Source: Candidatus Poribacteria bacterium
GTDB lineage: Bacteria > Poribacteria > WGA-4E > WGA-3G
Direction: 5' to 3'
Length of the DNA: 64,000 nt
Assembly (NCBI GenBank): GCA_965202725.1
Contig: OZ241845.1
Location: 1,346,172-1,410,171, forward strand
Shown here: positions 1 to 64,000 of the stretch, one piece after another
Layout of the letters: every line of letters starts with the position of its first letter
Position numbering within the stretch: the first letter of the stretch is position 1
Translations under genes and position numbers: made by a program
The notes under the pieces: generated by a model
What the model was told of the DNA's origin: nothing
What the model saw: the letters and a program-made list of their open reading frames with translations, nothing else
The model's database searches: none

Positions 1-349
1 CTTGGCTGAAGCCATTGGACCTGTCAGGAGCTCGCTCTATCAGACCTCACCACATTTAGAAGAAGCCGCTTGCTCTCTCGGCTACTCGTCACTCCAGGCA
101 TTTCTCAGAGTGCTTTTACCGATTTTGCTCCGCGGTATGCTAACGTCCACTGCTTTGGTCTTCCTTGCAACAATGAAGGAATTACCGTTTACATTTCTCC
201 TATCACCCCCCGGATATGAGACCCTTGCCCTCAATGTCTGGAGTTATACATCAGAAGCCATGTTTGCAGAAGCCGCCCCTTATGCCCTCGCGATATTAAT
301 CTTTTCTGGAATATTTGTCCGATTAATCATCCGCCATGAAGGTTGCTGA
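1..349 (+). CDS. Iron(III) ABC transporter permease, C-terminal part (5' end outside the window)
   Basis: EAA motif (LEEAACSLG), MKELP motif and hydrophobic helices. The last codons are supplied by the IS607 left end. Confidence 0.85.
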   Translation, partial: LAEAIGPVRSSLYQTSPHLEEAACSLGYSSLQAFLRVLLPILLRGMLTSTALVFLATMKELPFTFLLSPPGYETLALNVWSYTSEAMFAEAAPYALAILIFSGIFVRLIIRHEGC

Positions 350-385
350 ACAGTATCCAAAAACCTGTAGATTTTGCTTTTTTTC

Positions 386-414
386 TTGACATTTCTACGA
401 GAATCTGTTATCCT
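386..414 (+). promoter_or_regulatory. sigma70-type promoter of tnpA, probably giving a leaderless mRNA
   Basis: TTGACA-17-TATCCT with the ATG 7 nt after the -10. Both hexamers are kept in copy 2 (16112-16141, 18-nt spacer). Confidence 0.6.
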
Positions 415-420
415 ATCTCT

Positions 421-999
421 ATGATGTATGTATCAGCGAGAAAAGCAAGTGCCCTTTTAGACTATACCCCCGATCATTTACGGAGATTAGCGAATGCGGG
501 CAAAATTGACACGATCCGCACGGGAGGCGGACATAGACGTTACAATGTTGAAAAATACATCCGGAACGAATCCAGTGCAATTACCACTGTTTGCTATTGC
601 AGGGTCTCCAGTGCTAAACAGCGAGACGCTCTGGAACGCCAAGTCACCGCGATGCGGCGTATCTACCCCGATGCCGAAGTCATTAGAGATATTGGCAGTG
701 GCCTCAACTTCAAAAGAAAAGGACTTAACGCCTGACTGGACAGGCTTTTGCAAGGTGCTCAGCTCCAAGTTGTTATTGCCCATCGGGATAGACTCGCCCG
801 GTTCGGTATCGATCTTATACGATACCTCATTGAACAGAACGGTGGCGAACTCGTGGTTCTTGACAAAACAGAACATAGTCCGCAAGAAGAACTCACGGCG
901 GATCTTCTCGCCATCCTGCACGTCTTCAGTCACAGACTGCCCGGGCTCCGAAGCTACCGTAATGAAATCAAAGAAGATAAGACTCTTACCGAACACTGA
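421..999 (+). pseudogene. tnpA: IS607 TnpA (MerR-like HTH + serine recombinase) interrupted by an in-frame TGA at 733-735
   Basis: RTGGGHRRY, YCRVSS, DIGSGLNFKRKGL, then HRDRLARFG in the same frame after the stop. Confidence 0.85.
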
Positions 1000-2089
1000 G
1001 CAACGGTTGCTGTTGCGGCAATGGTTTGGTACCGCACGCTTCACCTATAATCAAACCGTGCATCTTCTGAATACGACGGATACACAGGCAAACTGGAAAG
1101 CCATCAAAACAGGCATCCTACACGATTTACCTGCTTGGGCGAAAGAAACGCCCTATCAAATCAAGTCTGTGGCTATCCGAGATGCTTGTATCGCCGTGAG
1201 GGAAGCGAAAAAGAAGGCGAAAGCAAAAGGAGAAAAGCAGTCGGTTTCTTTCAAATCTAAGCGTCAACCTTCAGATAGCATTTTTATACCCAAGTCTGCC
1301 ATAAAGCCTAATGGCGTGTATCACACGAAATTAGGGGATCTCGTCATGGCTGAGGCATTACCCGAGAACATCAGAGACTCCCGCCTGGTAAAAGACGGCG
1401 ATAGCTATTATTTGTGTGTTTCCTATACTGTCGCAACCCCGAAGCGAAAGCCAAACGGACGTGTTGTGGCATTAGACCCCGGCGTGAGAACATTCCTCAC
1501 CTATTTCCATGAGCGTGGGTTCGGATGGCTTGGACATCACGCAATCAACAGAATTCAGAGACGCTGTTTCCATCTGGATGACTTACTGTCCCGTGCAGCC
1601 AAGGCGGACAATCGCCAAAGCAAGCGAAATATGCGGAGAGCCGCAAAGCGAATGCGTAAACGGATACGCAATCTTATAGACGAACTCCATAAGAAAATCG
1701 CACGCTGGCTGGTAGATACTTTTGATATTCTCTTGCTACCGACTTTTGAAACTTCACAGATGACTTGTAAAGCCAAGCGAAAACTGAGAAAGAAGTCTGT
1801 TAGGCAGATGCTGACCCTGTCTCATTATCGGTTCAAGCAGTTTCTCAAGCAGAAAGCAAAAGAAACAGGGGCTATCGTTCTGGACGTTTGTGAAGCATAC
1901 ACATCGAAGACGGTGTCTTGGACGGGCGAGATCGTCAAAAATCTCGGTGGCAGGAAGACGATCACAGATGCTTTCGGGCTATCTATGGACAGAGCCCTCA
2001 ACGGCGCACGTGGGATATTCCTGCGTGCTTTGGGAGATAACCCCGGGTTGCTAAGCATTAGCAACTTGCAAACCATGCATACCGCGTAA
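962..2089 (+). CDS. tnpB: IS607-associated TnpB; RuvC-III Asp appears replaced by Ala
   Basis: N-terminal HTH (KKIRLLP..Q..LLRQWFG.ARF.YN), ALDPGVRTF, CEAYTSKT and DRALNGARGI. The frame is open from 494, but ATG 962 fits the usual TnpB start. Confidence 0.9.
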   Translation: MKSKKIRLLPNTEQRLLLRQWFGTARFTYNQTVHLLNTTDTQANWKAIKTGILHDLPAWAKETPYQIKSVAIRDACIAVREAKKKAKAKGEKQSVSFKSKRQPSDSIFIPKSAIKPNGVYHTKLGDLVMAEALPENIRDSRLVKDGDSYYLCVSYTVATPKRKPNGRVVALDPGVRTFLTYFHERGFGWLGHHAINRIQRRCFHLDDLLSRAAKADNRQSKRNMRRAAKRMRKRIRNLIDELHKKIARWLVDTFDILLLPTFETSQMTCKAKRKLRKKSVRQMLTLSHYRFKQFLKQKAKETGAIVLDVCEAYTSKTVSWTGEIVKNLGGRKTITDAFGLSMDRALNGARGIFLRALGDNPGLLSISNLQTMHTA

Positions 2090-2130
2090 TCCTTCGGATT
2101 GCACGGAAATGTATAGGTTCATATTATCGG
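2040..2130 (+). ncRNA. Probable 3' part of the omegaRNA/reRNA scaffold of TnpB, copy 1
   Basis: Located at the right end. Hairpins GTTGCTAA-gca-TTAGCAAC and AATCC-ttc-GGATT show loop or compensatory changes in copy 2. The 5' boundary is unknown. Confidence 0.5.
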
Positions 2131-2409
2131 ATAAACCTAAAGCCTATCCACAATAAGAGAAACAAATTAAGACAAGTCAAAAGAAAATTCGCAATATCCT
2201 CCACACACCTCTGGTTACCGATAGCATTCGCATAGTTCTGTCATCATCAGAGGGGCAATATAGACCCAATACGCCTCTACGGATCCACACCAGAAACAAC
2301 GTCCGAGCGTCCCTTTTAACGCGCTTTATCACACAATTTTCCAACATTTTCCTCACAAGTTTGTCAAATTGTGATAGACTACCCATAAATTTTCAATTAG
2401 TGGACAGGA

Positions 2410-3069
2410 ATGAACATATTATCCGATTTTTTAACCTTTCCACCGTTCATAACGATGGGAACTGACGCACTCAGGCTGCTTCTTGCATTTGTGCTTGGTG
2501 TTTTTATTGTTAATATTTACCGGTGGACCCACGCGGGAATCCCACAAAAATCATTTACAGATACACTCATTATTTTGTGTATGCTGATTTCGGTTGTGAT
2601 GGTCATCATCGGGGATAGTATAGCCCGCGCGTTTAGTTTAGTCGGGGCGTTATCTATTATTCGGTTTCGCACGGCTATCCAAGATCCACGCGATATCGGT
2701 TTTGTTTTTTACGCATTGGCTGTTGGAATGGGGATTGGTGCAGGAAATCCATCCGTAGCAGTTTTGGCTGCCTTCCTCATCGGTATTATTATACTCTGCA
2801 TATACAACTGGCATGAACATTTTAGCAACGATAACGAGTTTAGCCTCGAGTTCTGCCTACCTCCCGAACCGAGCGTTGAGACCGTTTATCGCCCCCTTTT
2901 TGATAGACATCTGAGTTATGAACGTCTGATTGAGAAACGGATAAAGAAATCCGGTGTCCTCGAGTTGAACTATAGAGTTAAGTTGGAAAACCCACAGGAA
3001 TGGCTCGCTTTTTTTAACGAACTATCAAACATTGAAAGCGTAACAGAAGTAAAGCTGGGCAAAGAATAG
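2410..3069 (+). CDS. DUF4956-family membrane protein
   Basis: SIARAFSLVGALSIIRFRTAIQDPRD motif. Confidence 0.85.
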   Translation: MNILSDFLTFPPFITMGTDALRLLLAFVLGVFIVNIYRWTHAGIPQKSFTDTLIILCMLISVVMVIIGDSIARAFSLVGALSIIRFRTAIQDPRDIGFVFYALAVGMGIGAGNPSVAVLAAFLIGIIILCIYNWHEHFSNDNEFSLEFCLPPEPSVETVYRPLFDRHLSYERLIEKRIKKSGVLELNYRVKLENPQEWLAFFNELSNIESVTEVKLGKE

Positions 3070-3131
3070 ATACAGCGTACGAAAAGTCCAAACGCTTCTA
3101 TAACAGACACGTCTAAGACAAGGAAATTGTA

Positions 3132-5603
3132 ATGAAACAACTTAAATCAATTGCACTAATTGTGCTAATAACCATTAGCTGGACAATATCCGCAGATGCT
3201 CAAGACACCCCGAGGGTATCTCAACTCTCAGATGAACAGAAGCGATTCGACCACAACGGTGATGGGAAACTGAGCGATGAAGAAGCAGCAGTTATGTTCC
3301 GAGTTACAAACGTAGAGGCATTCACTGGTGACAAACTCAGCCGTGAAGAGATTGAAAGGATTCGAGCCAGCATTGCCCCCGCTAGCGCCGGGGCAGACTT
3401 TGGTAGAACGCCACCAGATTTTGGAGGCATGCGAGGCGGGTTGGGGGGTGGCCGCCGTAGACCGGGGCCTGCTGAAAAGCTGGTCGCACAATTCGATCAA
3501 GATAAAGATGGAAAATTAACCGGGATCGAGCGACAAGCCGCCTTAGATACACGAGGCGGTGGGAACGTTATACCCCTAAACGAATCAAAGTTAAAAGAGG
3601 GCGTTCAGAACGATGTGCGAAGCAGCTTGGCTTCTGCCCCGGAAGGTTCACCCTCACTTTACGAGGCGTACACACTTCGGACCCTCTATCTCCGGTTTCA
3701 CCATGAAAACTGGTATCAGCAGATGAACGCGTTTTACCGTACAGACGTTGAGGTACCAGCTGAACTGATTGTTGATGGGCAGGTTTATCCGGAGATCGGT
3801 GTCCACTTCCGAGGCAGCTCTTCATATTTTACCGTTAACTCGGAGAAAAAATCCTTTAATATTGCTGTCGACTACGCGAAAGATGGACAACGCCTCTACG
3901 GCTACAAGACCCTCAATTTACTCAATGGACACGTTGATGCCTCCTTTCTCCGCGAAGTCCTTTACAACCGAATTGCGCATGACTACATTCCGGCGATGAA
4001 AACAAACCTCGTCAAACTGGTCATCAACGGCGAAAATTGGGGCATTTATATCAATCTTCAACAATATAATAAAGACTTTCTCGCTGAATGGTTTGGGACA
4101 AGAGAGGGCATCCGTTGGAAAATAGGTCCCGGGGGCGGGGGGGCGCTGACGTATAGCGGTGAAAACGTGGAAAGATATAAAGAGGCGTACCAACTCAAAA
4201 CCAACAACGTTGAAAACCCTTGGGAAGACCTCATCAGGCTCTGCAAAATGCTTGATGACACAACACCTGATGCGGAACTCGTGGAGAAGCTACCTTCCTT
4301 GCTTAACATCGATCAGGTCCTATGGCAACTCGCTGTCTCAAATGTCTTTATGGATGACGATAGCTACATCCACAAAGGTGGAGACTATACCATCTATCAA
4401 GATGTCAATGGTAGATTTCACCTTGTGCCGCACGACAACAATGAGAGCATGAGATTCGCCCGTAGGGGCAGACGTGGTGGTGGCCCGGGGGGCAACTGGT
4501 CATGGGGTGAAGTGACAAATGGAATGGTATCCCCTGTTACGCATCAAAACAATCGGGCTCGCCCTCTTATTAAGCGGCTACTCTCTAATCCACAGTGGCG
4601 AGCTCGCTACCTTGCACACGTCCGTACCGTTGTAAACGAATGGCTTGATTGGGAAGTACTGGGTCCCATCGTCAACGAATACATCGAACATATTGATGCA
4701 GAAGTCCGACAAGATAATAAAAAACTTTATGGATACAACGAATTCAAGAATCGCGCGCCTGAAAACCTTAGGGATTTTGTGAACCGTCGCCGCGAGCATC
4801 TATTGAATCATCCAGAACTCGACAGACCCACTCCGAAAATTCTCTCCGTCAATATTGAATCTGAAACGGATCCTATACAGAGCACCCCTGTGTTAGTTAA
4901 AGCGACCCTTGACGCATCGGTTACGGTTGATTCTGTTTTGTTGTATTATAGTACCGAACGTCATGTTGTTTTCAACGAGGTCCCGATGACGAAGCGCAGC
5001 GGCAGTTACGTTGGAAATATTCCCACTTTTCCACCAGGAACAACGGTTTACTATTATGTTGAAGCAAATGCGGTGAAAACATACGGGACGACTGCTTTTT
5101 CACCCGCGCGCGCAGAACCCAACGCTGCACACTATCGGGTCAATGCCCCTGTGGCAAAAGAATCACCTATCGTTATTAACGAACTGATGGCAGCCAATAC
5201 GAAGAGTATCACAGACCCACAAGGGCAATATGAAGATTGGCTCGAGTTATATAACCTCACCAATGATACAGTGGATCTCTCAGGAATGTACTTAACAGAT
5301 AAAATAGACAACCTGAGAAAATGGGCGTTTCCAGAGAATACAACGATTCCAGGGCGAGGCTATCTCCTTGTATGGTTAGATGAAAATGGCAAAGCCAAGA
5401 CGGGGCTACATGCCAACTTCAAACTGTCCCGTAACGGTGAAACTGTCGCACTCGTTGATACCGATACACGTGGGAATCAAGTGCTTGATAGTGTGACGTT
5501 TGAAAAACAGGAGCAAGATGTTGCCCTTGGCAGATGGCCAAATGGCAGTGGGGAACTCAGGTATGTCCAAACCACACCCGGTAAGGAAAACACGCTTCAC
5601 TAA
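3132..5603 (+). CDS. Secreted CotH-kinase family protein with EF-hands and a C-terminal lamin-tail domain
   Basis: Signal peptide, DHNGDGKLS and DQDKDGKLT EF-hands, GVHFRGSSS...KKSFNI, LREVL, and VINELMA...DWLELYN. Confidence 0.85.
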   Translation: MKQLKSIALIVLITISWTISADAQDTPRVSQLSDEQKRFDHNGDGKLSDEEAAVMFRVTNVEAFTGDKLSREEIERIRASIAPASAGADFGRTPPDFGGMRGGLGGGRRRPGPAEKLVAQFDQDKDGKLTGIERQAALDTRGGGNVIPLNESKLKEGVQNDVRSSLASAPEGSPSLYEAYTLRTLYLRFHHENWYQQMNAFYRTDVEVPAELIVDGQVYPEIGVHFRGSSSYFTVNSEKKSFNIAVDYAKDGQRLYGYKTLNLLNGHVDASFLREVLYNRIAHDYIPAMKTNLVKLVINGENWGIYINLQQYNKDFLAEWFGTREGIRWKIGPGGGGALTYSGENVERYKEAYQLKTNNVENPWEDLIRLCKMLDDTTPDAELVEKLPSLLNIDQVLWQLAVSNVFMDDDSYIHKGGDYTIYQDVNGRFHLVPHDNNESMRFARRGRRGGGPGGNWSWGEVTNGMVSPVTHQNNRARPLIKRLLSNPQWRARYLAHVRTVVNEWLDWEVLGPIVNEYIEHIDAEVRQDNKKLYGYNEFKNRAPENLRDFVNRRREHLLNHPELDRPTPKILSVNIESETDPIQSTPVLVKATLDASVTVDSVLLYYSTERHVVFNEVPMTKRSGSYVGNIPTFPPGTTVYYYVEANAVKTYGTTAFSPARAEPNAAHYRVNAPVAKESPIVINELMAANTKSITDPQGQYEDWLELYNLTNDTVDLSGMYLTDKIDNLRKWAFPENTTIPGRGYLLVWLDENGKAKTGLHANFKLSRNGETVALVDTDTRGNQVLDSVTFEKQEQDVALGRWPNGSGELRYVQTTPGKENTLH

Positions 5604-5608
5604 AAAAC

Positions 5609-5635
5609 GAACCTTTTATTTTCTGCTCTGTCTAA
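5609..5635 (+). promoter_or_regulatory. sigmaE-like ECF promoter upstream of the ECF sigma gene (probable autoregulation)
   Basis: GAACCT-16-TCTAA, followed by a 12-bp inverted repeat at 5679-5709 in the leader. Confidence 0.6.
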
Positions 5636-5755
5636 TCTAATAACAGAACGATTGAGTTTTGCTTACATTACCAAAAGCTTCAGGCGATTGACGCATCCAA
5701 TCGCCTGAATTGAAGAGAAGCATTTTCTTGACCCTTGTTGTTTGGAGAATAAAGT

Positions 5756-6379
5756 ATGTCTGTTGCAACAGTCTTTTCAGCTACTATGGAAAATTATTCG
5801 GAGATAGGCAATACAGAAGAATTAGATCGAGCGCAGGAACAGGAACTTGTTTTGCGCTGCCAAAAAGGGGATGTTGATGCGATGGGGATCCTCATTACGC
5901 GCTATCAACATTGGGCCTACAACATTGCCTACGGCATACTTGGTCATCACCAAGATGCGGAGGATGTCGCCCAAGATGCGTTCCTCTCCGTCTGGGAGAA
6001 CATCGGAACATTCGAGTTCCGTTCCCAATTTTCTACATGGCTCTACCGTATCGTGAAAAATAAGTGTTTTAATCAGATTGATCAGTACCAACGCCGGAAA
6101 ACCGAGCCGATGGAAATTGACGACTCACAGCCGTGGGTACCACTGGATCCGGCAACTCCAGAAGAGGCGGCACTCCGGTCAGAAGAAAAGGATATTGTGC
6201 ATAATGCACTCTCGAAGCTCAAAAGTAGTTATAGAGAGATACTCATCCTCAGGGAGCTGCGAGAGCTCTCTTATGAAGAAATATCTGAAATCCTCGGTTG
6301 TACACTTGGACGGGTTAAATCTCGGTTACACGAAGCCCGAAAAGCACTCAAAACAGAGCTGGAGCGAGTCGTGTGGTAG
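5756..6379 (+). CDS. ECF RNA polymerase sigma factor (RpoE/SigW-like)
   Basis: DAEDVAQDAF, FSTWLYRI, LSYEEISEILG..LGRVKSRLHEAR. Confidence 0.92.
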   Translation: MSVATVFSATMENYSEIGNTEELDRAQEQELVLRCQKGDVDAMGILITRYQHWAYNIAYGILGHHQDAEDVAQDAFLSVWENIGTFEFRSQFSTWLYRIVKNKCFNQIDQYQRRKTEPMEIDDSQPWVPLDPATPEEAALRSEEKDIVHNALSKLKSSYREILILRELRELSYEEISEILGCTLGRVKSRLHEARKALKTELERVVW

Positions 6380-6413
6380 CTATTTCCGCTGACCACTATT
6401 CTCGATTGAAGAT

Positions 6414-7163
6414 ATGAACCATCGTCAAATTCAAAACGCGTTATCTGCTTACTTGGACAATGAATTAAGCGCGAGCATGCGAAAGCAGGTCGACGTGCAT
6501 CTCCATGCCTGCGACGGATGTTCTGAGATGCTCGCAGCGTTCCGGGAAAATAGCACCAAAATCAGAGGCTTCGTTCATCCCGCACCACCTATCAAAGAGC
6601 GGGTGATCGCGAGGATACACGCACAACTCCAAGATGAATTGTCAGCCTATTTAGACAATGAATTGGCCCCAGATGTACGAGCGCGAATAGCAGCACATCT
6701 TCGTGCCTGCGACGGATGTTCTGAGATGCTCGCAACATTTCAGCAGAATCGTGAGCAGATCCGAGGTCTTGAACACCGCGCGCCTGCCTCGATTCAGCAA
6801 GCAGTCATGGCACAAATACGCCAACAGGCAGCACAGGTTACCGTAAAGCGAGCCACCCGCACGCTACAATTACCGAATATTGGGGGATGGCTATTGGGTT
6901 TTGGACGGTGGTTTCTCCGCCCTGTTACCGCAGGGGCGACCGGTATCTTGACGCTTGCCCTGATTTTGGGATCACTTTACTTTTATCCAGCTGCTCCTCA
7001 ATATGAAGAGACTCTCGACTTCTACTATGGTCTTCACACAGAACAATTAACAGATTATCCATTGCGCTTAACCGGCAGTAGCCTACAACCTGAGGACCCC
7101 CTGGAATTAGGTGGTGATGACGAACTGTTTCTCAATCTCTATTTGGAGAATGTAGGGAATTAA
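6414..7163 (+). CDS. Membrane anti-sigma factor with two tandem zinc-binding (zf-HC2) domains
   Basis: LSAYLDNEL...HLxACDGC occurs twice, followed by one TM helix; directly follows the ECF sigma. Confidence 0.85.
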   Translation: MNHRQIQNALSAYLDNELSASMRKQVDVHLHACDGCSEMLAAFRENSTKIRGFVHPAPPIKERVIARIHAQLQDELSAYLDNELAPDVRARIAAHLRACDGCSEMLATFQQNREQIRGLEHRAPASIQQAVMAQIRQQAAQVTVKRATRTLQLPNIGGWLLGFGRWFLRPVTAGATGILTLALILGSLYFYPAAPQYEETLDFYYGLHTEQLTDYPLRLTGSSLQPEDPLELGGDDELFLNLYLENVGN

Positions 7164-7196
7164 ATTCTCCCCGGTAGGGAACCGACAGGTGAACCG

Positions 7197-8297
7197 ATGC
7201 TAACCCATAAATATCTAATGTGTCATAAGTACTTCCGAGTTAAGTTATCTCCTTTGTATGGTCTAATTTTAGCCTTTTCGCTGTGCGTATCAGACACTCT
7301 TTTTGCTGGCATCAGCACGCTTGAACGGATCGCTGAAGCCGAACGTGAAGTCAGTTATGTCGGTATCCGCCTGAAAACGTTCATTTCGTCAAGAGGCACT
7401 CGTACTTTTGAAGAGTATGTCATTCACAAACCAGGGGATACTTCGTACAGAAAGGTCATCTCTGAAGTTGGTGGGCGTCAGTCGCTTGGTGCCGCCCAAG
7501 ACAGAACCGAACGCCAGAGAGACGATAGGCGCAGGGGGCGCGAGGAGAACAATAGAGAGGCTCGTAGAAGGGAGCCAGAACGAAACAGATGGCGGCAGGT
7601 CAAAAGTCCCTTCCCCGAAAAAGAGATTCAACTTATAGCCAAAAACTATAACCTCGAACACAGTCCTTCGGATGAAAAGATCGCCGATTATGACATAGAT
7701 CTCCTCATTATTAGCCCCAAATTTGCCGGTAGGCCGACAAAACATATTTTCTTTGCGCGCGAGAATGGTGTTATTTTGCGGGTAGAAGATTTAGACCCCC
7801 AAGGAGTCCTTCGGGAAATGTCCGTTTATACTCGAATTAGTTTTGATCCAGAAACCGTGGAACGCAAGTGGCAAAAGTTTCAACAAAAGATACAGCCGGA
7901 ACCGCAGCGCAGCTCCCCTATTTCGCTTGCTAAGGCTGAAAAGATCCTCGAAACAAAACCGATCCAACCGGCATACCTGCCCCCTGGGTTCCAGCTGGAA
8001 GATGTTCACAACATAAAAGATAGAAAAAATACAATCCACCTGATTTATACAGACGGATTGTTAGGTTTCTCTATATTTGAAACAACGACCGAGCGAACAC
8101 GGCGGGATCGCGATCGACGTAGAGGATCAGATGTAATTGAGATTGAAAGCACACACGTGCATAAACATCAGCGCGGCCCGACGTATGCTTTCAGCTGGTC
8201 GAGTGAGAATATTCACTTCTTCTTGTTCGGCGCAATGCCGCCTACCGAAATGGAGCTGGTAGTCCAATCCATCATTCGAAAAACAAACGAAAAGTAA
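7197..8297 (+). CDS. MucB/RseB-like periplasmic regulator
   Basis: Signal peptide, operon position and C-terminal PAYLPPGF...HLIYTDGLLGFSIF. Confidence 0.7.
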   Translation: MLTHKYLMCHKYFRVKLSPLYGLILAFSLCVSDTLFAGISTLERIAEAEREVSYVGIRLKTFISSRGTRTFEEYVIHKPGDTSYRKVISEVGGRQSLGAAQDRTERQRDDRRRGREENNREARRREPERNRWRQVKSPFPEKEIQLIAKNYNLEHSPSDEKIADYDIDLLIISPKFAGRPTKHIFFARENGVILRVEDLDPQGVLREMSVYTRISFDPETVERKWQKFQQKIQPEPQRSSPISLAKAEKILETKPIQPAYLPPGFQLEDVHNIKDRKNTIHLIYTDGLLGFSIFETTTERTRRDRDRRRGSDVIEIESTHVHKHQRGPTYAFSWSSENIHFFLFGAMPPTEMELVVQSIIRKTNEK

Positions 8298-8306
8298 GGA
8301 GATACT

Positions 8307-9116
8307 ATGCAAATATGCAACGTTATTGTGTTCGGTATCATTGTTACAGCATTCTTGCCCATCGGTAACGTCAGTGCCGACAGCCTCAAGGCTGAACTTG
8401 AAGCATCACCGCGCCACGGCGAATGGGTGAAAGTCACAACCTCCGATGAACGCACCCTCAATACGTTTGTCGTTTACCCGGAAGTGAAGGAACCCGCGAC
8501 GGCTATCATCGTTATCCATGAGATATTCGGGCTTACGGATTGGATTCGCCTCGTTGCCGATAGGCTCGCTGCAGCCGGGTTTGTCGCAATCTGTCCTGAC
8601 TTGCTTTCGGGGATGGGCCCGGATGGGGGTGGCACTGAGAGTTTCGAATCGGGTGACGATGTCCGACGGACTATTCGAGATCTCTCATCCGCCCAAGTTG
8701 CATCTGATCTGGACACCATTCAGAAATATGCCCGAGATTTACCCTCAACGAATGAAAAGATTGCAGTTTCGGGGTTCTGCTGGGGCGGCGGACAAACCTT
8801 CAGTTACGCTGTCCATTCCCAGACAATCGCCGCGGGTTTTGTGTTCTACGGTCGTGCTGCGCCCGCGGAAGATGTCCCTAAAATATCTGCCCCGATATAC
8901 GGCTTCTACGGTGAAAGTGACAACCGCATCAACGCCACAATTGATGAAACCAAAGCTGCTGCCGATGCTGCAAACGTCACCTATGATCCTGTTATCTACG
9001 AAGGTGTTGGACACGCTTTCTTGAGGCGCGGCATGGCAGAAGATGCAAATGACGCAGAGAAAGCCGCCACTAAAGCCGCATGGCAACGGTGGGTGTCTCT
9101 CTTGAGCAAACTCTAA
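8307..9116 (+). CDS. Dienelactone hydrolase family protein
   Basis: IHEIFGL, GFCWGG and GHAF motifs. Confidence 0.9.
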   Translation: MQICNVIVFGIIVTAFLPIGNVSADSLKAELEASPRHGEWVKVTTSDERTLNTFVVYPEVKEPATAIIVIHEIFGLTDWIRLVADRLAAAGFVAICPDLLSGMGPDGGGTESFESGDDVRRTIRDLSSAQVASDLDTIQKYARDLPSTNEKIAVSGFCWGGGQTFSYAVHSQTIAAGFVFYGRAAPAEDVPKISAPIYGFYGESDNRINATIDETKAAADAANVTYDPVIYEGVGHAFLRRGMAEDANDAEKAATKAAWQRWVSLLSKL

Positions 9117-9323
9117 CGAACACACATGGCACATCGGCTTAAGGGCAAAATCGCAATTATCACAGGTAATACTCAACTCTACCAAGAATTCCTATCAAAG
9201 CAACCCGACGAACGATAAAATAGGAGAAAAATATGACCACAGCTATTCATCAGCGCTATCTTTTTCACTTTTATGTAGGTTTGGGTGGACTTATTGCTAT
9301 AAAAGTAGGATTCTCCATAGAAA

Positions 9324-10436
9324 TCAATTGGATAACACGAACTCCGAAGGAAAAACCGTTAAAGGTTTCGCTACACCTTCCGAAATATAGAAGGTGTCCT
9401 CTAACCGCACGCCTCCTGTTCCCGGAACAGAGAGTACGGGATGTCCCACGGTTACCGTCATCCCTTCACGAATTTGAATGCCGGAATCACCCGGGTGGAT
9501 CGTCGGTGCTGGTGTTTCTTCAAAACTGAGTCCGATGCTATGACTAATACCTGCAACGTAGAACTCACCATAGCCGTTTTCAGTGTAAATCTTCTTTGCG
9601 ACTGTATCAATATCCCTCATCTTCGCACCCGGCTTTAAAGCGGTTATCCCTGCAGCTTGCGCTTGCTTGTAAGTTGCAAACATCTCCGCCTGTTTTGTAG
9701 AGGGTTCACCAATAACAAAGGTTCGGCAGAGATTCGCACAGTAGCCTTTATACCGGGGAACCAAGTCAAGTACAACGAGATCCCCTTCCTCAATCACTTT
9801 GTCAGAGGCAGTCCCGTGTAACCACCCTGATCGGATTCCTGAATTTACGAAAACCGGTGTTGCGACACCGTGTCCACCCGCTTTCCGCATAGCGTATTCC
9901 ACCTCTGCGGCGACTTCGTTTTCCGTTATACCGGTTCTTAGTGTTTTGGCGGCTGTTTCCATACCGATACTCGCAATTTCCGCGGCCCGCTGCATGATTG
10001 CTATCTCAGAGGTATCCTTCACCATACGGAGTTCATCCATAACAGCAGCGATATCTACGACATCAACGATCGGATTCGCTCTTTGAAACATGTTCAACAA
10101 GAACGCGGGGGTTCCAAACCACATCTGCACCCCTACCTTAAGTTTTTTCTTCTCGCCCACCATACTGCGCATTACCTGAACGACATCTTTGATTTGTTGC
10201 CCAACCGAAGCGAAAATCCGAACATCTTCCACGCCTAACGACTCTCGGACCTCTTCCTCTTCTCCGGCAAACGTGACAATAAGGGGGGGACCGGCTGCTG
10301 GAATAATGGCGCGTGGTTGATACCGATCTTCGCCGAAAAAGTAGATATAATCATCATGGGTCAAAATGAGGTAAGCGTCAATGCCTTGCTGCTTCATTCT
10401 TTCTTGTGCCTTTTGGATTCTCTTTGTATTTAGCAT
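9324..10436 (-). CDS. Xaa-Pro peptidase (M24 family)
   Basis: Creatinase N-domain, LRMVKD..EI, HSIGL..EE, GGVRLED. Start placed at ATG 10436. Confidence 0.88.
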   Translation of the reverse strand: MLNTKRIQKAQERMKQQGIDAYLILTHDDYIYFFGEDRYQPRAIIPAAGPPLIVTFAGEEEEVRESLGVEDVRIFASVGQQIKDVVQVMRSMVGEKKKLKVGVQMWFGTPAFLLNMFQRANPIVDVVDIAAVMDELRMVKDTSEIAIMQRAAEIASIGMETAAKTLRTGITENEVAAEVEYAMRKAGGHGVATPVFVNSGIRSGWLHGTASDKVIEEGDLVVLDLVPRYKGYCANLCRTFVIGEPSTKQAEMFATYKQAQAAGITALKPGAKMRDIDTVAKKIYTENGYGEFYVAGISHSIGLSFEETPAPTIHPGDSGIQIREGMTVTVGHPVLSVPGTGGVRLEDTFYISEGVAKPLTVFPSEFVLSN

Positions 10437-10459
10437 GATATTTCCTTTTATTATTGGAT

Positions 10460-10597
10460 GCACACCCGTAGGATGCACAGCCTAATAGGCTATGCTACGC
10501 AAGAGGCACACCCGTAAGATGCACAGCCTAACAGGCTATGCTACGCAAGAGGCACACCCGTAAGATGCACAGCCTAACAGGCTATGCTACGCAAGAG
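10460..10597. repeat. Three tandem 46-bp units, each holding a GTAG-type REP palindrome
   Basis: GCACACCCGTARGATGCACAGCCTAAYAGGCTATGCTACGCAAGAG x3. Confidence 0.9.
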
Positions 10598-10673
10598 TAT
10601 TCCCAACGAATTTTCGTGCCTTATCTTTGCTTGGAGAAAGATAATAGATAAGACACGAGAAATTTGCGAATTC

Positions 10674-11609
10674 TTACAGTGCGAGGTCTTCAGGTCGGAT
10701 GCCGCGTGTAAACGTGCCAAAGCCGAAGAACGTCGGAGCGTAATCACCAACGTAATCGACAACGCTTTTGTCGGGAATTGCGTCCTCCATTCCCATACAC
10801 CAGTAACAACCATTGACAAGGAGTCGGCGGAGTCCTTCGCTTTCTAAATCAACGGATGCACCCATCGTTGTACCGAGGACGCGGGAGGTGTTGCCTTCGT
10901 CACCTGTATAGGTCTTTATCCATACCATCGGCATCGTGAGGGTATCGGGTTTCGGTGGGTCTGTTGGCACCATACCGACGAGCACCTGTCCGTGGATAAG
11001 CACTTGGGCATCGCCTGTCAAATCATTAATGCCGTAGACATCGGATGGCCCCCAAACATCATCAACGCCTTTGAGAATTGGATGATCCGCCATCGCTTCG
11101 TCGATCACGCCGCGCGCACTCTCTTTACCGTGATGTCCGTGATGATTAACCCACGTTTCACCAAGGACCTGTCTGCCATATCCCCCCTCAAACGTTTCAC
11201 TGTTAAAACTGTATTTTGCATAAGGGCTATTAAGGTTACGACTATAGCTGAAAGCGTGGGTTGCCGTGCGGAGTCCCATCACAGGTTTGCCAGCGTTGGT
11301 ATAGTCAACGATATATTTCATCTGTTCATCGGGCAGTTCACGGAAACGCGTGAACAGGATCATCATATCTGCGGATTCCAAATGATGGAGTCCGGGGATG
11401 TTCGTTTGGTTCTCTGGATCAATCTCGCCCGTTTCTGGATCAATAGCAAACAGCACTGTGCATCTAAACCCGTGGTGTGTGGCTAACACTTTTCCCAACA
11501 TCGGTAACGCCTCTTCAGAGCGATACTCTTCGTCACCACTGACGAGAACAATATGTTTTCCCTTTCCGGGACCTTCGTTTCCTTCGTAAACAACCCATTC
11601 ATTTTTCAT
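10674..11609 (-). CDS. ThuA-like / class I glutamine amidotransferase-like domain protein
   Basis: HIVLVSGDEEYRSEEALP and GLRTATHAF. Confidence 0.8.
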   Translation of the reverse strand: MKNEWVVYEGNEGPGKGKHIVLVSGDEEYRSEEALPMLGKVLATHHGFRCTVLFAIDPETGEIDPENQTNIPGLHHLESADMMILFTRFRELPDEQMKYIVDYTNAGKPVMGLRTATHAFSYSRNLNSPYAKYSFNSETFEGGYGRQVLGETWVNHHGHHGKESARGVIDEAMADHPILKGVDDVWGPSDVYGINDLTGDAQVLIHGQVLVGMVPTDPPKPDTLTMPMVWIKTYTGDEGNTSRVLGTTMGASVDLESEGLRRLLVNGCYWCMGMEDAIPDKSVVDYVGDYAPTFFGFGTFTRGIRPEDLAL

Positions 11610-12000
11610 CAAAAGTTATACTCCAATAACATAAAATTTTGCATCCGTATAGCATACTTGATAGTATAGCATACTTGGGGTGTGATGTCAACATTAAATT
11701 AGCCGTCAGCCGTCAGGGATTAATAAAAGTCGCGACCGGAAGATCGATCCTACAAGGAAAATTTCATCTGTACAGGCGAAACAGTTTTCTGCAGTCTTTG
11801 CGAATCATTCGCTATATCGCGGTATTTTGGCGTGGCAGCCACAACGATGTTTCGGATGCTCCCCAAGTCTAATTCCTCTCGGATACTGGGATCTGGATAG
11901 GGAAACATATACCCTAAAAAGGCGTTCTAACGACATGTTCGTTTTTCGGATAGAAATCCCTAAATCCGTATCCTGCAAGAAAAGAAAATGTGAATTAGAC

Positions 12001-12029
12001 TTGACAAAAACGCTCTATTCATATATAAT
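12001..12029 (+). promoter_or_regulatory. Consensus sigma70 promoter of DGR target gene 1
   Basis: TTGACA-17-TATAAT; a homologous promoter precedes the paralogue at 38266-38294. Confidence 0.8.
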
Positions 12030-12453
12030 TAAGAACGATGTTCAAATGTTTTTGAAAACAATGGAGGGACTTAAGAGTGCAAGGCAGAGAGGTGAAAGCT
12101 GACGTTTCAAACGTTGTGTTTTCTATTTCGCCCATTTGTGATGGGTGGCGTTGTGTTTTTATGTCTTTGGGCGTCTTGCGTGTGTCTGACAAGGCGTGCC
12201 CCCCCCCCCCACTTTATATGCGTTAAGTGTCCTGCTTCATGATCTCAAAGAGGTTAGATATTTGGCGTTAACCACTGCTTTTAGCTTAGAGATACACGTC
12301 AAGCGTGTTTACGCTCGGCGTTTTTTGGTTGATGCCCGTGGGGGCGGTGTGGTGCGCTGCGGGCTGTTTTTGTTTTCGAATGCCAAGGCTAATTTGCCAT
12401 AGGCTGGACGCGCTCCCCCGGTTAGGTGTGAGTGCTTACGAAAGGAGATATGA

Positions 12454-13413
12454 ATGAATAAAAAGAGTTTTTTCTATAGATGTGCGATGTTATTGGGGTT
12501 GTTGGTGTGCTGTCCGATGTTCATCGGTTCCCCGACGGCAGAGGAGGAGATAGAAGATGATGTCCTCCAGCCGACCGATCCTGTCATTGAAGACCTGGCG
12601 GGCGATGGCCAAAGGCTCCCGAAACGTATAACGACCCCTACAGATGGTCGTGCCATGGTGCTGATTCCTGCGGGTGAGTTTGAGATGGGTAGCAACGGTC
12701 CGGAAGCTCAGCCGGATGAACAGCCTGTTCACACTGTGTTTGTGAGCGCATTCTACATGGATACACATGAAGTGACGAATGCGGATTACCAAAAATTTGT
12801 GTTGGCGAATCCAGAGTGGCAGAAGGATCGTATTGATTGGAAATACCATGATGGAGATTACCTAAGATTTTGGACTGTCAACAACTATCCTGAGGATAAA
12901 GGGGATCATCCTGTAGTGTATGTATCGTGGTATGCTGCGATGGCGTATGCGAAGTGGGCTGGTAAACGTTTGCCTTCGGAGGCGGAGTGGGAGAAGGCGG
13001 CTCGTGGTGGTTTAGTAGGTGCGAAGTATGCGTGGGGTAATGAGATCTCAGCGGCTGATGCGAACTACGATTGGAATGTAGGTGATACGACGGTCGTAGG
13101 TTCGTATGCTGCGAATGGTTATGGTTTATACGATATGGTGGGTAATGTGTGGGAGTGGTGTTTGGATGCGTGGGATAGTGATTTCTATTCCCATTCTCCT
13201 GATCACAATCCGCTGAGCGATGTGAATAACATAGCGCAGGTGGACTTAATATTAGATGACTACTTAGATGTTAAGTCTGCTCGCGTGTTGCGGGGCGGGT
13301 TCTACTTCCGTTATGCTCAATTCGTCCGGGTCGCTGATCGCGACCCCTTCACGCCGGCGTTCACGTTCCTCAGCTCCGGTTTTCGTTGTGCGAGGGCTTC
13401 TGTAACCCCTTAA
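12454..13413 (+). CDS. Exported FGE-sulfatase (CLec-fold) protein; DGR target 1
   Basis: MVLIPAGEFEMGS, RLPSEAEWEKAARGG, NGYGLYDMVGNVWEW and a C-terminal RVLRGG...GFRCA variable region. The FGE catalytic Cys pair is absent. Confidence 0.92.
   Translation: MNKKSFFYRCAMLLGLLVCCPMFIGSPTAEEEIEDDVLQPTDPVIEDLAGDGQRLPKRITTPTDGRAMVLIPAGEFEMGSNGPEAQPDEQPVHTVFVSAFYMDTHEVTNADYQKFVLANPEWQKDRIDWKYHDGDYLRFWTVNNYPEDKGDHPVVYVSWYAAMAYAKWAGKRLPSEAEWEKAARGGLVGAKYAWGNEISAADANYDWNVGDTTVVGSYAANGYGLYDMVGNVWEWCLDAWDSDFYSHSPDHNPLSDVNNIAQVDLILDDYLDVKSARVLRGGFYFRYAQFVRVADRDPFTPAFTFLSSGFRCARASVTP
13282..13398 (+). repeat. DGR variable region VR1
   Basis: Gap-free 117-nt alignment to the TR: 28 mismatches at TR adenines and 11 at non-adenines (hand count). 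Confidence 0.8.
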
Positions 13414-13438
13414 CGCTTAACAACTTAACACCTTATAC

Positions 13439-13465
13439 CCCTACATCTGCAACGCAGATGTAGGG
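13439..13465 (+). promoter_or_regulatory. Hairpin/cruciform downstream of VR1 (candidate DGR target-recognition element)
   Basis: CCCTACATCTGC-aac-GCAGATGTAGGG, a 12-bp stem 25 nt after the stop; conserved at target 2. Confidence 0.75.
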
Positions 13466-13505
13466 CGGCCCAAAATTGGTTTTACTTAACTGGAGATTAC
13501 TATTT

Positions 13506-13835
13506 GTAGCATAGCCTGTTAGGCACTGTTGTAGCATGGTTTCCTGTTAGGCTGTGTCTTCTTTAGCGTAGCATAGCCTGTTAGGCTGTGCCAATGATTT
13601 GTGAATATGATATCCGGTGTCTCTGGGTGAATAGGCTGCAAACCTGTGTGTTATTTCGTGAGGGCTTGTGTTATTTGGTGGCGTTTATGCACAGCCTGAC
13701 AGGCTATGCTACGGAAAATACCAACGCGGTTTTTATGCACAGCCTGACAGGCTATGCTACGGAAGGCTATGCTACGGAAGATAGCAACGCGGTTTTATGC
13801 ACAGCCTGACAGGCTATGCTACGGAAAATACCAAC
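13506..13835. repeat. Cluster of GTAG-type REP palindromes: forward copies, then three inverted tandem copies
   Basis: GTAGCATAGCCTGTTAGGCTGTGC-like at 13506, 13531 and 13568; GCACAGCCTGACAGGCTATGCTAC at 13689, 13737 and 13799. Confidence 0.85.
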
Positions 13836-13982
13836 CTGCGTAATTCTAACGCCGGTTGGAAAATAAAGGTGTAGGTCGAGTAGATAGGTACCCCTTCAAC
13901 CTAACCCACATTCCCTACTAAAATGTGTCGCGTGTCGGAGCGTTTGCGCCCGGCGGCGCACGAGGTACCAAGCCGAATTACT

Positions 13983-14099
13983 CGTGTCTTGCGGGGCGGC
14001 TCCTGGAACAATAATACACAGAACGTTCGGGTCGCTAATCGCAACAACAATACGCCAACGAATACGAACAACAACAACGGTTTTCGTTGCGCGAAGACT
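13983..14099 (+). ncRNA. DGR template repeat (TR) within a probable structured DGR RNA (about 13925-14285)
   Basis: Reads RVLRGGSWNNNTQNVRVANRNNNTPTNTNNNNGFRCAKT, with 13 AAY codons and 36 adenines; differs from VR2 only at adenines. Confidence 0.95.
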
Positions 14100-14712
14100 C
14101 TTGTCCAAAAAGCATTTTGAGATTGCCAGAGTTGGTATGCCTCCGAGGTAGGCGAGTCATATCAAGCGTGCATCTATGAAGAGTCCAAGGCTTGGCACCT
14201 GTGTTCATCTCGCTGAGATGAGCCGAAGATACAATCCAGGGTGTGATGGCTGGTAGGTTTTACGACTCAAGGCTATCACACCCCTATTTCTCCCCTGCAA
14301 CACAGAAACGCCCACGACTTCTGCCATGCTAATAGCCGGAATTCTCTCTTTTTGCCTAGCGCCTGAAAATATTGAAATACCCTCAGCCTTCCAAAACACT
14401 TGACTTTAAATATCCTTTCCTGATAAAATACACGCAATAGATTTTGCATACCTCGGAAAGATTTTTCGTCTTTTTCCAAACCCCAGAGGGGGGTATACCT
14501 ATAGAATATGGCCTATGTGCACGATTGCACTCCCGGAGAATGCCATACGGAGAACCTTTATACCCTTGATTTTGATCCACCAACGCCGGGATCCTGACTC
14601 TGACAGGCTTTCACCCACATGACCGATAATCGACCGTACTCCGTAGGAGTGCTATGTCTATAAACAATTGGCAACTTGTGTTAAGAATAGAATAAAAATT
14701 GGAGGATATGGA

Positions 14713-16065
14713 TTGTTAAAAGTATCAAAATTTGGCGGGAGTTCTCTTGCCTCGGCGGAACAGGTGCGTCAAGTGTGTGACATCATCACTGCCGACCCGG
14801 AGCGCCGCCTCATTGTCGTCTCTGCCCCCGGGAAACGCTATAGCCAGGATATTAAAGTAACGGATCTGCTTATCGCTGCTGCCTCAGAACGCCTCACAGG
14901 AAAAATTGGTGCATCAGAATGCGCTGAAGTGATTGAACGTTATCGCAGCATCGCTTCAGGGTTAGGACTGCCAGTTGAAGTGATTGAACCGATTGCCCGG
15001 GATCTGACGGAACGTCTTGAAAAAAGCACTACCGATGCGAACCTCTATATGGATACAATGAAGGCAGGCGGCGAGGATAACTGCGCACGGCTCCTCGCGC
15101 AGGCGCTCCAAGCACGCGGTGTAGACGCACATTACGTTAGCCCGAAAGACGCGGGGTTAATCTTGTCTGATGAGCCCGGTAATGCACAAGTTTTGCCCGA
15201 AGCGTACAGCCGGCTACGCGCCCTGAACGAACGTCCGGGTATCATCATTTTCCCGGGTTTCTTCGGTTACTCCAAGCAAGGGAACATTGTCACTTTCTCG
15301 CGTGGCGGTTCAGACATCACAGGTGCTATTCTTGCCAGCGCTGTTCGAGCAGAGGTTTACGAAAATTTCACTGATGTCGATTCAGTGTTCGCAGCGAACC
15401 CGTCTATTGTTAAAGATCCTGCCCCGATTGCGGAGTTAACCTATCGTGAGATGCGAGAACTCTCTTATGCCGGGTTCTCCGTATTCCACGACGAAGCCCT
15501 GGAACCTGTCTATCGAGCACATGTGCCTGTTCACATCCGCAATACAAATAACCCGCAAGCGCAAGGCACACGCATTGTTACAAACCGGACCTCAGCGGAT
15601 ATGCCTGTCGTCGGTATTGCAGTAATGGATAACGTTTGTTGTATCTATCTGAGTAAATATCTAATGAACCGTCAAATCGGGTTTGGTCGGCGGCTGCTGC
15701 AGATTTTGGAGACCGAAGACATCTCTTTTGAACATGTGCCATCCGGCATAGACAACATGTCGGTTATCCTTCGCGAGGAAAACCTTTCTGCACAGAAGGA
15801 GGAAAGGGTTGTTGAACAGATTCGGCGGGTCCTCGCGCCTGAAGATGTCTTTGTAGAACGCAGGCTATCGCTTATCATGGTTGTTGGGGAAGGCATGCGC
15901 CACACTGTTGGTATCGCTTCGCGCGCCACACACGCCTTAGCCAGCGCACAGGTCAATATAGAAATGATTAATCAAGGTTCCAACGAAGTCAGTATGATGT
16001 TCGGCATAAAATCCGAAGATAGGAAGGCTGCTGTTCAAGCGCTCTATGCCGAATTTTTCACTTAA
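14713..16065 (+). CDS. lysC: Aspartate kinase with two ACT domains
   Basis: KVSKFGGSSLA, VVSAPGK, TFSRGGSDITG. TTG start after GGAGG. Confidence 0.92.
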   Translation: MLKVSKFGGSSLASAEQVRQVCDIITADPERRLIVVSAPGKRYSQDIKVTDLLIAAASERLTGKIGASECAEVIERYRSIASGLGLPVEVIEPIARDLTERLEKSTTDANLYMDTMKAGGEDNCARLLAQALQARGVDAHYVSPKDAGLILSDEPGNAQVLPEAYSRLRALNERPGIIIFPGFFGYSKQGNIVTFSRGGSDITGAILASAVRAEVYENFTDVDSVFAANPSIVKDPAPIAELTYREMRELSYAGFSVFHDEALEPVYRAHVPVHIRNTNNPQAQGTRIVTNRTSADMPVVGIAVMDNVCCIYLSKYLMNRQIGFGRRLLQILETEDISFEHVPSGIDNMSVILREENLSAQKEERVVEQIRRVLAPEDVFVERRLSLIMVVGEGMRHTVGIASRATHALASAQVNIEMINQGSNEVSMMFGIKSEDRKAAVQALYAEFFT

Positions 16066-16147
16066 AGGTTGCTGAACAGTATCTCATTTTCTGTATATTT
16101 TTGTTTTTTTCTTGACAAAAACGCTGAGAATCTGTTATCCTATCTCT

Positions 16148-16726
16148 ATGATGTATGTATCAGCGAGAAAAGCAAGTGCCCTTTTAGACTATACCCCCGA
16201 TCATTTACGGAGATTAGCGAATGCGGGCAAAATTGACACGATCCGCACGGGAGGCGGACATAGACGTTACAATGTTGAAAAATACATCCGTAACGCATCC
16301 GGTGCAATTACCCCTGTTTGCTATTGCAGGGTCTCCAGTGCCAAACAACGAGACGCTCTGGAACGCCAAGTCACCGCGATGCGGCGTATCTACCCCGATG
16401 CCGAAGTCATTAGAGATATTGGCAGCGGCCTCAACTTCAAAAGAAAAGGACTTAACGCCTGACTGGACAGGCTTTTGCAAGGTGCTCAGTTCCAAGTTGT
16501 TATTGCCCATCGGGATAGACTCGCCCGGTTCGGTATCGATCTTATACGATACCTCATTGAACAGAACGGTGGCGAACTCGTGGTTCTTGACAAAACAGCA
16601 CACAGTCCGGAAGAAGAACTCACCGCGGATCTTCTCGCCATCTTGCACGTCTTCAGTTGCAGACTGCACGGGCTCCGAAGCTACCGTGATGAAATCAAAG
16701 AAGATACGACTCTTACCGACGGCTGA
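16148..16726 (+). pseudogene. tnpA: IS607 TnpA interrupted by the same in-frame TGA (16460-16462)
   Basis: Same motifs and same stop position as copy 1. Confidence 0.85.
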
Positions 16727-17843
16727 GCAACGTCTGCAGTTGCGGCGATGGTTTGGCACCGCCCGCTTCACCTATAATCAAACTTTGCATCTGCTCAAGA
16801 CGACGGATACGCAAGCCAACTGGAAAGCCATCAAAACAGGTATCTTACATGACTTACCTGCTTGGGCGAAAGAAACGCCCTATCAAATCAAGTCTGTGGC
16901 TATCCGAGATGCTTGTATCGCCGTGAGGGAAGCGAAAAAGAAGGCGAAAGCAAAAGGAGAAAAGCAGTCGGTTTCCTTCAAATCCAAACGTCAACCTTCA
17001 GATAGCATTTTTATACCCAAGTCTGCCATAAAGCCTAATGGCGTTTATCACACGAAATTAGGGGATCTCGTCATGGCTGAGGCGCTGCCTGAGCACATCC
17101 GAGACTCCCGCCTGGTAAAAGACGGCGATAGCTATTATCTGTGTGTTTCCTATACTGTCGCAACCCCGAAGCGAAAGCCAAACGGACGTGTTGTGGCTTT
17201 AGACCCCGGCGTGAGAACATTCCTCACCTATTTCCATGAGCGTGGGTTCGGATGGCTTGGACATCACGCAATCAATAGAATTCAGAGGCTCTGTTTCCAT
17301 TTAGATGACTTACTGTCCCGTGCAGCCAAGGCTGCCCATCGCCAAAGCAAGCGAAATATGCGGAGAGCCGCAAAGCGAATGCGTAAACGGATACGCAATC
17401 TCATAGACGAACTCCATAAGAAAATCGCACGCTGGCTGGTAGATACCTTTGATATTCTCTTGCTACCGACTTTTGAAACTTCACAGATGACTTGTAAAGC
17501 CGAGCGGAAACTGAGAAAGAAGTCTGTTAGGCAGATGCTGACCTTGTCTCATTACCGGTTCAAGCAGTTTCTCAAGCACAAAGCAAAAGAAACAGGGGCT
17601 ATCGTCCTCGACGTTTGTGAAGCCTACACCTCAAAGACGGTGTCTTGGACGGGCGAGATCGTCAAAAATCTCGGTGGCAGGAAGACGATCAAAGATGCTT
17701 TCGGGCTATCTATGGACAGAGCCCTCAACGGCGCACGTGGGATATTCCTGCGTGCTTTGGGAGATAACCCCGGGTTGCTAAGCCTTAGCAACTTGCAAAC
17801 CATGCATACCGCGGAATACAACGTATTGCACGGAAATGTATAG
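16689..17843 (+). CDS. tnpB: IS607-associated TnpB, copy 2 (same DRALN motif)
   Basis: Near-identical to copy 1, with a 9-aa longer C-terminus. Confidence 0.9.
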   Translation: MKSKKIRLLPTAEQRLQLRRWFGTARFTYNQTLHLLKTTDTQANWKAIKTGILHDLPAWAKETPYQIKSVAIRDACIAVREAKKKAKAKGEKQSVSFKSKRQPSDSIFIPKSAIKPNGVYHTKLGDLVMAEALPEHIRDSRLVKDGDSYYLCVSYTVATPKRKPNGRVVALDPGVRTFLTYFHERGFGWLGHHAINRIQRLCFHLDDLLSRAAKAAHRQSKRNMRRAAKRMRKRIRNLIDELHKKIARWLVDTFDILLLPTFETSQMTCKAERKLRKKSVRQMLTLSHYRFKQFLKHKAKETGAIVLDVCEAYTSKTVSWTGEIVKNLGGRKTIKDAFGLSMDRALNGARGIFLRALGDNPGLLSLSNLQTMHTAEYNVLHGNV

Positions 17844-17866
17844 GTTCATATTATCGGAATACCCCT

Positions 17867-18706
17867 ATGGAAATCACCGTGCAACCTGAAGAATTGGCAG
17901 AAGGGAAACTTACAGACACACACGTTGAACAAGCCGTAAAGGCAATCCAGGTTGATGGTTACGTCATCTTAGAAAATGTCATCCGTCATGAACCCTTGGA
18001 CATTCTGCGTGAACGTATGGATGCCGATTCTCAGATCCTGATTAATGCAGAGAAATGGGGAGGAGCGGGTCGACTGAAAGGGCACCTTCAGCAAGGACCG
18101 CCCCCTTACGCACCCTACATCTTCAGAGACATTGTGGCGAATCCCTACGTTGTGCAAGTAACCAGGGAGCTTCTCGGTCCGGGGCTCTATAATAACTTTT
18201 ACAACGGGAATACGAATTGCCCGGGTAGCACAACACAACCGCTGCACCGAGACGGTGCTCACCTGTGGCCAGATCAAGAAATAGCACACCCGACAGTGGA
18301 GGTTGTCGTTAACATCTCACCGCAGGATACAACAGCGGAGAACGGGAGTGTTGAAATCTGGCCCGGTTCACATCTGGAGGTCAGTGGCAAACAAATAGCA
18401 GCAGCGGAAGAAGAGGCACGTCGGGAGATCTACCCGCCTATCCGTGGCAGTGCGAGGAAGGGGAGCGCGCTCATTCGGGATATGCGGCTCTGGCATCGAG
18501 GTGTTCCCAATCCGTCTGATAAGCCGCGCCACATGATAGCGATGATCCACCGCGTCGCTTGGCTCAGATCCTACCGCCGACTGAAGTATAATACTGGATG
18601 CGAAGCCGCCTTTGAAGACAGTGATCTCGACCCTAATGCTGATTTCTTTGATTTCGCCACACACAAAATAGAGGATTACGACTATCTGTTCAATCCGCAT
18701 TTTTGA
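17867..18706 (+). CDS. Phytanoyl-CoA dioxygenase (PhyH) family protein
   Basis: QPLHRD (HxD), ENGSVEIWPGSH, RLWHRG..N.S..PR. Confidence 0.88.
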   Translation: MEITVQPEELAEGKLTDTHVEQAVKAIQVDGYVILENVIRHEPLDILRERMDADSQILINAEKWGGAGRLKGHLQQGPPPYAPYIFRDIVANPYVVQVTRELLGPGLYNNFYNGNTNCPGSTTQPLHRDGAHLWPDQEIAHPTVEVVVNISPQDTTAENGSVEIWPGSHLEVSGKQIAAAEEEARREIYPPIRGSARKGSALIRDMRLWHRGVPNPSDKPRHMIAMIHRVAWLRSYRRLKYNTGCEAAFEDSDLDPNADFFDFATHKIEDYDYLFNPHF

Positions 18707-19563
18707 CGATTGCCACGGAGGCTCCTATGCGCACGCAAAACAATTGGCTCCCGGCGGAGCCTGACCTTGAAACCGTTTGTAAAACCTATAGCGATCCGAT
18801 TTATGCCCTCTCCCAAGCTGAAATGCCTGCTATTATTCTTCGGAATGCCTACTCACCGGAACACTGTAACGGACTCATTCATCGATTCACAAACATGGGT
18901 TTGATGCGTGACGAAGCCGATGGCAACGCTGTTGACAGACGCACCCGTATCGACATCGGCACGAGCCTCGGGAACCGTGGCAGCGATAAAGCGAAATTTT
19001 TAGCACATGCCGAAGCGACACATCACCTCTTTAAATTTTTATTCGATGGATTTGAGAATCCTGTCGAGTTGATTTATGACTCCCTTGACACGCTTTCACC
19101 CAGAAAAGAGGTGAAGGTAGCACGTGAACCCGACGGTTCGCGCTACGGGCCAGCGATCTTCCGCGTCCACTACGAAACCCATAGCTACAAACCACACATC
19201 GATCACGTCAAATACCGTGAGAATCGCACTGACTACCAAGTCTACCGTTTCGAGCATCAGTTTGCGGGTGTGCTGTGTGTCCAAAATGCAGATGAACATG
19301 GAAAAGGCACACAAGCTATCTTGCACCGATGTCTCTGGTCTGAGGAGATCCAACCGCATATTGTTGAAGAAACGTTTGCCAGGTACGCTGCTGAAAATGG
19401 AATAGAGAACTATCAGGTCGATCTTCAACAAGGCGACCTCTACTTTTTCAACACGCGTTGTATCCACGAAGTGCCACCCGTTCAAGGCACACGCGCCCGC
19501 ATCGTGTTGGCAGTATTTATAGGTTATTCTCCCGACGATGACGACATATTCGTTTGGGCGTAA
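18703..19563 (+). CDS. Putative 2OG-Fe(II) oxygenase
   Basis: PHID (HxD) and GDLYFFNTRCIHEVPPV...R. Start uncertain (TTG 18703 or ATG 18727). Confidence 0.7.
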   Translation: MTIATEAPMRTQNNWLPAEPDLETVCKTYSDPIYALSQAEMPAIILRNAYSPEHCNGLIHRFTNMGLMRDEADGNAVDRRTRIDIGTSLGNRGSDKAKFLAHAEATHHLFKFLFDGFENPVELIYDSLDTLSPRKEVKVAREPDGSRYGPAIFRVHYETHSYKPHIDHVKYRENRTDYQVYRFEHQFAGVLCVQNADEHGKGTQAILHRCLWSEEIQPHIVEETFARYAAENGIENYQVDLQQGDLYFFNTRCIHEVPPVQGTRARIVLAVFIGYSPDDDDIFVWA

Positions 19564-19742
19564 CCTATTCAAATCCTGAACATTTTTGTACATACCCTGC
19601 ACAATTCGCGGTAGTCTTAATGGTGTCGGCTTCCAGTGAATCGTAGGTGCGAGGCCATTTCGCCCCTATAGCCTTTTCCGCGTTTGACTTCCACGCGACA
19701 CCGTGATATACTAACGTTGGACTTTACCAATAGGAAGGAAAA

Positions 19743-20714
19743 ATGAGACATTTTAGAGACCAGAGACGTGTGTGCTGCAAGAGGTATTGTTTTTTGGCAT
19801 ATACGTTCATTGCAATTCTTACTCTCATATCTCTGCCCATAGCGGCCGATAGCACAGACATCCACGAAAACGCAGGCACCCGCGCCATGACTTTTCTCAA
19901 AATTGGGGTCGGGGCTGAGGCAATGAGTATGGGGGAATCACAAGTCGCTGCGGCCGATGACCTCTACGCCTCATACTGGAATCCTGCCGGACTGACAAAG
20001 CTCCAAAAGCCACAACTCGCGCTCATGCATAACGAGTGGTTCGCTGGAATCAATCACGAATTCATCGGGTTCGCACTCCCGCTTGGGGGTATTGGCACCG
20101 TTGGTTTCAGTTCAAGTTACCTGTCTTTCGGTGAGTTACAGGGACGCGACCGAGAGGGTAACGAGACGACGCTCTTCCGTCCTTACGATTTAGCCTTGAT
20201 TTTCTCGTATGCCCGCAGTTTCGGAGATAATCTCGCTTTTGGGACAAACGCGAAATTCTTACGCGAACAGATTGCTGACGCAGCGGGAACCGGTATCGCT
20301 TTTGATTTCGGTGTATTATACACCTTTCCCGGAATCCCGCTCGCTTTGGGCTTCAACGCACAGCATCTTGGACCGAGAGTCAAGTTCATTGAGGAGGCTT
20401 TTGGGCTGCCTGTTACTTTTAGGTTTGGGGGTGCCTACAAACTCTGGAACGACGCGTTCACCCTAACCACTGACATTATCCGGCCATCTGATAACGCTAT
20501 CGCGATAGGCATCGGTGCGGGTTATACCATCGGCAGTATCTTGCACCTCCGCACTGGCTATAACTACAAAATCGGTGGCAACGCTTTGGGAGCGATTTCT
20601 GGACTTGCTGGCGGTTTTGGACTGACGCTTCGGCAGTTCCACATCGATTACGCCCTCGTTCCCTTCGGTGTCCTCGGATTGACTCACCGCTTCTCGTTAG
20701 TCGCCAATTTTTAG
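19743..20714 (+). CDS. PorV/PorQ-family outer-membrane beta-barrel protein
   Basis: FLKIGVGA.AMSMGE, YWNPAGL and C-terminal IDYA..PFG.LG.THRFSL...F. Confidence 0.8.
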   Translation: MRHFRDQRRVCCKRYCFLAYTFIAILTLISLPIAADSTDIHENAGTRAMTFLKIGVGAEAMSMGESQVAAADDLYASYWNPAGLTKLQKPQLALMHNEWFAGINHEFIGFALPLGGIGTVGFSSSYLSFGELQGRDREGNETTLFRPYDLALIFSYARSFGDNLAFGTNAKFLREQIADAAGTGIAFDFGVLYTFPGIPLALGFNAQHLGPRVKFIEEAFGLPVTFRFGGAYKLWNDAFTLTTDIIRPSDNAIAIGIGAGYTIGSILHLRTGYNYKIGGNALGAISGLAGGFGLTLRQFHIDYALVPFGVLGLTHRFSLVANF

Positions 20715-21421
20715 ATACGCAAAGGTTTCGAGTCAGAAGCTGCCTGAATAAACGCCTCAAATAACTTCCGGCTGTGTTCGTGAAATTCAGGGGTGGCTAT
20801 CATCCGCTCCGGGTGGTATTGCACACCCAACATAAACCGTTTGGATGGAGCTTCTATGGCTTCAATGACCCCATCGGCAGCTCGCGCCGTAATAACAAAG
20901 CCCTCGCCAATTTTATCTACCGCCTGGTGATGGGCAGAATTGACTGTATCGCCTCTCTTTCCTATAAGTTCACATAGCCGACTATTAGGTTCAATCTCAA
21001 TCTTGTGTTCGGAGTCCTCATTGAAATTCTTTGCAGGATGTGTCAACGGATCTATAAACTGAGAGGGAACGTCTTGGTATAGGCTTCCGTGCATTGCGAC
21101 ATTCATGATTTGAATCCCGCGGCAAATACCAAAAACTGGTAAATTCGCACCTATTGCTTCCCGGCATAGCTTTAACTCCAGAGCATCTCGCGCTTTGCTA
21201 ACATATTTAAGAGACGGATGATACGCCTGATTGAAGTGTTTCGGGTGAATATCGCCACCCCCTGTTAGCAAAAGCCCATCAATAGCCATGGAATCGCCTT
21301 GTGATACACCCGGATATAGCGTTACAGGTATGCCGCCATGTTCTTTAACGGCCCGGATATAATTGTTATCTGGATCGTTTTTAACATCTTTTCTAAATGT
21401 AATTCCAATAATAGGTGCCAT
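20711..21421 (-). CDS. Peptidase C26 / gamma-glutamyl-GABA hydrolase family (PuuD-like)
   Basis: GLLLTGGGDI, GICRGIQ, VNSAHHQAV, GVQYHPE. Confidence 0.9.
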   Translation of the reverse strand: MAPIIGITFRKDVKNDPDNNYIRAVKEHGGIPVTLYPGVSQGDSMAIDGLLLTGGGDIHPKHFNQAYHPSLKYVSKARDALELKLCREAIGANLPVFGICRGIQIMNVAMHGSLYQDVPSQFIDPLTHPAKNFNEDSEHKIEIEPNSRLCELIGKRGDTVNSAHHQAVDKIGEGFVITARAADGVIEAIEAPSKRFMLGVQYHPERMIATPEFHEHSRKLFEAFIQAASDSKPLRI

Positions 21422-21540
21422 AGTCGAAATCCTCCTTTTACGTTATTTTCCTAATATAAATTATAACATCTTTTGAGGCTAACCAACAAGAAAAATAAAT
21501 TCCCTACAGACGACTCATAACTCATAACTCATAAAAAGAC

Positions 21541-21626
21541 TTGACGAGTTAAGTGTGTTTAAGGTAGTATACATGTTTAAAGTCAAAAAAAAATATTTGA
21601 CATTTAGGGTTCAGATAGTGTATACT
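21541..21626 (+). promoter_or_regulatory. Two tandem sigma70-like promoters upstream of the long leader of the giant protein gene
   Basis: TTGACG-18-TAGTAT (21541-21570) and TTGACA-18-TATACT (21597-21626). Confidence 0.5.
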
Positions 21627-22299
21627 TTCTTAGGATGGACGTAGCCTGCTCTTTTGTAGCATAACCTATTCGGTTGTGCCACCCGAGTGCTTGTATTTTT
21701 TCACAGAACGCCATCTCACGGAGCCGGGGGACCAGGGTTCAAAATTGCGTCCGTCGGGATTGCTATTAACCTGCAATCAGGTTTTCCGTAAACCTAGGGG
21801 AACCCCCCCCGACCCCCCGCAAGCAAGGGGAAACGCGTTAAGGACAGCGAACAGCGATGTATAGTCGAGTTGTTAATTTTGCAGTAAAAGCAGTGCGAAG
21901 CGAAACGATGCGAGGTGTCTCTTGTCCTGTGTGGCCGGTTCGTTTCTTGGTGTCTTTCGCTAACAGCGATATTAACTTATTGTTTGTTACCCCCCCCCCC
22001 CCCCAGATTCAACCAACAGTTAACTTCAAGCAATCGTCGTTCTCTTCTCCCCGGCCCTATCCAAGGCAGTCTAATAGCTTTGCGTCCGCCCTAAACGCTT
22101 TGTAGCATAACTTGTTCGTAGCAGGATTTCCTGTTAGGTTGCGCATCCTGTTAAGCTGTGCCAGTTTTTGTACCCTAACCCGTTAGATCCTGCAACTCAG
22201 GAAAACCTAATATCAAAAACAATACCCCGGGGCTTTTGAAAGCCCCATAAGTTCACAAGATTGTCCAAACGATAGTTTCTTTTAGGAGGAAACTAAGTC

Positions 22300-25200
22300 A
22301 TGTTTTCAAATAAAATGAGATTTACCTTAAGTTTAGTAGTTTTGTTGGCAGTTGCCATGCTGCTGGTGCCAACTCTTGTAGACGCAGCACTCACCTTTGT
22401 AGATACAGTAACAGTAATGAGTGTAGAATTTCGGAAAGGTAGTGCACTCAATGCGTATGTGACATTGGTGTCGGGTGCCGCCGACACAAGTCAGATAACT
22501 TACTCGGTAGCACCTGCCCTGCCTACTGGTTTGAGGGTTACGAACACTGACGGTTACGCCATAATCATTGGAACTCCCACGGTAGGCAGCCCAACAAAAG
22601 CGTATACGCTAACTGCTAGCGCGCCGGGTGAGACCTCAATTACATTGGACTTTAATATCACCGTGCATTCCGCTCCTATGTTTAGTGTTAGTCGCCTAAC
22701 GCCGAATTCGCTAGTTGGGAGGGTAGGGCAGGCGTTCAATTTTGTTTTCCCAGAGGCGACGCAAGAGGATGGCGATACGACTACGTATGAGTTGAGACGT
22801 GGGACTCTTCCCGCCGGCTTAACATTCACATCGGCGACTCGGACCCTTGCTGGAACTCCTACTGAGGCATCCCCAACAGTTGGATTTCTCTATACTGCGG
22901 TTGATAGCGGCACTCATTCAGGCGATTATTATGTATACCTCTCTTTTTTGCTAGCTATAGAGCAAGCGGACGGTTCCCCAGCCCCGACACCGGCCACTCC
23001 ACAGACACCCCCATCACAGACTCCTACACCAGTTCAAACTGTTGACGATGACATGGACGGCGACACTGACGGCGATGGCAACGGCAACACTGGTGGCGAC
23101 ACTAGCAGCGATATGCCCACGGGCGTTGTTGTGGAACCTGGGCCTGGGAAGATAACGGTGTCTTGGACTGGGGGTTCGGCTACGGGGTATGAGTATAGCA
23201 CCGATGGCGGCGTGAATTGGGTGGCTGTATCGGTCTATCCGTTGGTCATCCGTGGCGCTGCTGGCACTCCGATCACCGTGCGTATCCGTGCGACGCCTGC
23301 GGGTGTGCCCTCTGTTGCTGTGTCTGGGACGCCGGGTCGAAGAGAGTCCCAAGTTGCCCCTGTGGGTGTTGCGGCGGCTGCGGGTGATGGTAGGATAAGG
23401 GTGACTTGGACGGGTGGCACGTCAGGAAATGTGTCCCTGTATGAATATAAAAAGGATGCTGATGCGTGGATGGCAGTGTCAGTATATCCGTTAGCGATAA
23501 TGGGTGTGAATGGCACGGCTATCACAGTGCGTATTCGTCTGAAGGCGACCCTTGAGAAGTTAGCAGGCGAGCCTTCTGAACCGGTGACAGAGACGCCGAG
23601 AGCAACGCCGATGCCGCCTACGTTTTCTGCTGGTACGGTGATTGCCAATCAGATGTTGACTGTAGGTGTGGCGATGCCGGCTCTAACACTTCCGATGGCA
23701 ACTGGCACGGGTATCACGTACAGCCTAACCCCTGCTTTACCTGTGGGGCTGACGTTTACGCCAGCGACCCGGCTGCTGAGTGGCACCCCCACAACTGCAA
23801 TGACAGCAACTACGTATACCTACACTGCGACCAACAGCGCGGGCAGTGCCCAGCTGACGTTCACTCTCACTATCACTGGCGGTTCAGTGCCGGCGCCTAC
23901 GTTTTCTGCTGGTACGGTGATTGCCAATCAGATGTTGACTGTAGGTGTGGCGATGCCGGCTCTAACACTTCCGATGGCAACTGGCACGGGTATCACGTAC
24001 AGCCTAACCCCTGCCTTACCTGCGGGGCTGACGTTTACTGCAGGGACTCGGGTGCTGAGGGGCACCCCCACAGGATCTGCAATGGCAGCAACTACGTATA
24101 CCTACACTGCCACAAACAGCGCGGGTAATGCCCAGCTGACGTTCACTCTCACTGTCAATCCCCCACCTACAGATGTTCCTGTGTTACCAGATATTCCAGC
24201 TAAGACCTACACTGTGGGTATGGCAGTGAGCGAAACATTGCCGGCGGTAACATCGGGGACTGGCGTGACTTACTCGCTGACACCAGCTTCTTGGAATGGT
24301 CTTGCGTTTAATGCGACGACTCGGGTGCTGAGTGGGACTCCCGCCGCTGTGATGTCGGCGACTACTTTTACCTACACTGCGACCAACAGTGCTGGGAGTG
24401 ACACCAAGACGTTCACTCTCACTGTCAATCCCCCACCTACAGATGTTCCTGTGTTACCAGATGTTTCAGCTAAGACATACTTTGTGGATACAGAAGTGAG
24501 TGAGGAATTGCCGGCGGTAACATCGGGGGCTGGCGTGACTTACTCGCTGGCACCGGCCGCTTGGAATGGTCTTGCGTTTAATGCAACGGATCGGATGCTG
24601 AGTGGGACTCCCACCGATGCGATGTCGGAGACTTTTATCTACACTGCGAAGAACAGTGCGGGTAGTGACACCAAGACGTTCACTATCACTGTCAATCCTA
24701 TCCACACCGGCGGTGGTGGCGGTGGTGGCGGCGGCGGAACAACTCCTCCTACAAGCAAAGTGATTGAAAGTCACCGTTTTGGGGTTCTTGTGCATTCGGG
24801 TGCGATGGCAAGCGACACGGGTATTGCCAGTGGCGTAAACACCATCCCCGTTTCGAATATGCCGGATCTCTATGAGTTCTTCCTGAATGGTGGCACGATT
24901 ATCGTTAAGGGGCCTGCGGGTGCGGCAGTGGGTGATTTGAAGATCACGGAGATCATGGCTGCCAAGGATGCTACTTTAGGGGGTCGTTCTAAGTATAGCC
25001 AGTGGATTGAAGTCTACAACAAGACGGGTGCGAACATTATCTTTGACGGGTCGAGTTGGATGCTTGAATTTAGGCAGGGCAAGGCCTCGTCAGCTGGGGT
25101 TTCTTCGTCAGCAGCGGGTCGTGTGGATCTTGTGAGTAATATGGGTAATCCGGGTTTCTGGGCTATCCCGAGCAAGGGGGGTCGCTCTGAAGCGACGACT

Positions 25201-27165
25201 GCTGCTAATGCGGTGGACCTTGTGTCTATGTATCGTAAACTCAAGCAGTTCGACACAGCGAATACCGGGCATGCGGATCATGCGAAAGATGATGGGGATC
25301 CGGAGCGTTCGGGTACTTGGGTTGCTTCTGGGAGACCGAGCCGGAATCTGTCTGGGAATCGGCTTGGGACGCCTGGTACGTATCCTACGGCAGCCCCAGC
25401 CGCGAAGACGGTGCTATCGCAAGAGGTGCTGATCAATGAGATAGGCAATAGCAGCAGCGATGCTAACGATTGGGTTGAACTCAGGAACATCTCGGGGAGT
25501 GAGAAGGATCTCAGGAAGTGGGAGCTGACTCTCGTGATGTCGGTGGATGGTGCTGCGAAAGAGACGGAGTTGGTCTCGTTCCCGGATAACGATAAGGTGA
25601 AACTCGCTGCGGATGGTATCTTGTTGATTTCTAACTCGGATCCGACGGGTTCGGGGAATGATCTGGCTGCGGGCGTTGCGATTAACAAAGCAGCGGCGGA
25701 CCGGGTGCAACGCGGTGTGCAATCCTTGTATTACGTGGATAGCAACCTCGTGTTGCCCAATAGTGGTAAATATAACCTGATCCTTCGCAGTGCGAATGAC
25801 AAAGAGGGCAAGTCAACGCACATTGTTGATCATGGCGGCACCTATTTCGCTGAGAAAAAGGAGGGTAGTTTTGACACAGAGGTCTGGCCCCTTCAGTTAT
25901 GGGCTGCGGGGCATAGCAACGTGATTGATGGTGCGGAGGAGGACTTCCGCGCTGGCTTCGTCTATAAACGGAACAAACCGGGGGACCCGAAAAAGGATGG
26001 CGGTATAGGCGAGAAGCACTGGGCGAAAGTGGGTTTCACGGGCATCGGTTATGACCGCACGGCTGCCAAAACCGATGAAAACGGCGGCACCCCCGGCTAT
26101 GATAACGGTGCATTGAAAGAGAAAGTCGCGGATCTCTCTGATGCAGAGGTCACGATCTCTGAGATCATGTTTAGTGCGGGTGCGGGTTCGGGGAGACGTT
26201 CGTTGCCGCAGTGGATAGAGCTTTACAATTCTTCACTGACCCAGGGTGTGAACCTGAACGGCTGGCAACTGGAGATACAGAACGCACGCGATGAAGGTTT
26301 AAAAGCCCGTCAGAACGCCACGATCACGCTGGGTGCCGTTACCCTCGCACCGAATCAGACGGTATTGCTTGTTTCCACCAGTGGTTCTAACTCGGGCAGA
26401 GACCATTTCCCGGATACTCGCACGATAGACCTCTGGACATCACATCGCACCGCTCTGGATATGGAAGCGCGCACCGATACCGTCCTGAGTGCCGCGGGTT
26501 TCTATCTGAAACTCACGGACAAGGATAAGAAACTGGTTGACGAAGTCGGCAACACCGATGGGGATCGCCGCACAAACGATGCACCCGAGTGGGCCCTGCC
26601 GATGGGTATCAACAGCGATGGGCATCGCGCGTCTATCATACGTAGATATGAAGGTCGTAAGGCTGAAGATGGTATGGATCCGAGTGGATGGATCTCCGCA
26701 CAGGATACGGGGCGCTCCGCAGAAGGCTATAGCGAAACGACCTATTACGGCGATAGAAACGATGTCGGCACACCAGGGCATCACGGCGGGGGACCCCTGC
26801 CCGTCTCCCTGGCAAGCTTCCGCCCAGCACGAGACACAGCCACTGGCGAAGTCGTCATCCGCTGGACCACCGAGTCCGAACTGAACAACGCAGGTTTCAA
26901 TATACTGCGCAGTGAAACAAAGACCGGCGAGTTCACAGTCGTCAACAGCAAAGGCATTATCCCCGGACACGGCACGACATCCGAAAGACATGTCTACGAG
27001 TGGACGGACACCTCTGCAAAACCCAACGTCGTCTACTATTACCAGATAGAAGACGTCGCCTTGGATGGCACGCGCACGACTTTGCGCACCACGCATCTTC
27101 GGGGCAACGTCAACGCTGCGGGCAAGCTCACGACGACCTGGGGCGATGTGAAAACGCAAGACTAA
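22300..27165 (+). CDS. Giant secreted surface protein: putative Ig repeats, FN3-like and lamin-tail-like domains
   Basis: Signal peptide, repeated LPxGLTF...LSGTPT, (I/V)xEI...WxExxN modules, and C-terminal PLPVSLASF...KLTTTWGDVK. Confidence 0.8.
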   Translation: MFSNKMRFTLSLVVLLAVAMLLVPTLVDAALTFVDTVTVMSVEFRKGSALNAYVTLVSGAADTSQITYSVAPALPTGLRVTNTDGYAIIIGTPTVGSPTKAYTLTASAPGETSITLDFNITVHSAPMFSVSRLTPNSLVGRVGQAFNFVFPEATQEDGDTTTYELRRGTLPAGLTFTSATRTLAGTPTEASPTVGFLYTAVDSGTHSGDYYVYLSFLLAIEQADGSPAPTPATPQTPPSQTPTPVQTVDDDMDGDTDGDGNGNTGGDTSSDMPTGVVVEPGPGKITVSWTGGSATGYEYSTDGGVNWVAVSVYPLVIRGAAGTPITVRIRATPAGVPSVAVSGTPGRRESQVAPVGVAAAAGDGRIRVTWTGGTSGNVSLYEYKKDADAWMAVSVYPLAIMGVNGTAITVRIRLKATLEKLAGEPSEPVTETPRATPMPPTFSAGTVIANQMLTVGVAMPALTLPMATGTGITYSLTPALPVGLTFTPATRLLSGTPTTAMTATTYTYTATNSAGSAQLTFTLTITGGSVPAPTFSAGTVIANQMLTVGVAMPALTLPMATGTGITYSLTPALPAGLTFTAGTRVLRGTPTGSAMAATTYTYTATNSAGNAQLTFTLTVNPPPTDVPVLPDIPAKTYTVGMAVSETLPAVTSGTGVTYSLTPASWNGLAFNATTRVLSGTPAAVMSATTFTYTATNSAGSDTKTFTLTVNPPPTDVPVLPDVSAKTYFVDTEVSEELPAVTSGAGVTYSLAPAAWNGLAFNATDRMLSGTPTDAMSETFIYTAKNSAGSDTKTFTITVNPIHTGGGGGGGGGGTTPPTSKVIESHRFGVLVHSGAMASDTGIASGVNTIPVSNMPDLYEFFLNGGTIIVKGPAGAAVGDLKITEIMAAKDATLGGRSKYSQWIEVYNKTGANIIFDGSSWMLEFRQGKASSAGVSSSAAGRVDLVSNMGNPGFWAIPSKGGRSEATTAANAVDLVSMYRKLKQFDTANTGHADHAKDDGDPERSGTWVASGRPSRNLSGNRLGTPGTYPTAAPAAKTVLSQEVLINEIGNSSSDANDWVELRNISGSEKDLRKWELTLVMSVDGAAKETELVSFPDNDKVKLAADGILLISNSDPTGSGNDLAAGVAINKAAADRVQRGVQSLYYVDSNLVLPNSGKYNLILRSANDKEGKSTHIVDHGGTYFAEKKEGSFDTEVWPLQLWAAGHSNVIDGAEEDFRAGFVYKRNKPGDPKKDGGIGEKHWAKVGFTGIGYDRTAAKTDENGGTPGYDNGALKEKVADLSDAEVTISEIMFSAGAGSGRRSLPQWIELYNSSLTQGVNLNGWQLEIQNARDEGLKARQNATITLGAVTLAPNQTVLLVSTSGSNSGRDHFPDTRTIDLWTSHRTALDMEARTDTVLSAAGFYLKLTDKDKKLVDEVGNTDGDRRTNDAPEWALPMGINSDGHRASIIRRYEGRKAEDGMDPSGWISAQDTGRSAEGYSETTYYGDRNDVGTPGHHGGGPLPVSLASFRPARDTATGEVVIRWTTESELNNAGFNILRSETKTGEFTVVNSKGIIPGHGTTSERHVYEWTDTSAKPNVVYYYQIEDVALDGTRTTLRTTHLRGNVNAAGKLTTTWGDVKTQD
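23615..24700 (+). repeat. Intragenic tandem duplications of Ig-like domains
   Basis: Near-identical DNA at 23615 vs 23894 (279-nt offset) and 24138 vs 24408 (270-nt offset). Confidence 0.85.
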
Positions 27166-27248
27166 GGGTGTAGCGGCACGCAAGTGTCGCTACATGAACA
27201 GGTTCATTCAGGGATACACCCTATTTGAATTAACTTACCAACTACAAA

Positions 27249-27281
27249 TAAGGGCGGTGTATGATGCATACACCGCCCTTA
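27249..27281 (+). terminator. Perfect 15-bp inverted repeat after the giant gene (probable terminator)
   Basis: TAAGGGCGGTGTATG-atg-CATACACCGCCCTTA. A second hairpin with a GCAA loop lies right after the stop codon. Confidence 0.65.
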
Positions 27282-27744
27282 CTGTTTAAGCCACACAAGA
27301 AAATGTAAAGCGTATCGTAGGGATTAGGTACCCTAACTCTCTTATCGTAGGGATTAGGGAACCCTAATAACTATAGGACAAGGAGACCTCGCCCCTACGC
27401 AAGACCGCAGTCCCTTTCTTCCAAACTCACGTTGTATATAGGCTTTTATAATCTTAATTTGAAAAATAATAAATATTGTCTTAGTATAACTTATAATGTC
27501 GGTTTTCTGGGGAGATATTACGCCTATGGGCTAAAGAAATACCTAAAAAACTTGTTGGAAAGTCCAAAATTTGCCAGGATCCATAGACCCATCCATGGTA
27601 TGCACTGATGTTAATGGATAATATGAGTTTGGTAAAAAGTGAGAACGTGGTATACTAACATTACTGGAAACAGAGGGAAAAGAGAGCGAGGCGATACAAG
27701 CTATTGATTTAAAAAAAACGCGGGATAGCCTGACATGGCGCGCA

Positions 27745-29619
27745 GTGTTCATCGGTTTGGCATGTGCTACTACTGAATGCCTCCTCGCCCCATATAACGA
27801 TTACGTTATCCGCAACATATTTCTTGCAGGTGGCCACTTTCCTGTCGCTCCCTTCTTTGTCCTGACGGTTTTTGTGTTAGGTATCAACGTTTTCCTGAAA
27901 CGTGTCTATCCAACCTCGGCGTTTTCACCCGGAGAGCTCATCACAATCTGGTGTATTATGCTTGCGCCAGCAGGCATTCCGTCCTCAGGGATGATGCGCT
28001 ATGCGCTCAGCCCGATGGTGGTCTATCAGTACCTTGCCACCCCGGAAAACGATTGGGAGTCTTTATTTTCGCACTATATCCCTCACTGGCGGGTGGTGCA
28101 GGATCGTGCGGCGGCACGTTCGTTTTTTGAAGGGCTGTTCGCTGGTGAATCCGTGCCATGGCGCCCATGGATAACCCCGATCTTGACGTGGAGTGCCTAC
28201 GTTTTGGTCGCCTATTTCGTGATGATTTGCCTCTCGGTGCTACTCCGGAAGCAGTGGGTAGAGCACGAACGTTGTGCGTTTCCGCTTGTTAAGTTGCCAG
28301 TCGAAATGGTAGCACAGGGCGGCGGGAGTCTCGGTCCGCTTTTCAAGAACAGTGCGCTCTGGTTCGGATTCGCGTTTCCAGTATTCCTACATACGATGAA
28401 CGGTTTACATACGTTCTTTCCTGCTGCTCCACATATCCCTCGCGATTTCTGGCTCAATCAGTATCTCATTGAACGTCCTTGGAGTGCCCTCCGGCCGTTT
28501 CAGGTTGTTATTTTTTGGTCGATGGTTGGGTTTAGCTATCTTCTGACCTTAGAAGTGTCGTTTAGCATCTGGTTCTTCTTCATCTTTTACAAACTGCAAT
28601 GCCTCTTGGGTGTAATGATGGGTTTTCAACTCACTTCGGGGCCCGGTGTTCAGTGGACCGGGAAGGCATTCAGTGCTTCACAAGAGGCAGGTGCGTGTCT
28701 GGCGTTCATCGGCATCGCGCTCTGGAAAATGCGACATCCTATTAAAAATATGCTTCAGTTCCGTCCGTCCGATGAGCCCCTCCCGCATAGCGTTACAATT
28801 TTCGGATTGCTTGGCGGCATCTGTGTCCTCGTGTTCTTCAATCATTTGATGGGGATGTCCATCTTATTTGCGCTCGGTTTTGTGCTGTTTCTGCTTGCAA
28901 TGTATGTCGTGCTGACGTGGCAGGTGATTAACGGCGGGATCCCGTTCATCAATCCGTCGTTCTCACCCCAGAGTTTCTTCCTGACAACGCTGGGCACCTC
29001 AAAAATTCATCCTGCTACGGTGACCTCAATGCTGATGCATCCGGTGTGCATGACGTTAGATCTTCGTGAATTCATGATGCCTAACATAATGAACGGATTA
29101 AAAGCTGCAGACGATGCCCGCGTTAAACGGCGGCAACTTCTCTTTGCAATGGCGGTTGCCATGGTTATTGGGCTGGCTGTTTCCTATTACTCAGCACTCA
29201 AGATTAGCTACACCCACGGTGCGCCTTACACGGGTGGTAGTTGGTTCATGCGACAACTGGAAGGCTTGCTTACAAGTCCAAAAACCAGTACGAATTGGGT
29301 GAATACCGGGTTTATCTTGGTTGGTAGCGCTTTCACAGTCTTTTTGATGTGGATGCGCCAAACCTTTGTGTGGTGGCCCCTACATCCCCTCGGGTATACG
29401 ATGCTCAGCTCCTGGGCGACGTTTAAACTTTGGTTCTCGATATTTTTGGGGTGGGGGCTGAAGTTTAGTATTGTGAAATACGGCGGATTGAAGGCATATC
29501 GGAGCGCGCGACCGGTTTTCCTTGGGCTCGTTCTCGGAGAGATGACGTATGCTGGGCTCTGGGCAATCATTGGAATGGTTACGGGAATCAGCACAGGATA
29601 CCGTATTTTACCAGATTAA
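27745..29619 (+). CDS. Polytopic membrane protein (DUF6785/DUF6784-like putative transporter)
   Basis: LLRKQWVEHER..FPLVKLP and WWPLHPLGY...KYGG.KAYR..RP.FLGLVLGE. The frame is open upstream, so the true start may be earlier. Confidence 0.7.
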   Translation: MFIGLACATTECLLAPYNDYVIRNIFLAGGHFPVAPFFVLTVFVLGINVFLKRVYPTSAFSPGELITIWCIMLAPAGIPSSGMMRYALSPMVVYQYLATPENDWESLFSHYIPHWRVVQDRAAARSFFEGLFAGESVPWRPWITPILTWSAYVLVAYFVMICLSVLLRKQWVEHERCAFPLVKLPVEMVAQGGGSLGPLFKNSALWFGFAFPVFLHTMNGLHTFFPAAPHIPRDFWLNQYLIERPWSALRPFQVVIFWSMVGFSYLLTLEVSFSIWFFFIFYKLQCLLGVMMGFQLTSGPGVQWTGKAFSASQEAGACLAFIGIALWKMRHPIKNMLQFRPSDEPLPHSVTIFGLLGGICVLVFFNHLMGMSILFALGFVLFLLAMYVVLTWQVINGGIPFINPSFSPQSFFLTTLGTSKIHPATVTSMLMHPVCMTLDLREFMMPNIMNGLKAADDARVKRRQLLFAMAVAMVIGLAVSYYSALKISYTHGAPYTGGSWFMRQLEGLLTSPKTSTNWVNTGFILVGSAFTVFLMWMRQTFVWWPLHPLGYTMLSSWATFKLWFSIFLGWGLKFSIVKYGGLKAYRSARPVFLGLVLGEMTYAGLWAIIGMVTGISTGYRILPD

Positions 29620-29853
29620 ATACTTAACGGTTAGCCAGCAGTTAACTATGGTGAATGGGAAAAATGAATTCACATGTGTCTCCTCTCGCTGGCGAAGTTT
29701 CCGAACCTCGCGGGTACAGAGTGTCTAATTAATGCTAAGATCTACCATAAATGCCCCCATTATTTTACCTTGACACTGAGATAAATACCGTGTATCATAT
29801 ACTAAGACCTACGCAATTTCCTTACGCTAAATACAAAGAACGGAGCCAGATCA

Positions 29854-30276
29854 ATGAAAACGGTTTTGCTGTTCGCAATAGTCTTTTGGGCAATAGCCCT
29901 CCCTACCCTCGCTGAGTTAACGGTTGAAGACCTTGATAAAATTCGATCTATCATCAAAGAAGAGATAGCAGATGAAATCGCGCCGCTAAAAGTCGAAATT
30001 GCTTCTATAAAAACCGAAATCACATCCATGAAAACCGAAATCACATCCATGAAAACCGAAATAGCGTCGGTGAAAGAGAACGTTGCATCGCTCAATGGGC
30101 GGGTGAACGGTATTGAGAAAATGATCACTTGGTTACTGGGCATAATTGTAGTAGTCTTGGGTATCCCACAAGTCATCGTTGCATGGCGCAGTAGGGAAAA
30201 TCGTGAACAAGAGAAACGGATTGAAGAACTCGCCCAAGAAATAGAAACGCTGAAACAGCAGATCGTAAACCCCTAA
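29854..30276 (+). CDS. Small exported/membrane coiled-coil protein with a heptad tandem repeat
   Basis: Signal peptide, KTEITSM repeats (21-bp DNA unit at 30010-30062) and a C-terminal TM. Promoter TTGACA-17-TATCAT at 29770-29798. Confidence 0.75.
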   Translation: MKTVLLFAIVFWAIALPTLAELTVEDLDKIRSIIKEEIADEIAPLKVEIASIKTEITSMKTEITSMKTEIASVKENVASLNGRVNGIEKMITWLLGIIVVVLGIPQVIVAWRSRENREQEKRIEELAQEIETLKQQIVNP

Positions 30277-30321
30277 CGACCTCTGTCCATCTGAGAGGAC
30301 TTTGAAAGTTTTCAAGAAATT

Positions 30322-32337
30322 ATGAAAAAACACATTGTTATTTTACCATTTTTAGCCAGCCTCTGTTTGCTCTGCATCGGAGTGAATCCGGCTTTTTCAG
30401 TAGATTTCATTCGATTAGAACGCGAATTTGCAGGCAAAGGGACAACACAAGGACGATTCAGCAAGGACATCCATCTCGCCTTTGATAGACAGCATATTTA
30501 TGTCAGCGATACCGAGAATCGGCTTATCCAGAAGTTGTCAGCCACCGGAGAATTTCTGTTTCAATTCCCGGAAGTCCCAGAATCTCCAGAGACTGTCCTG
30601 CGAAAACCGGGGCACCTCGCGGTAGATAGCCTCGGAAATATCTACGTCACCGATGAAACTGTGCATCACATTGGTGAAAGCGCGGACCCGAAAGTTTACA
30701 TGTTCGCGCCGTGTGTCCACAAATTCAGCGCAACCGGTGAATTGTTAGACACCTATTTCGTTGATCCAGTGGATGTCCGGCCGAAAGTCGTCTTACCGAT
30801 AAGCCTCATCCTTGACGAAGAGGGGAAAACTGCTTTTGCGATTCAACCGAAAGGTTATAACAGATCCCTTCGCGTCACCCTCAATTCCGAAAATGAACTC
30901 TACGTTTTGGACGCTGAACGCGGACGGATCTATAAGTTCAGTGCGGATGGCGAGAACCTGCTTGCTTTCGGTCGGTACGGTTCAGGTGACGGTGAATTTG
31001 ATACGGATGCGTCAGACATTGCGATTGACGCACGCGGAAATGTCCTTATCGCTGACACTGGAAATCACAGGATCGTGAAATTTGATTCAGCGGGTAAATT
31101 TGTCGGTAACTTCGGCAGAAAAGGACGCGGCAACGGGGAATTCACACAACCGATAGCCCTCGCTACGCTGCCTACAGGTGAGATTTTAGTTAAAGATGCG
31201 AGTCAATTCCGCAGGAAAATTGGGGGGCTACCAGAAATTATTGCCCTCTCACCGACATTGACACAGCTGACGGAGATGCCCCCCGGACAAGCGGACCTCG
31301 CGGATACCATCGCGAACGCGACTCGACCCCAGTACGGCGCCTTTGCGCAGAGTAAAGCCGCTGCTGCCGATACTGCTGCCTTGAACCGACGCGTGCGACT
31401 GCTGGAAGAGGCGGAATACAACCGTTATTATGCGAACGAAACGGATGATGAAGGCAAGGCAGAACTCGCTGAAGAACTCAAGCGAACGGACATTCGTCTC
31501 ACCCTCTTCCATAACGTTATCTCACGTATCCAAAAGTTTGACAATAATGGCCGGTATTTGGGGCGTATCATTTATGAAACTGACCAACTCAGCGAAGATA
31601 AGCACGATCAGACCTTCTTAGCTCTTGACAGCTCCGGGCATCTCTATTTGCGGGATGCCAGTGATTTTACGATCGCGCAGTATTCGGTTACAGGTTTTAC
31701 TGTGAAACCCTCTCACATGAATGGATTTTACACGACTCGCGCTGCGATCCTAAATAACAACTACTTGGAAGACTACGAAGACATTGATGTCTCAACAGAT
31801 GTCCAAGATGAACTGCACCAACTGGAACTGAAAAACATGTTCGGGTGGACATATAGTCTCTCTGAACGGTGGCATCTGACCTTCCTCGATGAACTGACCT
31901 ACGGCGAGCAAGATGAACGTTATGTCACTCCCGCGAAGGTAGAAGATAGTTACGATTTCGAGACACAGGCGTTAGAGAACGCATTCGCAGCGAATCTGAA
32001 ATTCATCGCCAACCCAAATCCGTACCGCTATAAGGAGTTAAACCTGTCTGTTGGACGTGTTGATGGCACGTCTGACCTGACGCAGGATGCACTTTTCCCT
32101 GAACTCAACAAACAGCACAGAAAAGATACGGGTGATGCAAGTTCCACGGTTATTGAACTCAATTGGGATATATGGTCACGCGGAAACCTATGGCTCCGGT
32201 ACGCTGATCTGAATCCTGCCGAAACGAGTCGAAATTTCGTCCGACGATTCTACGATGTCTCTGGGGACCTCTACGAAGTCTTTGGGAGTCGCAACGAGGC
32301 CCGGCAGTTTATGGGTGAGTTAACTATAAAGTTTTGA
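30322..32337 (+). CDS. NHL-repeat beta-propeller protein, exported
   Basis: Repeated GxGxGEF..P..IAID..GN..IADTGNHRI.KF. Confidence 0.85.
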   Translation: MKKHIVILPFLASLCLLCIGVNPAFSVDFIRLEREFAGKGTTQGRFSKDIHLAFDRQHIYVSDTENRLIQKLSATGEFLFQFPEVPESPETVLRKPGHLAVDSLGNIYVTDETVHHIGESADPKVYMFAPCVHKFSATGELLDTYFVDPVDVRPKVVLPISLILDEEGKTAFAIQPKGYNRSLRVTLNSENELYVLDAERGRIYKFSADGENLLAFGRYGSGDGEFDTDASDIAIDARGNVLIADTGNHRIVKFDSAGKFVGNFGRKGRGNGEFTQPIALATLPTGEILVKDASQFRRKIGGLPEIIALSPTLTQLTEMPPGQADLADTIANATRPQYGAFAQSKAAAADTAALNRRVRLLEEAEYNRYYANETDDEGKAELAEELKRTDIRLTLFHNVISRIQKFDNNGRYLGRIIYETDQLSEDKHDQTFLALDSSGHLYLRDASDFTIAQYSVTGFTVKPSHMNGFYTTRAAILNNNYLEDYEDIDVSTDVQDELHQLELKNMFGWTYSLSERWHLTFLDELTYGEQDERYVTPAKVEDSYDFETQALENAFAANLKFIANPNPYRYKELNLSVGRVDGTSDLTQDALFPELNKQHRKDTGDASSTVIELNWDIWSRGNLWLRYADLNPAETSRNFVRRFYDVSGDLYEVFGSRNEARQFMGELTIKF

Positions 32338-32350
32338 GGTTGTTGTTAAT

Positions 32351-33313
32351 ATGGAATTTCGTGGGCTTTATCCTGAAGAATTAGAGGCCTGGTTGGATCA
32401 TGTTACGTCTGTCTTTACAGGGGGGCGCAAATACTTTTCTAATCACTGGCACAACGATCCGTGGCGAGATGCAGAAGGCATCCGAATTGCCCTCGACGAG
32501 GGTACTATTGTCAGTACAGTCCGCGTCTTTATTCGGAAGATGTATTTGCACGGCGAACCGATACCCGTTGGTGGCATTGGAGAGGTCAGCACGCGCCCGG
32601 AATACCAGCGCCGCGGGCTTGCCACACAACTCCTTAAAGACGCTATCAGGTTCATGGAAGATCGTGAGATAGCTATGTCCTCGCTCCACGGAAGCCAACG
32701 TATCTATTCAATTGAAGGGTGGAGGAAGGTGCCACGCTACTACGCGAGACAAGCTTTCAATGCCGAAAAGCGATCAGAGTGGGCAATCCGTCCAGCCAAT
32801 TTTGACAATGCAGCCGAAGTCAAACGAATCGCTGAACGCTATGATGGGTATGCGCGTAAATTTAACGGCACTTTTGTCAGAGATAAAATAGAATATTGGA
32901 CGAAGTGGGTGCAGACGGAGTCTCCAAACGCTTGGGTTGCTGAACGTGATGGGAGTATTGAAGGGTATGTCTCCGTCGTCCAGCGCGACGATCAACTGGA
33001 TGTTAAGGAGTTTATTGCTTCAGAGACACCTTTTGAAAAAGACAACGGCAAAGAACTCTTTGAAAGCATGCTCTCTAACCTCATCGCGCAGATGGATAGA
33101 GAATCCATTGAGGTGGTTTATCCTGCCCCGATTGCCGACGGTTTTAACGCCCCTAAGATTGAAGAACATACAAGTGCGATGTATCGCATCAATCAACCGA
33201 CTGTGCTTTCTGATTCATGCAATGCAATTCCCGACCTATTACACAACCAACACCAGTCTTTGGCACAGGGCATCAAGTCGCATCACGTCTTTTGGTATAC
33301 TGATGGATATTAA
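32351..33313 (+). CDS. GNAT acetyltransferase (Eis-like)
   Basis: GGIGEVSTRPEYQRRGLATQLL acetyl-CoA motif. Confidence 0.85.
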   Translation: MEFRGLYPEELEAWLDHVTSVFTGGRKYFSNHWHNDPWRDAEGIRIALDEGTIVSTVRVFIRKMYLHGEPIPVGGIGEVSTRPEYQRRGLATQLLKDAIRFMEDREIAMSSLHGSQRIYSIEGWRKVPRYYARQAFNAEKRSEWAIRPANFDNAAEVKRIAERYDGYARKFNGTFVRDKIEYWTKWVQTESPNAWVAERDGSIEGYVSVVQRDDQLDVKEFIASETPFEKDNGKELFESMLSNLIAQMDRESIEVVYPAPIADGFNAPKIEEHTSAMYRINQPTVLSDSCNAIPDLLHNQHQSLAQGIKSHHVFWYTDGY

Positions 33314-33423
33314 CAGCGCACCTATATGATTTAGGGTTCATATCAAATCGTTTTATTCGATTATCCTTCGATCTCTTAATTCACCGCAAAAAATTTGACT
33401 TCTAGCTCGATGGGGATATAGAC

Positions 33424-34422
33424 ATGGCAAAACTACGCGTAGGTGTTATCGGTTGTAGTGGTATTGGCACGACGCATGTATCAGGTTTAATGGACCTGCC
33501 GAACGTTGAATTAGCCGCCGGCTGCGACTTTGTTCAAAGCAGACTGGATGCCTTCAAAGAAAAATATCAGGACACCTGGGACAACATTTCTCTGTATACT
33601 AACCATCAAGAGATGCTCGCAGCTGAGAATTTAGACATCGTGACAGTGGCGACCTCTGACCATCGGCATGCCGATCTGGTCGTTGATGCCGCAAACGCTG
33701 GCGTGAAAGGTATCTTCTGTGAAAAACCGATGGCAACGAATATCGCAGATGCGGACAGAATGATGGAGGCCACAGCGCGCAACGGAACTATCCTATCGAT
33801 TGATCACACTCGCCGATGGCAGCCCCTGTGGCGGCATACGAAAGAAGTAATCGTCGGTGGTGGACGTATCGGGGATGTTCAGTATGTTATTGGTACGTTG
33901 AGTGGTGGGCGTGCCATGCTCTTCCGTAATGGCACACATCTTATTGATGCGATCTGTTACTTCGCCGAGTCTGATCCTGAGTGGGTCTCTGCTGAATTGG
34001 AGGATGGCTACGAAGACTATGACGCGTATAAAGGTGATGGTGGACACGTCCCAGCAACGGAACCGTCAGCACACGGTTATATCCACTTCGAAAACGGCGT
34101 GCGCGGGTATTACGCTGGCGGTCCAAAGACGACCCTGCCCGGGTTCCGTGTGGAGATTGTCGGTACCAACGGCTACATTCTCATGAGTGACCGCGGGGCA
34201 ACACTCTATCAAGATGATAGTATTGAGACGATCGAGGCACCCACATGGGACATCTCGGGTATCCCTGCTGGACCACGAGAGTTGGTAGGGCTCATTACAG
34301 AAGGCGGAGAACCTGTTTCGTCTGGAAGTGAAGGCTACAAGGTTGTCCAAATTATCATTGGCTTCCTGACATCGCAGCAGCGGGACAATGGAAAGGTCAA
34401 ACTGCCTTTGGCTGCGGATTAG
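33424..34422 (+). CDS. Gfo/Idh/MocA oxidoreductase
   Basis: VGVIGCSGIG and IFCEKPMA. Confidence 0.9.
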   Translation: MAKLRVGVIGCSGIGTTHVSGLMDLPNVELAAGCDFVQSRLDAFKEKYQDTWDNISLYTNHQEMLAAENLDIVTVATSDHRHADLVVDAANAGVKGIFCEKPMATNIADADRMMEATARNGTILSIDHTRRWQPLWRHTKEVIVGGGRIGDVQYVIGTLSGGRAMLFRNGTHLIDAICYFAESDPEWVSAELEDGYEDYDAYKGDGGHVPATEPSAHGYIHFENGVRGYYAGGPKTTLPGFRVEIVGTNGYILMSDRGATLYQDDSIETIEAPTWDISGIPAGPRELVGLITEGGEPVSSGSEGYKVVQIIIGFLTSQQRDNGKVKLPLAAD

Positions 34423-34447
34423 CTTTATCCTTTTACTTCAACACTCA

Positions 34448-34960
34448 ATGGGAAAAAGCATGAAAGGCACTTTCAACACTGAAACGTTCAAAAAGATTTT
34501 CCTCTCCTATTTGAGCATGTTGGGTTTAACTTGGGGAGTCGTCGTTTTTTCAGGTTTCGGGCTTCCTTTCATATTGGAGACAATACCGCATTCCCGCCTT
34601 GCTACTGGTAATACTGTATCCGGTGTTATTGCAATCGGTTTGGTGGCAATAGGCTCACTGTCTATAGGTACAGTTTCCAACGGAGTGCTTTCAGTGGGAA
34701 TTTTTGCTGTTGGTAGCACTGCGTGTGGTGTTGTGGCTATCGGAGGAGGAGCAGCCGTCGGGGTTATCGCAATTGGTACAAATGCTATAGGCGTTGTCTC
34801 TATCGGATACAACGCTATGGGTATCTACGCGCTATCTTATAAAGACCAAAAAAACAGAAGCAGATATCTGTTATCTCCGGAACGCCAAGATGCAAAAGCG
34901 GTACGGTTGTTTACACGGTGGATGCCAAAATTGAAAAACGCGTTTGCAACAGAGCGTTAA
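34448..34960 (+). CDS. Membrane protein with Gly-rich G(V/I)(I/V)AIG repeats
   Basis: Repeated GxxAIG motifs; function unknown. Confidence 0.65.
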   Translation: MGKSMKGTFNTETFKKIFLSYLSMLGLTWGVVVFSGFGLPFILETIPHSRLATGNTVSGVIAIGLVAIGSLSIGTVSNGVLSVGIFAVGSTACGVVAIGGGAAVGVIAIGTNAIGVVSIGYNAMGIYALSYKDQKNRSRYLLSPERQDAKAVRLFTRWMPKLKNAFATER

Positions 34961-36063
34961 TCGGCTTTTAAAACAATTGCATTTTCAGGTGTCCACTGCA
35001 GATAGACCCTATCGCCGCGTTGAAAACGATGTGTATTTTGCTCGCCTGTATTCTGCCGGTGCGCAATAAGTGGGGTTGGGTAGTCCGTCTGTACGGTGTA
35101 TTGTAGCGTCGTGCCGAGATAACTTTCGTCTTGAATCACGCCGTGTAAGAGATTCGTGGTATCAGAGGTTGCGGCCGCCATCACGTTAATGCGCTCCGGA
35201 CGAACAGCGACGGTGACAGGCGCGTTCAACGGAATACCGCTGGTCGGTGTGCAGACGATTTTAGCGGGCGACTCTGGCATCAACGCGATCTCATTTTTAC
35301 TGACAAGTGTTCCTTCAAGAAAGTTAGAAGTACCGATAAAGTCTGCAACAAAGCGACTCTGTGGTGAGTCGTAGATTTCAGAGGGGGTTCCTACCTGAAG
35401 CACTTTTCCCTCGTTCATCACTGCAATCCGATCGGACAGTGCTAATGCTTCACCTTGGTCGTGTGTCACATAAACAAACGTAATACCGACCTTGCGTTGT
35501 AAGGTTTTTAGCTCCAACTGCATCTGTTTTCGGAGTTTTAAGTCGAGGGCCGAGAGGGGTTCATCTAAGAGCAGGATGGTGGGTTCGTTAATTAACGCGC
35601 GTGCAAGGGCGACCCGTTGTCTCTCTCCACCGGAGAGTTCACTCGGTTTTCGGTTGTCGTATCCGGACAACCGAATTAACGCCAACGCGCGTTCAACCGC
35701 CGCCGCTATTTCTGATTTAGGAGCCTTCTGCATCTGTAGCCCGAATGCGATATTTTGCGCGACGGTTTTATGTGGAAACAAAGCGTAGTTCTGAAAAACG
35801 GTGTTAACGGGACGCCGATAGGGTGGCGTTTCTGCCATTATTGCGCCGTTGATGTGGACCTCTCCTGTCGTAGGATACACAAACCCGCCTATGATGCGCA
35901 ACGTTGTTGTTTTCCCGCATCCACTCGGTCCGAGCAGAGAAAAGAACTCACCGCCTGCTACTTGCAGCGACACATTGTCAACTGCAACCGTTTCCCCGAA
36001 CTGTTTTGTTACAGATGTGAGCGTGATTTGTCCTACAGACATGTCCGAGTTGTCCTCTGACAA
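34957..36063 (-). CDS. potA: Spermidine/putrescine ABC transporter ATP-binding subunit
   Basis: GPSGCGKTT, RPVNTVFQNYALFPH, LSGGERQRVALARAL and a TOBE domain. Confidence 0.88.
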   Translation of the reverse strand: MSEDNSDMSVGQITLTSVTKQFGETVAVDNVSLQVAGGEFFSLLGPSGCGKTTTLRIIGGFVYPTTGEVHINGAIMAETPPYRRPVNTVFQNYALFPHKTVAQNIAFGLQMQKAPKSEIAAAVERALALIRLSGYDNRKPSELSGGERQRVALARALINEPTILLLDEPLSALDLKLRKQMQLELKTLQRKVGITFVYVTHDQGEALALSDRIAVMNEGKVLQVGTPSEIYDSPQSRFVADFIGTSNFLEGTLVSKNEIALMPESPAKIVCTPTSGIPLNAPVTVAVRPERINVMAAATSDTTNLLHGVIQDESYLGTTLQYTVQTDYPTPLIAHRQNTGEQNTHRFQRGDRVYLQWTPENAIVLKAD

Positions 36064-36170
36064 ATCACGATGTGTTCTTCGTGCATCGTTGTAGAGGTTT
36101 CACCTGCGATGTTAGAGGGACTGTTTTTCTTCGGCATTCGTTTGTTTGGTATATTCCTGATAATAGTTTC

Positions 36171-36497
36171 TTAAAGAGGTCGTTTGTTCAAACTGCTTAG
36201 CGTTTCGTCTAAAGTAGATAGACAGATTGGTGTTGACTTAGCAGTGGCTATTAATCGGACGAGGGGATTAATGTCACATCCAACGCTGTGCATGCCGAAG
36301 AGAGATGCCTCGACCAGAGAGGTACCGGTGCCACAATACGGATCAAGGAGCCATCCACCCTCTACACCGTACGCTTTAAGAAGTTTCCGTGCGATTTGGG
36401 GGATCATCATTGCCGGATAGGCGTGAAAGCAGTGGGTGTACTCTTTGGTATCAGACGCTCGAAAGTCCCACGATTCATCTTCGTATTTCAGAGTTAA
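36171..36497 (-). pseudogene. Truncated DNA methyltransferase (N-terminal fragment)
   Basis: THCFHAYPAMMIPQIA and LLDPYCGTGTSLVEA...GCDINP, then a stop after about 110 codons. Confidence 0.75.
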
Positions 36498-36765
36498 ACC
36501 TCCAGATCACAGCCAACGAAATTCCGATTTTTTAAGAGTGCTGCCTCCATGACGGAAAAGGAGCCTGCAGCCGGATCAATTACATAGTCGCCTTCATTGC
36601 TCACAGCAGCAATGAGCTCAGCCTGTAAACCGATAGGTTTCTGATGCGGATGATCTTGTGTTTTCGTGCGTTCAAGCCAGACATCGCGGATGTTATGGAT
36701 TTTCCAAACCCCCTTGGCCCTTCTTGGGTATTTCTGTAGAACGACTGCCATGGGCTTTCCATGAT
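36494..36765 (-). pseudogene. DNA methyltransferase (N4/N6 type) C-terminal fragment
   Basis: HPHQKPIGL...VIDPAAGSFS...NRNFVGCDL; the catalytic DPPY/SPPY half is missing. Confidence 0.75.
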
Positions 36766-36928
36766 TGCCATCGCAAAAATGCTGCAAGCCTCTCCTTCTA
36801 CCATCCTTGAGTGGATACGCACCTTCGCAGGAGAACACGCAAAACCCCACACCCCAACAGATAAGCACCGGCGTGCTTGAACTGGATGAGATGTAGCACT
36901 ATCTGAAAAAAAAAAACGTTTGAATCAG

Positions 36929-36952
36929 GCACAGCCTAACAGGCTATGCTAC
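36929..36952. repeat. GTAG-type REP palindrome downstream of DGR target 2
   Basis: GCACAGCCTAACAGGCTATGCTAC, the same family as at 10460 and 13506. Confidence 0.85.
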
Positions 36953-37021
36953 AAAAGAGCCTAACAAGAAACCAGGCTAAAAATAGTAATTTCCAGTTAA
37001 GTAAAACCAATTTTTGGGTCG

Positions 37022-37048
37022 CCCCACATCTGCAACGCAGATGTGGGG
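37022..37048 (-). promoter_or_regulatory. Hairpin/cruciform downstream of VR2
   Basis: On the gene strand CCCCACATCTGC-gtt-GCAGATGTGGGG, a 12-bp stem. Confidence 0.75.
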
Positions 37049-37072
37049 TATAAGGTGTTAAGTTGTTAAGCG

Positions 37073-38029
37073 TTAAGGGGTTACAGCAGCCCTCGCGCAA
37101 CGAAAACCGTAGAGGTAGAACGTAAGCGAAGGCGGAGTGATGGTGCGATTAGCGACCCGAACGTCCTGCGTATAAGGGTGCCAGGAGCCGCCCCGCAAGA
37201 CACGAGAAGACTTAACAAGTAAGTAGTCATTTAATATTAAGTCCACCTCCGCTATGTTATTCACATCGCTGAGGGGATTTCGAGCAGGAGAATGAGAATA
37301 GAAATCCGCATCATACGCATCTAAACACCACTCAAACGCATTACCCGCCATATCGTATAAACCATAACCATTCGCAGGATAGGAACCTACGACCGTCGTA
37401 GCGCCTACATTCCCATAGTTCGCACGATCCGCTGAGATCTCATTACCCCACGGATACCTCATACCTACCAAACCCCCACGCGCAGCCTTCTCCCACTCCG
37501 CCTCCGAAGGCAAACGCTTACCAGCCCACTTGGAATACGCTACCGCAGCATACCACGATACATTCACAACAGGATGATCCCCTTTACCCGCAGGATAGGT
37601 GGTGCCAGTCCAATCAAGTAGGTACCATCCATAATGGTATTTCCTATCAATACGATCCTTCTGCCACTCTGGATTCGCCAACACAAATCTTTGGTAAGCC
37701 GCATTCGTCACTTCATGCGTATCCATGTAGAACGCATCCACAAACACAGTGTGAACAGGCTGTTCAGCCGGAAAAGCTTCCGGATCATTGCTACCCATCT
37801 CAAACGCACCCGCAGGAATCAGCACCATGTCACGACCATCTGTGGGAGTTGTTATACGTTTCGGTAGCCTTTGGTTATCGCCCACCAGATCTTCTGTGAC
37901 AGGATCGGTCAGCTGGGGAACATCATCTTCTACCTCCTCCTCCGCTTTCGGACAGCCGATGAACATCGGACAGCACACCAACAGAACTAGCAACATCGCA
38001 CCCCTATAGAGAAAACTTTTTTTATTCAT
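37073..38029 (-). CDS. Exported FGE-sulfatase (CLec-fold) putative lipoprotein; DGR target 2
   Basis: Close paralogue of 12454-13413, with a FIGC lipobox-like motif and a C-terminal VR. Confidence 0.92.
   Translation of the reverse strand: MNKKSFLYRGAMLLVLLVCCPMFIGCPKAEEEVEDDVPQLTDPVTEDLVGDNQRLPKRITTPTDGRDMVLIPAGAFEMGSNDPEAFPAEQPVHTVFVDAFYMDTHEVTNAAYQRFVLANPEWQKDRIDRKYHYGWYLLDWTGTTYPAGKGDHPVVNVSWYAAVAYSKWAGKRLPSEAEWEKAARGGLVGMRYPWGNEISADRANYGNVGATTVVGSYPANGYGLYDMAGNAFEWCLDAYDADFYSHSPARNPLSDVNNIAEVDLILNDYLLVKSSRVLRGGSWHPYTQDVRVANRTITPPSLTFYLYGFRCARAAVTP
37088..37204 (-). repeat. DGR variable region VR2
   Basis: Gap-free 117-nt match to TR 13983-14099: 22 mismatches, all opposite TR adenines. 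Confidence 0.95.
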
Positions 38030-38265
38030 TCATATCTCCTTTCGTAATCGAGCTCACCTACTGGGGGAGCGCGGTCAGCTTATGGAAAATTAGCCTTAGC
38101 ATTCGAAAACAAAAACAGCCCGCAGCCCAGCACACCACGCGCACGAGCATCAACAAAAAACACCAAGGGTAAGCACTCTTGACGTGCATATCTAAATTTA
38201 AAACAGTATTATATGCGAAAACAATTTCAAACGCCTACGATTTCTGTCAATATTGCGTCCATTCT

Positions 38266-38294
38266 ATTATACAAAGATCGAGCGTTTTTGCCAA
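38266..38294 (-). promoter_or_regulatory. sigma70 promoter of DGR target 2
   Basis: TTGGCA-17-TATAAT; the spacer begins AAAACGCTC as at 12001. Confidence 0.75.
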
Positions 38295-38586
38295 GTTTAA
38301 TTCGCATTGGATGCAGGGCTGTTTCGTTTTCGGCTCCGACATTGGTTTGGATTCACATAAGATAACGCATGTGGGCAAGATCCCGAGCACAGCTCGCTCC
38401 TACACGAAACATATTATCATAAATAAAGTAAATATGTAAAATGAAACGACCCTGGCATTGGATGTGTAGGGAGTTTTTGCTTGGGCGTTTCCCGAGTCCT
38501 TGCGGGCCTAGAGTCGTTTCTCAATGCGGGTGAGGCGACCTCGCCCCTACGAGAAGCGCGAAGCCTCTTTTTTTCAAATTATTGCC

Positions 38587-40041
38587 TCAATCTGTTGACA
38601 AAACCCGTGTTAAAATCTGATTCACAAGTTGGGGATTTGCCTTTCCACGAGTAGCACGCATCACCTGTCCTACAAGGAAGCCGATCGCTTTTTTCGAGCC
38701 ATCCCGGTAATCTTGGGCGGGACCAGGGTTCTCCTCAACAATTTGTAAGACGATGGCTTCTATCTCCGCGGTATCTGTAATTTGTGCTAACCCTTTTTCA
38801 GCAACAATCTCCGTCGGCATTTTTCCCGTTTCAAAAGCATCGTCAAGCACAGATTTGGCGATTTTGCCGCTGATGGTCGCATTCTCAATCAACCCGATGA
38901 GCTCGCTGAGATGCGCCGGTGTGACCTTCGCGGCTTGAATTTCAATTCCTGCCGTATTGAGGAGTCGAGTCAAATCGCCCATGATCCAGTTTACACAGGT
39001 AGTCGGTTCCCCACTGAGTTGCGCGGCTGCGTCGAAGAATTCCGCAAGTTGCCGGGTACGGGTCAGAAATTCAGCGTTCTCAGAAGAAATGCCGTAGTTC
39101 TCAATAAAGCGTTCTCGACGAGCAGTGGGCAGTTCCGGGAGTGTTGATTGAATGTCCGCAATCCATTCATCATCCATCTGAATGTGAACGAGATCGGGTT
39201 CAGGAAAATAACGATAGTCGTCTGCCTCCTCTTTGGTGCGCATTGCCACAGTTCTGCCGGTAGTTGCATCAAACAAAAGCGTCTCTTGGACGACCTCCTC
39301 ACCTGCGTCTAAGATGCGTGCCTGTCGTTTCACCTCATATTCCATCGCGTCAATCAACTCTTGGAACGAGTTCTTGTTTTTGATTTCTGTGCGCGTACCT
39401 AACGTTTTACTGCCTTTCGGTCTGAGAGAGAGGTTCGGCTCACACCGGAGGCTTCCCTCTTCCATGTTACAATCGCTGACCTCAATATATTCTAAAATCT
39501 CCTTGACGGCACGACAGTAAGCGATAGCCTCATGAGGGGAGTGTAGTTCGGGTTCGCTTACAATTTCCAATAAAGGGACACCTGCGCGATTGAAATCCAT
39601 AAAACTACGGGTCGGGTCACCCGTGACTTCGGCGTGAATCGATTTGCCAGCATCCTCTTCTAGATGAATTCTTCGGATCGCGACCGTCCGAAGTTCACCT
39701 TCAAACGCAAATGTCACCTGTCCGCTTTGACACAGGGGTATGTCGTATTGCGAGATTTGATAGTTCTTCGGTAAATCTGGGTAGAAATAGTTCTTACGGT
39801 CGAATTTACTAGAAGCCGTGATTTCACACCCCATCGCCAATCCAGCGCGAACTGCAAACGCTATGGCGCGTTTGTTGACAACGGGTAAGGCACCAGGCAT
39901 CCCTAAACAGATTGGACAAGTACAGTCGTTTGCCGAAGCACCGAAGGTATAGGCGCAATTGCAGAAAAGCTTACTCTCTGTGCATAATTCTGCGTGGATT
40001 TCTAATCCGATAATTATCTCATATTTTTCCATTTTTTCCAA
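38587..40041 (-). CDS. gatB: Asp-tRNA(Asn)/Glu-tRNA(Gln) amidotransferase subunit B
   Basis: IGLEIHAEL, FDRKNYFYPDLPK, HLEEDAGK, DYRYFPEPDL. Confidence 0.97.
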   Translation of the reverse strand: MEKMEKYEIIIGLEIHAELCTESKLFCNCAYTFGASANDCTCPICLGMPGALPVVNKRAIAFAVRAGLAMGCEITASSKFDRKNYFYPDLPKNYQISQYDIPLCQSGQVTFAFEGELRTVAIRRIHLEEDAGKSIHAEVTGDPTRSFMDFNRAGVPLLEIVSEPELHSPHEAIAYCRAVKEILEYIEVSDCNMEEGSLRCEPNLSLRPKGSKTLGTRTEIKNKNSFQELIDAMEYEVKRQARILDAGEEVVQETLLFDATTGRTVAMRTKEEADDYRYFPEPDLVHIQMDDEWIADIQSTLPELPTARRERFIENYGISSENAEFLTRTRQLAEFFDAAAQLSGEPTTCVNWIMGDLTRLLNTAGIEIQAAKVTPAHLSELIGLIENATISGKIAKSVLDDAFETGKMPTEIVAEKGLAQITDTAEIEAIVLQIVEENPGPAQDYRDGSKKAIGFLVGQVMRATRGKANPQLVNQILTRVLSTD

Positions 40042-40107
40042 TTCACCCAGCCAAGGCGTGTTTTAAAATGGCTGTCGGCAGTTAGTAGGCCGATAACCAA
40101 TCGCTTC

Positions 40108-40869
40108 TTAAGATAATTCGTTGACGACAGCGACATTCGCTTCAACTTCACTTTCCGAGGTCATCCCGATAGTCATAGCGTGCACACAAGGCAAACCCAT
40201 CACAAATTTAATTGCCTCGCGCTGCCCTTTTGTATCTTCTGCCAATTTGCCCTGCCCGAGGACCTTCATGCCGTAGATACCCTTTCCAGCAAACGCCATC
40301 TGTTCCATAGTGCGGATAACATCAGCAGGAGAGGCATCCATGTGAACCCCTGCATGATTGATCCGAGCCAAAACGACATCCACCCACTCTGTCATCGCGG
40401 ATGTTTGGAACGCACCAAAGTCATGACAAGATACACCGTGTGCACGAATCAATCCCTGTTCTTTACAGCGAACCAGTGCGTCCATCGCATCTGGGTATCG
40501 TTGCGGCCAGTCAACCTGTGTGAGGCAGTGGAGCAGCACAATATCGACATAATCAGAATCGATTTCTCTCAAGAAACGCTTCACATCCGCCTCTACGGTT
40601 TCTCGCGTGCGGGACACTGTCTTCGTCGTGATAGCGACACTTTCGCGTGGCAGTTCCTTGAGTGCTGCCTGAACATGTGGATGGCTCCCGTATTGATCTG
40701 CAGAATCCCAAAATGTAACGCCTTTTTCGTAGGAAAACAGGAGCAAATCCCGTAAGGCTTCAAATCCCAAGTCCGTCTGATTTGAACGACCATTCCAGCC
40801 ATTTGACCCTGTGCCAATAGAGAGTCGTGAAACATTCAAACCTGTTTTTCCGAGTGCTACAATTTCCAT
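40108..40869 (-). CDS. Aldo/keto reductase
   Basis: LGKTGLNVSRL, WDSADQYG, DYVDIVLLH. Confidence 0.88.
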   Translation of the reverse strand: MEIVALGKTGLNVSRLSIGTGSNGWNGRSNQTDLGFEALRDLLLFSYEKGVTFWDSADQYGSHPHVQAALKELPRESVAITTKTVSRTRETVEADVKRFLREIDSDYVDIVLLHCLTQVDWPQRYPDAMDALVRCKEQGLIRAHGVSCHDFGAFQTSAMTEWVDVVLARINHAGVHMDASPADVIRTMEQMAFAGKGIYGMKVLGQGKLAEDTKGQREAIKFVMGLPCVHAMTIGMTSESEVEANVAVVNELS

Positions 40870-41192
40870 CAGATACCTCCCGTGTTTTTTATCTACATTG
40901 CATCCAAACCGCGCAATCAGTCAAGTTTGAATTAAGTGTAACACACTGCCCCGAAATTAGGCAACTGATTTCTCTAATATAGGGTTACACAGGCTGCTCT
41001 TTTGTAGCAGAACCCCTCGCTTGCGGGGGGCGAGGGTGCCCCCAGAATGCCTATGTTTCTTCACAAACTTACTTTTTTGTTGCTTTTTGACTCCAAATAA
41101 CGTTATAGTATACGATAACAATTAGGAAGCCTCTGTCCTCAACAGTCGAACGCACGCCTAATTTCTATAAGGAGTACCGCAAAAGACCTGAA

Positions 41193-43472
41193 ATGAAACA
41201 CATAAAGTTTTTTAGCAGCAACCCAATCCAGCCCAATCGAACAGCGAACGCATATATCGCGTTAGCTTTCATGAGCATTCAGAAATTTTTTGGGGGTTTG
41301 CTGGTCTTGGCTTATAGCTGCTTTGTAATAGGGACACCCGTTTTTGCTGATAAAGAACGTAGTGCGGCATGGCAAGAAGCCTTCGCCTTGGTTGATAAAA
41401 GACAGCGCAAAAGTGCGGTTCTGAAATTGGAGGCTTTATTGGAAACCGGCCTGTCCGAGTCAGAGAAACTTGAGATTCATCATGCGCTGGGTTACAACTA
41501 TGAAAAACTCATGAACCGTCCGAAAGCAGTTCGCCACTACGCACGAGTTGTCTCGTTCAACTATCCATTAGCAGATTACGCAGCCTACCGCCTTGCACGG
41601 CTATACGAGGGTATGAAGAATGAAACGCGGGCGGTAAAATGGTATGCACAGATCGTGAGGGACTATCCAAAGAGTTTCTACTTTTTAGATGCAAAATGGG
41701 CTTTATCCAAATTGTATCTTGATAAGCAACAGTATGCAGCAGCGAGACCACACTTAAACGAATTGGCTACACACCGGCAATACGCGCGGAGAGCAGCTTT
41801 TGCGTTAGCTCGTTGTGATGAAGGCCTCGGTGCCACTGCTGATGCGTTTGACGCGTATCGTGAACTCATTCAGACAGAACACTCAAGCAAGGTTGCAAAA
41901 GAAGCACTTGATCGCCTCAAACAACTGATGAGAAAAGATAAGTCTTTAAAACTCACCGCTGATGATCGGATTAATTGTGGCTTAGTTTTCTTTTCACATA
42001 GGGCATGGGAGTCGGCTATAGCAGAATTGGAACGGATTCCCGAAACAGTAGATTTAAGCACGCGTGGGTACTCGCTTTACCTCATCGGAAAGAGCTATCA
42101 GGAACGCAAGTGGTACAACACAGCGATTAAAAAATTTAACGCTGTGATTGCCTTCGGTCATAAAAGTGAATATTTAACGCGTGCGACCTATCAAGTTGCA
42201 CAATGTTACCGGCGGAAGGGACACCTCAAAACTGCGGTGGGTCGACTTGAGGACTTCGTGAAAAAATACACATGGAGCGAACTCTTGGACAACGCGCTTT
42301 ACGATATTGCACAAATCCGTGAAAAACAAGGCGAATCGGAAGCAGCCCTCAACGCTTACGCGCGTTTAATAGAAATGGCACCCAAGAGTCCATACGCTGA
42401 TGTAGCAGCGTGGAGAACCGGGTGGCAACGTTTTGACGAAGGGCGCTATGAAGAAAGTTACACGACTTTCAAAGGACTGAAGGAACACTTCCCTGGCAAT
42501 AGATATGCGATGGGGGCACATTTCTGGATGGCAAAGATTCGTGAGCGCCAAAATAAACCCGCGCTGGCACGGAAACTATACCAAGAAGTTGCTGAAGCCC
42601 AGTATTGGTACTATACCGCGAGGGCAAAAGCGATTCTCGGGATCACCAGATCTGAGTTGGAACCGAAAGCCGTTGAGGATGCAAAATTACCGGTACCGCA
42701 GGCGAGTCCAAAACAGATTCCATTGTTGATGGAACTCCGGCTCTACGAAGACGCTATTGCACAATTGAACCGGCACATTGATATGAACTCGCTCCCCGAA
42801 CGCCAATGTTTTTACAACCTGATTACATGTTATGAACGCCTCGCGATGTACGATAAAGCCCGCGAACTCACTGAAGAGGCACTTGAAAGCCCCGCTTTCG
42901 CCCACGCATCGCATGCCGATTTAGCGACACTCGAACAGAAGCTTTATCCGCACCATTATGCTGATGCAGTTGAAAAGTATGCCAAAATGTATAACGTTGA
43001 TACTTTCTTAATTGCCGCTATGATTTTGGAAGAGAGCCGCTACAATGCGGAAGCAATTAGCTGGGCAGGCGCGATCGGATTGATGCAGATTATGCCCGCC
43101 ACTGGCAGGGAACTCGCGCAACAGCTCAAAATCCGGCGTTTCCGGACTTCGATGCTCAAACAAGTGGACCTTAATATCCGGATGGGGACAAAGTATATAT
43201 CGGACCTCAACTCGTGGTTTGATGGCAACCCGATGCTGGTCATCGGGGCATATAACGGAGGTCCCGGGCGAATGAAACGATGGGTGAAGTCAAAAAACAT
43301 AAAGGACATTGACGAATTCGTAGAGAAAATTACAATTCGAGAAACGCGGCTTCATATCAAGAAGGTTATCAACAGCTACGACCACTACGTCCGGATTTAT
43401 AAAAAAACAGATGAGCCACCCGCTGTGAATTCAGCAACAGATATAGGCGAAAAACGGCTACAAGGTTTTTAA
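41193..43472 (+). CDS. Soluble lytic transglycosylase with TPR repeats
   Basis: TPR helices, EESRY, GAIGLMQIMPATG, AYNGGPG, ETR. Start may be 41271. Confidence 0.9.
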   Translation: MKHIKFFSSNPIQPNRTANAYIALAFMSIQKFFGGLLVLAYSCFVIGTPVFADKERSAAWQEAFALVDKRQRKSAVLKLEALLETGLSESEKLEIHHALGYNYEKLMNRPKAVRHYARVVSFNYPLADYAAYRLARLYEGMKNETRAVKWYAQIVRDYPKSFYFLDAKWALSKLYLDKQQYAAARPHLNELATHRQYARRAAFALARCDEGLGATADAFDAYRELIQTEHSSKVAKEALDRLKQLMRKDKSLKLTADDRINCGLVFFSHRAWESAIAELERIPETVDLSTRGYSLYLIGKSYQERKWYNTAIKKFNAVIAFGHKSEYLTRATYQVAQCYRRKGHLKTAVGRLEDFVKKYTWSELLDNALYDIAQIREKQGESEAALNAYARLIEMAPKSPYADVAAWRTGWQRFDEGRYEESYTTFKGLKEHFPGNRYAMGAHFWMAKIRERQNKPALARKLYQEVAEAQYWYYTARAKAILGITRSELEPKAVEDAKLPVPQASPKQIPLLMELRLYEDAIAQLNRHIDMNSLPERQCFYNLITCYERLAMYDKARELTEEALESPAFAHASHADLATLEQKLYPHHYADAVEKYAKMYNVDTFLIAAMILEESRYNAEAISWAGAIGLMQIMPATGRELAQQLKIRRFRTSMLKQVDLNIRMGTKYISDLNSWFDGNPMLVIGAYNGGPGRMKRWVKSKNIKDIDEFVEKITIRETRLHIKKVINSYDHYVRIYKKTDEPPAVNSATDIGEKRLQGF

Positions 43473-43577
43473 AATATTTAATCTGGTCGCGGTCCTACTT
43501 CGTTTCACAAATCAACGGTATGAAGGCTCGCCGTATGGCATTCCCCGGGTTTTCGGTTAATGGCAACCGCACAAAGT

Positions 43578-45287
43578 CTACAAAACAATCACTTCTGGTG
43601 TTTTGTTGCGTGTCAGAAGGATACGGCGGTACCAATCGGCATCGTTTTGGGTAGGAAAGTCGGCGCGGTAGTGTGCCCCGCGACTTTCAGTGCGAACGAG
43701 AGCAGCCTGGGTTATCATCCATGCAGCATTAAGCATATTAACTGCTTCAATGATCGCTACATCTGTCGTCTGGAGAAGGATCGGTGAAACCGAGTCCCTG
43801 TGCCCAGCAAAATCGGTTCTGTCTACGGATGCTGCTTGTAGGTTTTCCAAACTTATTGTCAAATTTTGCAATTCGGCGAGGGTTCGTCTTAACCCCTCGC
43901 CATTTCTTTCAATGCTGACATTTCCCCAGAGCGTTTCCCGAATTGTCCGCTTCATCGTTTCCACAAAGGTAGGATCTGTTTCAACAGATATTGGGTTGTT
44001 CTCAAGGGCTGCTATATCTGGCGGGTAATTAGAAGACTCGGATTCGGCAAAGATAGCGGCATTTGTCCCAGCGCGGGCACCAAAGACAAGACACTCTAAA
44101 AGGGAATTGCTTGCCAAGCGATTTGCACCATGAACGCCGGTACATGCCACTTCTCCGCAGGCATAAAGTCCTTTAAGGTTGGTTTCAGTATCGGTGTTAG
44201 TGCGGATACCGCCCATCATGAAGTGGGCACCCGGGCAGACGGGTATTAAGTCAACGCTAATATCTAAGCCGTAACGTTTTGTCGTGTCAGCGATAGTTGG
44301 AAATCGTTGAAGTATAAATTCAGCTGGTTTATGAGTAATATCAAGGTAGACACAAGGGAAGCCGGTTAACGCCATTTCGTTTTGAATGGAGCGGCTGACG
44401 ACATCGCGGGGTGCGAGTTCACCCTTCTCGTGGTATTTCCACATAAAACGCTCACCACGTATATTGATAAGTTCCCCACCTTCCCCGCGTACTGCTTCAG
44501 AGATCAAGAAGCTAGGCGCACCATCCAAGTAAAGTGTTGTCGGATGGAACTGCACGAATTCCATATCCACCATCTCACATCCGGCACGCCACGCTGCTGC
44601 AAAACCGTCCCCAGTTGCTACTTTTGGATTAGAGGTACAGGGATAGAGTCGCCCGAGCCCACCTGTGGCAAGAATTGTGGCTCTCGCTCGGATGTAGACC
44701 AACGCCTCATCGACAACAGCAGTCACGCCGTAACATGTGAGGGGCTCCTCACGCCCTGCTGCAAGATTGGCATCTGTCAATAGGTCAACAGCAAAAGCAC
44801 TCTGCAGGACCCGGATACGTTCAGTATTCAGCACACGTTGAATAAGGACATCCGTCGTTTCACGTCCGGTTGCATCACCTTTGTGGACGATTCGCCGCCG
44901 ACTGTGAGCTGCTTCCTGCGTAAAACGGGGTAAAGTTCCTTCCCAATCAAAGTTCGCACCCCAGTCGAGGAGTTCTGCGACCCTTGGAATACCTTCAGAT
45001 ACCATCATTTCAACGGCATGGACATCACACAAGTCAGCCCCAGCTGCGCAAGTATCTTTGATGTGCAGGGCGATCGTGTCATCAAGGTTCATAGCGACAG
45101 CAATGCCACCTTGCGCATAGTGTGTGTTGCTTTCGGTGAGGGTCGTTTTGGTAATTAGCGTCACATCGGCGCGCTCGCTGGCAGCGAGCGCAGCACGCAA
45201 CCCTGCAGCACCACTACCGATGATGAGGACATCGGTATCCCAACTTGAGTGTCTCTTGGGATCCATTACGGATGTTGGATTTTCCAT
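43578..45287 (-). CDS. nadB: L-aspartate oxidase
   Basis: GSGAAGL, YAQGGIA, EAAHSRRRIVH, TGVHGANRLASNSLLE. Start uncertain. Confidence 0.92.
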   Translation of the reverse strand: MENPTSVMDPKRHSSWDTDVLIIGSGAAGLRAALAASERADVTLITKTTLTESNTHYAQGGIAVAMNLDDTIALHIKDTCAAGADLCDVHAVEMMVSEGIPRVAELLDWGANFDWEGTLPRFTQEAAHSRRRIVHKGDATGRETTDVLIQRVLNTERIRVLQSAFAVDLLTDANLAAGREEPLTCYGVTAVVDEALVYIRARATILATGGLGRLYPCTSNPKVATGDGFAAAWRAGCEMVDMEFVQFHPTTLYLDGAPSFLISEAVRGEGGELINIRGERFMWKYHEKGELAPRDVVSRSIQNEMALTGFPCVYLDITHKPAEFILQRFPTIADTTKRYGLDISVDLIPVCPGAHFMMGGIRTNTDTETNLKGLYACGEVACTGVHGANRLASNSLLECLVFGARAGTNAAIFAESESSNYPPDIAALENNPISVETDPTFVETMKRTIRETLWGNVSIERNGEGLRRTLAELQNLTISLENLQAASVDRTDFAGHRDSVSPILLQTTDVAIIEAVNMLNAAWMITQAALVRTESRGAHYRADFPTQNDADWYRRILLTRNKTPEVIVL

Positions 45288-45449
45288 TTTTTTACTATTG
45301 AATCTGGGCATCCTTCCACGCTGTTTTGGGGTGGACACGCGCATAAGCGATCTGCTTCACGACGGGCTTTGGTTCATGCCAACGCAACAGGGCCTTCCCA
45401 AGGCTTCTCATTTACGTTTTCGGTTTGCTCCTTTTACTGAGCTGATGCC

Positions 45450-45899
45450 TTAGGCACCGAAACTTTCATTCACAGGCACAACCTTACCGGTGCCTGTAGC
45501 GATAAGCGTCCCGTCCGCGAGCCTAACCTCCGCTTCTGCCTCTACCAATCTTCGCGAAACTTTAATACGTTTTGCAGACACAAATAGTTTCACGCGAGTC
45601 GGTGCCGGATTACGAAAACGTACCTCAAGCTGCGCTGTTACTGCGTGCTGTCCGAACGTACTAATCCCAACGTAAGTAATCGCTTCATCCAACAAGGTAC
45701 TAAGGATACCGCCGTGTAGAATATCTGCCCATCCTTGCAAATGTTCTCCAGGGGTGCACACAATGCGGACCATGGCCCCATCCGCTTCAATGTCAGGTTT
45801 AACCTGAAGTCCGAATGGATTTCTCATCCCGCAGACAAAGCAGTGATCATTATTCAGCAAGAGATCCTCAGATGTGTCAGATTGTATATCAGTCATCAT
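45450..45899 (-). CDS. PaaI-family thioesterase
   Basis: CFVCG..NP.GL and HGGILSTLLDE. Confidence 0.88.
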   Translation of the reverse strand: MMTDIQSDTSEDLLLNNDHCFVCGMRNPFGLQVKPDIEADGAMVRIVCTPGEHLQGWADILHGGILSTLLDEAITYVGISTFGQHAVTAQLEVRFRNPAPTRVKLFVSAKRIKVSRRLVEAEAEVRLADGTLIATGTGKVVPVNESFGA

Positions 45900-48570
45900 T
45901 TCCCTCTACGGATTGGGTCAACATTGCGATGCTTCGCGCCAATTTTTCCTGTTCAACTAACAGCCGTTCAAGTTGTGCCTTCTTTTGGGCGACGACTTTT
46001 TCGGGGGCACGTTGGATGAAATTGGGATTATCTAAAGTCTTCTGTGCTGCCGTCACGTCCTTGACTGCCTGCTGATACCGCTTACTGAGTCTTGCATGTT
46101 CAGCATCAAGATCAATTACATCGGCAAGTGGGACATAGATGGCCAGATCGCCAATGACGGCTTCTGCTGAAGCAGGGGGCTTTTGTAACCTTTCAGCAAT
46201 GGTGATCCCTGAAACTCGCGTAAAAGCGGGCAAGTACTGAGCAAGATACCTTTCGAAGCGGTCCCGAATATCAGCATCTGGACACTGGATGTGGACTTCT
46301 ATGGAGGCGCCCATAGGAACATTTAACTCGCCACGAATGCTGCGAATGCTCTCAATGACTTCCATAAGGGTTGCCATAGTAGCTTCTGCCTCTGAATTTT
46401 CTCCTATCGGCTCTGGCCACGGGGCGATAGCTACCGAGCGTTTCTCTACTGCGAATTCGCTTCTACTACCGCCATGTGGGAGTTGTTGCCAAATCTCTTC
46501 GCTCACAAACGGCATAATCGGGTGGATGAGTCGCATCGTCTGCTCCAAAATATCGGCAGCCACCCAGAGTGCCTCCGGTTCATCTCGAGCGATTCGTTGT
46601 TTGGTGAATTCCAGATACCAATCACAAAATTCATGCCAGAGGAAGGCATAAAGCCCCTGTGCTGCCTCATAGAATCGGAAGTTTTCGAGGGCATCCGTCG
46701 TCGTTTCAATAGTATAGTTAAGACGGCTCCGTATCCACGCGATTTCCAGTGTCTCTTGATGCGTTTCCACTGCCCTTGTTTCAGTAGGAATAGGGTGTTT
46801 TTCTAAATTCATGAGAATAAATCGGGCTGCGTTCCAGATTTTATTGGCAAACCGTCTGCCCGCCTCAATTTGTGATTCGAGGAGCGCGACATAAGGGAGG
46901 GGTGTACTCACGTTTGCAAGTGCGAAACGGAAAGCGTCAGCCCCATAGGTCGCAATTGTCTCCAGCGGGTCAATGCTATTACCCTTTGACTTGCTCATCT
47001 TCTGTCCCTTTTCATCAGCGACGAGACCGTGTAGATAGACGGTTCGGAACGGGACTTCATCCATACAACCCAATCCTAACATTATCATCCGTGCGACCCA
47101 GAAGAAAAGGATATCCCAGCCGGTCACAAGGACAGAGGTAGGGTAGAAGGTCTTCAATTCGGGTGTTTCCGCCGGCCATCCCATAGTGGAGAACGGCCAG
47201 AGTCCAGAACTGAACCAAGTATCTAAAACATCTTCTTCTTGTCGGAAATCCGAAGCACCACACTTGCATTGCTGTGGTGTTTCTATCGTGGCGGTAACCG
47301 CACTGCACGCGTTACAGTACCATATCGGAATTCGATGTCCCCACCACCGTTGGCGTGCAATGGGCCAGGGTTCGATGTTTTCCATCCAATGATAGAAACG
47401 CGCTGTTTCGCGCTCTGGTATAAATTTGACTGCTCCTGTTTGGGTAGCCTCTATTGCGCGCTCAGCAAGCGGTTTAACATTCATAAACCACTGCAAGGAT
47501 ATAGTTGGTTCAACAACTGCACCGCACCGATCATGGTGCCCAACGGTGTGTCGATGCGGAACAATTTTGACGAGGTAGTCAGCATTCTGTAAATCTTCGA
47601 CAACACGCTTACGACAGTCCGGTCTTGATAAACCGGCATATTTTTCTGGCGCGTTTTCGTTTATATATCCATTTCGGGTAAACACGGTACACTGTTCGAG
47701 ATTATGCCGCAAACCAATTTCATAGTCGTTCGTATCGTGTGCGGGTGTCACTTTCAGCGCGCCGGTACCGAACGCTCTATCGACATAAGCATCGGCGATG
47801 ATCGGAATCTCGCGATCACACAGGGGGAGCTGGGCCTTTTTTCCGATGAGATGTTGGTAGCGTTCATCGTCGGGATGCACAGCAACAGCAGTATCGCCCA
47901 ACATCGTTTCGGGGCGCGTTGTAGCAATTTGAAGTACCACCTGACTATCTTTCACCGGATAACGGATGTGATAAAAGTTACCATCTATATCAATAGGTTC
48001 CACTTCAAGATTACTAATGACGGTGTTACACTGTGGGCACCAATTTGCCATATAGGTATCTTGGTAGATGAGTCCCCGCTCGTAGAATTTGACGAAAGCG
48101 GTGCGCACGGCTTTAGAAAGTCCCTCATCAAGTGTAAAACGCTCGCGTTCCCAATCGCAGGAGCATCCTATCTGTTGGAGTTGAGATACGATATAACCCG
48201 CAGATTCCGCTTTCCACTGCCACATTCGCTCAATGAATTTTTCGCGACCGATTGCAGCGCGGCTCATGCCCTCTTCGGCAAGTTCCCGCTCCATAATCAG
48301 CTCAGTGACAATGCCTGCGTGGTCTGTCCCCGGCATCCAGAGCGCGTTATAGCCTTGCATGCGGCGCCAGCGGATGAGACAATCCTGAAGCGTATTATCA
48401 AGAGCATGCCCGATATGCAAGCTACCGGTGATATTCGGCGGTGGGATCACAATTGCATAGGGCCGTTTTTCGGAAGTCGCCTCGGCATGAAAGTAGTTGT
48501 TTTTCTGCCAAAATTGGTACCATTTCCCCTCGATTTCCTGAGGAGTATAGGTTTTCGGAAGATTTGTCAT
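45889..48570 (-). CDS. valS: Valine--tRNA ligase
   Basis: PPPNITGSLHIGH, KMSKSKGN and a C-terminal coiled coil. Confidence 0.97.
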   Translation of the reverse strand: MTNLPKTYTPQEIEGKWYQFWQKNNYFHAEATSEKRPYAIVIPPPNITGSLHIGHALDNTLQDCLIRWRRMQGYNALWMPGTDHAGIVTELIMERELAEEGMSRAAIGREKFIERMWQWKAESAGYIVSQLQQIGCSCDWERERFTLDEGLSKAVRTAFVKFYERGLIYQDTYMANWCPQCNTVISNLEVEPIDIDGNFYHIRYPVKDSQVVLQIATTRPETMLGDTAVAVHPDDERYQHLIGKKAQLPLCDREIPIIADAYVDRAFGTGALKVTPAHDTNDYEIGLRHNLEQCTVFTRNGYINENAPEKYAGLSRPDCRKRVVEDLQNADYLVKIVPHRHTVGHHDRCGAVVEPTISLQWFMNVKPLAERAIEATQTGAVKFIPERETARFYHWMENIEPWPIARQRWWGHRIPIWYCNACSAVTATIETPQQCKCGASDFRQEEDVLDTWFSSGLWPFSTMGWPAETPELKTFYPTSVLVTGWDILFFWVARMIMLGLGCMDEVPFRTVYLHGLVADEKGQKMSKSKGNSIDPLETIATYGADAFRFALANVSTPLPYVALLESQIEAGRRFANKIWNAARFILMNLEKHPIPTETRAVETHQETLEIAWIRSRLNYTIETTTDALENFRFYEAAQGLYAFLWHEFCDWYLEFTKQRIARDEPEALWVAADILEQTMRLIHPIMPFVSEEIWQQLPHGGSRSEFAVEKRSVAIAPWPEPIGENSEAEATMATLMEVIESIRSIRGELNVPMGASIEVHIQCPDADIRDRFERYLAQYLPAFTRVSGITIAERLQKPPASAEAVIGDLAIYVPLADVIDLDAEHARLSKRYQQAVKDVTAAQKTLDNPNFIQRAPEKVVAQKKAQLERLLVEQEKLARSIAMLTQSVEGNDD

Positions 48571-48616
48571 GTGCGTGAAGACCTTTCTTTGCAATACCCG
48601 TTTGCGATCAGCATCA

Positions 48617-49180
48617 TTAGGAGAAGAGCGGCTCTACCCATCCGTATGTTCCTTTTGTCGTTTCATAAAGCAGATTCACCTGCCGCGTCTCTGCGTTTAG
48701 AAACAGGAGAAATGCCGCATTCGAGGCTTGAAGTTCTGTCGCAGCCTCTGCTACAGTGAGCGGTTTAGAAGCAAATTTCTCTTGCGTTGCCACAATTGCC
48801 GGAATTTCTTCAGGCATATCCATTTCCAATGGCATTTCTTCTTCACTGTTTGGATTGAGCCGCGCGACGACCTCTCGGCGGGGTGCGATATTTCTTCTGT
48901 CTTTTACTCTGTCTCTATAACGACGAATTTGGCTCACAATTTTATCCGTCGCGCTGTCGATTGCCGCCACGACTTCATCCGTATGGCTCTTCGCATAGAA
49001 TGATACACGTGGTGCTGTGACCATCACCTCCGCATCAAAGCGATGCTTCTCTGCTTTCAGGACGATATTTAACTCGTGCATCCCCGCAAAACGGGACTCA
49101 ATTCTATCAGCGCGTTTCAGGATATGCGCATGAAGATCCTCGGTAATTTTCAAATTGTGTCCGGAATAAGTTACCTTCAT
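48617..49180 (-). CDS. hpf: Ribosome hibernation promoting factor (long HPF)
   Basis: sigma54 modulation protein fold; downstream of rpoN; AGGAGG RBS. Confidence 0.88.
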   Translation of the reverse strand: MKVTYSGHNLKITEDLHAHILKRADRIESRFAGMHELNIVLKAEKHRFDAEVMVTAPRVSFYAKSHTDEVVAAIDSATDKIVSQIRRYRDRVKDRRNIAPRREVVARLNPNSEEEMPLEMDMPEEIPAIVATQEKFASKPLTVAEAATELQASNAAFLLFLNAETRQVNLLYETTKGTYGWVEPLFS

Positions 49181-49207
49181 TTCCATCCTCCTATTTTCTA
49201 TCGGCTG

Positions 49208-51082
49208 TCAATTAGACAGAGAAGTGCCCCGGGCAGAAGATCTGGCCCGCGATGTTGGGATGCCCAATTCGTCGCGGTATTTCTGGATAGTCCGCCTCGC
49301 GATTCGAATCCCCTTCGCTTTCAAAGTATTACTGATTGCCTGATCGCTGAGCGGTTTCGCAGGGGATTCTTCAAGAATCATTTCTTGAATCAGACTTTTC
49401 ACCTGTTTGGCAGAAACACCTTCGCCTTGGGTCGTTGGTAATTCATTACTGAAGAAAAATCGCAACGGATACATACCGTGTGGGGTTTGCACATACTTAT
49501 TGCTCGTTACCCGACTGACTGTTGACTCATGGACACCAAGTTTTTCAGCGATTGTTCTCAACGTTAGAGGTTTAATACCTTTAACGCCTTGTGTTAGGAA
49601 TTCGGTTTGTATCTCAAAGATAGCTTCGGTGACTCGAGCGATTGTGCTGCCGCGTTGAACAAGGCTGCCGAGCAAATTTGCTGCATCACGATACCGTTTT
49701 TCTATCCATTCCTTCGCCTCAGCATCTAAGGTCTTTGGGTGATTTTGCAGGAGATTCAGATAGTAAGAATTTATCTGTAGTCTTGGCACGTAATTATCCA
49801 CGGAGACAACCTGATATTTTTCATCAAGGTATTGTATTTCTACATCAGGTGTAACGGTTTCGCTGAGAGGGCCTTTTTTCAACGTGCGCGTCGCTGGATC
49901 CGCGAAGTAACGACCTGGGTAGGGAGATAAGGTTTGTATCCATTGTGCAGCTTCGTCAATCTTGGTGATGTCTACTTTCAGTGCCTCAGCAATATCGGCC
50001 CATCGCTGATGAAGAAAAGCGTCAAATTGTTTTTCAACGATCTCTTGGGCAAGATGGTAGGGGGGGCTATCTTGCTGCAAAAAATTTGGCACATCTTCCG
50101 GATACGCTGACGGGAGAAACACGCCATTCTCTTGTGCATTTCGGTGCCCACCGCCTTGAAGGTTACGAATCTGGATAAGCAGTGCTTCCCTCACATCCCG
50201 ATAGGCAATGCCGAGTGGTTCAAAGGTATCTTGTATCTTACGAAGGACAACCTCAACCAATGCTCTATCACAGCCAACCTCCTCAGCGATATCATCTAAA
50301 GTTAATTGATAGAAGTTTAAAACAAGTTTCTTGTCACAAGGAAGTTGTTCGTATAGAATCGTATATGTTTTCTGGTTGTCGTGATCAGTGATTTTCCACG
50401 CCCGCTTGATAGGGGCCCCACTATTCTCGGCGGAAAGACCTGTGATCTTTTTTCGTGCAATTGTAGCAGTTCTCGAGAATTGGAAATCACTATTACGGGT
50501 TGCCTTTTGTAAGTTTTTCTCAATAACACTATGGAGTTCCGCTGAGAGGTCTGCGTTATCAAGTTCCGCTACGAATTCGCACGGCAGTTGAAAGAGTTTA
50601 AGCTCCAACTGACCATCATCATTTAAATTTCCGAGAATATATTCACCAATAGTCCGTTCTGTTTCGGAGGCTATAATTTGGGGGTAGGCAAGTTGAAGTT
50701 GTTCAGCCAGATGTTCTTGCAACAAACGTTCATCTGGTACATCCAGTGAAAGTTCGTCAGTGTCCGAGTATCTGGAACTTGACCGTTCACTGGGTGAGAC
50801 CCGATCCTCAAGGATAGCCTCCCAATCAATATCGACCTCAGTATCTTCTTGATCAATATTTTTTTCTGTTTCATTCCATTCAAGCGCGGGATCTATCTCT
50901 TCGAGGGGCGGCTCCGTCTCCTCTTCGCGCTCTAAAAGAGGATTCTGTTCTAATTCTTGTTCGATGAACTCCTTCAGCTCCTGCAGAGACATATTGAGTA
51001 CTTTGAGCGCCTGTTGCAGCCTCGGTGTAATAAACATCTTTTGTGTCAACTGCGGAGTCAAGGTAAGTTGCGCTTTGTACAT
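49208..51082 (-). CDS. rpoN: RNA polymerase sigma-54 factor with internal insertions
   Basis: LQQALKVL, HESTVSR..SNKY and the RpoN box ARRTIQKYR. Confidence 0.95.
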   Translation of the reverse strand: MYKAQLTLTPQLTQKMFITPRLQQALKVLNMSLQELKEFIEQELEQNPLLEREEETEPPLEEIDPALEWNETEKNIDQEDTEVDIDWEAILEDRVSPSERSSSRYSDTDELSLDVPDERLLQEHLAEQLQLAYPQIIASETERTIGEYILGNLNDDGQLELKLFQLPCEFVAELDNADLSAELHSVIEKNLQKATRNSDFQFSRTATIARKKITGLSAENSGAPIKRAWKITDHDNQKTYTILYEQLPCDKKLVLNFYQLTLDDIAEEVGCDRALVEVVLRKIQDTFEPLGIAYRDVREALLIQIRNLQGGGHRNAQENGVFLPSAYPEDVPNFLQQDSPPYHLAQEIVEKQFDAFLHQRWADIAEALKVDITKIDEAAQWIQTLSPYPGRYFADPATRTLKKGPLSETVTPDVEIQYLDEKYQVVSVDNYVPRLQINSYYLNLLQNHPKTLDAEAKEWIEKRYRDAANLLGSLVQRGSTIARVTEAIFEIQTEFLTQGVKGIKPLTLRTIAEKLGVHESTVSRVTSNKYVQTPHGMYPLRFFFSNELPTTQGEGVSAKQVKSLIQEMILEESPAKPLSDQAISNTLKAKGIRIARRTIQKYRDELGIPTSRARSSARGTSLSN

Positions 51083-51119
51083 CTTTTGCCTCTACTGAAT
51101 ATGCGTGTTGTATTCAAGA

Positions 51120-51884
51120 TTAATTCCGGGCGGACACCCGAGTTTTTGGTACCTGATAGGTAAAGCTGTGCCCAAAATAGAGATCTCTCGCGGTTTCATT
51201 ATTGATAAGTTCTTCCGGGGTACCAGCAAGTGTTATTTGTCCATCAACAATGATATATGCCCTGTCAACGATGTCGAGCGTTTCGGCCGCATTATGGTCT
51301 GTAATAAGCACCCCAAGATTTCGATCGCGTAAATGTGAGATGAGCTGTTTAATATCAGCGACGGCGATTGGATCTATCCCAGAGAGCGGCTCATCAAGTA
51401 GAATGAAATCTGGTTGTGCGGCAAGGGCTCGGGCTATTTCTGCACGACGACACTCACCGCCTGAGAGCGTATACGCCTTGCGCAGTAAGAGGTTTGAAAT
51501 TCCCAGCTCATCCGTCAACTCACGGATACAGGGTTCACGCTCAGATTTTGGTACCCCTTGGGCTTCAAGAATCGCCTCAATATTCTGTTGCACTGTCAAT
51601 TTCCGGAAAATTGAGGTCTCCTGTGCAAGATAGCCAATGCCGAGCCGTGCACGTTTGTACATCGGATAGAAGGTAATATCTTCATTGGCGTAGGTAATTC
51701 TGCCTGCATTGGGACGAATCAGCCCCACAACCATGTAGAAGGTCGTCGATTTCCCCGCGCCGTTCGGACCTAAGAGCCCTACGATTTCACCCTGCCCTAG
51801 CGACAGACTTACCTCATTGACAACGATAGGCCCACGGCGTGTATAACGTTTCACGAGTCTGTGTGCTTGAAGTTCTATTGCCAT
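51120..51884 (-). CDS. lptB: LPS export ABC transporter ATP-binding protein
   Basis: GLLGPNGAGKSTTFYM, LSGGECRRAEIAR, LITDHN; lies upstream of rpoN. Confidence 0.93.
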   Translation of the reverse strand: MAIELQAHRLVKRYTRRGPIVVNEVSLSLGQGEIVGLLGPNGAGKSTTFYMVVGLIRPNAGRITYANEDITFYPMYKRARLGIGYLAQETSIFRKLTVQQNIEAILEAQGVPKSEREPCIRELTDELGISNLLLRKAYTLSGGECRRAEIARALAAQPDFILLDEPLSGIDPIAVADIKQLISHLRDRNLGVLITDHNAAETLDIVDRAYIIVDGQITLAGTPEELINNETARDLYFGHSFTYQVPKTRVSARN

Positions 51885-51943
51885 GATTTCTAATTTATGG
51901 TATGTCACTACGATTGACACACTTGGTCAATCTGATATTCGGC

Positions 51944-52891
51944 TTAATGGTTCTCAGGCGCTTCAGTTTCAGGGTTCGCATCTGCGTCATCAAGCGCCTC
52001 GGTGTCTGTATCAGTTCCGTCCTCGGAATTCGTACCTTCAGCGTTTTGAGTATCGACACCATGTGCTTCTTCCGTGGTATCATCTGTATCAGAAGTCTCA
52101 GTCTTTGCGTCGGTTTGGTCAGGTTGGTCAGGCGTATCCGTGGAGGCACCTTCCACATCTGTACTCTCGCCGCCGTCAGTGTCCTCACCTGCCTCCCTCG
52201 GTGCTGCTTGCGTAACGGTGACTTTAAATTTGACACCGCCCTCACCCGTCTGCTTTCCGGTCGACCTATTAAAAGTGAAGATCTTAGTTTCGAGCCGATC
52301 CTTGTTTTGTAAGACAACCACATTATCTGTAAGCACTATAGTATTCGTCAGATTGTTCATGACAGCACGGTCACAAGTAGCAAAGATATCTTGATCTCGG
52401 ATTTCTACATTGCCCTCAGCAATAATTTCTGTTGTTGTCCGAGTTTTTGGATCGGTTTTGAGCGTGATTTTATCGGCATTGAGAAACCCAATTTCAACAC
52501 CCTGTTTGTCATACCGGACAGTCTTGGCTTCGTCGATAAGAATCGTTATGCCCTCCTTCTCGAACCTTTCCATTCTTTTTGAAGTACCGGTAATGGTTTC
52601 TGTAGTCGGTTCAGTAGTGCTGCTGTCAATATCGGCACTCGCTCCATTTGCATTTCCAGTCCCTTTTGCCTCCTGCGCACTGTTTTCTGTGGCTGATGCG
52701 ACACTATTAGAGCTCGGAGTGGAGGTATCTATTTCTGTCTCCTCTGCATTGAGGACTAAAGGAACAATACATACAAAGAGTAAGAGTAAGCCGGCATAAA
52801 CACAAAAAATACACAATTTGTCAAGGTGAACTGGGCATCTATGTCTATTGCGGCACAACTGGGGTTTTGTGATATTCATCAGTTTTCTCAT
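51944..52891 (-). CDS. lptA: LptA/OstA-like LPS transport protein with an acidic tail
   Basis: IIAEGNVEI...LTDNVVVLQ; synteny between lptC and lptB. Confidence 0.7.
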   Translation of the reverse strand: MRKLMNITKPQLCRNRHRCPVHLDKLCIFCVYAGLLLLFVCIVPLVLNAEETEIDTSTPSSNSVASATENSAQEAKGTGNANGASADIDSSTTEPTTETITGTSKRMERFEKEGITILIDEAKTVRYDKQGVEIGFLNADKITLKTDPKTRTTTEIIAEGNVEIRDQDIFATCDRAVMNNLTNTIVLTDNVVVLQNKDRLETKIFTFNRSTGKQTGEGGVKFKVTVTQAAPREAGEDTDGGESTDVEGASTDTPDQPDQTDAKTETSDTDDTTEEAHGVDTQNAEGTNSEDGTDTDTEALDDADANPETEAPENH

Positions 52892-53519
52892 CTTTTGGAT
52901 AAAGTTTAAATTGATTGTTTTTCATTTTTACCGTTTCAAGCGTCGGATTCGCATACATTTCCGTTCCGACCCAGGTGGAATCTCCACGTACAAGCGTCAC
53001 TTCGTCTGGGGCATACAAGCGACCTGCCCGGTTCTGCCAATGGAGAATCTCGCTATATAAAGTACAATCTTCACTGACACCTACGACTTCTCCTGAAAGA
53101 TGCAGATTATCTTTTTCACTTCCGGTCAGAAACTGCTTACCCTTCTTACTATTCAAAGTGAGAGAAATAACCCCGGCTTCAAAAATCTCAATTGTCGGAT
53201 TTTCGACCTCAATATAACTTCCGTGGAATGTTGAGGTATCCCCGACAAGCGTCCATTTAAGGACACCTGCTTCCGTGTGCTGTGTAGCGAACCGTTCGAG
53301 CTTCTGGGTCGGAATTGCCGCTACAGATTCATCAGTAGCAACGCTTGGGGTTTCTGCGCTTCTACAACAGGTCACGCAAATGAGAAAACAAAGTCCCAAA
53401 CACGTGATAAGGTAACTAAGGTCGCGTTTTCCACCGTTGATGCATCCAAATCCACTGCGCCGGGTATTGTCGAATGTAGGATTCGATAATTTTTGTGAAT
53501 TTTTGTGTATTAATAACAA
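52845..53519 (-). CDS. lptC: LPS export protein LptC-like
   Basis: N-terminal anchor, LYSEILHW and synteny. The true start is probably downstream of 53519. Confidence 0.7.
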   Translation of the reverse strand: MLLIHKNSQKLSNPTFDNTRRSGFGCINGGKRDLSYLITCLGLCFLICVTCCRSAETPSVATDESVAAIPTQKLERFATQHTEAGVLKWTLVGDTSTFHGSYIEVENPTIEIFEAGVISLTLNSKKGKQFLTGSEKDNLHLSGEVVGVSEDCTLYSEILHWQNRAGRLYAPDEVTLVRGDSTWVGTEMYANPTLETVKMKNNQFKLYPKDEKTDEYHKTPVVPQ

Positions 53520-54288
53520 GATCTTTCTCTTTTACATCTGTCCGCTGTAACGCCAAGGGCGGTTCAATAATCGCGCGGTGCGAACCATCGGGTTGACGAA
53601 CAATAAATGCTGGGAGTACGGCCGCGCCTGTTTTAAGGGCAATAGCGACAGGGCTATACGGTGTATAGGCAGGCCTGCCGAAAAAATCGACGAAAACCCC
53701 ACTTACACTTGTGTCCACATCGGCGACAATACCAAGCAGTTCATTACGTCTGAGGCATTGAAGCGCCTGGCGAATGCCTGTATCTCGATCAATTGTCCTA
53801 TAGCCTGCTCGCGATCGGTAACTTGAAACCAAGGCATTTAAACGGGGGGAACGCAATTCGCGAACAATAGGGGTCAGTGGGGCAATTGTAGCAGAAATGC
53901 CCGCTGCAAGCAGCTCCCAATTCCCGAAATGACCTGTTAGAATAATGGCACCTTTTCCTTGCGCGAGTGCTTGTTTGACATACTCGGTGCCTTCAAAACT
54001 AACAGATTGCTGAATTCGCTTTGAATTCATACGTGGAAATTGCATAAATTCAAAGATATTCTTGCCTAAATTTTCAAAGCACTGCTTGGCTATTAACCGA
54101 ATCTGGGGTTCATCCATCCAGTCCAAGCTGCACCGCAAATGTTCACACGCTAATTCTCTTTGCTGGGAAGCAAGCCGGAATATGAGCCCCCCTAACTGAC
54201 TTCCGATAGTTAATGTCACCGAACGTGGCAGCCGAGATACGAAAAATCCAATCAATTTGGAGGTAAACTCGTAACACCAATCTTTCAT
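53416..54288 (-). CDS. Lipid A late acyltransferase (LpxL/HtrB family)
   Basis: TGHFGNWE, VFVDFFG, YPAQWIWMHQRWK. Confidence 0.9.
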   Translation of the reverse strand: MKDWCYEFTSKLIGFFVSRLPRSVTLTIGSQLGGLIFRLASQQRELACEHLRCSLDWMDEPQIRLIAKQCFENLGKNIFEFMQFPRMNSKRIQQSVSFEGTEYVKQALAQGKGAIILTGHFGNWELLAAGISATIAPLTPIVRELRSPRLNALVSSYRSRAGYRTIDRDTGIRQALQCLRRNELLGIVADVDTSVSGVFVDFFGRPAYTPYSPVAIALKTGAAVLPAFIVRQPDGSHRAIIEPPLALQRTDVKEKDLVINTQKFTKIIESYIRQYPAQWIWMHQRWKTRP

Positions 54289-54587
54289 TGCTAATTATAG
54301 TATACTAAATTTTTACCAAAATTACAAAGAAATTCGTAAAGCATAGGTAGACCTCACAACACAGAAGGGAATTTTTCTGCCTTTTAGAACTCAGGTACCC
54401 TATTTTGAAGTGCCCCCGCTGCTTTCATTTTATTTTTTATTTTTAGTTATGAAGCGTCTGGATTCTCTTCAAAAAAATAGGTAAACTTCAGAAACCCAGC
54501 TGAAGTTAAAGGGCTCACATAAAAATAGAGCTTGATTTTCAGCACGATTTCCGGTAAACTTTAAAACAGCCCAGAACGGAAACCTCT

Positions 54588-55901
54588 ATGCACACCTCTG
54601 AAAACGTCAATAAGCAGATTGTTAATCTCACGATCCCGAACATTATTAGCAATTTCTCTATCCCTCTTTTAGGTGCCGTGGATACTGCTTTGATGGGACG
54701 GTTAGAGTCCCAACACTATCTTGGTGCGGTCGGCATCGGCGGTATGATTTTCAGCTTTATCTATTGGGGGTTCGGCTTCCTTCGAATGGCGACCACAGGA
54801 CTCACAGCACAAGCTTTCGGAGAAAAGGACATACCAGAATGCGGATGTTTACTTTTCAGAGCAACCTGCCTTGGGATTACGTCAAGCATGTTACTACTAA
54901 TCTTCCAATGGCCCCTGATCGATCTCAGTTTCCTGCTCATTGATGCGAGCCCTGATGTAGAACACCTTGCTCGTGTTTACTTCTATATCCGTATCTATGC
55001 AGCCCCTGCGACCTTATGCCTCCATGCATTCCACGGGGTCTTCTTAGGCTTACAGAACGCGCATTATCCAATGCTGTTGACTATTGTGGTAAACCTCGTC
55101 AATATCATCCTGAACATCGTATTTGTCAAGAGCCTCGGTATGAAGGTGGCAGGCGTAGCGTTAGCGACCGCTATTGCACAGTATCTAGGACTCCTTCTGG
55201 CGATTCTGCTTTTTTGGGGAAGGTATCGAAACCTTCTGACAACTTGGGATATCCGAGAAATTTTGGCATTTTCTAAACTTAAACGATTTCTGAGCATTAG
55301 CAGTGACATTTTTATCCGAACATTCTGTTTAGTATCCTGCCACGCTTATTTTACGGCGAAATCCGCTGCGCTGAGTGACACCCTCTTGGCAATTAACACC
55401 ATTCTACTACAATATATTAGCCTAATGTCCTATGCGATTGACGGGTTCGCCTTTGCAGCAGAAAGCATCATTGGCAAATACAAAGGGGCACAGGATATGC
55501 AAAATCTCAAACGGACGACGCGTCAAATTTTCCTCTGGGCGTTTTTGTTCGGCGGCGTGATTACGTTAACTTTCGTGGTTTTTGGAGAACAGATGCTGCA
55601 CCTATTTACAAATCAGACACCTCTTATTGACGGCGCGAAACCTTATCTTATCTGGATAATCATCGCACCAGTTGTCAATGTTGCTGCCTATATTTGGGAC
55701 GGTATTTTTCTGGGGGCAACTGCCTCTAAAGCCCTGCGAGATTCTGTGATTGTGTCAACACTGATTTACTTAAGTAGCGTCTATCTGTTGATGCCTTATG
55801 GTAATCATGGTTTATGGACTGCCCTAACGATACTTCTGGTTGCTCGCGGTGTGTCCCTGACGATGCTTGCCCCGAAATACTTGTTCAACGGGGATTTGTA
55901 G
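54588..55901 (+). CDS. MATE efflux transporter (DinF-like)
   Basis: PLLGAVDTA, GFLRMATTGLTAQ, DGFAFAAE. Confidence 0.9.
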   Translation: MHTSENVNKQIVNLTIPNIISNFSIPLLGAVDTALMGRLESQHYLGAVGIGGMIFSFIYWGFGFLRMATTGLTAQAFGEKDIPECGCLLFRATCLGITSSMLLLIFQWPLIDLSFLLIDASPDVEHLARVYFYIRIYAAPATLCLHAFHGVFLGLQNAHYPMLLTIVVNLVNIILNIVFVKSLGMKVAGVALATAIAQYLGLLLAILLFWGRYRNLLTTWDIREILAFSKLKRFLSISSDIFIRTFCLVSCHAYFTAKSAALSDTLLAINTILLQYISLMSYAIDGFAFAAESIIGKYKGAQDMQNLKRTTRQIFLWAFLFGGVITLTFVVFGEQMLHLFTNQTPLIDGAKPYLIWIIIAPVVNVAAYIWDGIFLGATASKALRDSVIVSTLIYLSSVYLLMPYGNHGLWTALTILLVARGVSLTMLAPKYLFNGDL

Positions 55902-56119
55902 CATAACCTATTAGGTTGTACCCGCTTTGTCGCATAGGTTGTTGGTTTCCTGGGCATCCACCTTGGGCTTCTCACTAAACTTGTATGGAATCAAACCCTA
56001 ACTAACAACCATTAACCAATAACGAATAAAAAAGTTGAAAACACTTTGTTTTTTGTGCTAAACTGGGGAAAATAGTATACACATTATGTATCTGTTAAAT
56101 TTAAGGAGAAAAACACACA

Positions 56120-56971
56120 ATGCCAAAGTTTGGTGTAAATTTATTGCTCTGGGCAGATAAGTTTGATAGAGAAACCGTCGACCTCATTCCCAAAGTCGCG
56201 GAGATGGGGTTCGAGGGAGTTGAAATCCCAATCTTCGATCCGGATACGGTAGATATTCCACACACACAAGCAGCACTCAACGCAACGGGTTTGGAACCCA
56301 TCGGTTGTAATATCATGGGCCCCGACAGGAATCCGATTGATGAAGATCCTGCTATTCGTGAAACGGGAAAGGTGTACCTCAAACGCGCCATTGAGATTAT
56401 TGCTGAGTTGGGCGGAGATACGTTCGTCGGGCCCATGTATAGTGCAGTCGGTAAACTCGTTGGTAGAGGTAGAAATCAACAAGAGTGGGATTGGTGTGTT
56501 GAAGGATTACAAGAGATCGCTGAGTTCGCAGGACAGCACGGGGTTACACTCGCCAGCGAACCGCTCAACCGATTTGAAACCTACTTCGTCAACATTGCCG
56601 AAGATGCTGTCAAACTTGCAGAAGCCGTGGATAGCCCATATTTCAAGGTTCACCTTGATACATTCCACATGAACATTGAAGAAAAAAACCAGGCGGATGC
56701 CATTATTGCAACCGGCGATTTCTTGCATCACGTTCACTGTTGTGAGAATGACCGCGGCACTCCAGGCACAGGACCTGTGGATTGGGACGGAGTGTTTGGT
56801 GCACTCGCCACAGTGAACTATGACAGATGGCTTGTGATTGAATCGTTTACGCCAGCAGTCAAAGAAATTGCTGCTGCGACGTGTATTTGGCGCGACATCG
56901 CACCCAGTGCCGAGAACCTTGCTATCGACGGACTCGCGTTTCTCAAAGAGAAAGCAGCGCAATATCTATAG
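56120..56971 (+). CDS. Sugar phosphate isomerase/epimerase (D-tagatose 3-epimerase family)
   Basis: EPLNRFET, LDTFHMNIEE, ENDRGTPG. Confidence 0.9.
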   Translation: MPKFGVNLLLWADKFDRETVDLIPKVAEMGFEGVEIPIFDPDTVDIPHTQAALNATGLEPIGCNIMGPDRNPIDEDPAIRETGKVYLKRAIEIIAELGGDTFVGPMYSAVGKLVGRGRNQQEWDWCVEGLQEIAEFAGQHGVTLASEPLNRFETYFVNIAEDAVKLAEAVDSPYFKVHLDTFHMNIEEKNQADAIIATGDFLHHVHCCENDRGTPGTGPVDWDGVFGALATVNYDRWLVIESFTPAVKEIAAATCIWRDIAPSAENLAIDGLAFLKEKAAQYL

Positions 56972-57045
56972 CACCTATCTATTTGTAGTCTCGAGATTCA
57001 TCACACCTTACATAGACGGCTATAGCGAAAATCGGAGGGCTTGAA

Positions 57046-60012
57046 ATGCGTCGCATCAAATCAACCGGATTGCTCTGTGCGATGGTCTTTGTCGTAGCCT
57101 TAACAGGCGATGTCGTGGCACAGCACACTGCCACAAATGAAATAGAGACCCATGCTGCTATGGAACCACAATTCCTCAGCAATATTCGACAACTCACTTA
57201 TGATGGAAAGCGTGCTGGAGAGGGTTATTTCTCCGAAGACGGTAACGCCCTCATCTTCCAAAGCGAACGGGAACCAGATAACCCGTTTTACCAGATCTAT
57301 TTTTTAGACCTACTGACCGGTGATACACATCGCGTCTCTCTCGGTATAGGTAAGACGACCTGTGCCTTTTTCCGCCCGGGGACTGATGAAGTGCTTTACG
57401 CTTCAACACATCACGACCCTTTCGCGAAGGCTAAACAGGAAGAGGAACTAAAATTCCGGACATCCGGAAAAGAACGCCGCTACAGTTGGGATTACGATGA
57501 AGCGATGGACATTTTCTCTGCAAATAGAGACGGCAGTAACCTCAAACAGTTAACAGACGCGTTCGGGTACGACGCTGAAGCATCATATTCGCCCGATGGT
57601 CAACGTATCGTCTTCTGTTCACTTCGCGACGCATATCCGAAAAGCCAACTCTCGCCTAAAGCGTTAAAGCAACTGGAAGTTGATCCCGCCTATTTTGGCG
57701 AAATTTATATTATGAATGCCGATGGGTCAAACCAGGTCCGCCTAACAGACGCACCGGGATACGACGGTGGGCCCTTCTTTACACCTGATGGGAAACATAT
57801 CGTCTGGCGGCACTTCACACCTGATGGAAGCCAAGCAGATATCTATACAATGCGGATAGATGGCTCAAATGTCCAACGAGTGACGGATTTCGACAGTATG
57901 TCGTGGGCTCCTTACTTCCATCCAAGCGGTGCCTACGTTATTTTCGCATCTAACAAACTTGGATTTTCTAATTTTGAGTTATATATCGTTGATGCGAGAG
58001 GCAGACATCAACCGGTTCGGGTTACCACAACTGATGGATTTGACGGGCTTCCGGTCTTCTCACCAGATGGGAACCGCCTGTGTTGGACCTCTAACCGAAA
58101 CAGTCAGGAAGCCTCGCAGCTCTATCTTGCAGAATGGAATCACGAAGCTGCACTTGAGGCAATTACGTCAGCACCGAGAAGCCAAAAGGCATCCCTGCAT
58201 CCCATAGGAGGGGTCTCCGATTCGGAACCTCCAAATAAAACAAAAAAGAGCATCCGAGAGCACATCGAATTTCTTGCCGATGATGCCTTGGCAGGCAGAA
58301 TGACAGGTTCAGAGGGTGCACAGCGCGCTGCGGAACATATCGCAGCGCAATTCGCACAACTTAACCTCAAACCTATTGGAAATGAACAGAGTTATTTTCA
58401 AGCCTTTGAGTTCACAGCGGGTAGACGGATTATGTCGGAAGAGAACAAGTTTCATATCACACGCCAGATGCACGGTTCCGAACAGGTGCTGGAATTCGGC
58501 GTAGAACAGGATTTTCAGCCGCTTTCTTTTTCTCGTAACGGTGTTGTTGAAGGTGAAGTGGTCTTTGTGGGGTATGGATTAACCGTCCCCGGCGAGCTAG
58601 ATGAAGGGTATGATGCTTATGCTGGTTTGGATGTACAAGACAAAATCGTTGTTGCCTTTCGTTATGCACCTGAATCGGTTAGACCAGAGCGCAGACAACA
58701 ATTGAACCGATATGCAGGGCTCCGCTATAAAGCGATGCAGGCGCGGGAGCACGGGGCGAAAGCGTTTCTCGTCGTCGCCGGTCCAAATTCTCCAAACGCG
58801 GGTAAATTGATTCCGCTCGATTTCGATAGTAGCCTTGCAGATTCCGGCATTGTTGCGGCATCAATAAACGATACCATCGCAAACACACTCTTTGCACTAT
58901 CTGGTAAAGACTTAAAAGAAATTCAGTCCGGGCTTGATGTGGAAAACCCACATTTCGTTGGGCAGTTTCCGTTACCCGATGTGAAAGTGAAAATCGCTGT
59001 TTCGGTTGAAAAAGTAAAGAAGACGGATCAGAACGTGGTCGCACTTCTCCCACCATCAGCATCAACAGATGACATCGAGTACGTTATTGTCGGAGCCCAC
59101 TATGACCATATCGGGCACGGTGAAATCGGTTCCCTTGCACGGAAAGGCGAGGAAGGACAAATTCACAACGGCGCGGATGACAACGCTTCCGGCACAGCTG
59201 TTGTATTAGAATTGGCAACAACACTCAGCACAGCTTACCGAGAACATCCGGATACATTCAACAGGGGGATTATCTTCGCGCTCTGGTCGGGAGAGGAACT
59301 TGGACTTATTGGCTCTACTCACTTTGCCAACCAGCCAATGGTCCCTTTAGAAAAAGTAGCGGCGTATCTCAACTTTGATATGGTCGGACGGCTCCGTGAC
59401 AATAAACTTATCTTGCAAGGGGTAGGTTCATCTCCGGTGTGGACGAAACTGATTGAAAAACGTAATATTCCGATCGGCTTTAACCTGACGTTACAAGCCG
59501 ATCCGTATCTGCCGACAGATGTAACCGCTTTTTATCCGAAAAAGGTACCGGTACTCAGTTTCTTCACGGGCGGGCACGAGGACTATAACCGCCCAACCGA
59601 TGATATAGAAACCCTTAATTATGACGGGCTTGAACGGATCTCCAAACTGGCATACGGCATCATTTCAGATTTAATCAGTGCCCCTGAACGTCCTGAATAC
59701 GTTCGAGTTGAGCGGAGCCAATCGAAAGAAGGAAATCGCGATACGCTACGGGCGTATCTGGGTACGATCCCTGATTACACAACCGAAGGCGTTGGTGTCA
59801 AACTCTCCGGTGTCCGTGCAAGAGGGCCCGCCGATAAAGCCGGTCTAAAGGGTGGGGACATCATCGTCGAATTTGGTGAACAGCAAATTGCTAATATCTA
59901 TGACTATACCTACGCGCTTGATGCGGTGAAAATTGGTATCCCTATTGAAGTTGTTGTTCTACGAGAGGGAAAACGGATAAAGCTGACTGTTATACCCGAA
60001 GCGCGGAATTAA
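57046..60012 (+). CDS. M28 peptidase with TolB-like propeller, PA and PDZ domains
   Basis: PD40 repeats, GAHYDH, GADDNASG, SGEELG and a C-terminal PDZ. Confidence 0.9.
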   Translation: MRRIKSTGLLCAMVFVVALTGDVVAQHTATNEIETHAAMEPQFLSNIRQLTYDGKRAGEGYFSEDGNALIFQSEREPDNPFYQIYFLDLLTGDTHRVSLGIGKTTCAFFRPGTDEVLYASTHHDPFAKAKQEEELKFRTSGKERRYSWDYDEAMDIFSANRDGSNLKQLTDAFGYDAEASYSPDGQRIVFCSLRDAYPKSQLSPKALKQLEVDPAYFGEIYIMNADGSNQVRLTDAPGYDGGPFFTPDGKHIVWRHFTPDGSQADIYTMRIDGSNVQRVTDFDSMSWAPYFHPSGAYVIFASNKLGFSNFELYIVDARGRHQPVRVTTTDGFDGLPVFSPDGNRLCWTSNRNSQEASQLYLAEWNHEAALEAITSAPRSQKASLHPIGGVSDSEPPNKTKKSIREHIEFLADDALAGRMTGSEGAQRAAEHIAAQFAQLNLKPIGNEQSYFQAFEFTAGRRIMSEENKFHITRQMHGSEQVLEFGVEQDFQPLSFSRNGVVEGEVVFVGYGLTVPGELDEGYDAYAGLDVQDKIVVAFRYAPESVRPERRQQLNRYAGLRYKAMQAREHGAKAFLVVAGPNSPNAGKLIPLDFDSSLADSGIVAASINDTIANTLFALSGKDLKEIQSGLDVENPHFVGQFPLPDVKVKIAVSVEKVKKTDQNVVALLPPSASTDDIEYVIVGAHYDHIGHGEIGSLARKGEEGQIHNGADDNASGTAVVLELATTLSTAYREHPDTFNRGIIFALWSGEELGLIGSTHFANQPMVPLEKVAAYLNFDMVGRLRDNKLILQGVGSSPVWTKLIEKRNIPIGFNLTLQADPYLPTDVTAFYPKKVPVLSFFTGGHEDYNRPTDDIETLNYDGLERISKLAYGIISDLISAPERPEYVRVERSQSKEGNRDTLRAYLGTIPDYTTEGVGVKLSGVRARGPADKAGLKGGDIIVEFGEQQIANIYDYTYALDAVKIGIPIEVVVLREGKRIKLTVIPEARN

Positions 60013-60266
60013 TTTCTCTGAAACATGTTCAACAATTCTGTTTTGTTATTCTCTCTATAGGTGCCGGTTTCGCAGCAATCGACAAAGTTGTCAACGTTTT
60101 TCTCAGATCGTGACCGAAACGGATAACCCTTACCACAGCGGGACCGCTGCATCCGAAAACGACACAATCACCATTCTCTGTCAGCCGAAGAGTTACTGCC
60201 GCCGCGTCCCTCTGTTTGTCCTGCCAACCCCACCCGTAAACACAAAAATGAGATCAGCGAAAAAAA

Positions 60267-60293
60267 CTAAACTTTTTTATTTTAATCGCATAT
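60267..60293 (+). promoter_or_regulatory. Candidate alternative-sigma promoter CTAAA-N16-GCATAT upstream of the sigma gene
   Basis: Same motif, spacing and upstream A-tract recur at 61022-61048. Confidence 0.55.
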
Positions 60294-60364
60294 ACTAGTT
60301 AAGTACCGGTATTTGTTGCAAATCGTTTCCTTGTATTGATCTACCCTTGCAAAGGAGATCTATT

Positions 60365-60985
60365 ATGTTTAGCAACAAGGGCCCTCATTACTCTGCGAAA
60401 TGCCCTTTCTACATATCGCCCAATAATCCACTTTCGGCGGAAACATCTGTCAACCGGTGTGTGCGGTGTGCCACTTGTGGTCATCCGCGTCTTGAAGGCA
60501 TGCGCGCTGATTTCCGTCAAGTCGCCTATCTCACGATCCTTGAAGAAGAGCCAAAATATGATCCTGACGACCCCAGCGGTGCGAGTTTCATTACATTTAT
60601 GAAAGCGCGTATCTGCGGACGGCTCTGGTCGGAACGCAGGAAAGAGGCGAAGTACATCCCGTTTTCGCATGACGAACCCTTTGTGGAGGACCGTCGCCCG
60701 AACCCTTTGGGCGAGTCATTGACCGCGGAAGCCTGTGCGTCTGAAAGCCTTGAAGATGAGGTCTGTCAGAAAGTGGAAATCGAACAGTTTCGGTCTGTTT
60801 TGCCACAGCTACTCAAAAGGCTGTCAAAAAAGGAACAGCAGGCGATCATGTTGAAGTATTTCAAACATTGTTCGGGGTTAGAAATCTCGCATCAGTTATC
60901 TGTCTCCGAAGGTCGAGTGAGTCAGTTGCTGAAAAGTGCGCTCTCGAAACTCAAAAAATCCCATTCGAAAATAGCAGGTGAGTGA
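60365..60985 (+). CDS. sigma70-family sigma factor (FliA-like region 4) with a Cys-rich N-terminus
   Basis: YDPD..SGASFITF (region 2) and LSKKEQ...EISHQLSVSEGRVSQL..SALSKLK; AAGGAG RBS. Confidence 0.8.
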   Translation: MFSNKGPHYSAKCPFYISPNNPLSAETSVNRCVRCATCGHPRLEGMRADFRQVAYLTILEEEPKYDPDDPSGASFITFMKARICGRLWSERRKEAKYIPFSHDEPFVEDRRPNPLGESLTAEACASESLEDEVCQKVEIEQFRSVLPQLLKRLSKKEQQAIMLKYFKHCSGLEISHQLSVSEGRVSQLLKSALSKLKKSHSKIAGE

Positions 60986-61021
60986 TCTGACGAACACTGC
61001 CGGTGTTTTTTGAAAAAAAAA

Positions 61022-61048
61022 CTAAAGTTTTCGCAACACGATGCATAT
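61022..61048 (+). promoter_or_regulatory. Second CTAAA-N16-GCATAT motif upstream of the hypothetical-protein cluster
   Basis: Matches 60267-60293. Confidence 0.55.
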
Positions 61049-61120
61049 TATAAGGGAAAGTTCATTATTAGCACCACTGCCCGGTTTCCCGTTCACTTTT
61101 CGATGACTTGGAGGTAAAGT

Positions 61121-61912
61121 ATGTTCCGAGCGATTTCCCCGTCCCGATTGCTAATTATAGGTCTTGTTTTCTTTGCGCTGGTTGCTGCAGGAACGCAGCT
61201 GTATAGTTGGTATGTCAAACGCACGACTGAAGCTGCGTTAGAACGGCATGACAGATTTTTACATGGACTCGCGAAGAAAAACGAAACACGCCCTGTAGAA
61301 GCTGTTAACCTTCCGACAGAGAACGAGACACCCGGCAACACCGCCGAAAAAATAGATGAGCCAGAGATGGCTGACAGCATAGATGTATTACCGACAGGTG
61401 CGGAACCTTCTGAGTTCGCGGATGTAGGGGATGCTTTCCTGCCCGGTGATTTTCTTTCGGAAGCGGCACGTGCTGAAGAGGTACCTGTTTCGCCCTTCGG
61501 ATTCGGACCCTATCCTGAGATACCTGCGGATTACCCGCATCTTCAGAGTTGGGATCAAATCTCAGATGATGGCGATCCAGAGTGGGAGTTAATGGATCGT
61601 GTGATGATAAAGCTCTGGACACAGGGAACGCACGTCATCGCTGCGAATATGGAGAATGGCTTGGTATATCCGATACTCCCGGATATCCTTTATTTAAAAT
61701 GGGATGAGTTCGAGGGTTCTGATGGACCCGTCAGATACATATCAGAGATGATAGGCGATCCGGCGGCTGCCATGCGCTTAGAGGACATCATTGAAAACAA
61801 AGATAAAGATGAAAGCCTCTCCGAAGCCGATCTGCCTTCAGATATAACTTTCATTGCTTATAGTGAAGGGGCCATTAACCCCCACACATTTTTGGATTTA
61901 CCTACAAAATAG
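61121..61912 (+). CDS. Hypothetical membrane-anchored acidic protein
   Basis: N-terminal TM, VSPFGFGPYPEIPADYP motif and GGAGG RBS. Confidence 0.75.
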   Translation: MFRAISPSRLLIIGLVFFALVAAGTQLYSWYVKRTTEAALERHDRFLHGLAKKNETRPVEAVNLPTENETPGNTAEKIDEPEMADSIDVLPTGAEPSEFADVGDAFLPGDFLSEAARAEEVPVSPFGFGPYPEIPADYPHLQSWDQISDDGDPEWELMDRVMIKLWTQGTHVIAANMENGLVYPILPDILYLKWDEFEGSDGPVRYISEMIGDPAAAMRLEDIIENKDKDESLSEADLPSDITFIAYSEGAINPHTFLDLPTK

Positions 61913-61929
61913 GAGAGGAGAGTACACCC

Positions 61930-62680
61930 ATGAAAAATATGAAAGTCGCCCTGAGCTTGATATTCACACTCTTTTTATGTGTGGACCCTTTGAAGGCCTA
62001 CAACTCACTGCTCTACAAGAAAACCTCAAATGAAAAGTTTGCCCGCTCCATAGCCCAAGATCGGCCGGGGCCACCAAATATGGTCAGTGCCTATACGAAG
62101 GCAAAATCTGAAGTGGATATAGACCACCCAGAGGAAAATCGTGGAGAAAATCATATTGTGTATGAAGGATATGCTTACCTTAAAGCCTATGGGTGGAAAG
62201 GTACCTACAGTATATCTGCTTCCGCATACAGCCAGTCTCTGTCGCAAAGTGGTAAATGGTGGTCTTCGGTGTATAAGCAGCTAAACCCAAAGCAGACGGT
62301 TAGCTATTCGTTTAATCTCGATGACAGTTATGCGATAGATTATTTTTCTGCTGCGCCCGGAAAAGCGGCTGTAAAAGGTACGCTTTATCAGTCTGACCCC
62401 ACAAGTACTTTTAAGTCTGAAGACGACTGGGCCAGACCTGATTTTTCCGCATCCACACCGCGTCGACTATTCTGTGTCTGCCCGCGTGGGAGATCAAACC
62501 CCTGATGCCAAAATGGATTCTGCTGGTTTTATGAGCAATCAACGATTCACTTCTCCAAAACAGGTAAGTGTTTTCCAACAAGGAAACACTCGTTGGGATG
62601 GTGACGCTTATGCCAGCAGCTCTATTTCGGTTCATAATGACCAAGATAATTGGCGTTTCTGTGCGGATCCGCCACCATAG
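61930..62680 (+). pseudogene. Secreted hypothetical protein, probably frameshifted near 62455
   Basis: Signal peptide; protein-like sequence continues in another frame (VDYSVSARVGD...CADPPP*). Confidence 0.5.
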
Positions 62681-62781
62681 GTATCAATCACCATGGAAGT
62701 GTCTGATGACTCTCATCGTGATCAGACCCTTCCGCGCTACTTTCCGCCCATCGTCAGCAAAACATGTAGGAGGCAAATGCA

Positions 62782-64000
62782 ATGTTCGGTCAAAAAAGAC
62801 GAAGTTTTTATAGCGTGTGCATAACTCTCATCGTTTTTACCGCCATCTTAGGTGGCACGTTTTTCTTTTTTCACAACACGAACGGGCGCGTCCATAAAGA
62901 AGCCCAAACACATATCGATAACCTCTTGTCGCTTTCTGGAAAATTAACACCCGAAGAAAAACAGGCTTTTCTCTCTCAGACACAAGCGCTCGGCAAAATT
63001 ATGGATCAGCAACTCAAAGACAGGCATCAGAGCGACCCGATTATCTCTGATGAGGAATTAGCACGAATCCAGAAACACACGATGGCGTTAGTGCAAGAAA
63101 ACCCTGAACTTGCCATACACGCCCATGGCCCTGGAGCAGATCATACACACGGATCTGAAACGGGGAACGGAGAAAATCATACATGGATTCAAGAGGAACT
63201 TGCTGGTATCAATGCTGCCATTGAAGAAGTCAGAAGATCAAACGCTTCAGAGAGTGCCAAAGAAGCCCTCCTTTCCGTGCTTGAACACCGCCGTCTTTTT
63301 CTGATGAACCATGAAAAGGACTCTACTGAATTAGAAGAAAAATTAATGGAATTCTCCCAGGCGGACCCAAACATTATCGGTGTCACAAAAAGCCATATCA
63401 CAGGAGAATATACCCCCGTCTACCGGAATATGCTGACGCTCACTATACATCAGTATACGCAGACAGACGGAACTGTTGGCGATATGTACGTTGCCACCTC
63501 CAGTCATGCCACTGACCCAGAAGTCGCAGCACTGCTGACCCCATATCTGGAGGCTTTAGAGACCTTGCCTCCTTGGGAAGTGCCACCACCGCCAGAGCAC
63601 AAGGACTTGCGACTGACGATCAAATACGCCGATAATTATCGAAAAGGGAACGCTAAAGAGATGCCAGATGAAATGCTACAAACGGCTGAACAGTTCCCGG
63701 ACGAAATCGTTGAACTGTCAGAAGCTCCTTCTACAGAAACAGGTACCTCCGACGCTGCATATCCGGATCCCATTGTCACGGAAGAAGAAGTCGCTTCTTG
63801 GCGCGGGGCATTAGAAAATATACAAGGGTCCGCAGAGGGTGAGATGGTGGAGATACGCGAGTTGTTTGAGGATGCTATCGGCATCCCGATGGATCGTTTC
63901 TTGGAGATGACGGACGCTGAAATTGAAGCCGAATTTAGCAAATACTTTTCGGAGGCCCCACTTGAAAAACGGGTAATGCCCGCTGCCGCTACGGATGTGT
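62782..64000 (+). CDS. Hypothetical membrane-anchored acidic protein, running off the window (absent from the ORF track)
   Basis: AGGAGG RBS, then ATG 62782 (MFGQKRRSFYSVCITLIVFTAILGG...); read by hand as open to the window end. Confidence 0.75.
   Translation, partial: MFGQKRRSFYSVCITLIVFTAILGGTFFFFHNTNGRVHKEAQTHIDNLLSLSGKLTPEEKQAFLSQTQALGKIMDQQLKDRHQSDPIISDEELARIQKHTMALVQENPELAIHAHGPGADHTHGSETGNGENHTWIQEELAGINAAIEEVRRSNASESAKEALLSVLEHRRLFLMNHEKDSTELEEKLMEFSQADPNIIGVTKSHITGEYTPVYRNMLTLTIHQYTQTDGTVGDMYVATSSHATDPEVAALLTPYLEALETLPPWEVPPPPEHKDLRLTIKYADNYRKGNAKEMPDEMLQTAEQFPDEIVELSEAPSTETGTSDAAYPDPIVTEEEVASWRGALENIQGSAEGEMVEIRELFEDAIGIPMDRFLEMTDAEIEAEFSKYFSEAPLEKRVMPAAATDV

What the first reader, a model, noticed from the sequence alone, without database searches (positions are those of the whole stretch)
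13925..37204. Stand-alone DGR template repeat, with no RT or avd, matching a target 23 kb away on the opposite strand
Seen: TR 13983-14099 aligns without gaps to the 3' end of the FGE-sulfatase gene at 37088-37204 (minus). There are 22 mismatches in 117 nt, all opposite TR adenines and mostly in AAY codons (NNN to HPY, NNN to TIT, NNNN to FYLY). Two of the 22 (aag/agg, act/gct) are shared by both VRs and may be fixed IMH/IMH* differences. The TR is flanked by REP repeats and aspartate kinase, and no RT or Avd ORF is visible in 64 kb. Known: adenine-specific mutagenic retrohoming in DGRs (Bordetella BPP-1, Legionella, Treponema) normally uses a TR next to avd and RT. Inference: TR RNA, RT and targets are physically separate and work in trans, forming a distributed diversification network for exported binding proteins.
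Basis: partly seen in the sequence, partly recalled or inferred. Interest (0 to 1): 0.93.

Follow-up and report, generated by a model that had tools for sequence, protein, structure and literature searches.

The report
DGR template that lost its enzymes
A mutagenic-retroelement template and the seven scattered genes it rewrote survive in a bacterial chromosome from which the reverse transcriptase and its helper gene have been deleted, so this protein-diversifying system is most likely freshly switched off rather than built to work without them.

Summary
Window 13983-14099 is a DGR template repeat (TR). VR2 (37204-37088, minus strand) differs from it at 22 of 117 positions, all TR adenines (chance about 1e-14). 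Genome-wide, seven FGE-sulfatase/C-type-lectin genes carry VRs with 0-2 non-adenine mismatches to this TR, although their flanks are only 83-94% alike. The TR has therefore rewritten seven dispersed targets.

The 4.6-Mb single-contig genome has no DGR reverse transcriptase and no Avd. Its only RT lies beside Cas1 and a CRISPR array.

Six congeners carry target-avd-RT-leader-TR-structured 3' domain. Here avd-RT is missing without trace and a REP array lies in its place. Other congeners show further stages of decay. This is a DGR that lost its enzymes, not a designed stand-alone TR.

The VRs are as clean as in RT-bearing relatives. Either the loss was recent or the enzymes come from outside the chromosome. 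One 249-nt, low-depth RT contig in one sequencing run keeps the second option open. Present activity could not be tested.

The parts
12454..13413 (+). Former cis target gene: 319-aa FGE-sulfatase (C-type-lectin fold) protein with a lipoprotein-like N-terminus
   Evidence: Pfam PF03781, E 6e-63, residues 66-314. ORF and N-terminus. It holds the position of the target gene upstream of avd in relative G021.
13282..13398 (+). VR1, a degenerate variable repeat
   Evidence: 11 non-adenine and 28 adenine mismatches to the TR. Non-adenine identity to other VRs is 83-88%, the same as flank identity. It does not fit any relative's TR better: 10-16 mismatches against five relatives' TRs, 22 and 36 against the other two.
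13438..13465 (+). Hairpin about 40 nt after VR1 (stem CCCCTACATCTG / CAGATGTAGGG)
   Evidence: The sequence is conserved after 8 of 9 own VRs and after VRs of G021, G051 and G070. Coordinates.
13414..13912 (.). Intergenic stretch with the REP array, lying where avd and RT lie in relatives
   Evidence: Four REP units at 13587(-), 13693, 13741 and 13803. No Avd or RT remnant by blastn or tblastn. In G021, avd (1389-1730) and RT (1706-2791) lie between target and TR.
13913..13982 (+). Leader: about 70 nt before the TR, homologous to the RT-TR intergenic region of intact cassettes
   Evidence: Homology to G022 starts at 13913 and to the others at 13955-13961. Alignment of own sequence plus seven cassettes.
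13983..14099 (+). Template repeat (TR): 36 adenines, 34 of them in codon positions 1-2. Mutagenised zone is positions 25-95. The 3' end (96-117) is IMH*-like.
   Evidence: The 3' half is nearly identical to TRs of RT-bearing congeners.
14100..14292 (+). Structured 3' domain of the TR RNA (three helical domains, the last a terminator-like hairpin followed by a T-run)
   Evidence: Directly follows the TR in all 7 relative cassettes examined. Consensus fold has 48 pairs, 94.4% of cells paired. 14 pairs show changes on both sides, against 6.8 +/- 1.6 in shuffles (0 of 500 reach it) and 2-6 in slid controls. No Rfam family.
37073..38029 (-). Remote target gene: 318-aa FGE-sulfatase protein with a lipoprotein-like N-terminus
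   Evidence: Pfam PF03781, E 4e-60. N-terminus.
37088..37204 (-). VR2, a clean variable repeat
   Evidence: 0 non-adenine and 22 adenine mismatches to the TR.
37022..37048 (-). Hairpin about 40 nt after VR2 (CCCCACATCTG-CGTTG-CAGATGTGGGG)

Best explanation
This is the surviving non-coding half of a genuine diversity-generating retroelement. The ancestral cassette, still intact in six species of the same genus, reads: target gene (VR) - avd - RT - about 70-nt leader - TR - about 175-nt structured 3' domain with terminator.

In this genome, avd and RT have been removed without leaving a remnant, and an array of the genome's REP units now lies between the old cis target (VR1) and the leader. The RNA module (leader, TR, 3' domain) is intact.

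While the enzymes were present, TR RNA was copied with adenine-specific errors. The cDNA replaced the last roughly 95 coding nucleotides of at least seven FGE-sulfatase/C-type-lectin genes spread over the chromosome, VR2 in this window among them. Each of these has the same IMH-like 3' boundary and the same downstream hairpin.

Because the chromosome now encodes neither a DGR RT nor Avd, the seven VRs are most likely frozen in their last state. This makes it a very recent relic.

Shown here: the TR/VR relation, homing after the paralogs diverged, absence of RT and Avd from the assembly, the architecture in relatives, and the conserved RNA fold.

Inferred: deletion rather than relocation, how recent it was, and present inactivity.
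For: (1) Adenine-only mismatches, 22 of 22. Over seven VRs, 148 of 252 adenine cells are changed (G 56, T 52, C 40), and 34 of 36 adenines are in codon positions 1-2.

(2) Homing after paralog divergence. Among the seven clean VRs, the 300 nt upstream are 83-94% identical, but the 81 non-adenine VR sites are 95-100% identical. VR1 and the VR at genome 867789 show 83-88% at those sites.

(3) The seven VRs fit this genome's TR (0, 0, 0, 0, 1, 2, 2 non-adenine mismatches) and not the TRs of other species (8-16 or more).

(4) No DGR RT. Pfam RVT_1 hits one gene only. tblastn with two congener RTs and a profile of six congener RTs against 38,816 six-frame ORFs find only that same gene. It lies next to Cas1 and a 37-nt-repeat CRISPR array and scores best with the group II intron RT model.

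(5) No Avd. NF033474's best score is 27.6 bits against a cut-off of 80. A profile of seven congener Avds gives a best E of 0.009.

(6) The canonical cassette target-avd-RT-TR-3' domain is seen in G021, G022 and G011. A full-length RT occurs in 6 of 64 other genus genomes and an RT fragment in a seventh. The TR was found only in those seven and in this genome.

(7) No avd or RT debris in the own intergenic stretch.

(8) Decay is common in the genus. G051 keeps avd, only the last 75 RT residues, a TR with 27 adenines, and a cis VR with 14 non-adenine mismatches. Stand-alone 3' domains lie beside Avd or RT fragments in G058, G071 and G015. This genome has a second target-REP-3' domain locus that lacks the TR.

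(9) Published precedent: passages read in PMC10907252 say that MITE-like repeat arrays replaced the RT gene at degenerate DGR loci.
Against: The VRs look as fresh as those of genomes with an intact RT. Non-adenine mismatches in relatives are: G021 0; G011 0; G046 1, 4, 23; G070 3, 5, 2, 2, 2, 7. Here they are 0, 0, 0, 0, 1, 2, 2. The sequences alone therefore do not show that homing has stopped.

The whole RNA module is intact: the leader, the TR with all 36 adenines, the folded 3' domain, the IMH-like ends and the hairpins. All nine target ORFs are open.

One run (X1) holds a 249-nt contig at depth 2.2 that lies on the RT gene of the G021 cassette. In the same run the contig carrying this genome's TR has depth 1259. 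The low-depth contig has 27 differences in 201 aligned letters and is not the allele of any of the six species representatives.

VR variation between strains or within a population could not be measured.
Confidence: 0.6

Rival explanations
1. The system is still running in trans. The chromosomal TR RNA module is kept because RT and Avd are supplied from outside the assembled chromosome. The source could be a rare subpopulation that retains avd-RT at this locus, an unassembled or transient replicon, or an incoming mobile element or phage of the same DGR lineage. The seven VRs would then continue to be rewritten.
For: The VRs are as clean as in RT-bearing congeners. The RNA module, IMH-like ends, hairpins and all target ORFs are intact.

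A DGR-clade RT contig occurs in run X1 at about 1/570 of the depth of the TR contig, and it is distinct from all six species representatives.

Passages read in PMC10907252 report that variants with intact RT coexist with degraded variants inside single aggregates, and that incomplete loci are diversified in trans. PMC5758913 (passage read) states that avd, TR and brt expressed from a plasmid work in trans.
Against: No RT or Avd in a single-contig genome whose marker completeness (96%) equals that of the other closed genomes of the genus.

The one RT contig is 249 nt at depth 2.2 in one run, so it may be contamination by a congener.

The genus shows plain DGR decay repeatedly, which makes loss the default expectation.

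No cell can use an RT that sits in a different cell, so a rare RT-bearing minority would diversify only its own VRs.
Confidence: 0.3
2. The only RT of the genome, the Cas1-linked CRISPR-associated RT at genome 1,860,596-1,862,095, moonlights on the TR RNA and performs the mutagenic homing without Avd.
For: It is the only reverse transcriptase found. It aligns to congener DGR RTs at 26-33% identity over the RT core.
Against: Its motif reads QGSPLSP and YADD, the group-II-intron type, where the congener DGR RTs read IGNLTSQ and Y(M/V)DDF. The class assignment of these motifs is recalled, not tested here.

Its best NCBIfam match is the group II intron RT/maturase, 261.8 bits.

It sits in an RT-Cas1-CRISPR array module.

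No Avd is present. In every congener with a TR, a dedicated avd and a full or partial DGR RT lie next to it.
Confidence: 0.03
3. No retroelement is involved. The TR-like stretch is a decayed pseudogene fragment of an FGE-sulfatase paralog, and the similarity among VRs is ordinary gene conversion.
For: The TR is homologous to the 3' end of the paralog family, and many paralogs exist.
Against: All 22 mismatches fall at adenines, P about 1e-14. The same holds for seven VRs with a near-even A-to-G/T/C spectrum.

The TR is AAY-rich and lies in the exact position of the TR behind avd-RT in six congeners.
Confidence: 0.01

Closest known systems
Intact DGR cassettes of the same genus (handles G021, G055, G046, G011, G022, G070)
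   Same: The same leader, a TR 85-91% identical, the same structured 3' domain, and the same target family. The IMH-like A-to-G pair at TR positions 113 and 115 is the same in G021, and the downstream hairpin is of the same type.
   Different: They encode Avd (NF033474 at 118 bits) and a 361-aa RT with IGNLTSQ between the target and the leader. This genome has a REP array there and no such genes anywhere.
Degenerate DGR loci of Thiohalocapsa PB-PSB1 (PMC10907252; passages read)
   Same: Key DGR parts are replaced by MITE-like repeat arrays. [quoted passage not shown] Incomplete loci are scattered in one genome. Structural variants with an intact RT coexist with degraded ones.
   Different: According to the passage read, that genome keeps one complete locus per DGR class, which can serve the incomplete loci in trans. 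Here no complete locus and no DGR RT is left in the assembly.
DGRs with remote targets: Treponema and lineage-4 DGRs (PMC5758913), cyanobacterial DGRs (PMC7517822). Passages read.
   Same: One TR serves several non-adjacent FGE-sulfatase/C-type-lectin targets more than 100 kb away. Seven non-adjacent targets is the maximum quoted there, for Treponema. Here there are seven clean VRs, of which six are more than 100 kb away.
   Different: Those surveys start from the RT gene, so every case listed has one. An RT-only remnant (Anabaena sp. 90) is mentioned, which is the mirror image of this case.
Bordetella phage BPP-1 DGR (recalled, not fetched here; mentioned in PMC5758913 and PMC7517822)
   Same: Adenine-specific TR-to-VR information transfer, an IMH/IMH*-type 3' boundary, a hairpin downstream of the VR, a C-type-lectin-fold target, and a structured RNA segment 3' of the TR.
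   Different: From recall, the gene order in BPP-1 is target-avd-TR-RT. In this genus it is target-avd-RT-TR, and the RNA ends in its own terminator. Here there are no enzymes at all.

Membership tests
Diversity-generating retroelement (DGR) | TR/VR pair whose differences are confined to TR adenines | tested here: met
   22 of 22 mismatches for VR2. Seven VRs have 0-2 non-adenine and 18-23 adenine mismatches.
Diversity-generating retroelement (DGR) | DGR-clade reverse transcriptase encoded in the genome | tested here: not met
   RVT_1 search, tblastn and a genus RT profile find only the Cas1-linked RT. That RT is of group-II-like type.
Diversity-generating retroelement (DGR) | Accessory protein Avd (NCBIfam NF033474) | tested here: not met
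   Best 27.6 bits against a cut-off of 80. The genus Avd profile gives a best E of 0.009. The hits are generic 23S-rRNA-IVP four-helix-bundle proteins.
Diversity-generating retroelement (DGR) | VR at the 3' end of a gene for a C-type-lectin/FGE-sulfatase (or Ig) fold protein | tested here: met
   Pfam FGE-sulfatase, E 4e-60 and 6e-63. In all nine targets the VR starts 129 nt before the stop codon.
Diversity-generating retroelement (DGR) | IMH/IMH*-type fixed differences at the 3' end of VR/TR, and a hairpin downstream of the VR | tested here: met
   G at TR positions 113 and 115 in 9 of 9 own VRs and in the G021 VR. The hairpin is present after 8 of 9 own VRs. Presence only; function was not tested.
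Diversity-generating retroelement (DGR) | Homology and synteny with a complete DGR cassette | tested here: met
   Leader-TR-3' domain is 76-87% identical to the region behind avd-RT in seven congener cassettes.
Diversity-generating retroelement (DGR) | Ongoing diversification (adenine-site polymorphism of the VR in a population) | not testable with these tools
Diversity-generating retroelement (DGR) | TR transcribed as a non-coding RNA | not testable with these tools
   No RNA run was listed for this organism. The promoter scan is not above shuffles.
CRISPR-associated reverse transcriptase (for the genome's only RT) | RT gene adjacent to cas1 and a CRISPR array | tested here: met
   RT at L046 8594-10009(-), a Cas1-like ORF at 7385-8377(-), and repeat arrays at 2886-6583 with a 37-nt repeat. 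Cas1 identity was judged by eye from the translation and not scored against a family.

The most novel reading that the evidence does not exclude
The chromosomal leader-TR-3' domain RNA gene is a maintained, functional 'template only' locus. RT and Avd are a dispensable, polymorphic or mobile accessory present in only a small fraction of cells or on a transient element, as hinted by the distinct low-depth RT contig in run X1. Diversification of seven surface proteins would then be switched on and off at the population level by gain and loss of a 1.6-kb enzyme module, while the template and all targets stay ready.
Probability: 0.15. Interest if true: 0.75.

Novelty: new member of a known kind. 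Interest (0 to 1): 0.4.

Why it matters
DGR surveys start from the RT gene, so genomes like this one are invisible to them. It has a pristine template and seven freshly rewritten targets but no enzyme.

It offers a naturally 'disarmed' DGR for several questions. How fast do VRs and the TR drift once homing stops? Is loss of the enzyme module a recurrent way to freeze a favourable set of variants? Can a template-plus-targets set be re-armed by a cognate avd-RT? The last can be tested by adding a congener's avd-RT.

The genus also provides a graded series: intact, RT-truncated, TR-less and debris-only. It further provides a conserved, covarying 3' RNA domain of the DGR RNA that is not in Rfam.

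If the rival is true, with enzymes supplied from a rare variant or a mobile element, it would show population-level on/off control of targeted hypermutation.

Tried and rejected
1. Metagenome scan for the 24-nt constant 5' part of the TR/VR. It returned two contigs (L033, L034), neither with any blastn similarity to this genome at E 1e-10. They are unrelated organisms and no help.

2. Read laying of runs X1, X2, X3 and X5 (four runs, three studies) on the G021 cassette L035:900-3400 at 80% likeness. Apart from the one 249-nt contig in X1, nothing was laid on avd and RT. An RT less than 80% like G021's would also be missed.

3. In the same call, contigs of 365-375 nt in all four runs carry this genome's TR with identical differences from G021. 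Only 30 letters of their upstream parts are shown. That these contigs bridge the RT-less junction is therefore my inference from their length, not something I saw.

4. The look-up of sequencing runs: no RNA holder listed, so expression of the TR RNA could not be examined.

The listed proteins at 71-80% identity are paralogs on the 4,605,424-bp contig that is this genome. The nearest proteins on other contigs are 70% identical or less over 79-86% of the query, apart from one 216-aa partial protein at 75% over 68%. No strain variants were available.

6. Rfam at E <= 1 on window 13400-14700. The only hit is a plant miRNA family at 32 bits against a gathering score of 139, inside the REP array. 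Rejected as chance. No family covers the leader, TR or 3' domain.

7. Avd candidates at genome 3,077,663-3,078,408. These are two tandem 23S-rRNA-IVP four-helix-bundle genes, below the Avd cut-off. Rejected as Avd.

8. Promoter and terminator scan of 13400-14700. It found 2 promoter-like sites against 2.2 expected in shuffles, so it is not informative. By eye, TTCAAC-18-TAAAAT lies at 13895-13924, at the junction before the leader. This is a guess only.

9. Looked for avd or RT debris in both own loci. None found.

10. Asked whether VR1 or the VR at genome 867789 fit another species' TR better. They do not.

11. Literature. Searches found no paper using 'RT-less DGR', 'orphan template repeat', 'degenerate DGR', 'incomplete DGR' or 'DGR remnant' as phrases. 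I read only passages (find mode) of PMC7517822, PMC5758913, PMC10907252 and PMC8144416. Their supplements, which list individual DGRs and could hold this genus, were not seen.

13. In one search my script scored locus L060 at the neighbouring repeat (the same place as L052) instead of the intended match. That G070 place is left out of the baseline.

Full report
OBSERVATION. Window 13983-14099 (+) and 37204-37088 (-) align without gaps. Of 117 positions, 22 differ, and every difference lies opposite one of the 36 adenines of the plus-strand copy. The chance that 22 random positions all fall on those 36 sites is about 1e-14. The adenine-rich copy reads RVLRGGSW NNN TQN VRVANR NNN TPTNT NNNN GFRCAKT. 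It is not part of a long ORF. The other copy is the 3' end of a 318-aa ORF with a full-length FGE-sulfatase (C-type-lectin fold) match. VR1 is at window 13282-13398, in the FGE-sulfatase gene 12454-13413.

THE TR HAS REWRITTEN SEVEN DISPERSED GENES. The window lies at 1,346,172-1,410,171 of a single 4,605,424-bp contig without N. I scanned the genome for ungapped matches that tolerate differences at TR adenines. This found seven VRs with 0, 0, 0, 0, 1, 2 and 2 non-adenine mismatches and 18-23 adenine mismatches. Their start coordinates as listed are genome 475069, 613234, 717484, 1383375 (VR2), 2598002, 2884454 and 4503077. It also found two degenerate VRs with 10-11 non-adenine mismatches, at 867789 and at 1359453 (VR1).

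All nine lie 129 nt before the stop codon of an open FGE-sulfatase-type ORF. Among the seven clean VRs, the 300 nt upstream are only 83-94% identical between paralogs, whereas the 81 non-adenine VR sites are 95-100% identical. The two degenerate VRs show 83-88% there, no better than their flanks. The TR sequence was therefore copied into seven targets after the paralogs diverged.

The seven fit this genome's TR and not those of other species, which give 8-16 or more non-adenine mismatches. Homing thus happened with the present, lineage-specific TR. Over the seven VRs, 148 of 252 adenine cells are changed (G 56, T 52, C 40), and 34 of 36 adenines sit in codon positions 1-2. Changes span TR positions 25-95. 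Positions 113 and 115 are G in all nine VRs and position 112 never changes, which marks an IMH/IMH*-like boundary. A hairpin (CCCCACATCTG, 5-nt loop, CAGATGTGGGG) follows 8 of 9 VRs at about 40 nt.

NO ENZYMES IN THE GENOME. Pfam RVT_1 hits one gene only, at 1,860,683-1,861,948. tblastn with two congener DGR RTs and two Avds finds the same RT gene at 26-33% identity and nothing else. So does a profile search with six congener RTs and seven Avds against 38,816 six-frame ORFs. The best Avd-like hit has E 0.009. NCBIfam's Avd model NF033474 reaches 27.6 bits against a cut-off of 80. The hits are two tandem generic four-helix-bundle (23S-rRNA-IVP) genes.

The lone RT carries QGSPLSP and YADD, scores best with the group II intron RT model (261.8 bits), is followed by a Cas1-like gene, and lies next to CRISPR arrays with a 37-nt repeat. 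It is a CRISPR-associated RT, not a DGR RT.

WHAT THE LOCUS LOOKED LIKE BEFORE. In the same genus, a 361-aa RT with IGNLTSQ and Y(M/V)DDF is present full-length in 6 of 64 other genomes (G021, G055, G046, G011, G022, and G070 twice) and as a C-terminal fragment in G051. The preceding 115-aa protein passes the Avd model at 118 bits. In G021 the whole cassette lies on one contig: target gene (to 1138), avd (1389-1730), RT (1706-2791), TR (from 2998), then a conserved non-coding stretch. The TR was found only in those seven genomes and in this one.

Homology between this window and the cassettes starts at 13913-13961, about 70 nt before the TR, and ends at 14257-14292. Upstream of that point this genome has, instead of avd-RT, about 500 nt containing the VR1 hairpin and four copies of a 20-nt REP unit that has 240 copies genome-wide. 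There is no trace of avd or RT there. The stand-alone TR is therefore what is left after avd-RT was removed from target-avd-RT-leader-TR-3' domain.

THE 3' DOMAIN. The roughly 175 nt after the TR (window about 14117-14292) are conserved in all cassettes. They fold into three helical domains, the last a long hairpin followed by a T-run. The fold has 48 pairs with 94.4% of cells paired. 14 pairs show changes on both sides, against 6.8 +/- 1.6 in shuffles (0 of 500 reach it) and 2-6 in slid controls. Rfam has no family for it. By position it corresponds to the spacer RNA segment 3' of the TR that primes cDNA synthesis in the Bordetella phage DGR. That correspondence is recalled, not tested.

This domain also occurs without a TR. 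Within this genome it lies at 3,352,467-3,352,756, behind another FGE-sulfatase gene and a homologous REP stretch. In other genomes it lies beside short Avd or RT fragments in G058, G071 and G015. No such fragments were seen in G003, G042 and G047.

DECAY SERIES. G051 keeps avd and only the last 75 RT residues. Its TR has 27 adenines instead of 34-37, and its cis VR has 14 non-adenine mismatches. That is what an old relic looks like.

In RT-bearing genomes, VRs show these non-adenine mismatches: G021 0; G011 0; G046 1, 4 and 23; G070 3, 5, 2, 2, 2 and 7. One G070 place was mis-scored and dropped. With 0, 0, 0, 0, 1, 2 and 2, this genome's seven VRs cannot be told apart from those of working systems. 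Either the enzymes were lost very recently or homing still goes on.

SEQUENCING RUNS. Five runs from three studies hold 71-91% of the sampled words of window 12400-16100. None is on record as RNA. In all four, a 365-375-nt contig carries this genome's TR and 3' domain with identical differences from G021, at depths 1259, 152, 97 and 5.8. A contig of the TR-less second copy is listed for X1, X2 and X3.

One further contig is notable. It is in X1 only, 249 nt long at depth 2.2, and lies on RT positions 2428-2628 with 27 differences in 201 letters. It shares only 9-13 of its 19 listed substitutions with any of the six species' RT genes, and each of those genes has 13-38 further differences from G021 there. 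It is therefore a distinct allele of the same RT clade. Possible sources are a rare RT-bearing variant of this organism or trace contamination by an unsampled congener. I cannot tell which.

Strain-level VR variation could not be measured.

COMPARISON WITH WHAT IS KNOWN. The following come from passages read.
- Remote targets and multi-target DGRs are documented. PMC5758913 reports ten DGRs with 29 targets more than 100 kb away and a maximum of seven non-adjacent targets, in Treponema.
- PMC7517822 reports cyanobacterial remote variable proteins and an RT-only remnant.
- Trans action of plasmid-borne avd-TR-brt is cited in PMC5758913.
[quoted passage not shown] By the passage read, that genome keeps a complete locus of each class.

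What is particular here is that no complete locus is left at all while seven targets are still pristine. My phrase searches found no paper naming such a case. The supplements of the surveys were not seen.

VERDICT. The feature is real and is a DGR by descent and by its sequence signatures. It fails two defining features of a working DGR, the RT and Avd. My confidences for the explanations are:
- A recently disarmed DGR with frozen VRs: 0.6.
- Enzymes supplied from outside the assembled chromosome: 0.3.
- The CRISPR-linked RT as a substitute: 0.03.
- No retroelement at all: 0.01.

Novelty: a new member of a known kind, namely decayed or incomplete DGR loci. Interest is moderate at 0.4. It is a clean natural case of enzyme loss with template and targets intact, it comes with a graded decay series in the genus, and it reveals an uncurated structured RNA domain. 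The reader's idea of a designed RT-free trans network is not supported.

Noticed in passing
window 14117-14292; genome 3,352,467-3,352,756 (L015 6468-6757); L023, L024, L025, L008, L026, L027: The structured 3' domain of the DGR RNA also stands alone, without a TR, in this genome and in at least six other genomes of the genus. Three of those (G003, G042, G047) have no Avd or RT debris nearby. Between the two own copies the domain is 96.6% identical over 148 nt, while the upstream target gene and REP stretch are 88% alike. This suggests constraint or gene conversion. The domain is not in Rfam.
   Followed up: partly
hairpins after the VRs, e.g. window 37022-37048 (-) and 13438-13465 (+): The stem is the same, but the loop reads CGTTG after 2 of the 8 hairpin-bearing VRs (genome 1383375 and 4503077). 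After the other 6 it reads the reverse complement, CAACG. This is what an inversion of a palindromic hairpin would leave.
   Followed up: no
L052 (G070:C4:496289-496400) and L036 about 4288-4404 (G051): In the second cassette of G070 and in the RT-truncated cassette of G051, the repeat in the TR position itself carries adenine-to-N changes. Compared with the other G070 TR, 15 adenines are changed. G051 has 27 adenines instead of 34-37. It looks as if a mutagenised copy had overwritten the template.
   Followed up: no
genome 1,852,000-1,870,000 (L046): An RT-Cas1 adaptation module with several CRISPR arrays (37-nt repeat GTTTCAATTCCCTTCGAGCGGGAAAGTCTATTCAAAG). It is interleaved with REP arrays and a perfect 93-nt tandem repeat, 4.3 copies, at L046 10430-10830.
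   Followed up: partly
window about 14436-14580: A dispersed repeat of about 100-135 nt, between the TR module and the aspartate kinase gene. It matches many places in most genomes of the genus at 72-93% identity. It is MITE-like and separate from the 20-nt REP unit.
   Followed up: no
window 36494-36868 (-): A 124-aa ORF just downstream of the VR2 gene matches only positions 138-212 of 221 of the Pfam N6_N4 DNA methylase model. It is probably a gene fragment.
   Followed up: no
genome 3,077,663-3,078,408 (L029): Two tandem 23S-rRNA-IVP four-helix-bundle genes. The second matches the model in two pieces (3-68 and 67-105) in different frames, so it seems frameshifted.
   Followed up: no
genome 2,597,871-2,599,754 (L043): One target is a 627-aa protein with two FGE-sulfatase-type repeats. 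Only the C-terminal one carries a clean VR. An internal VR-like stretch at 2,598,850-2,598,962 is 72% like the TR.
   Followed up: no
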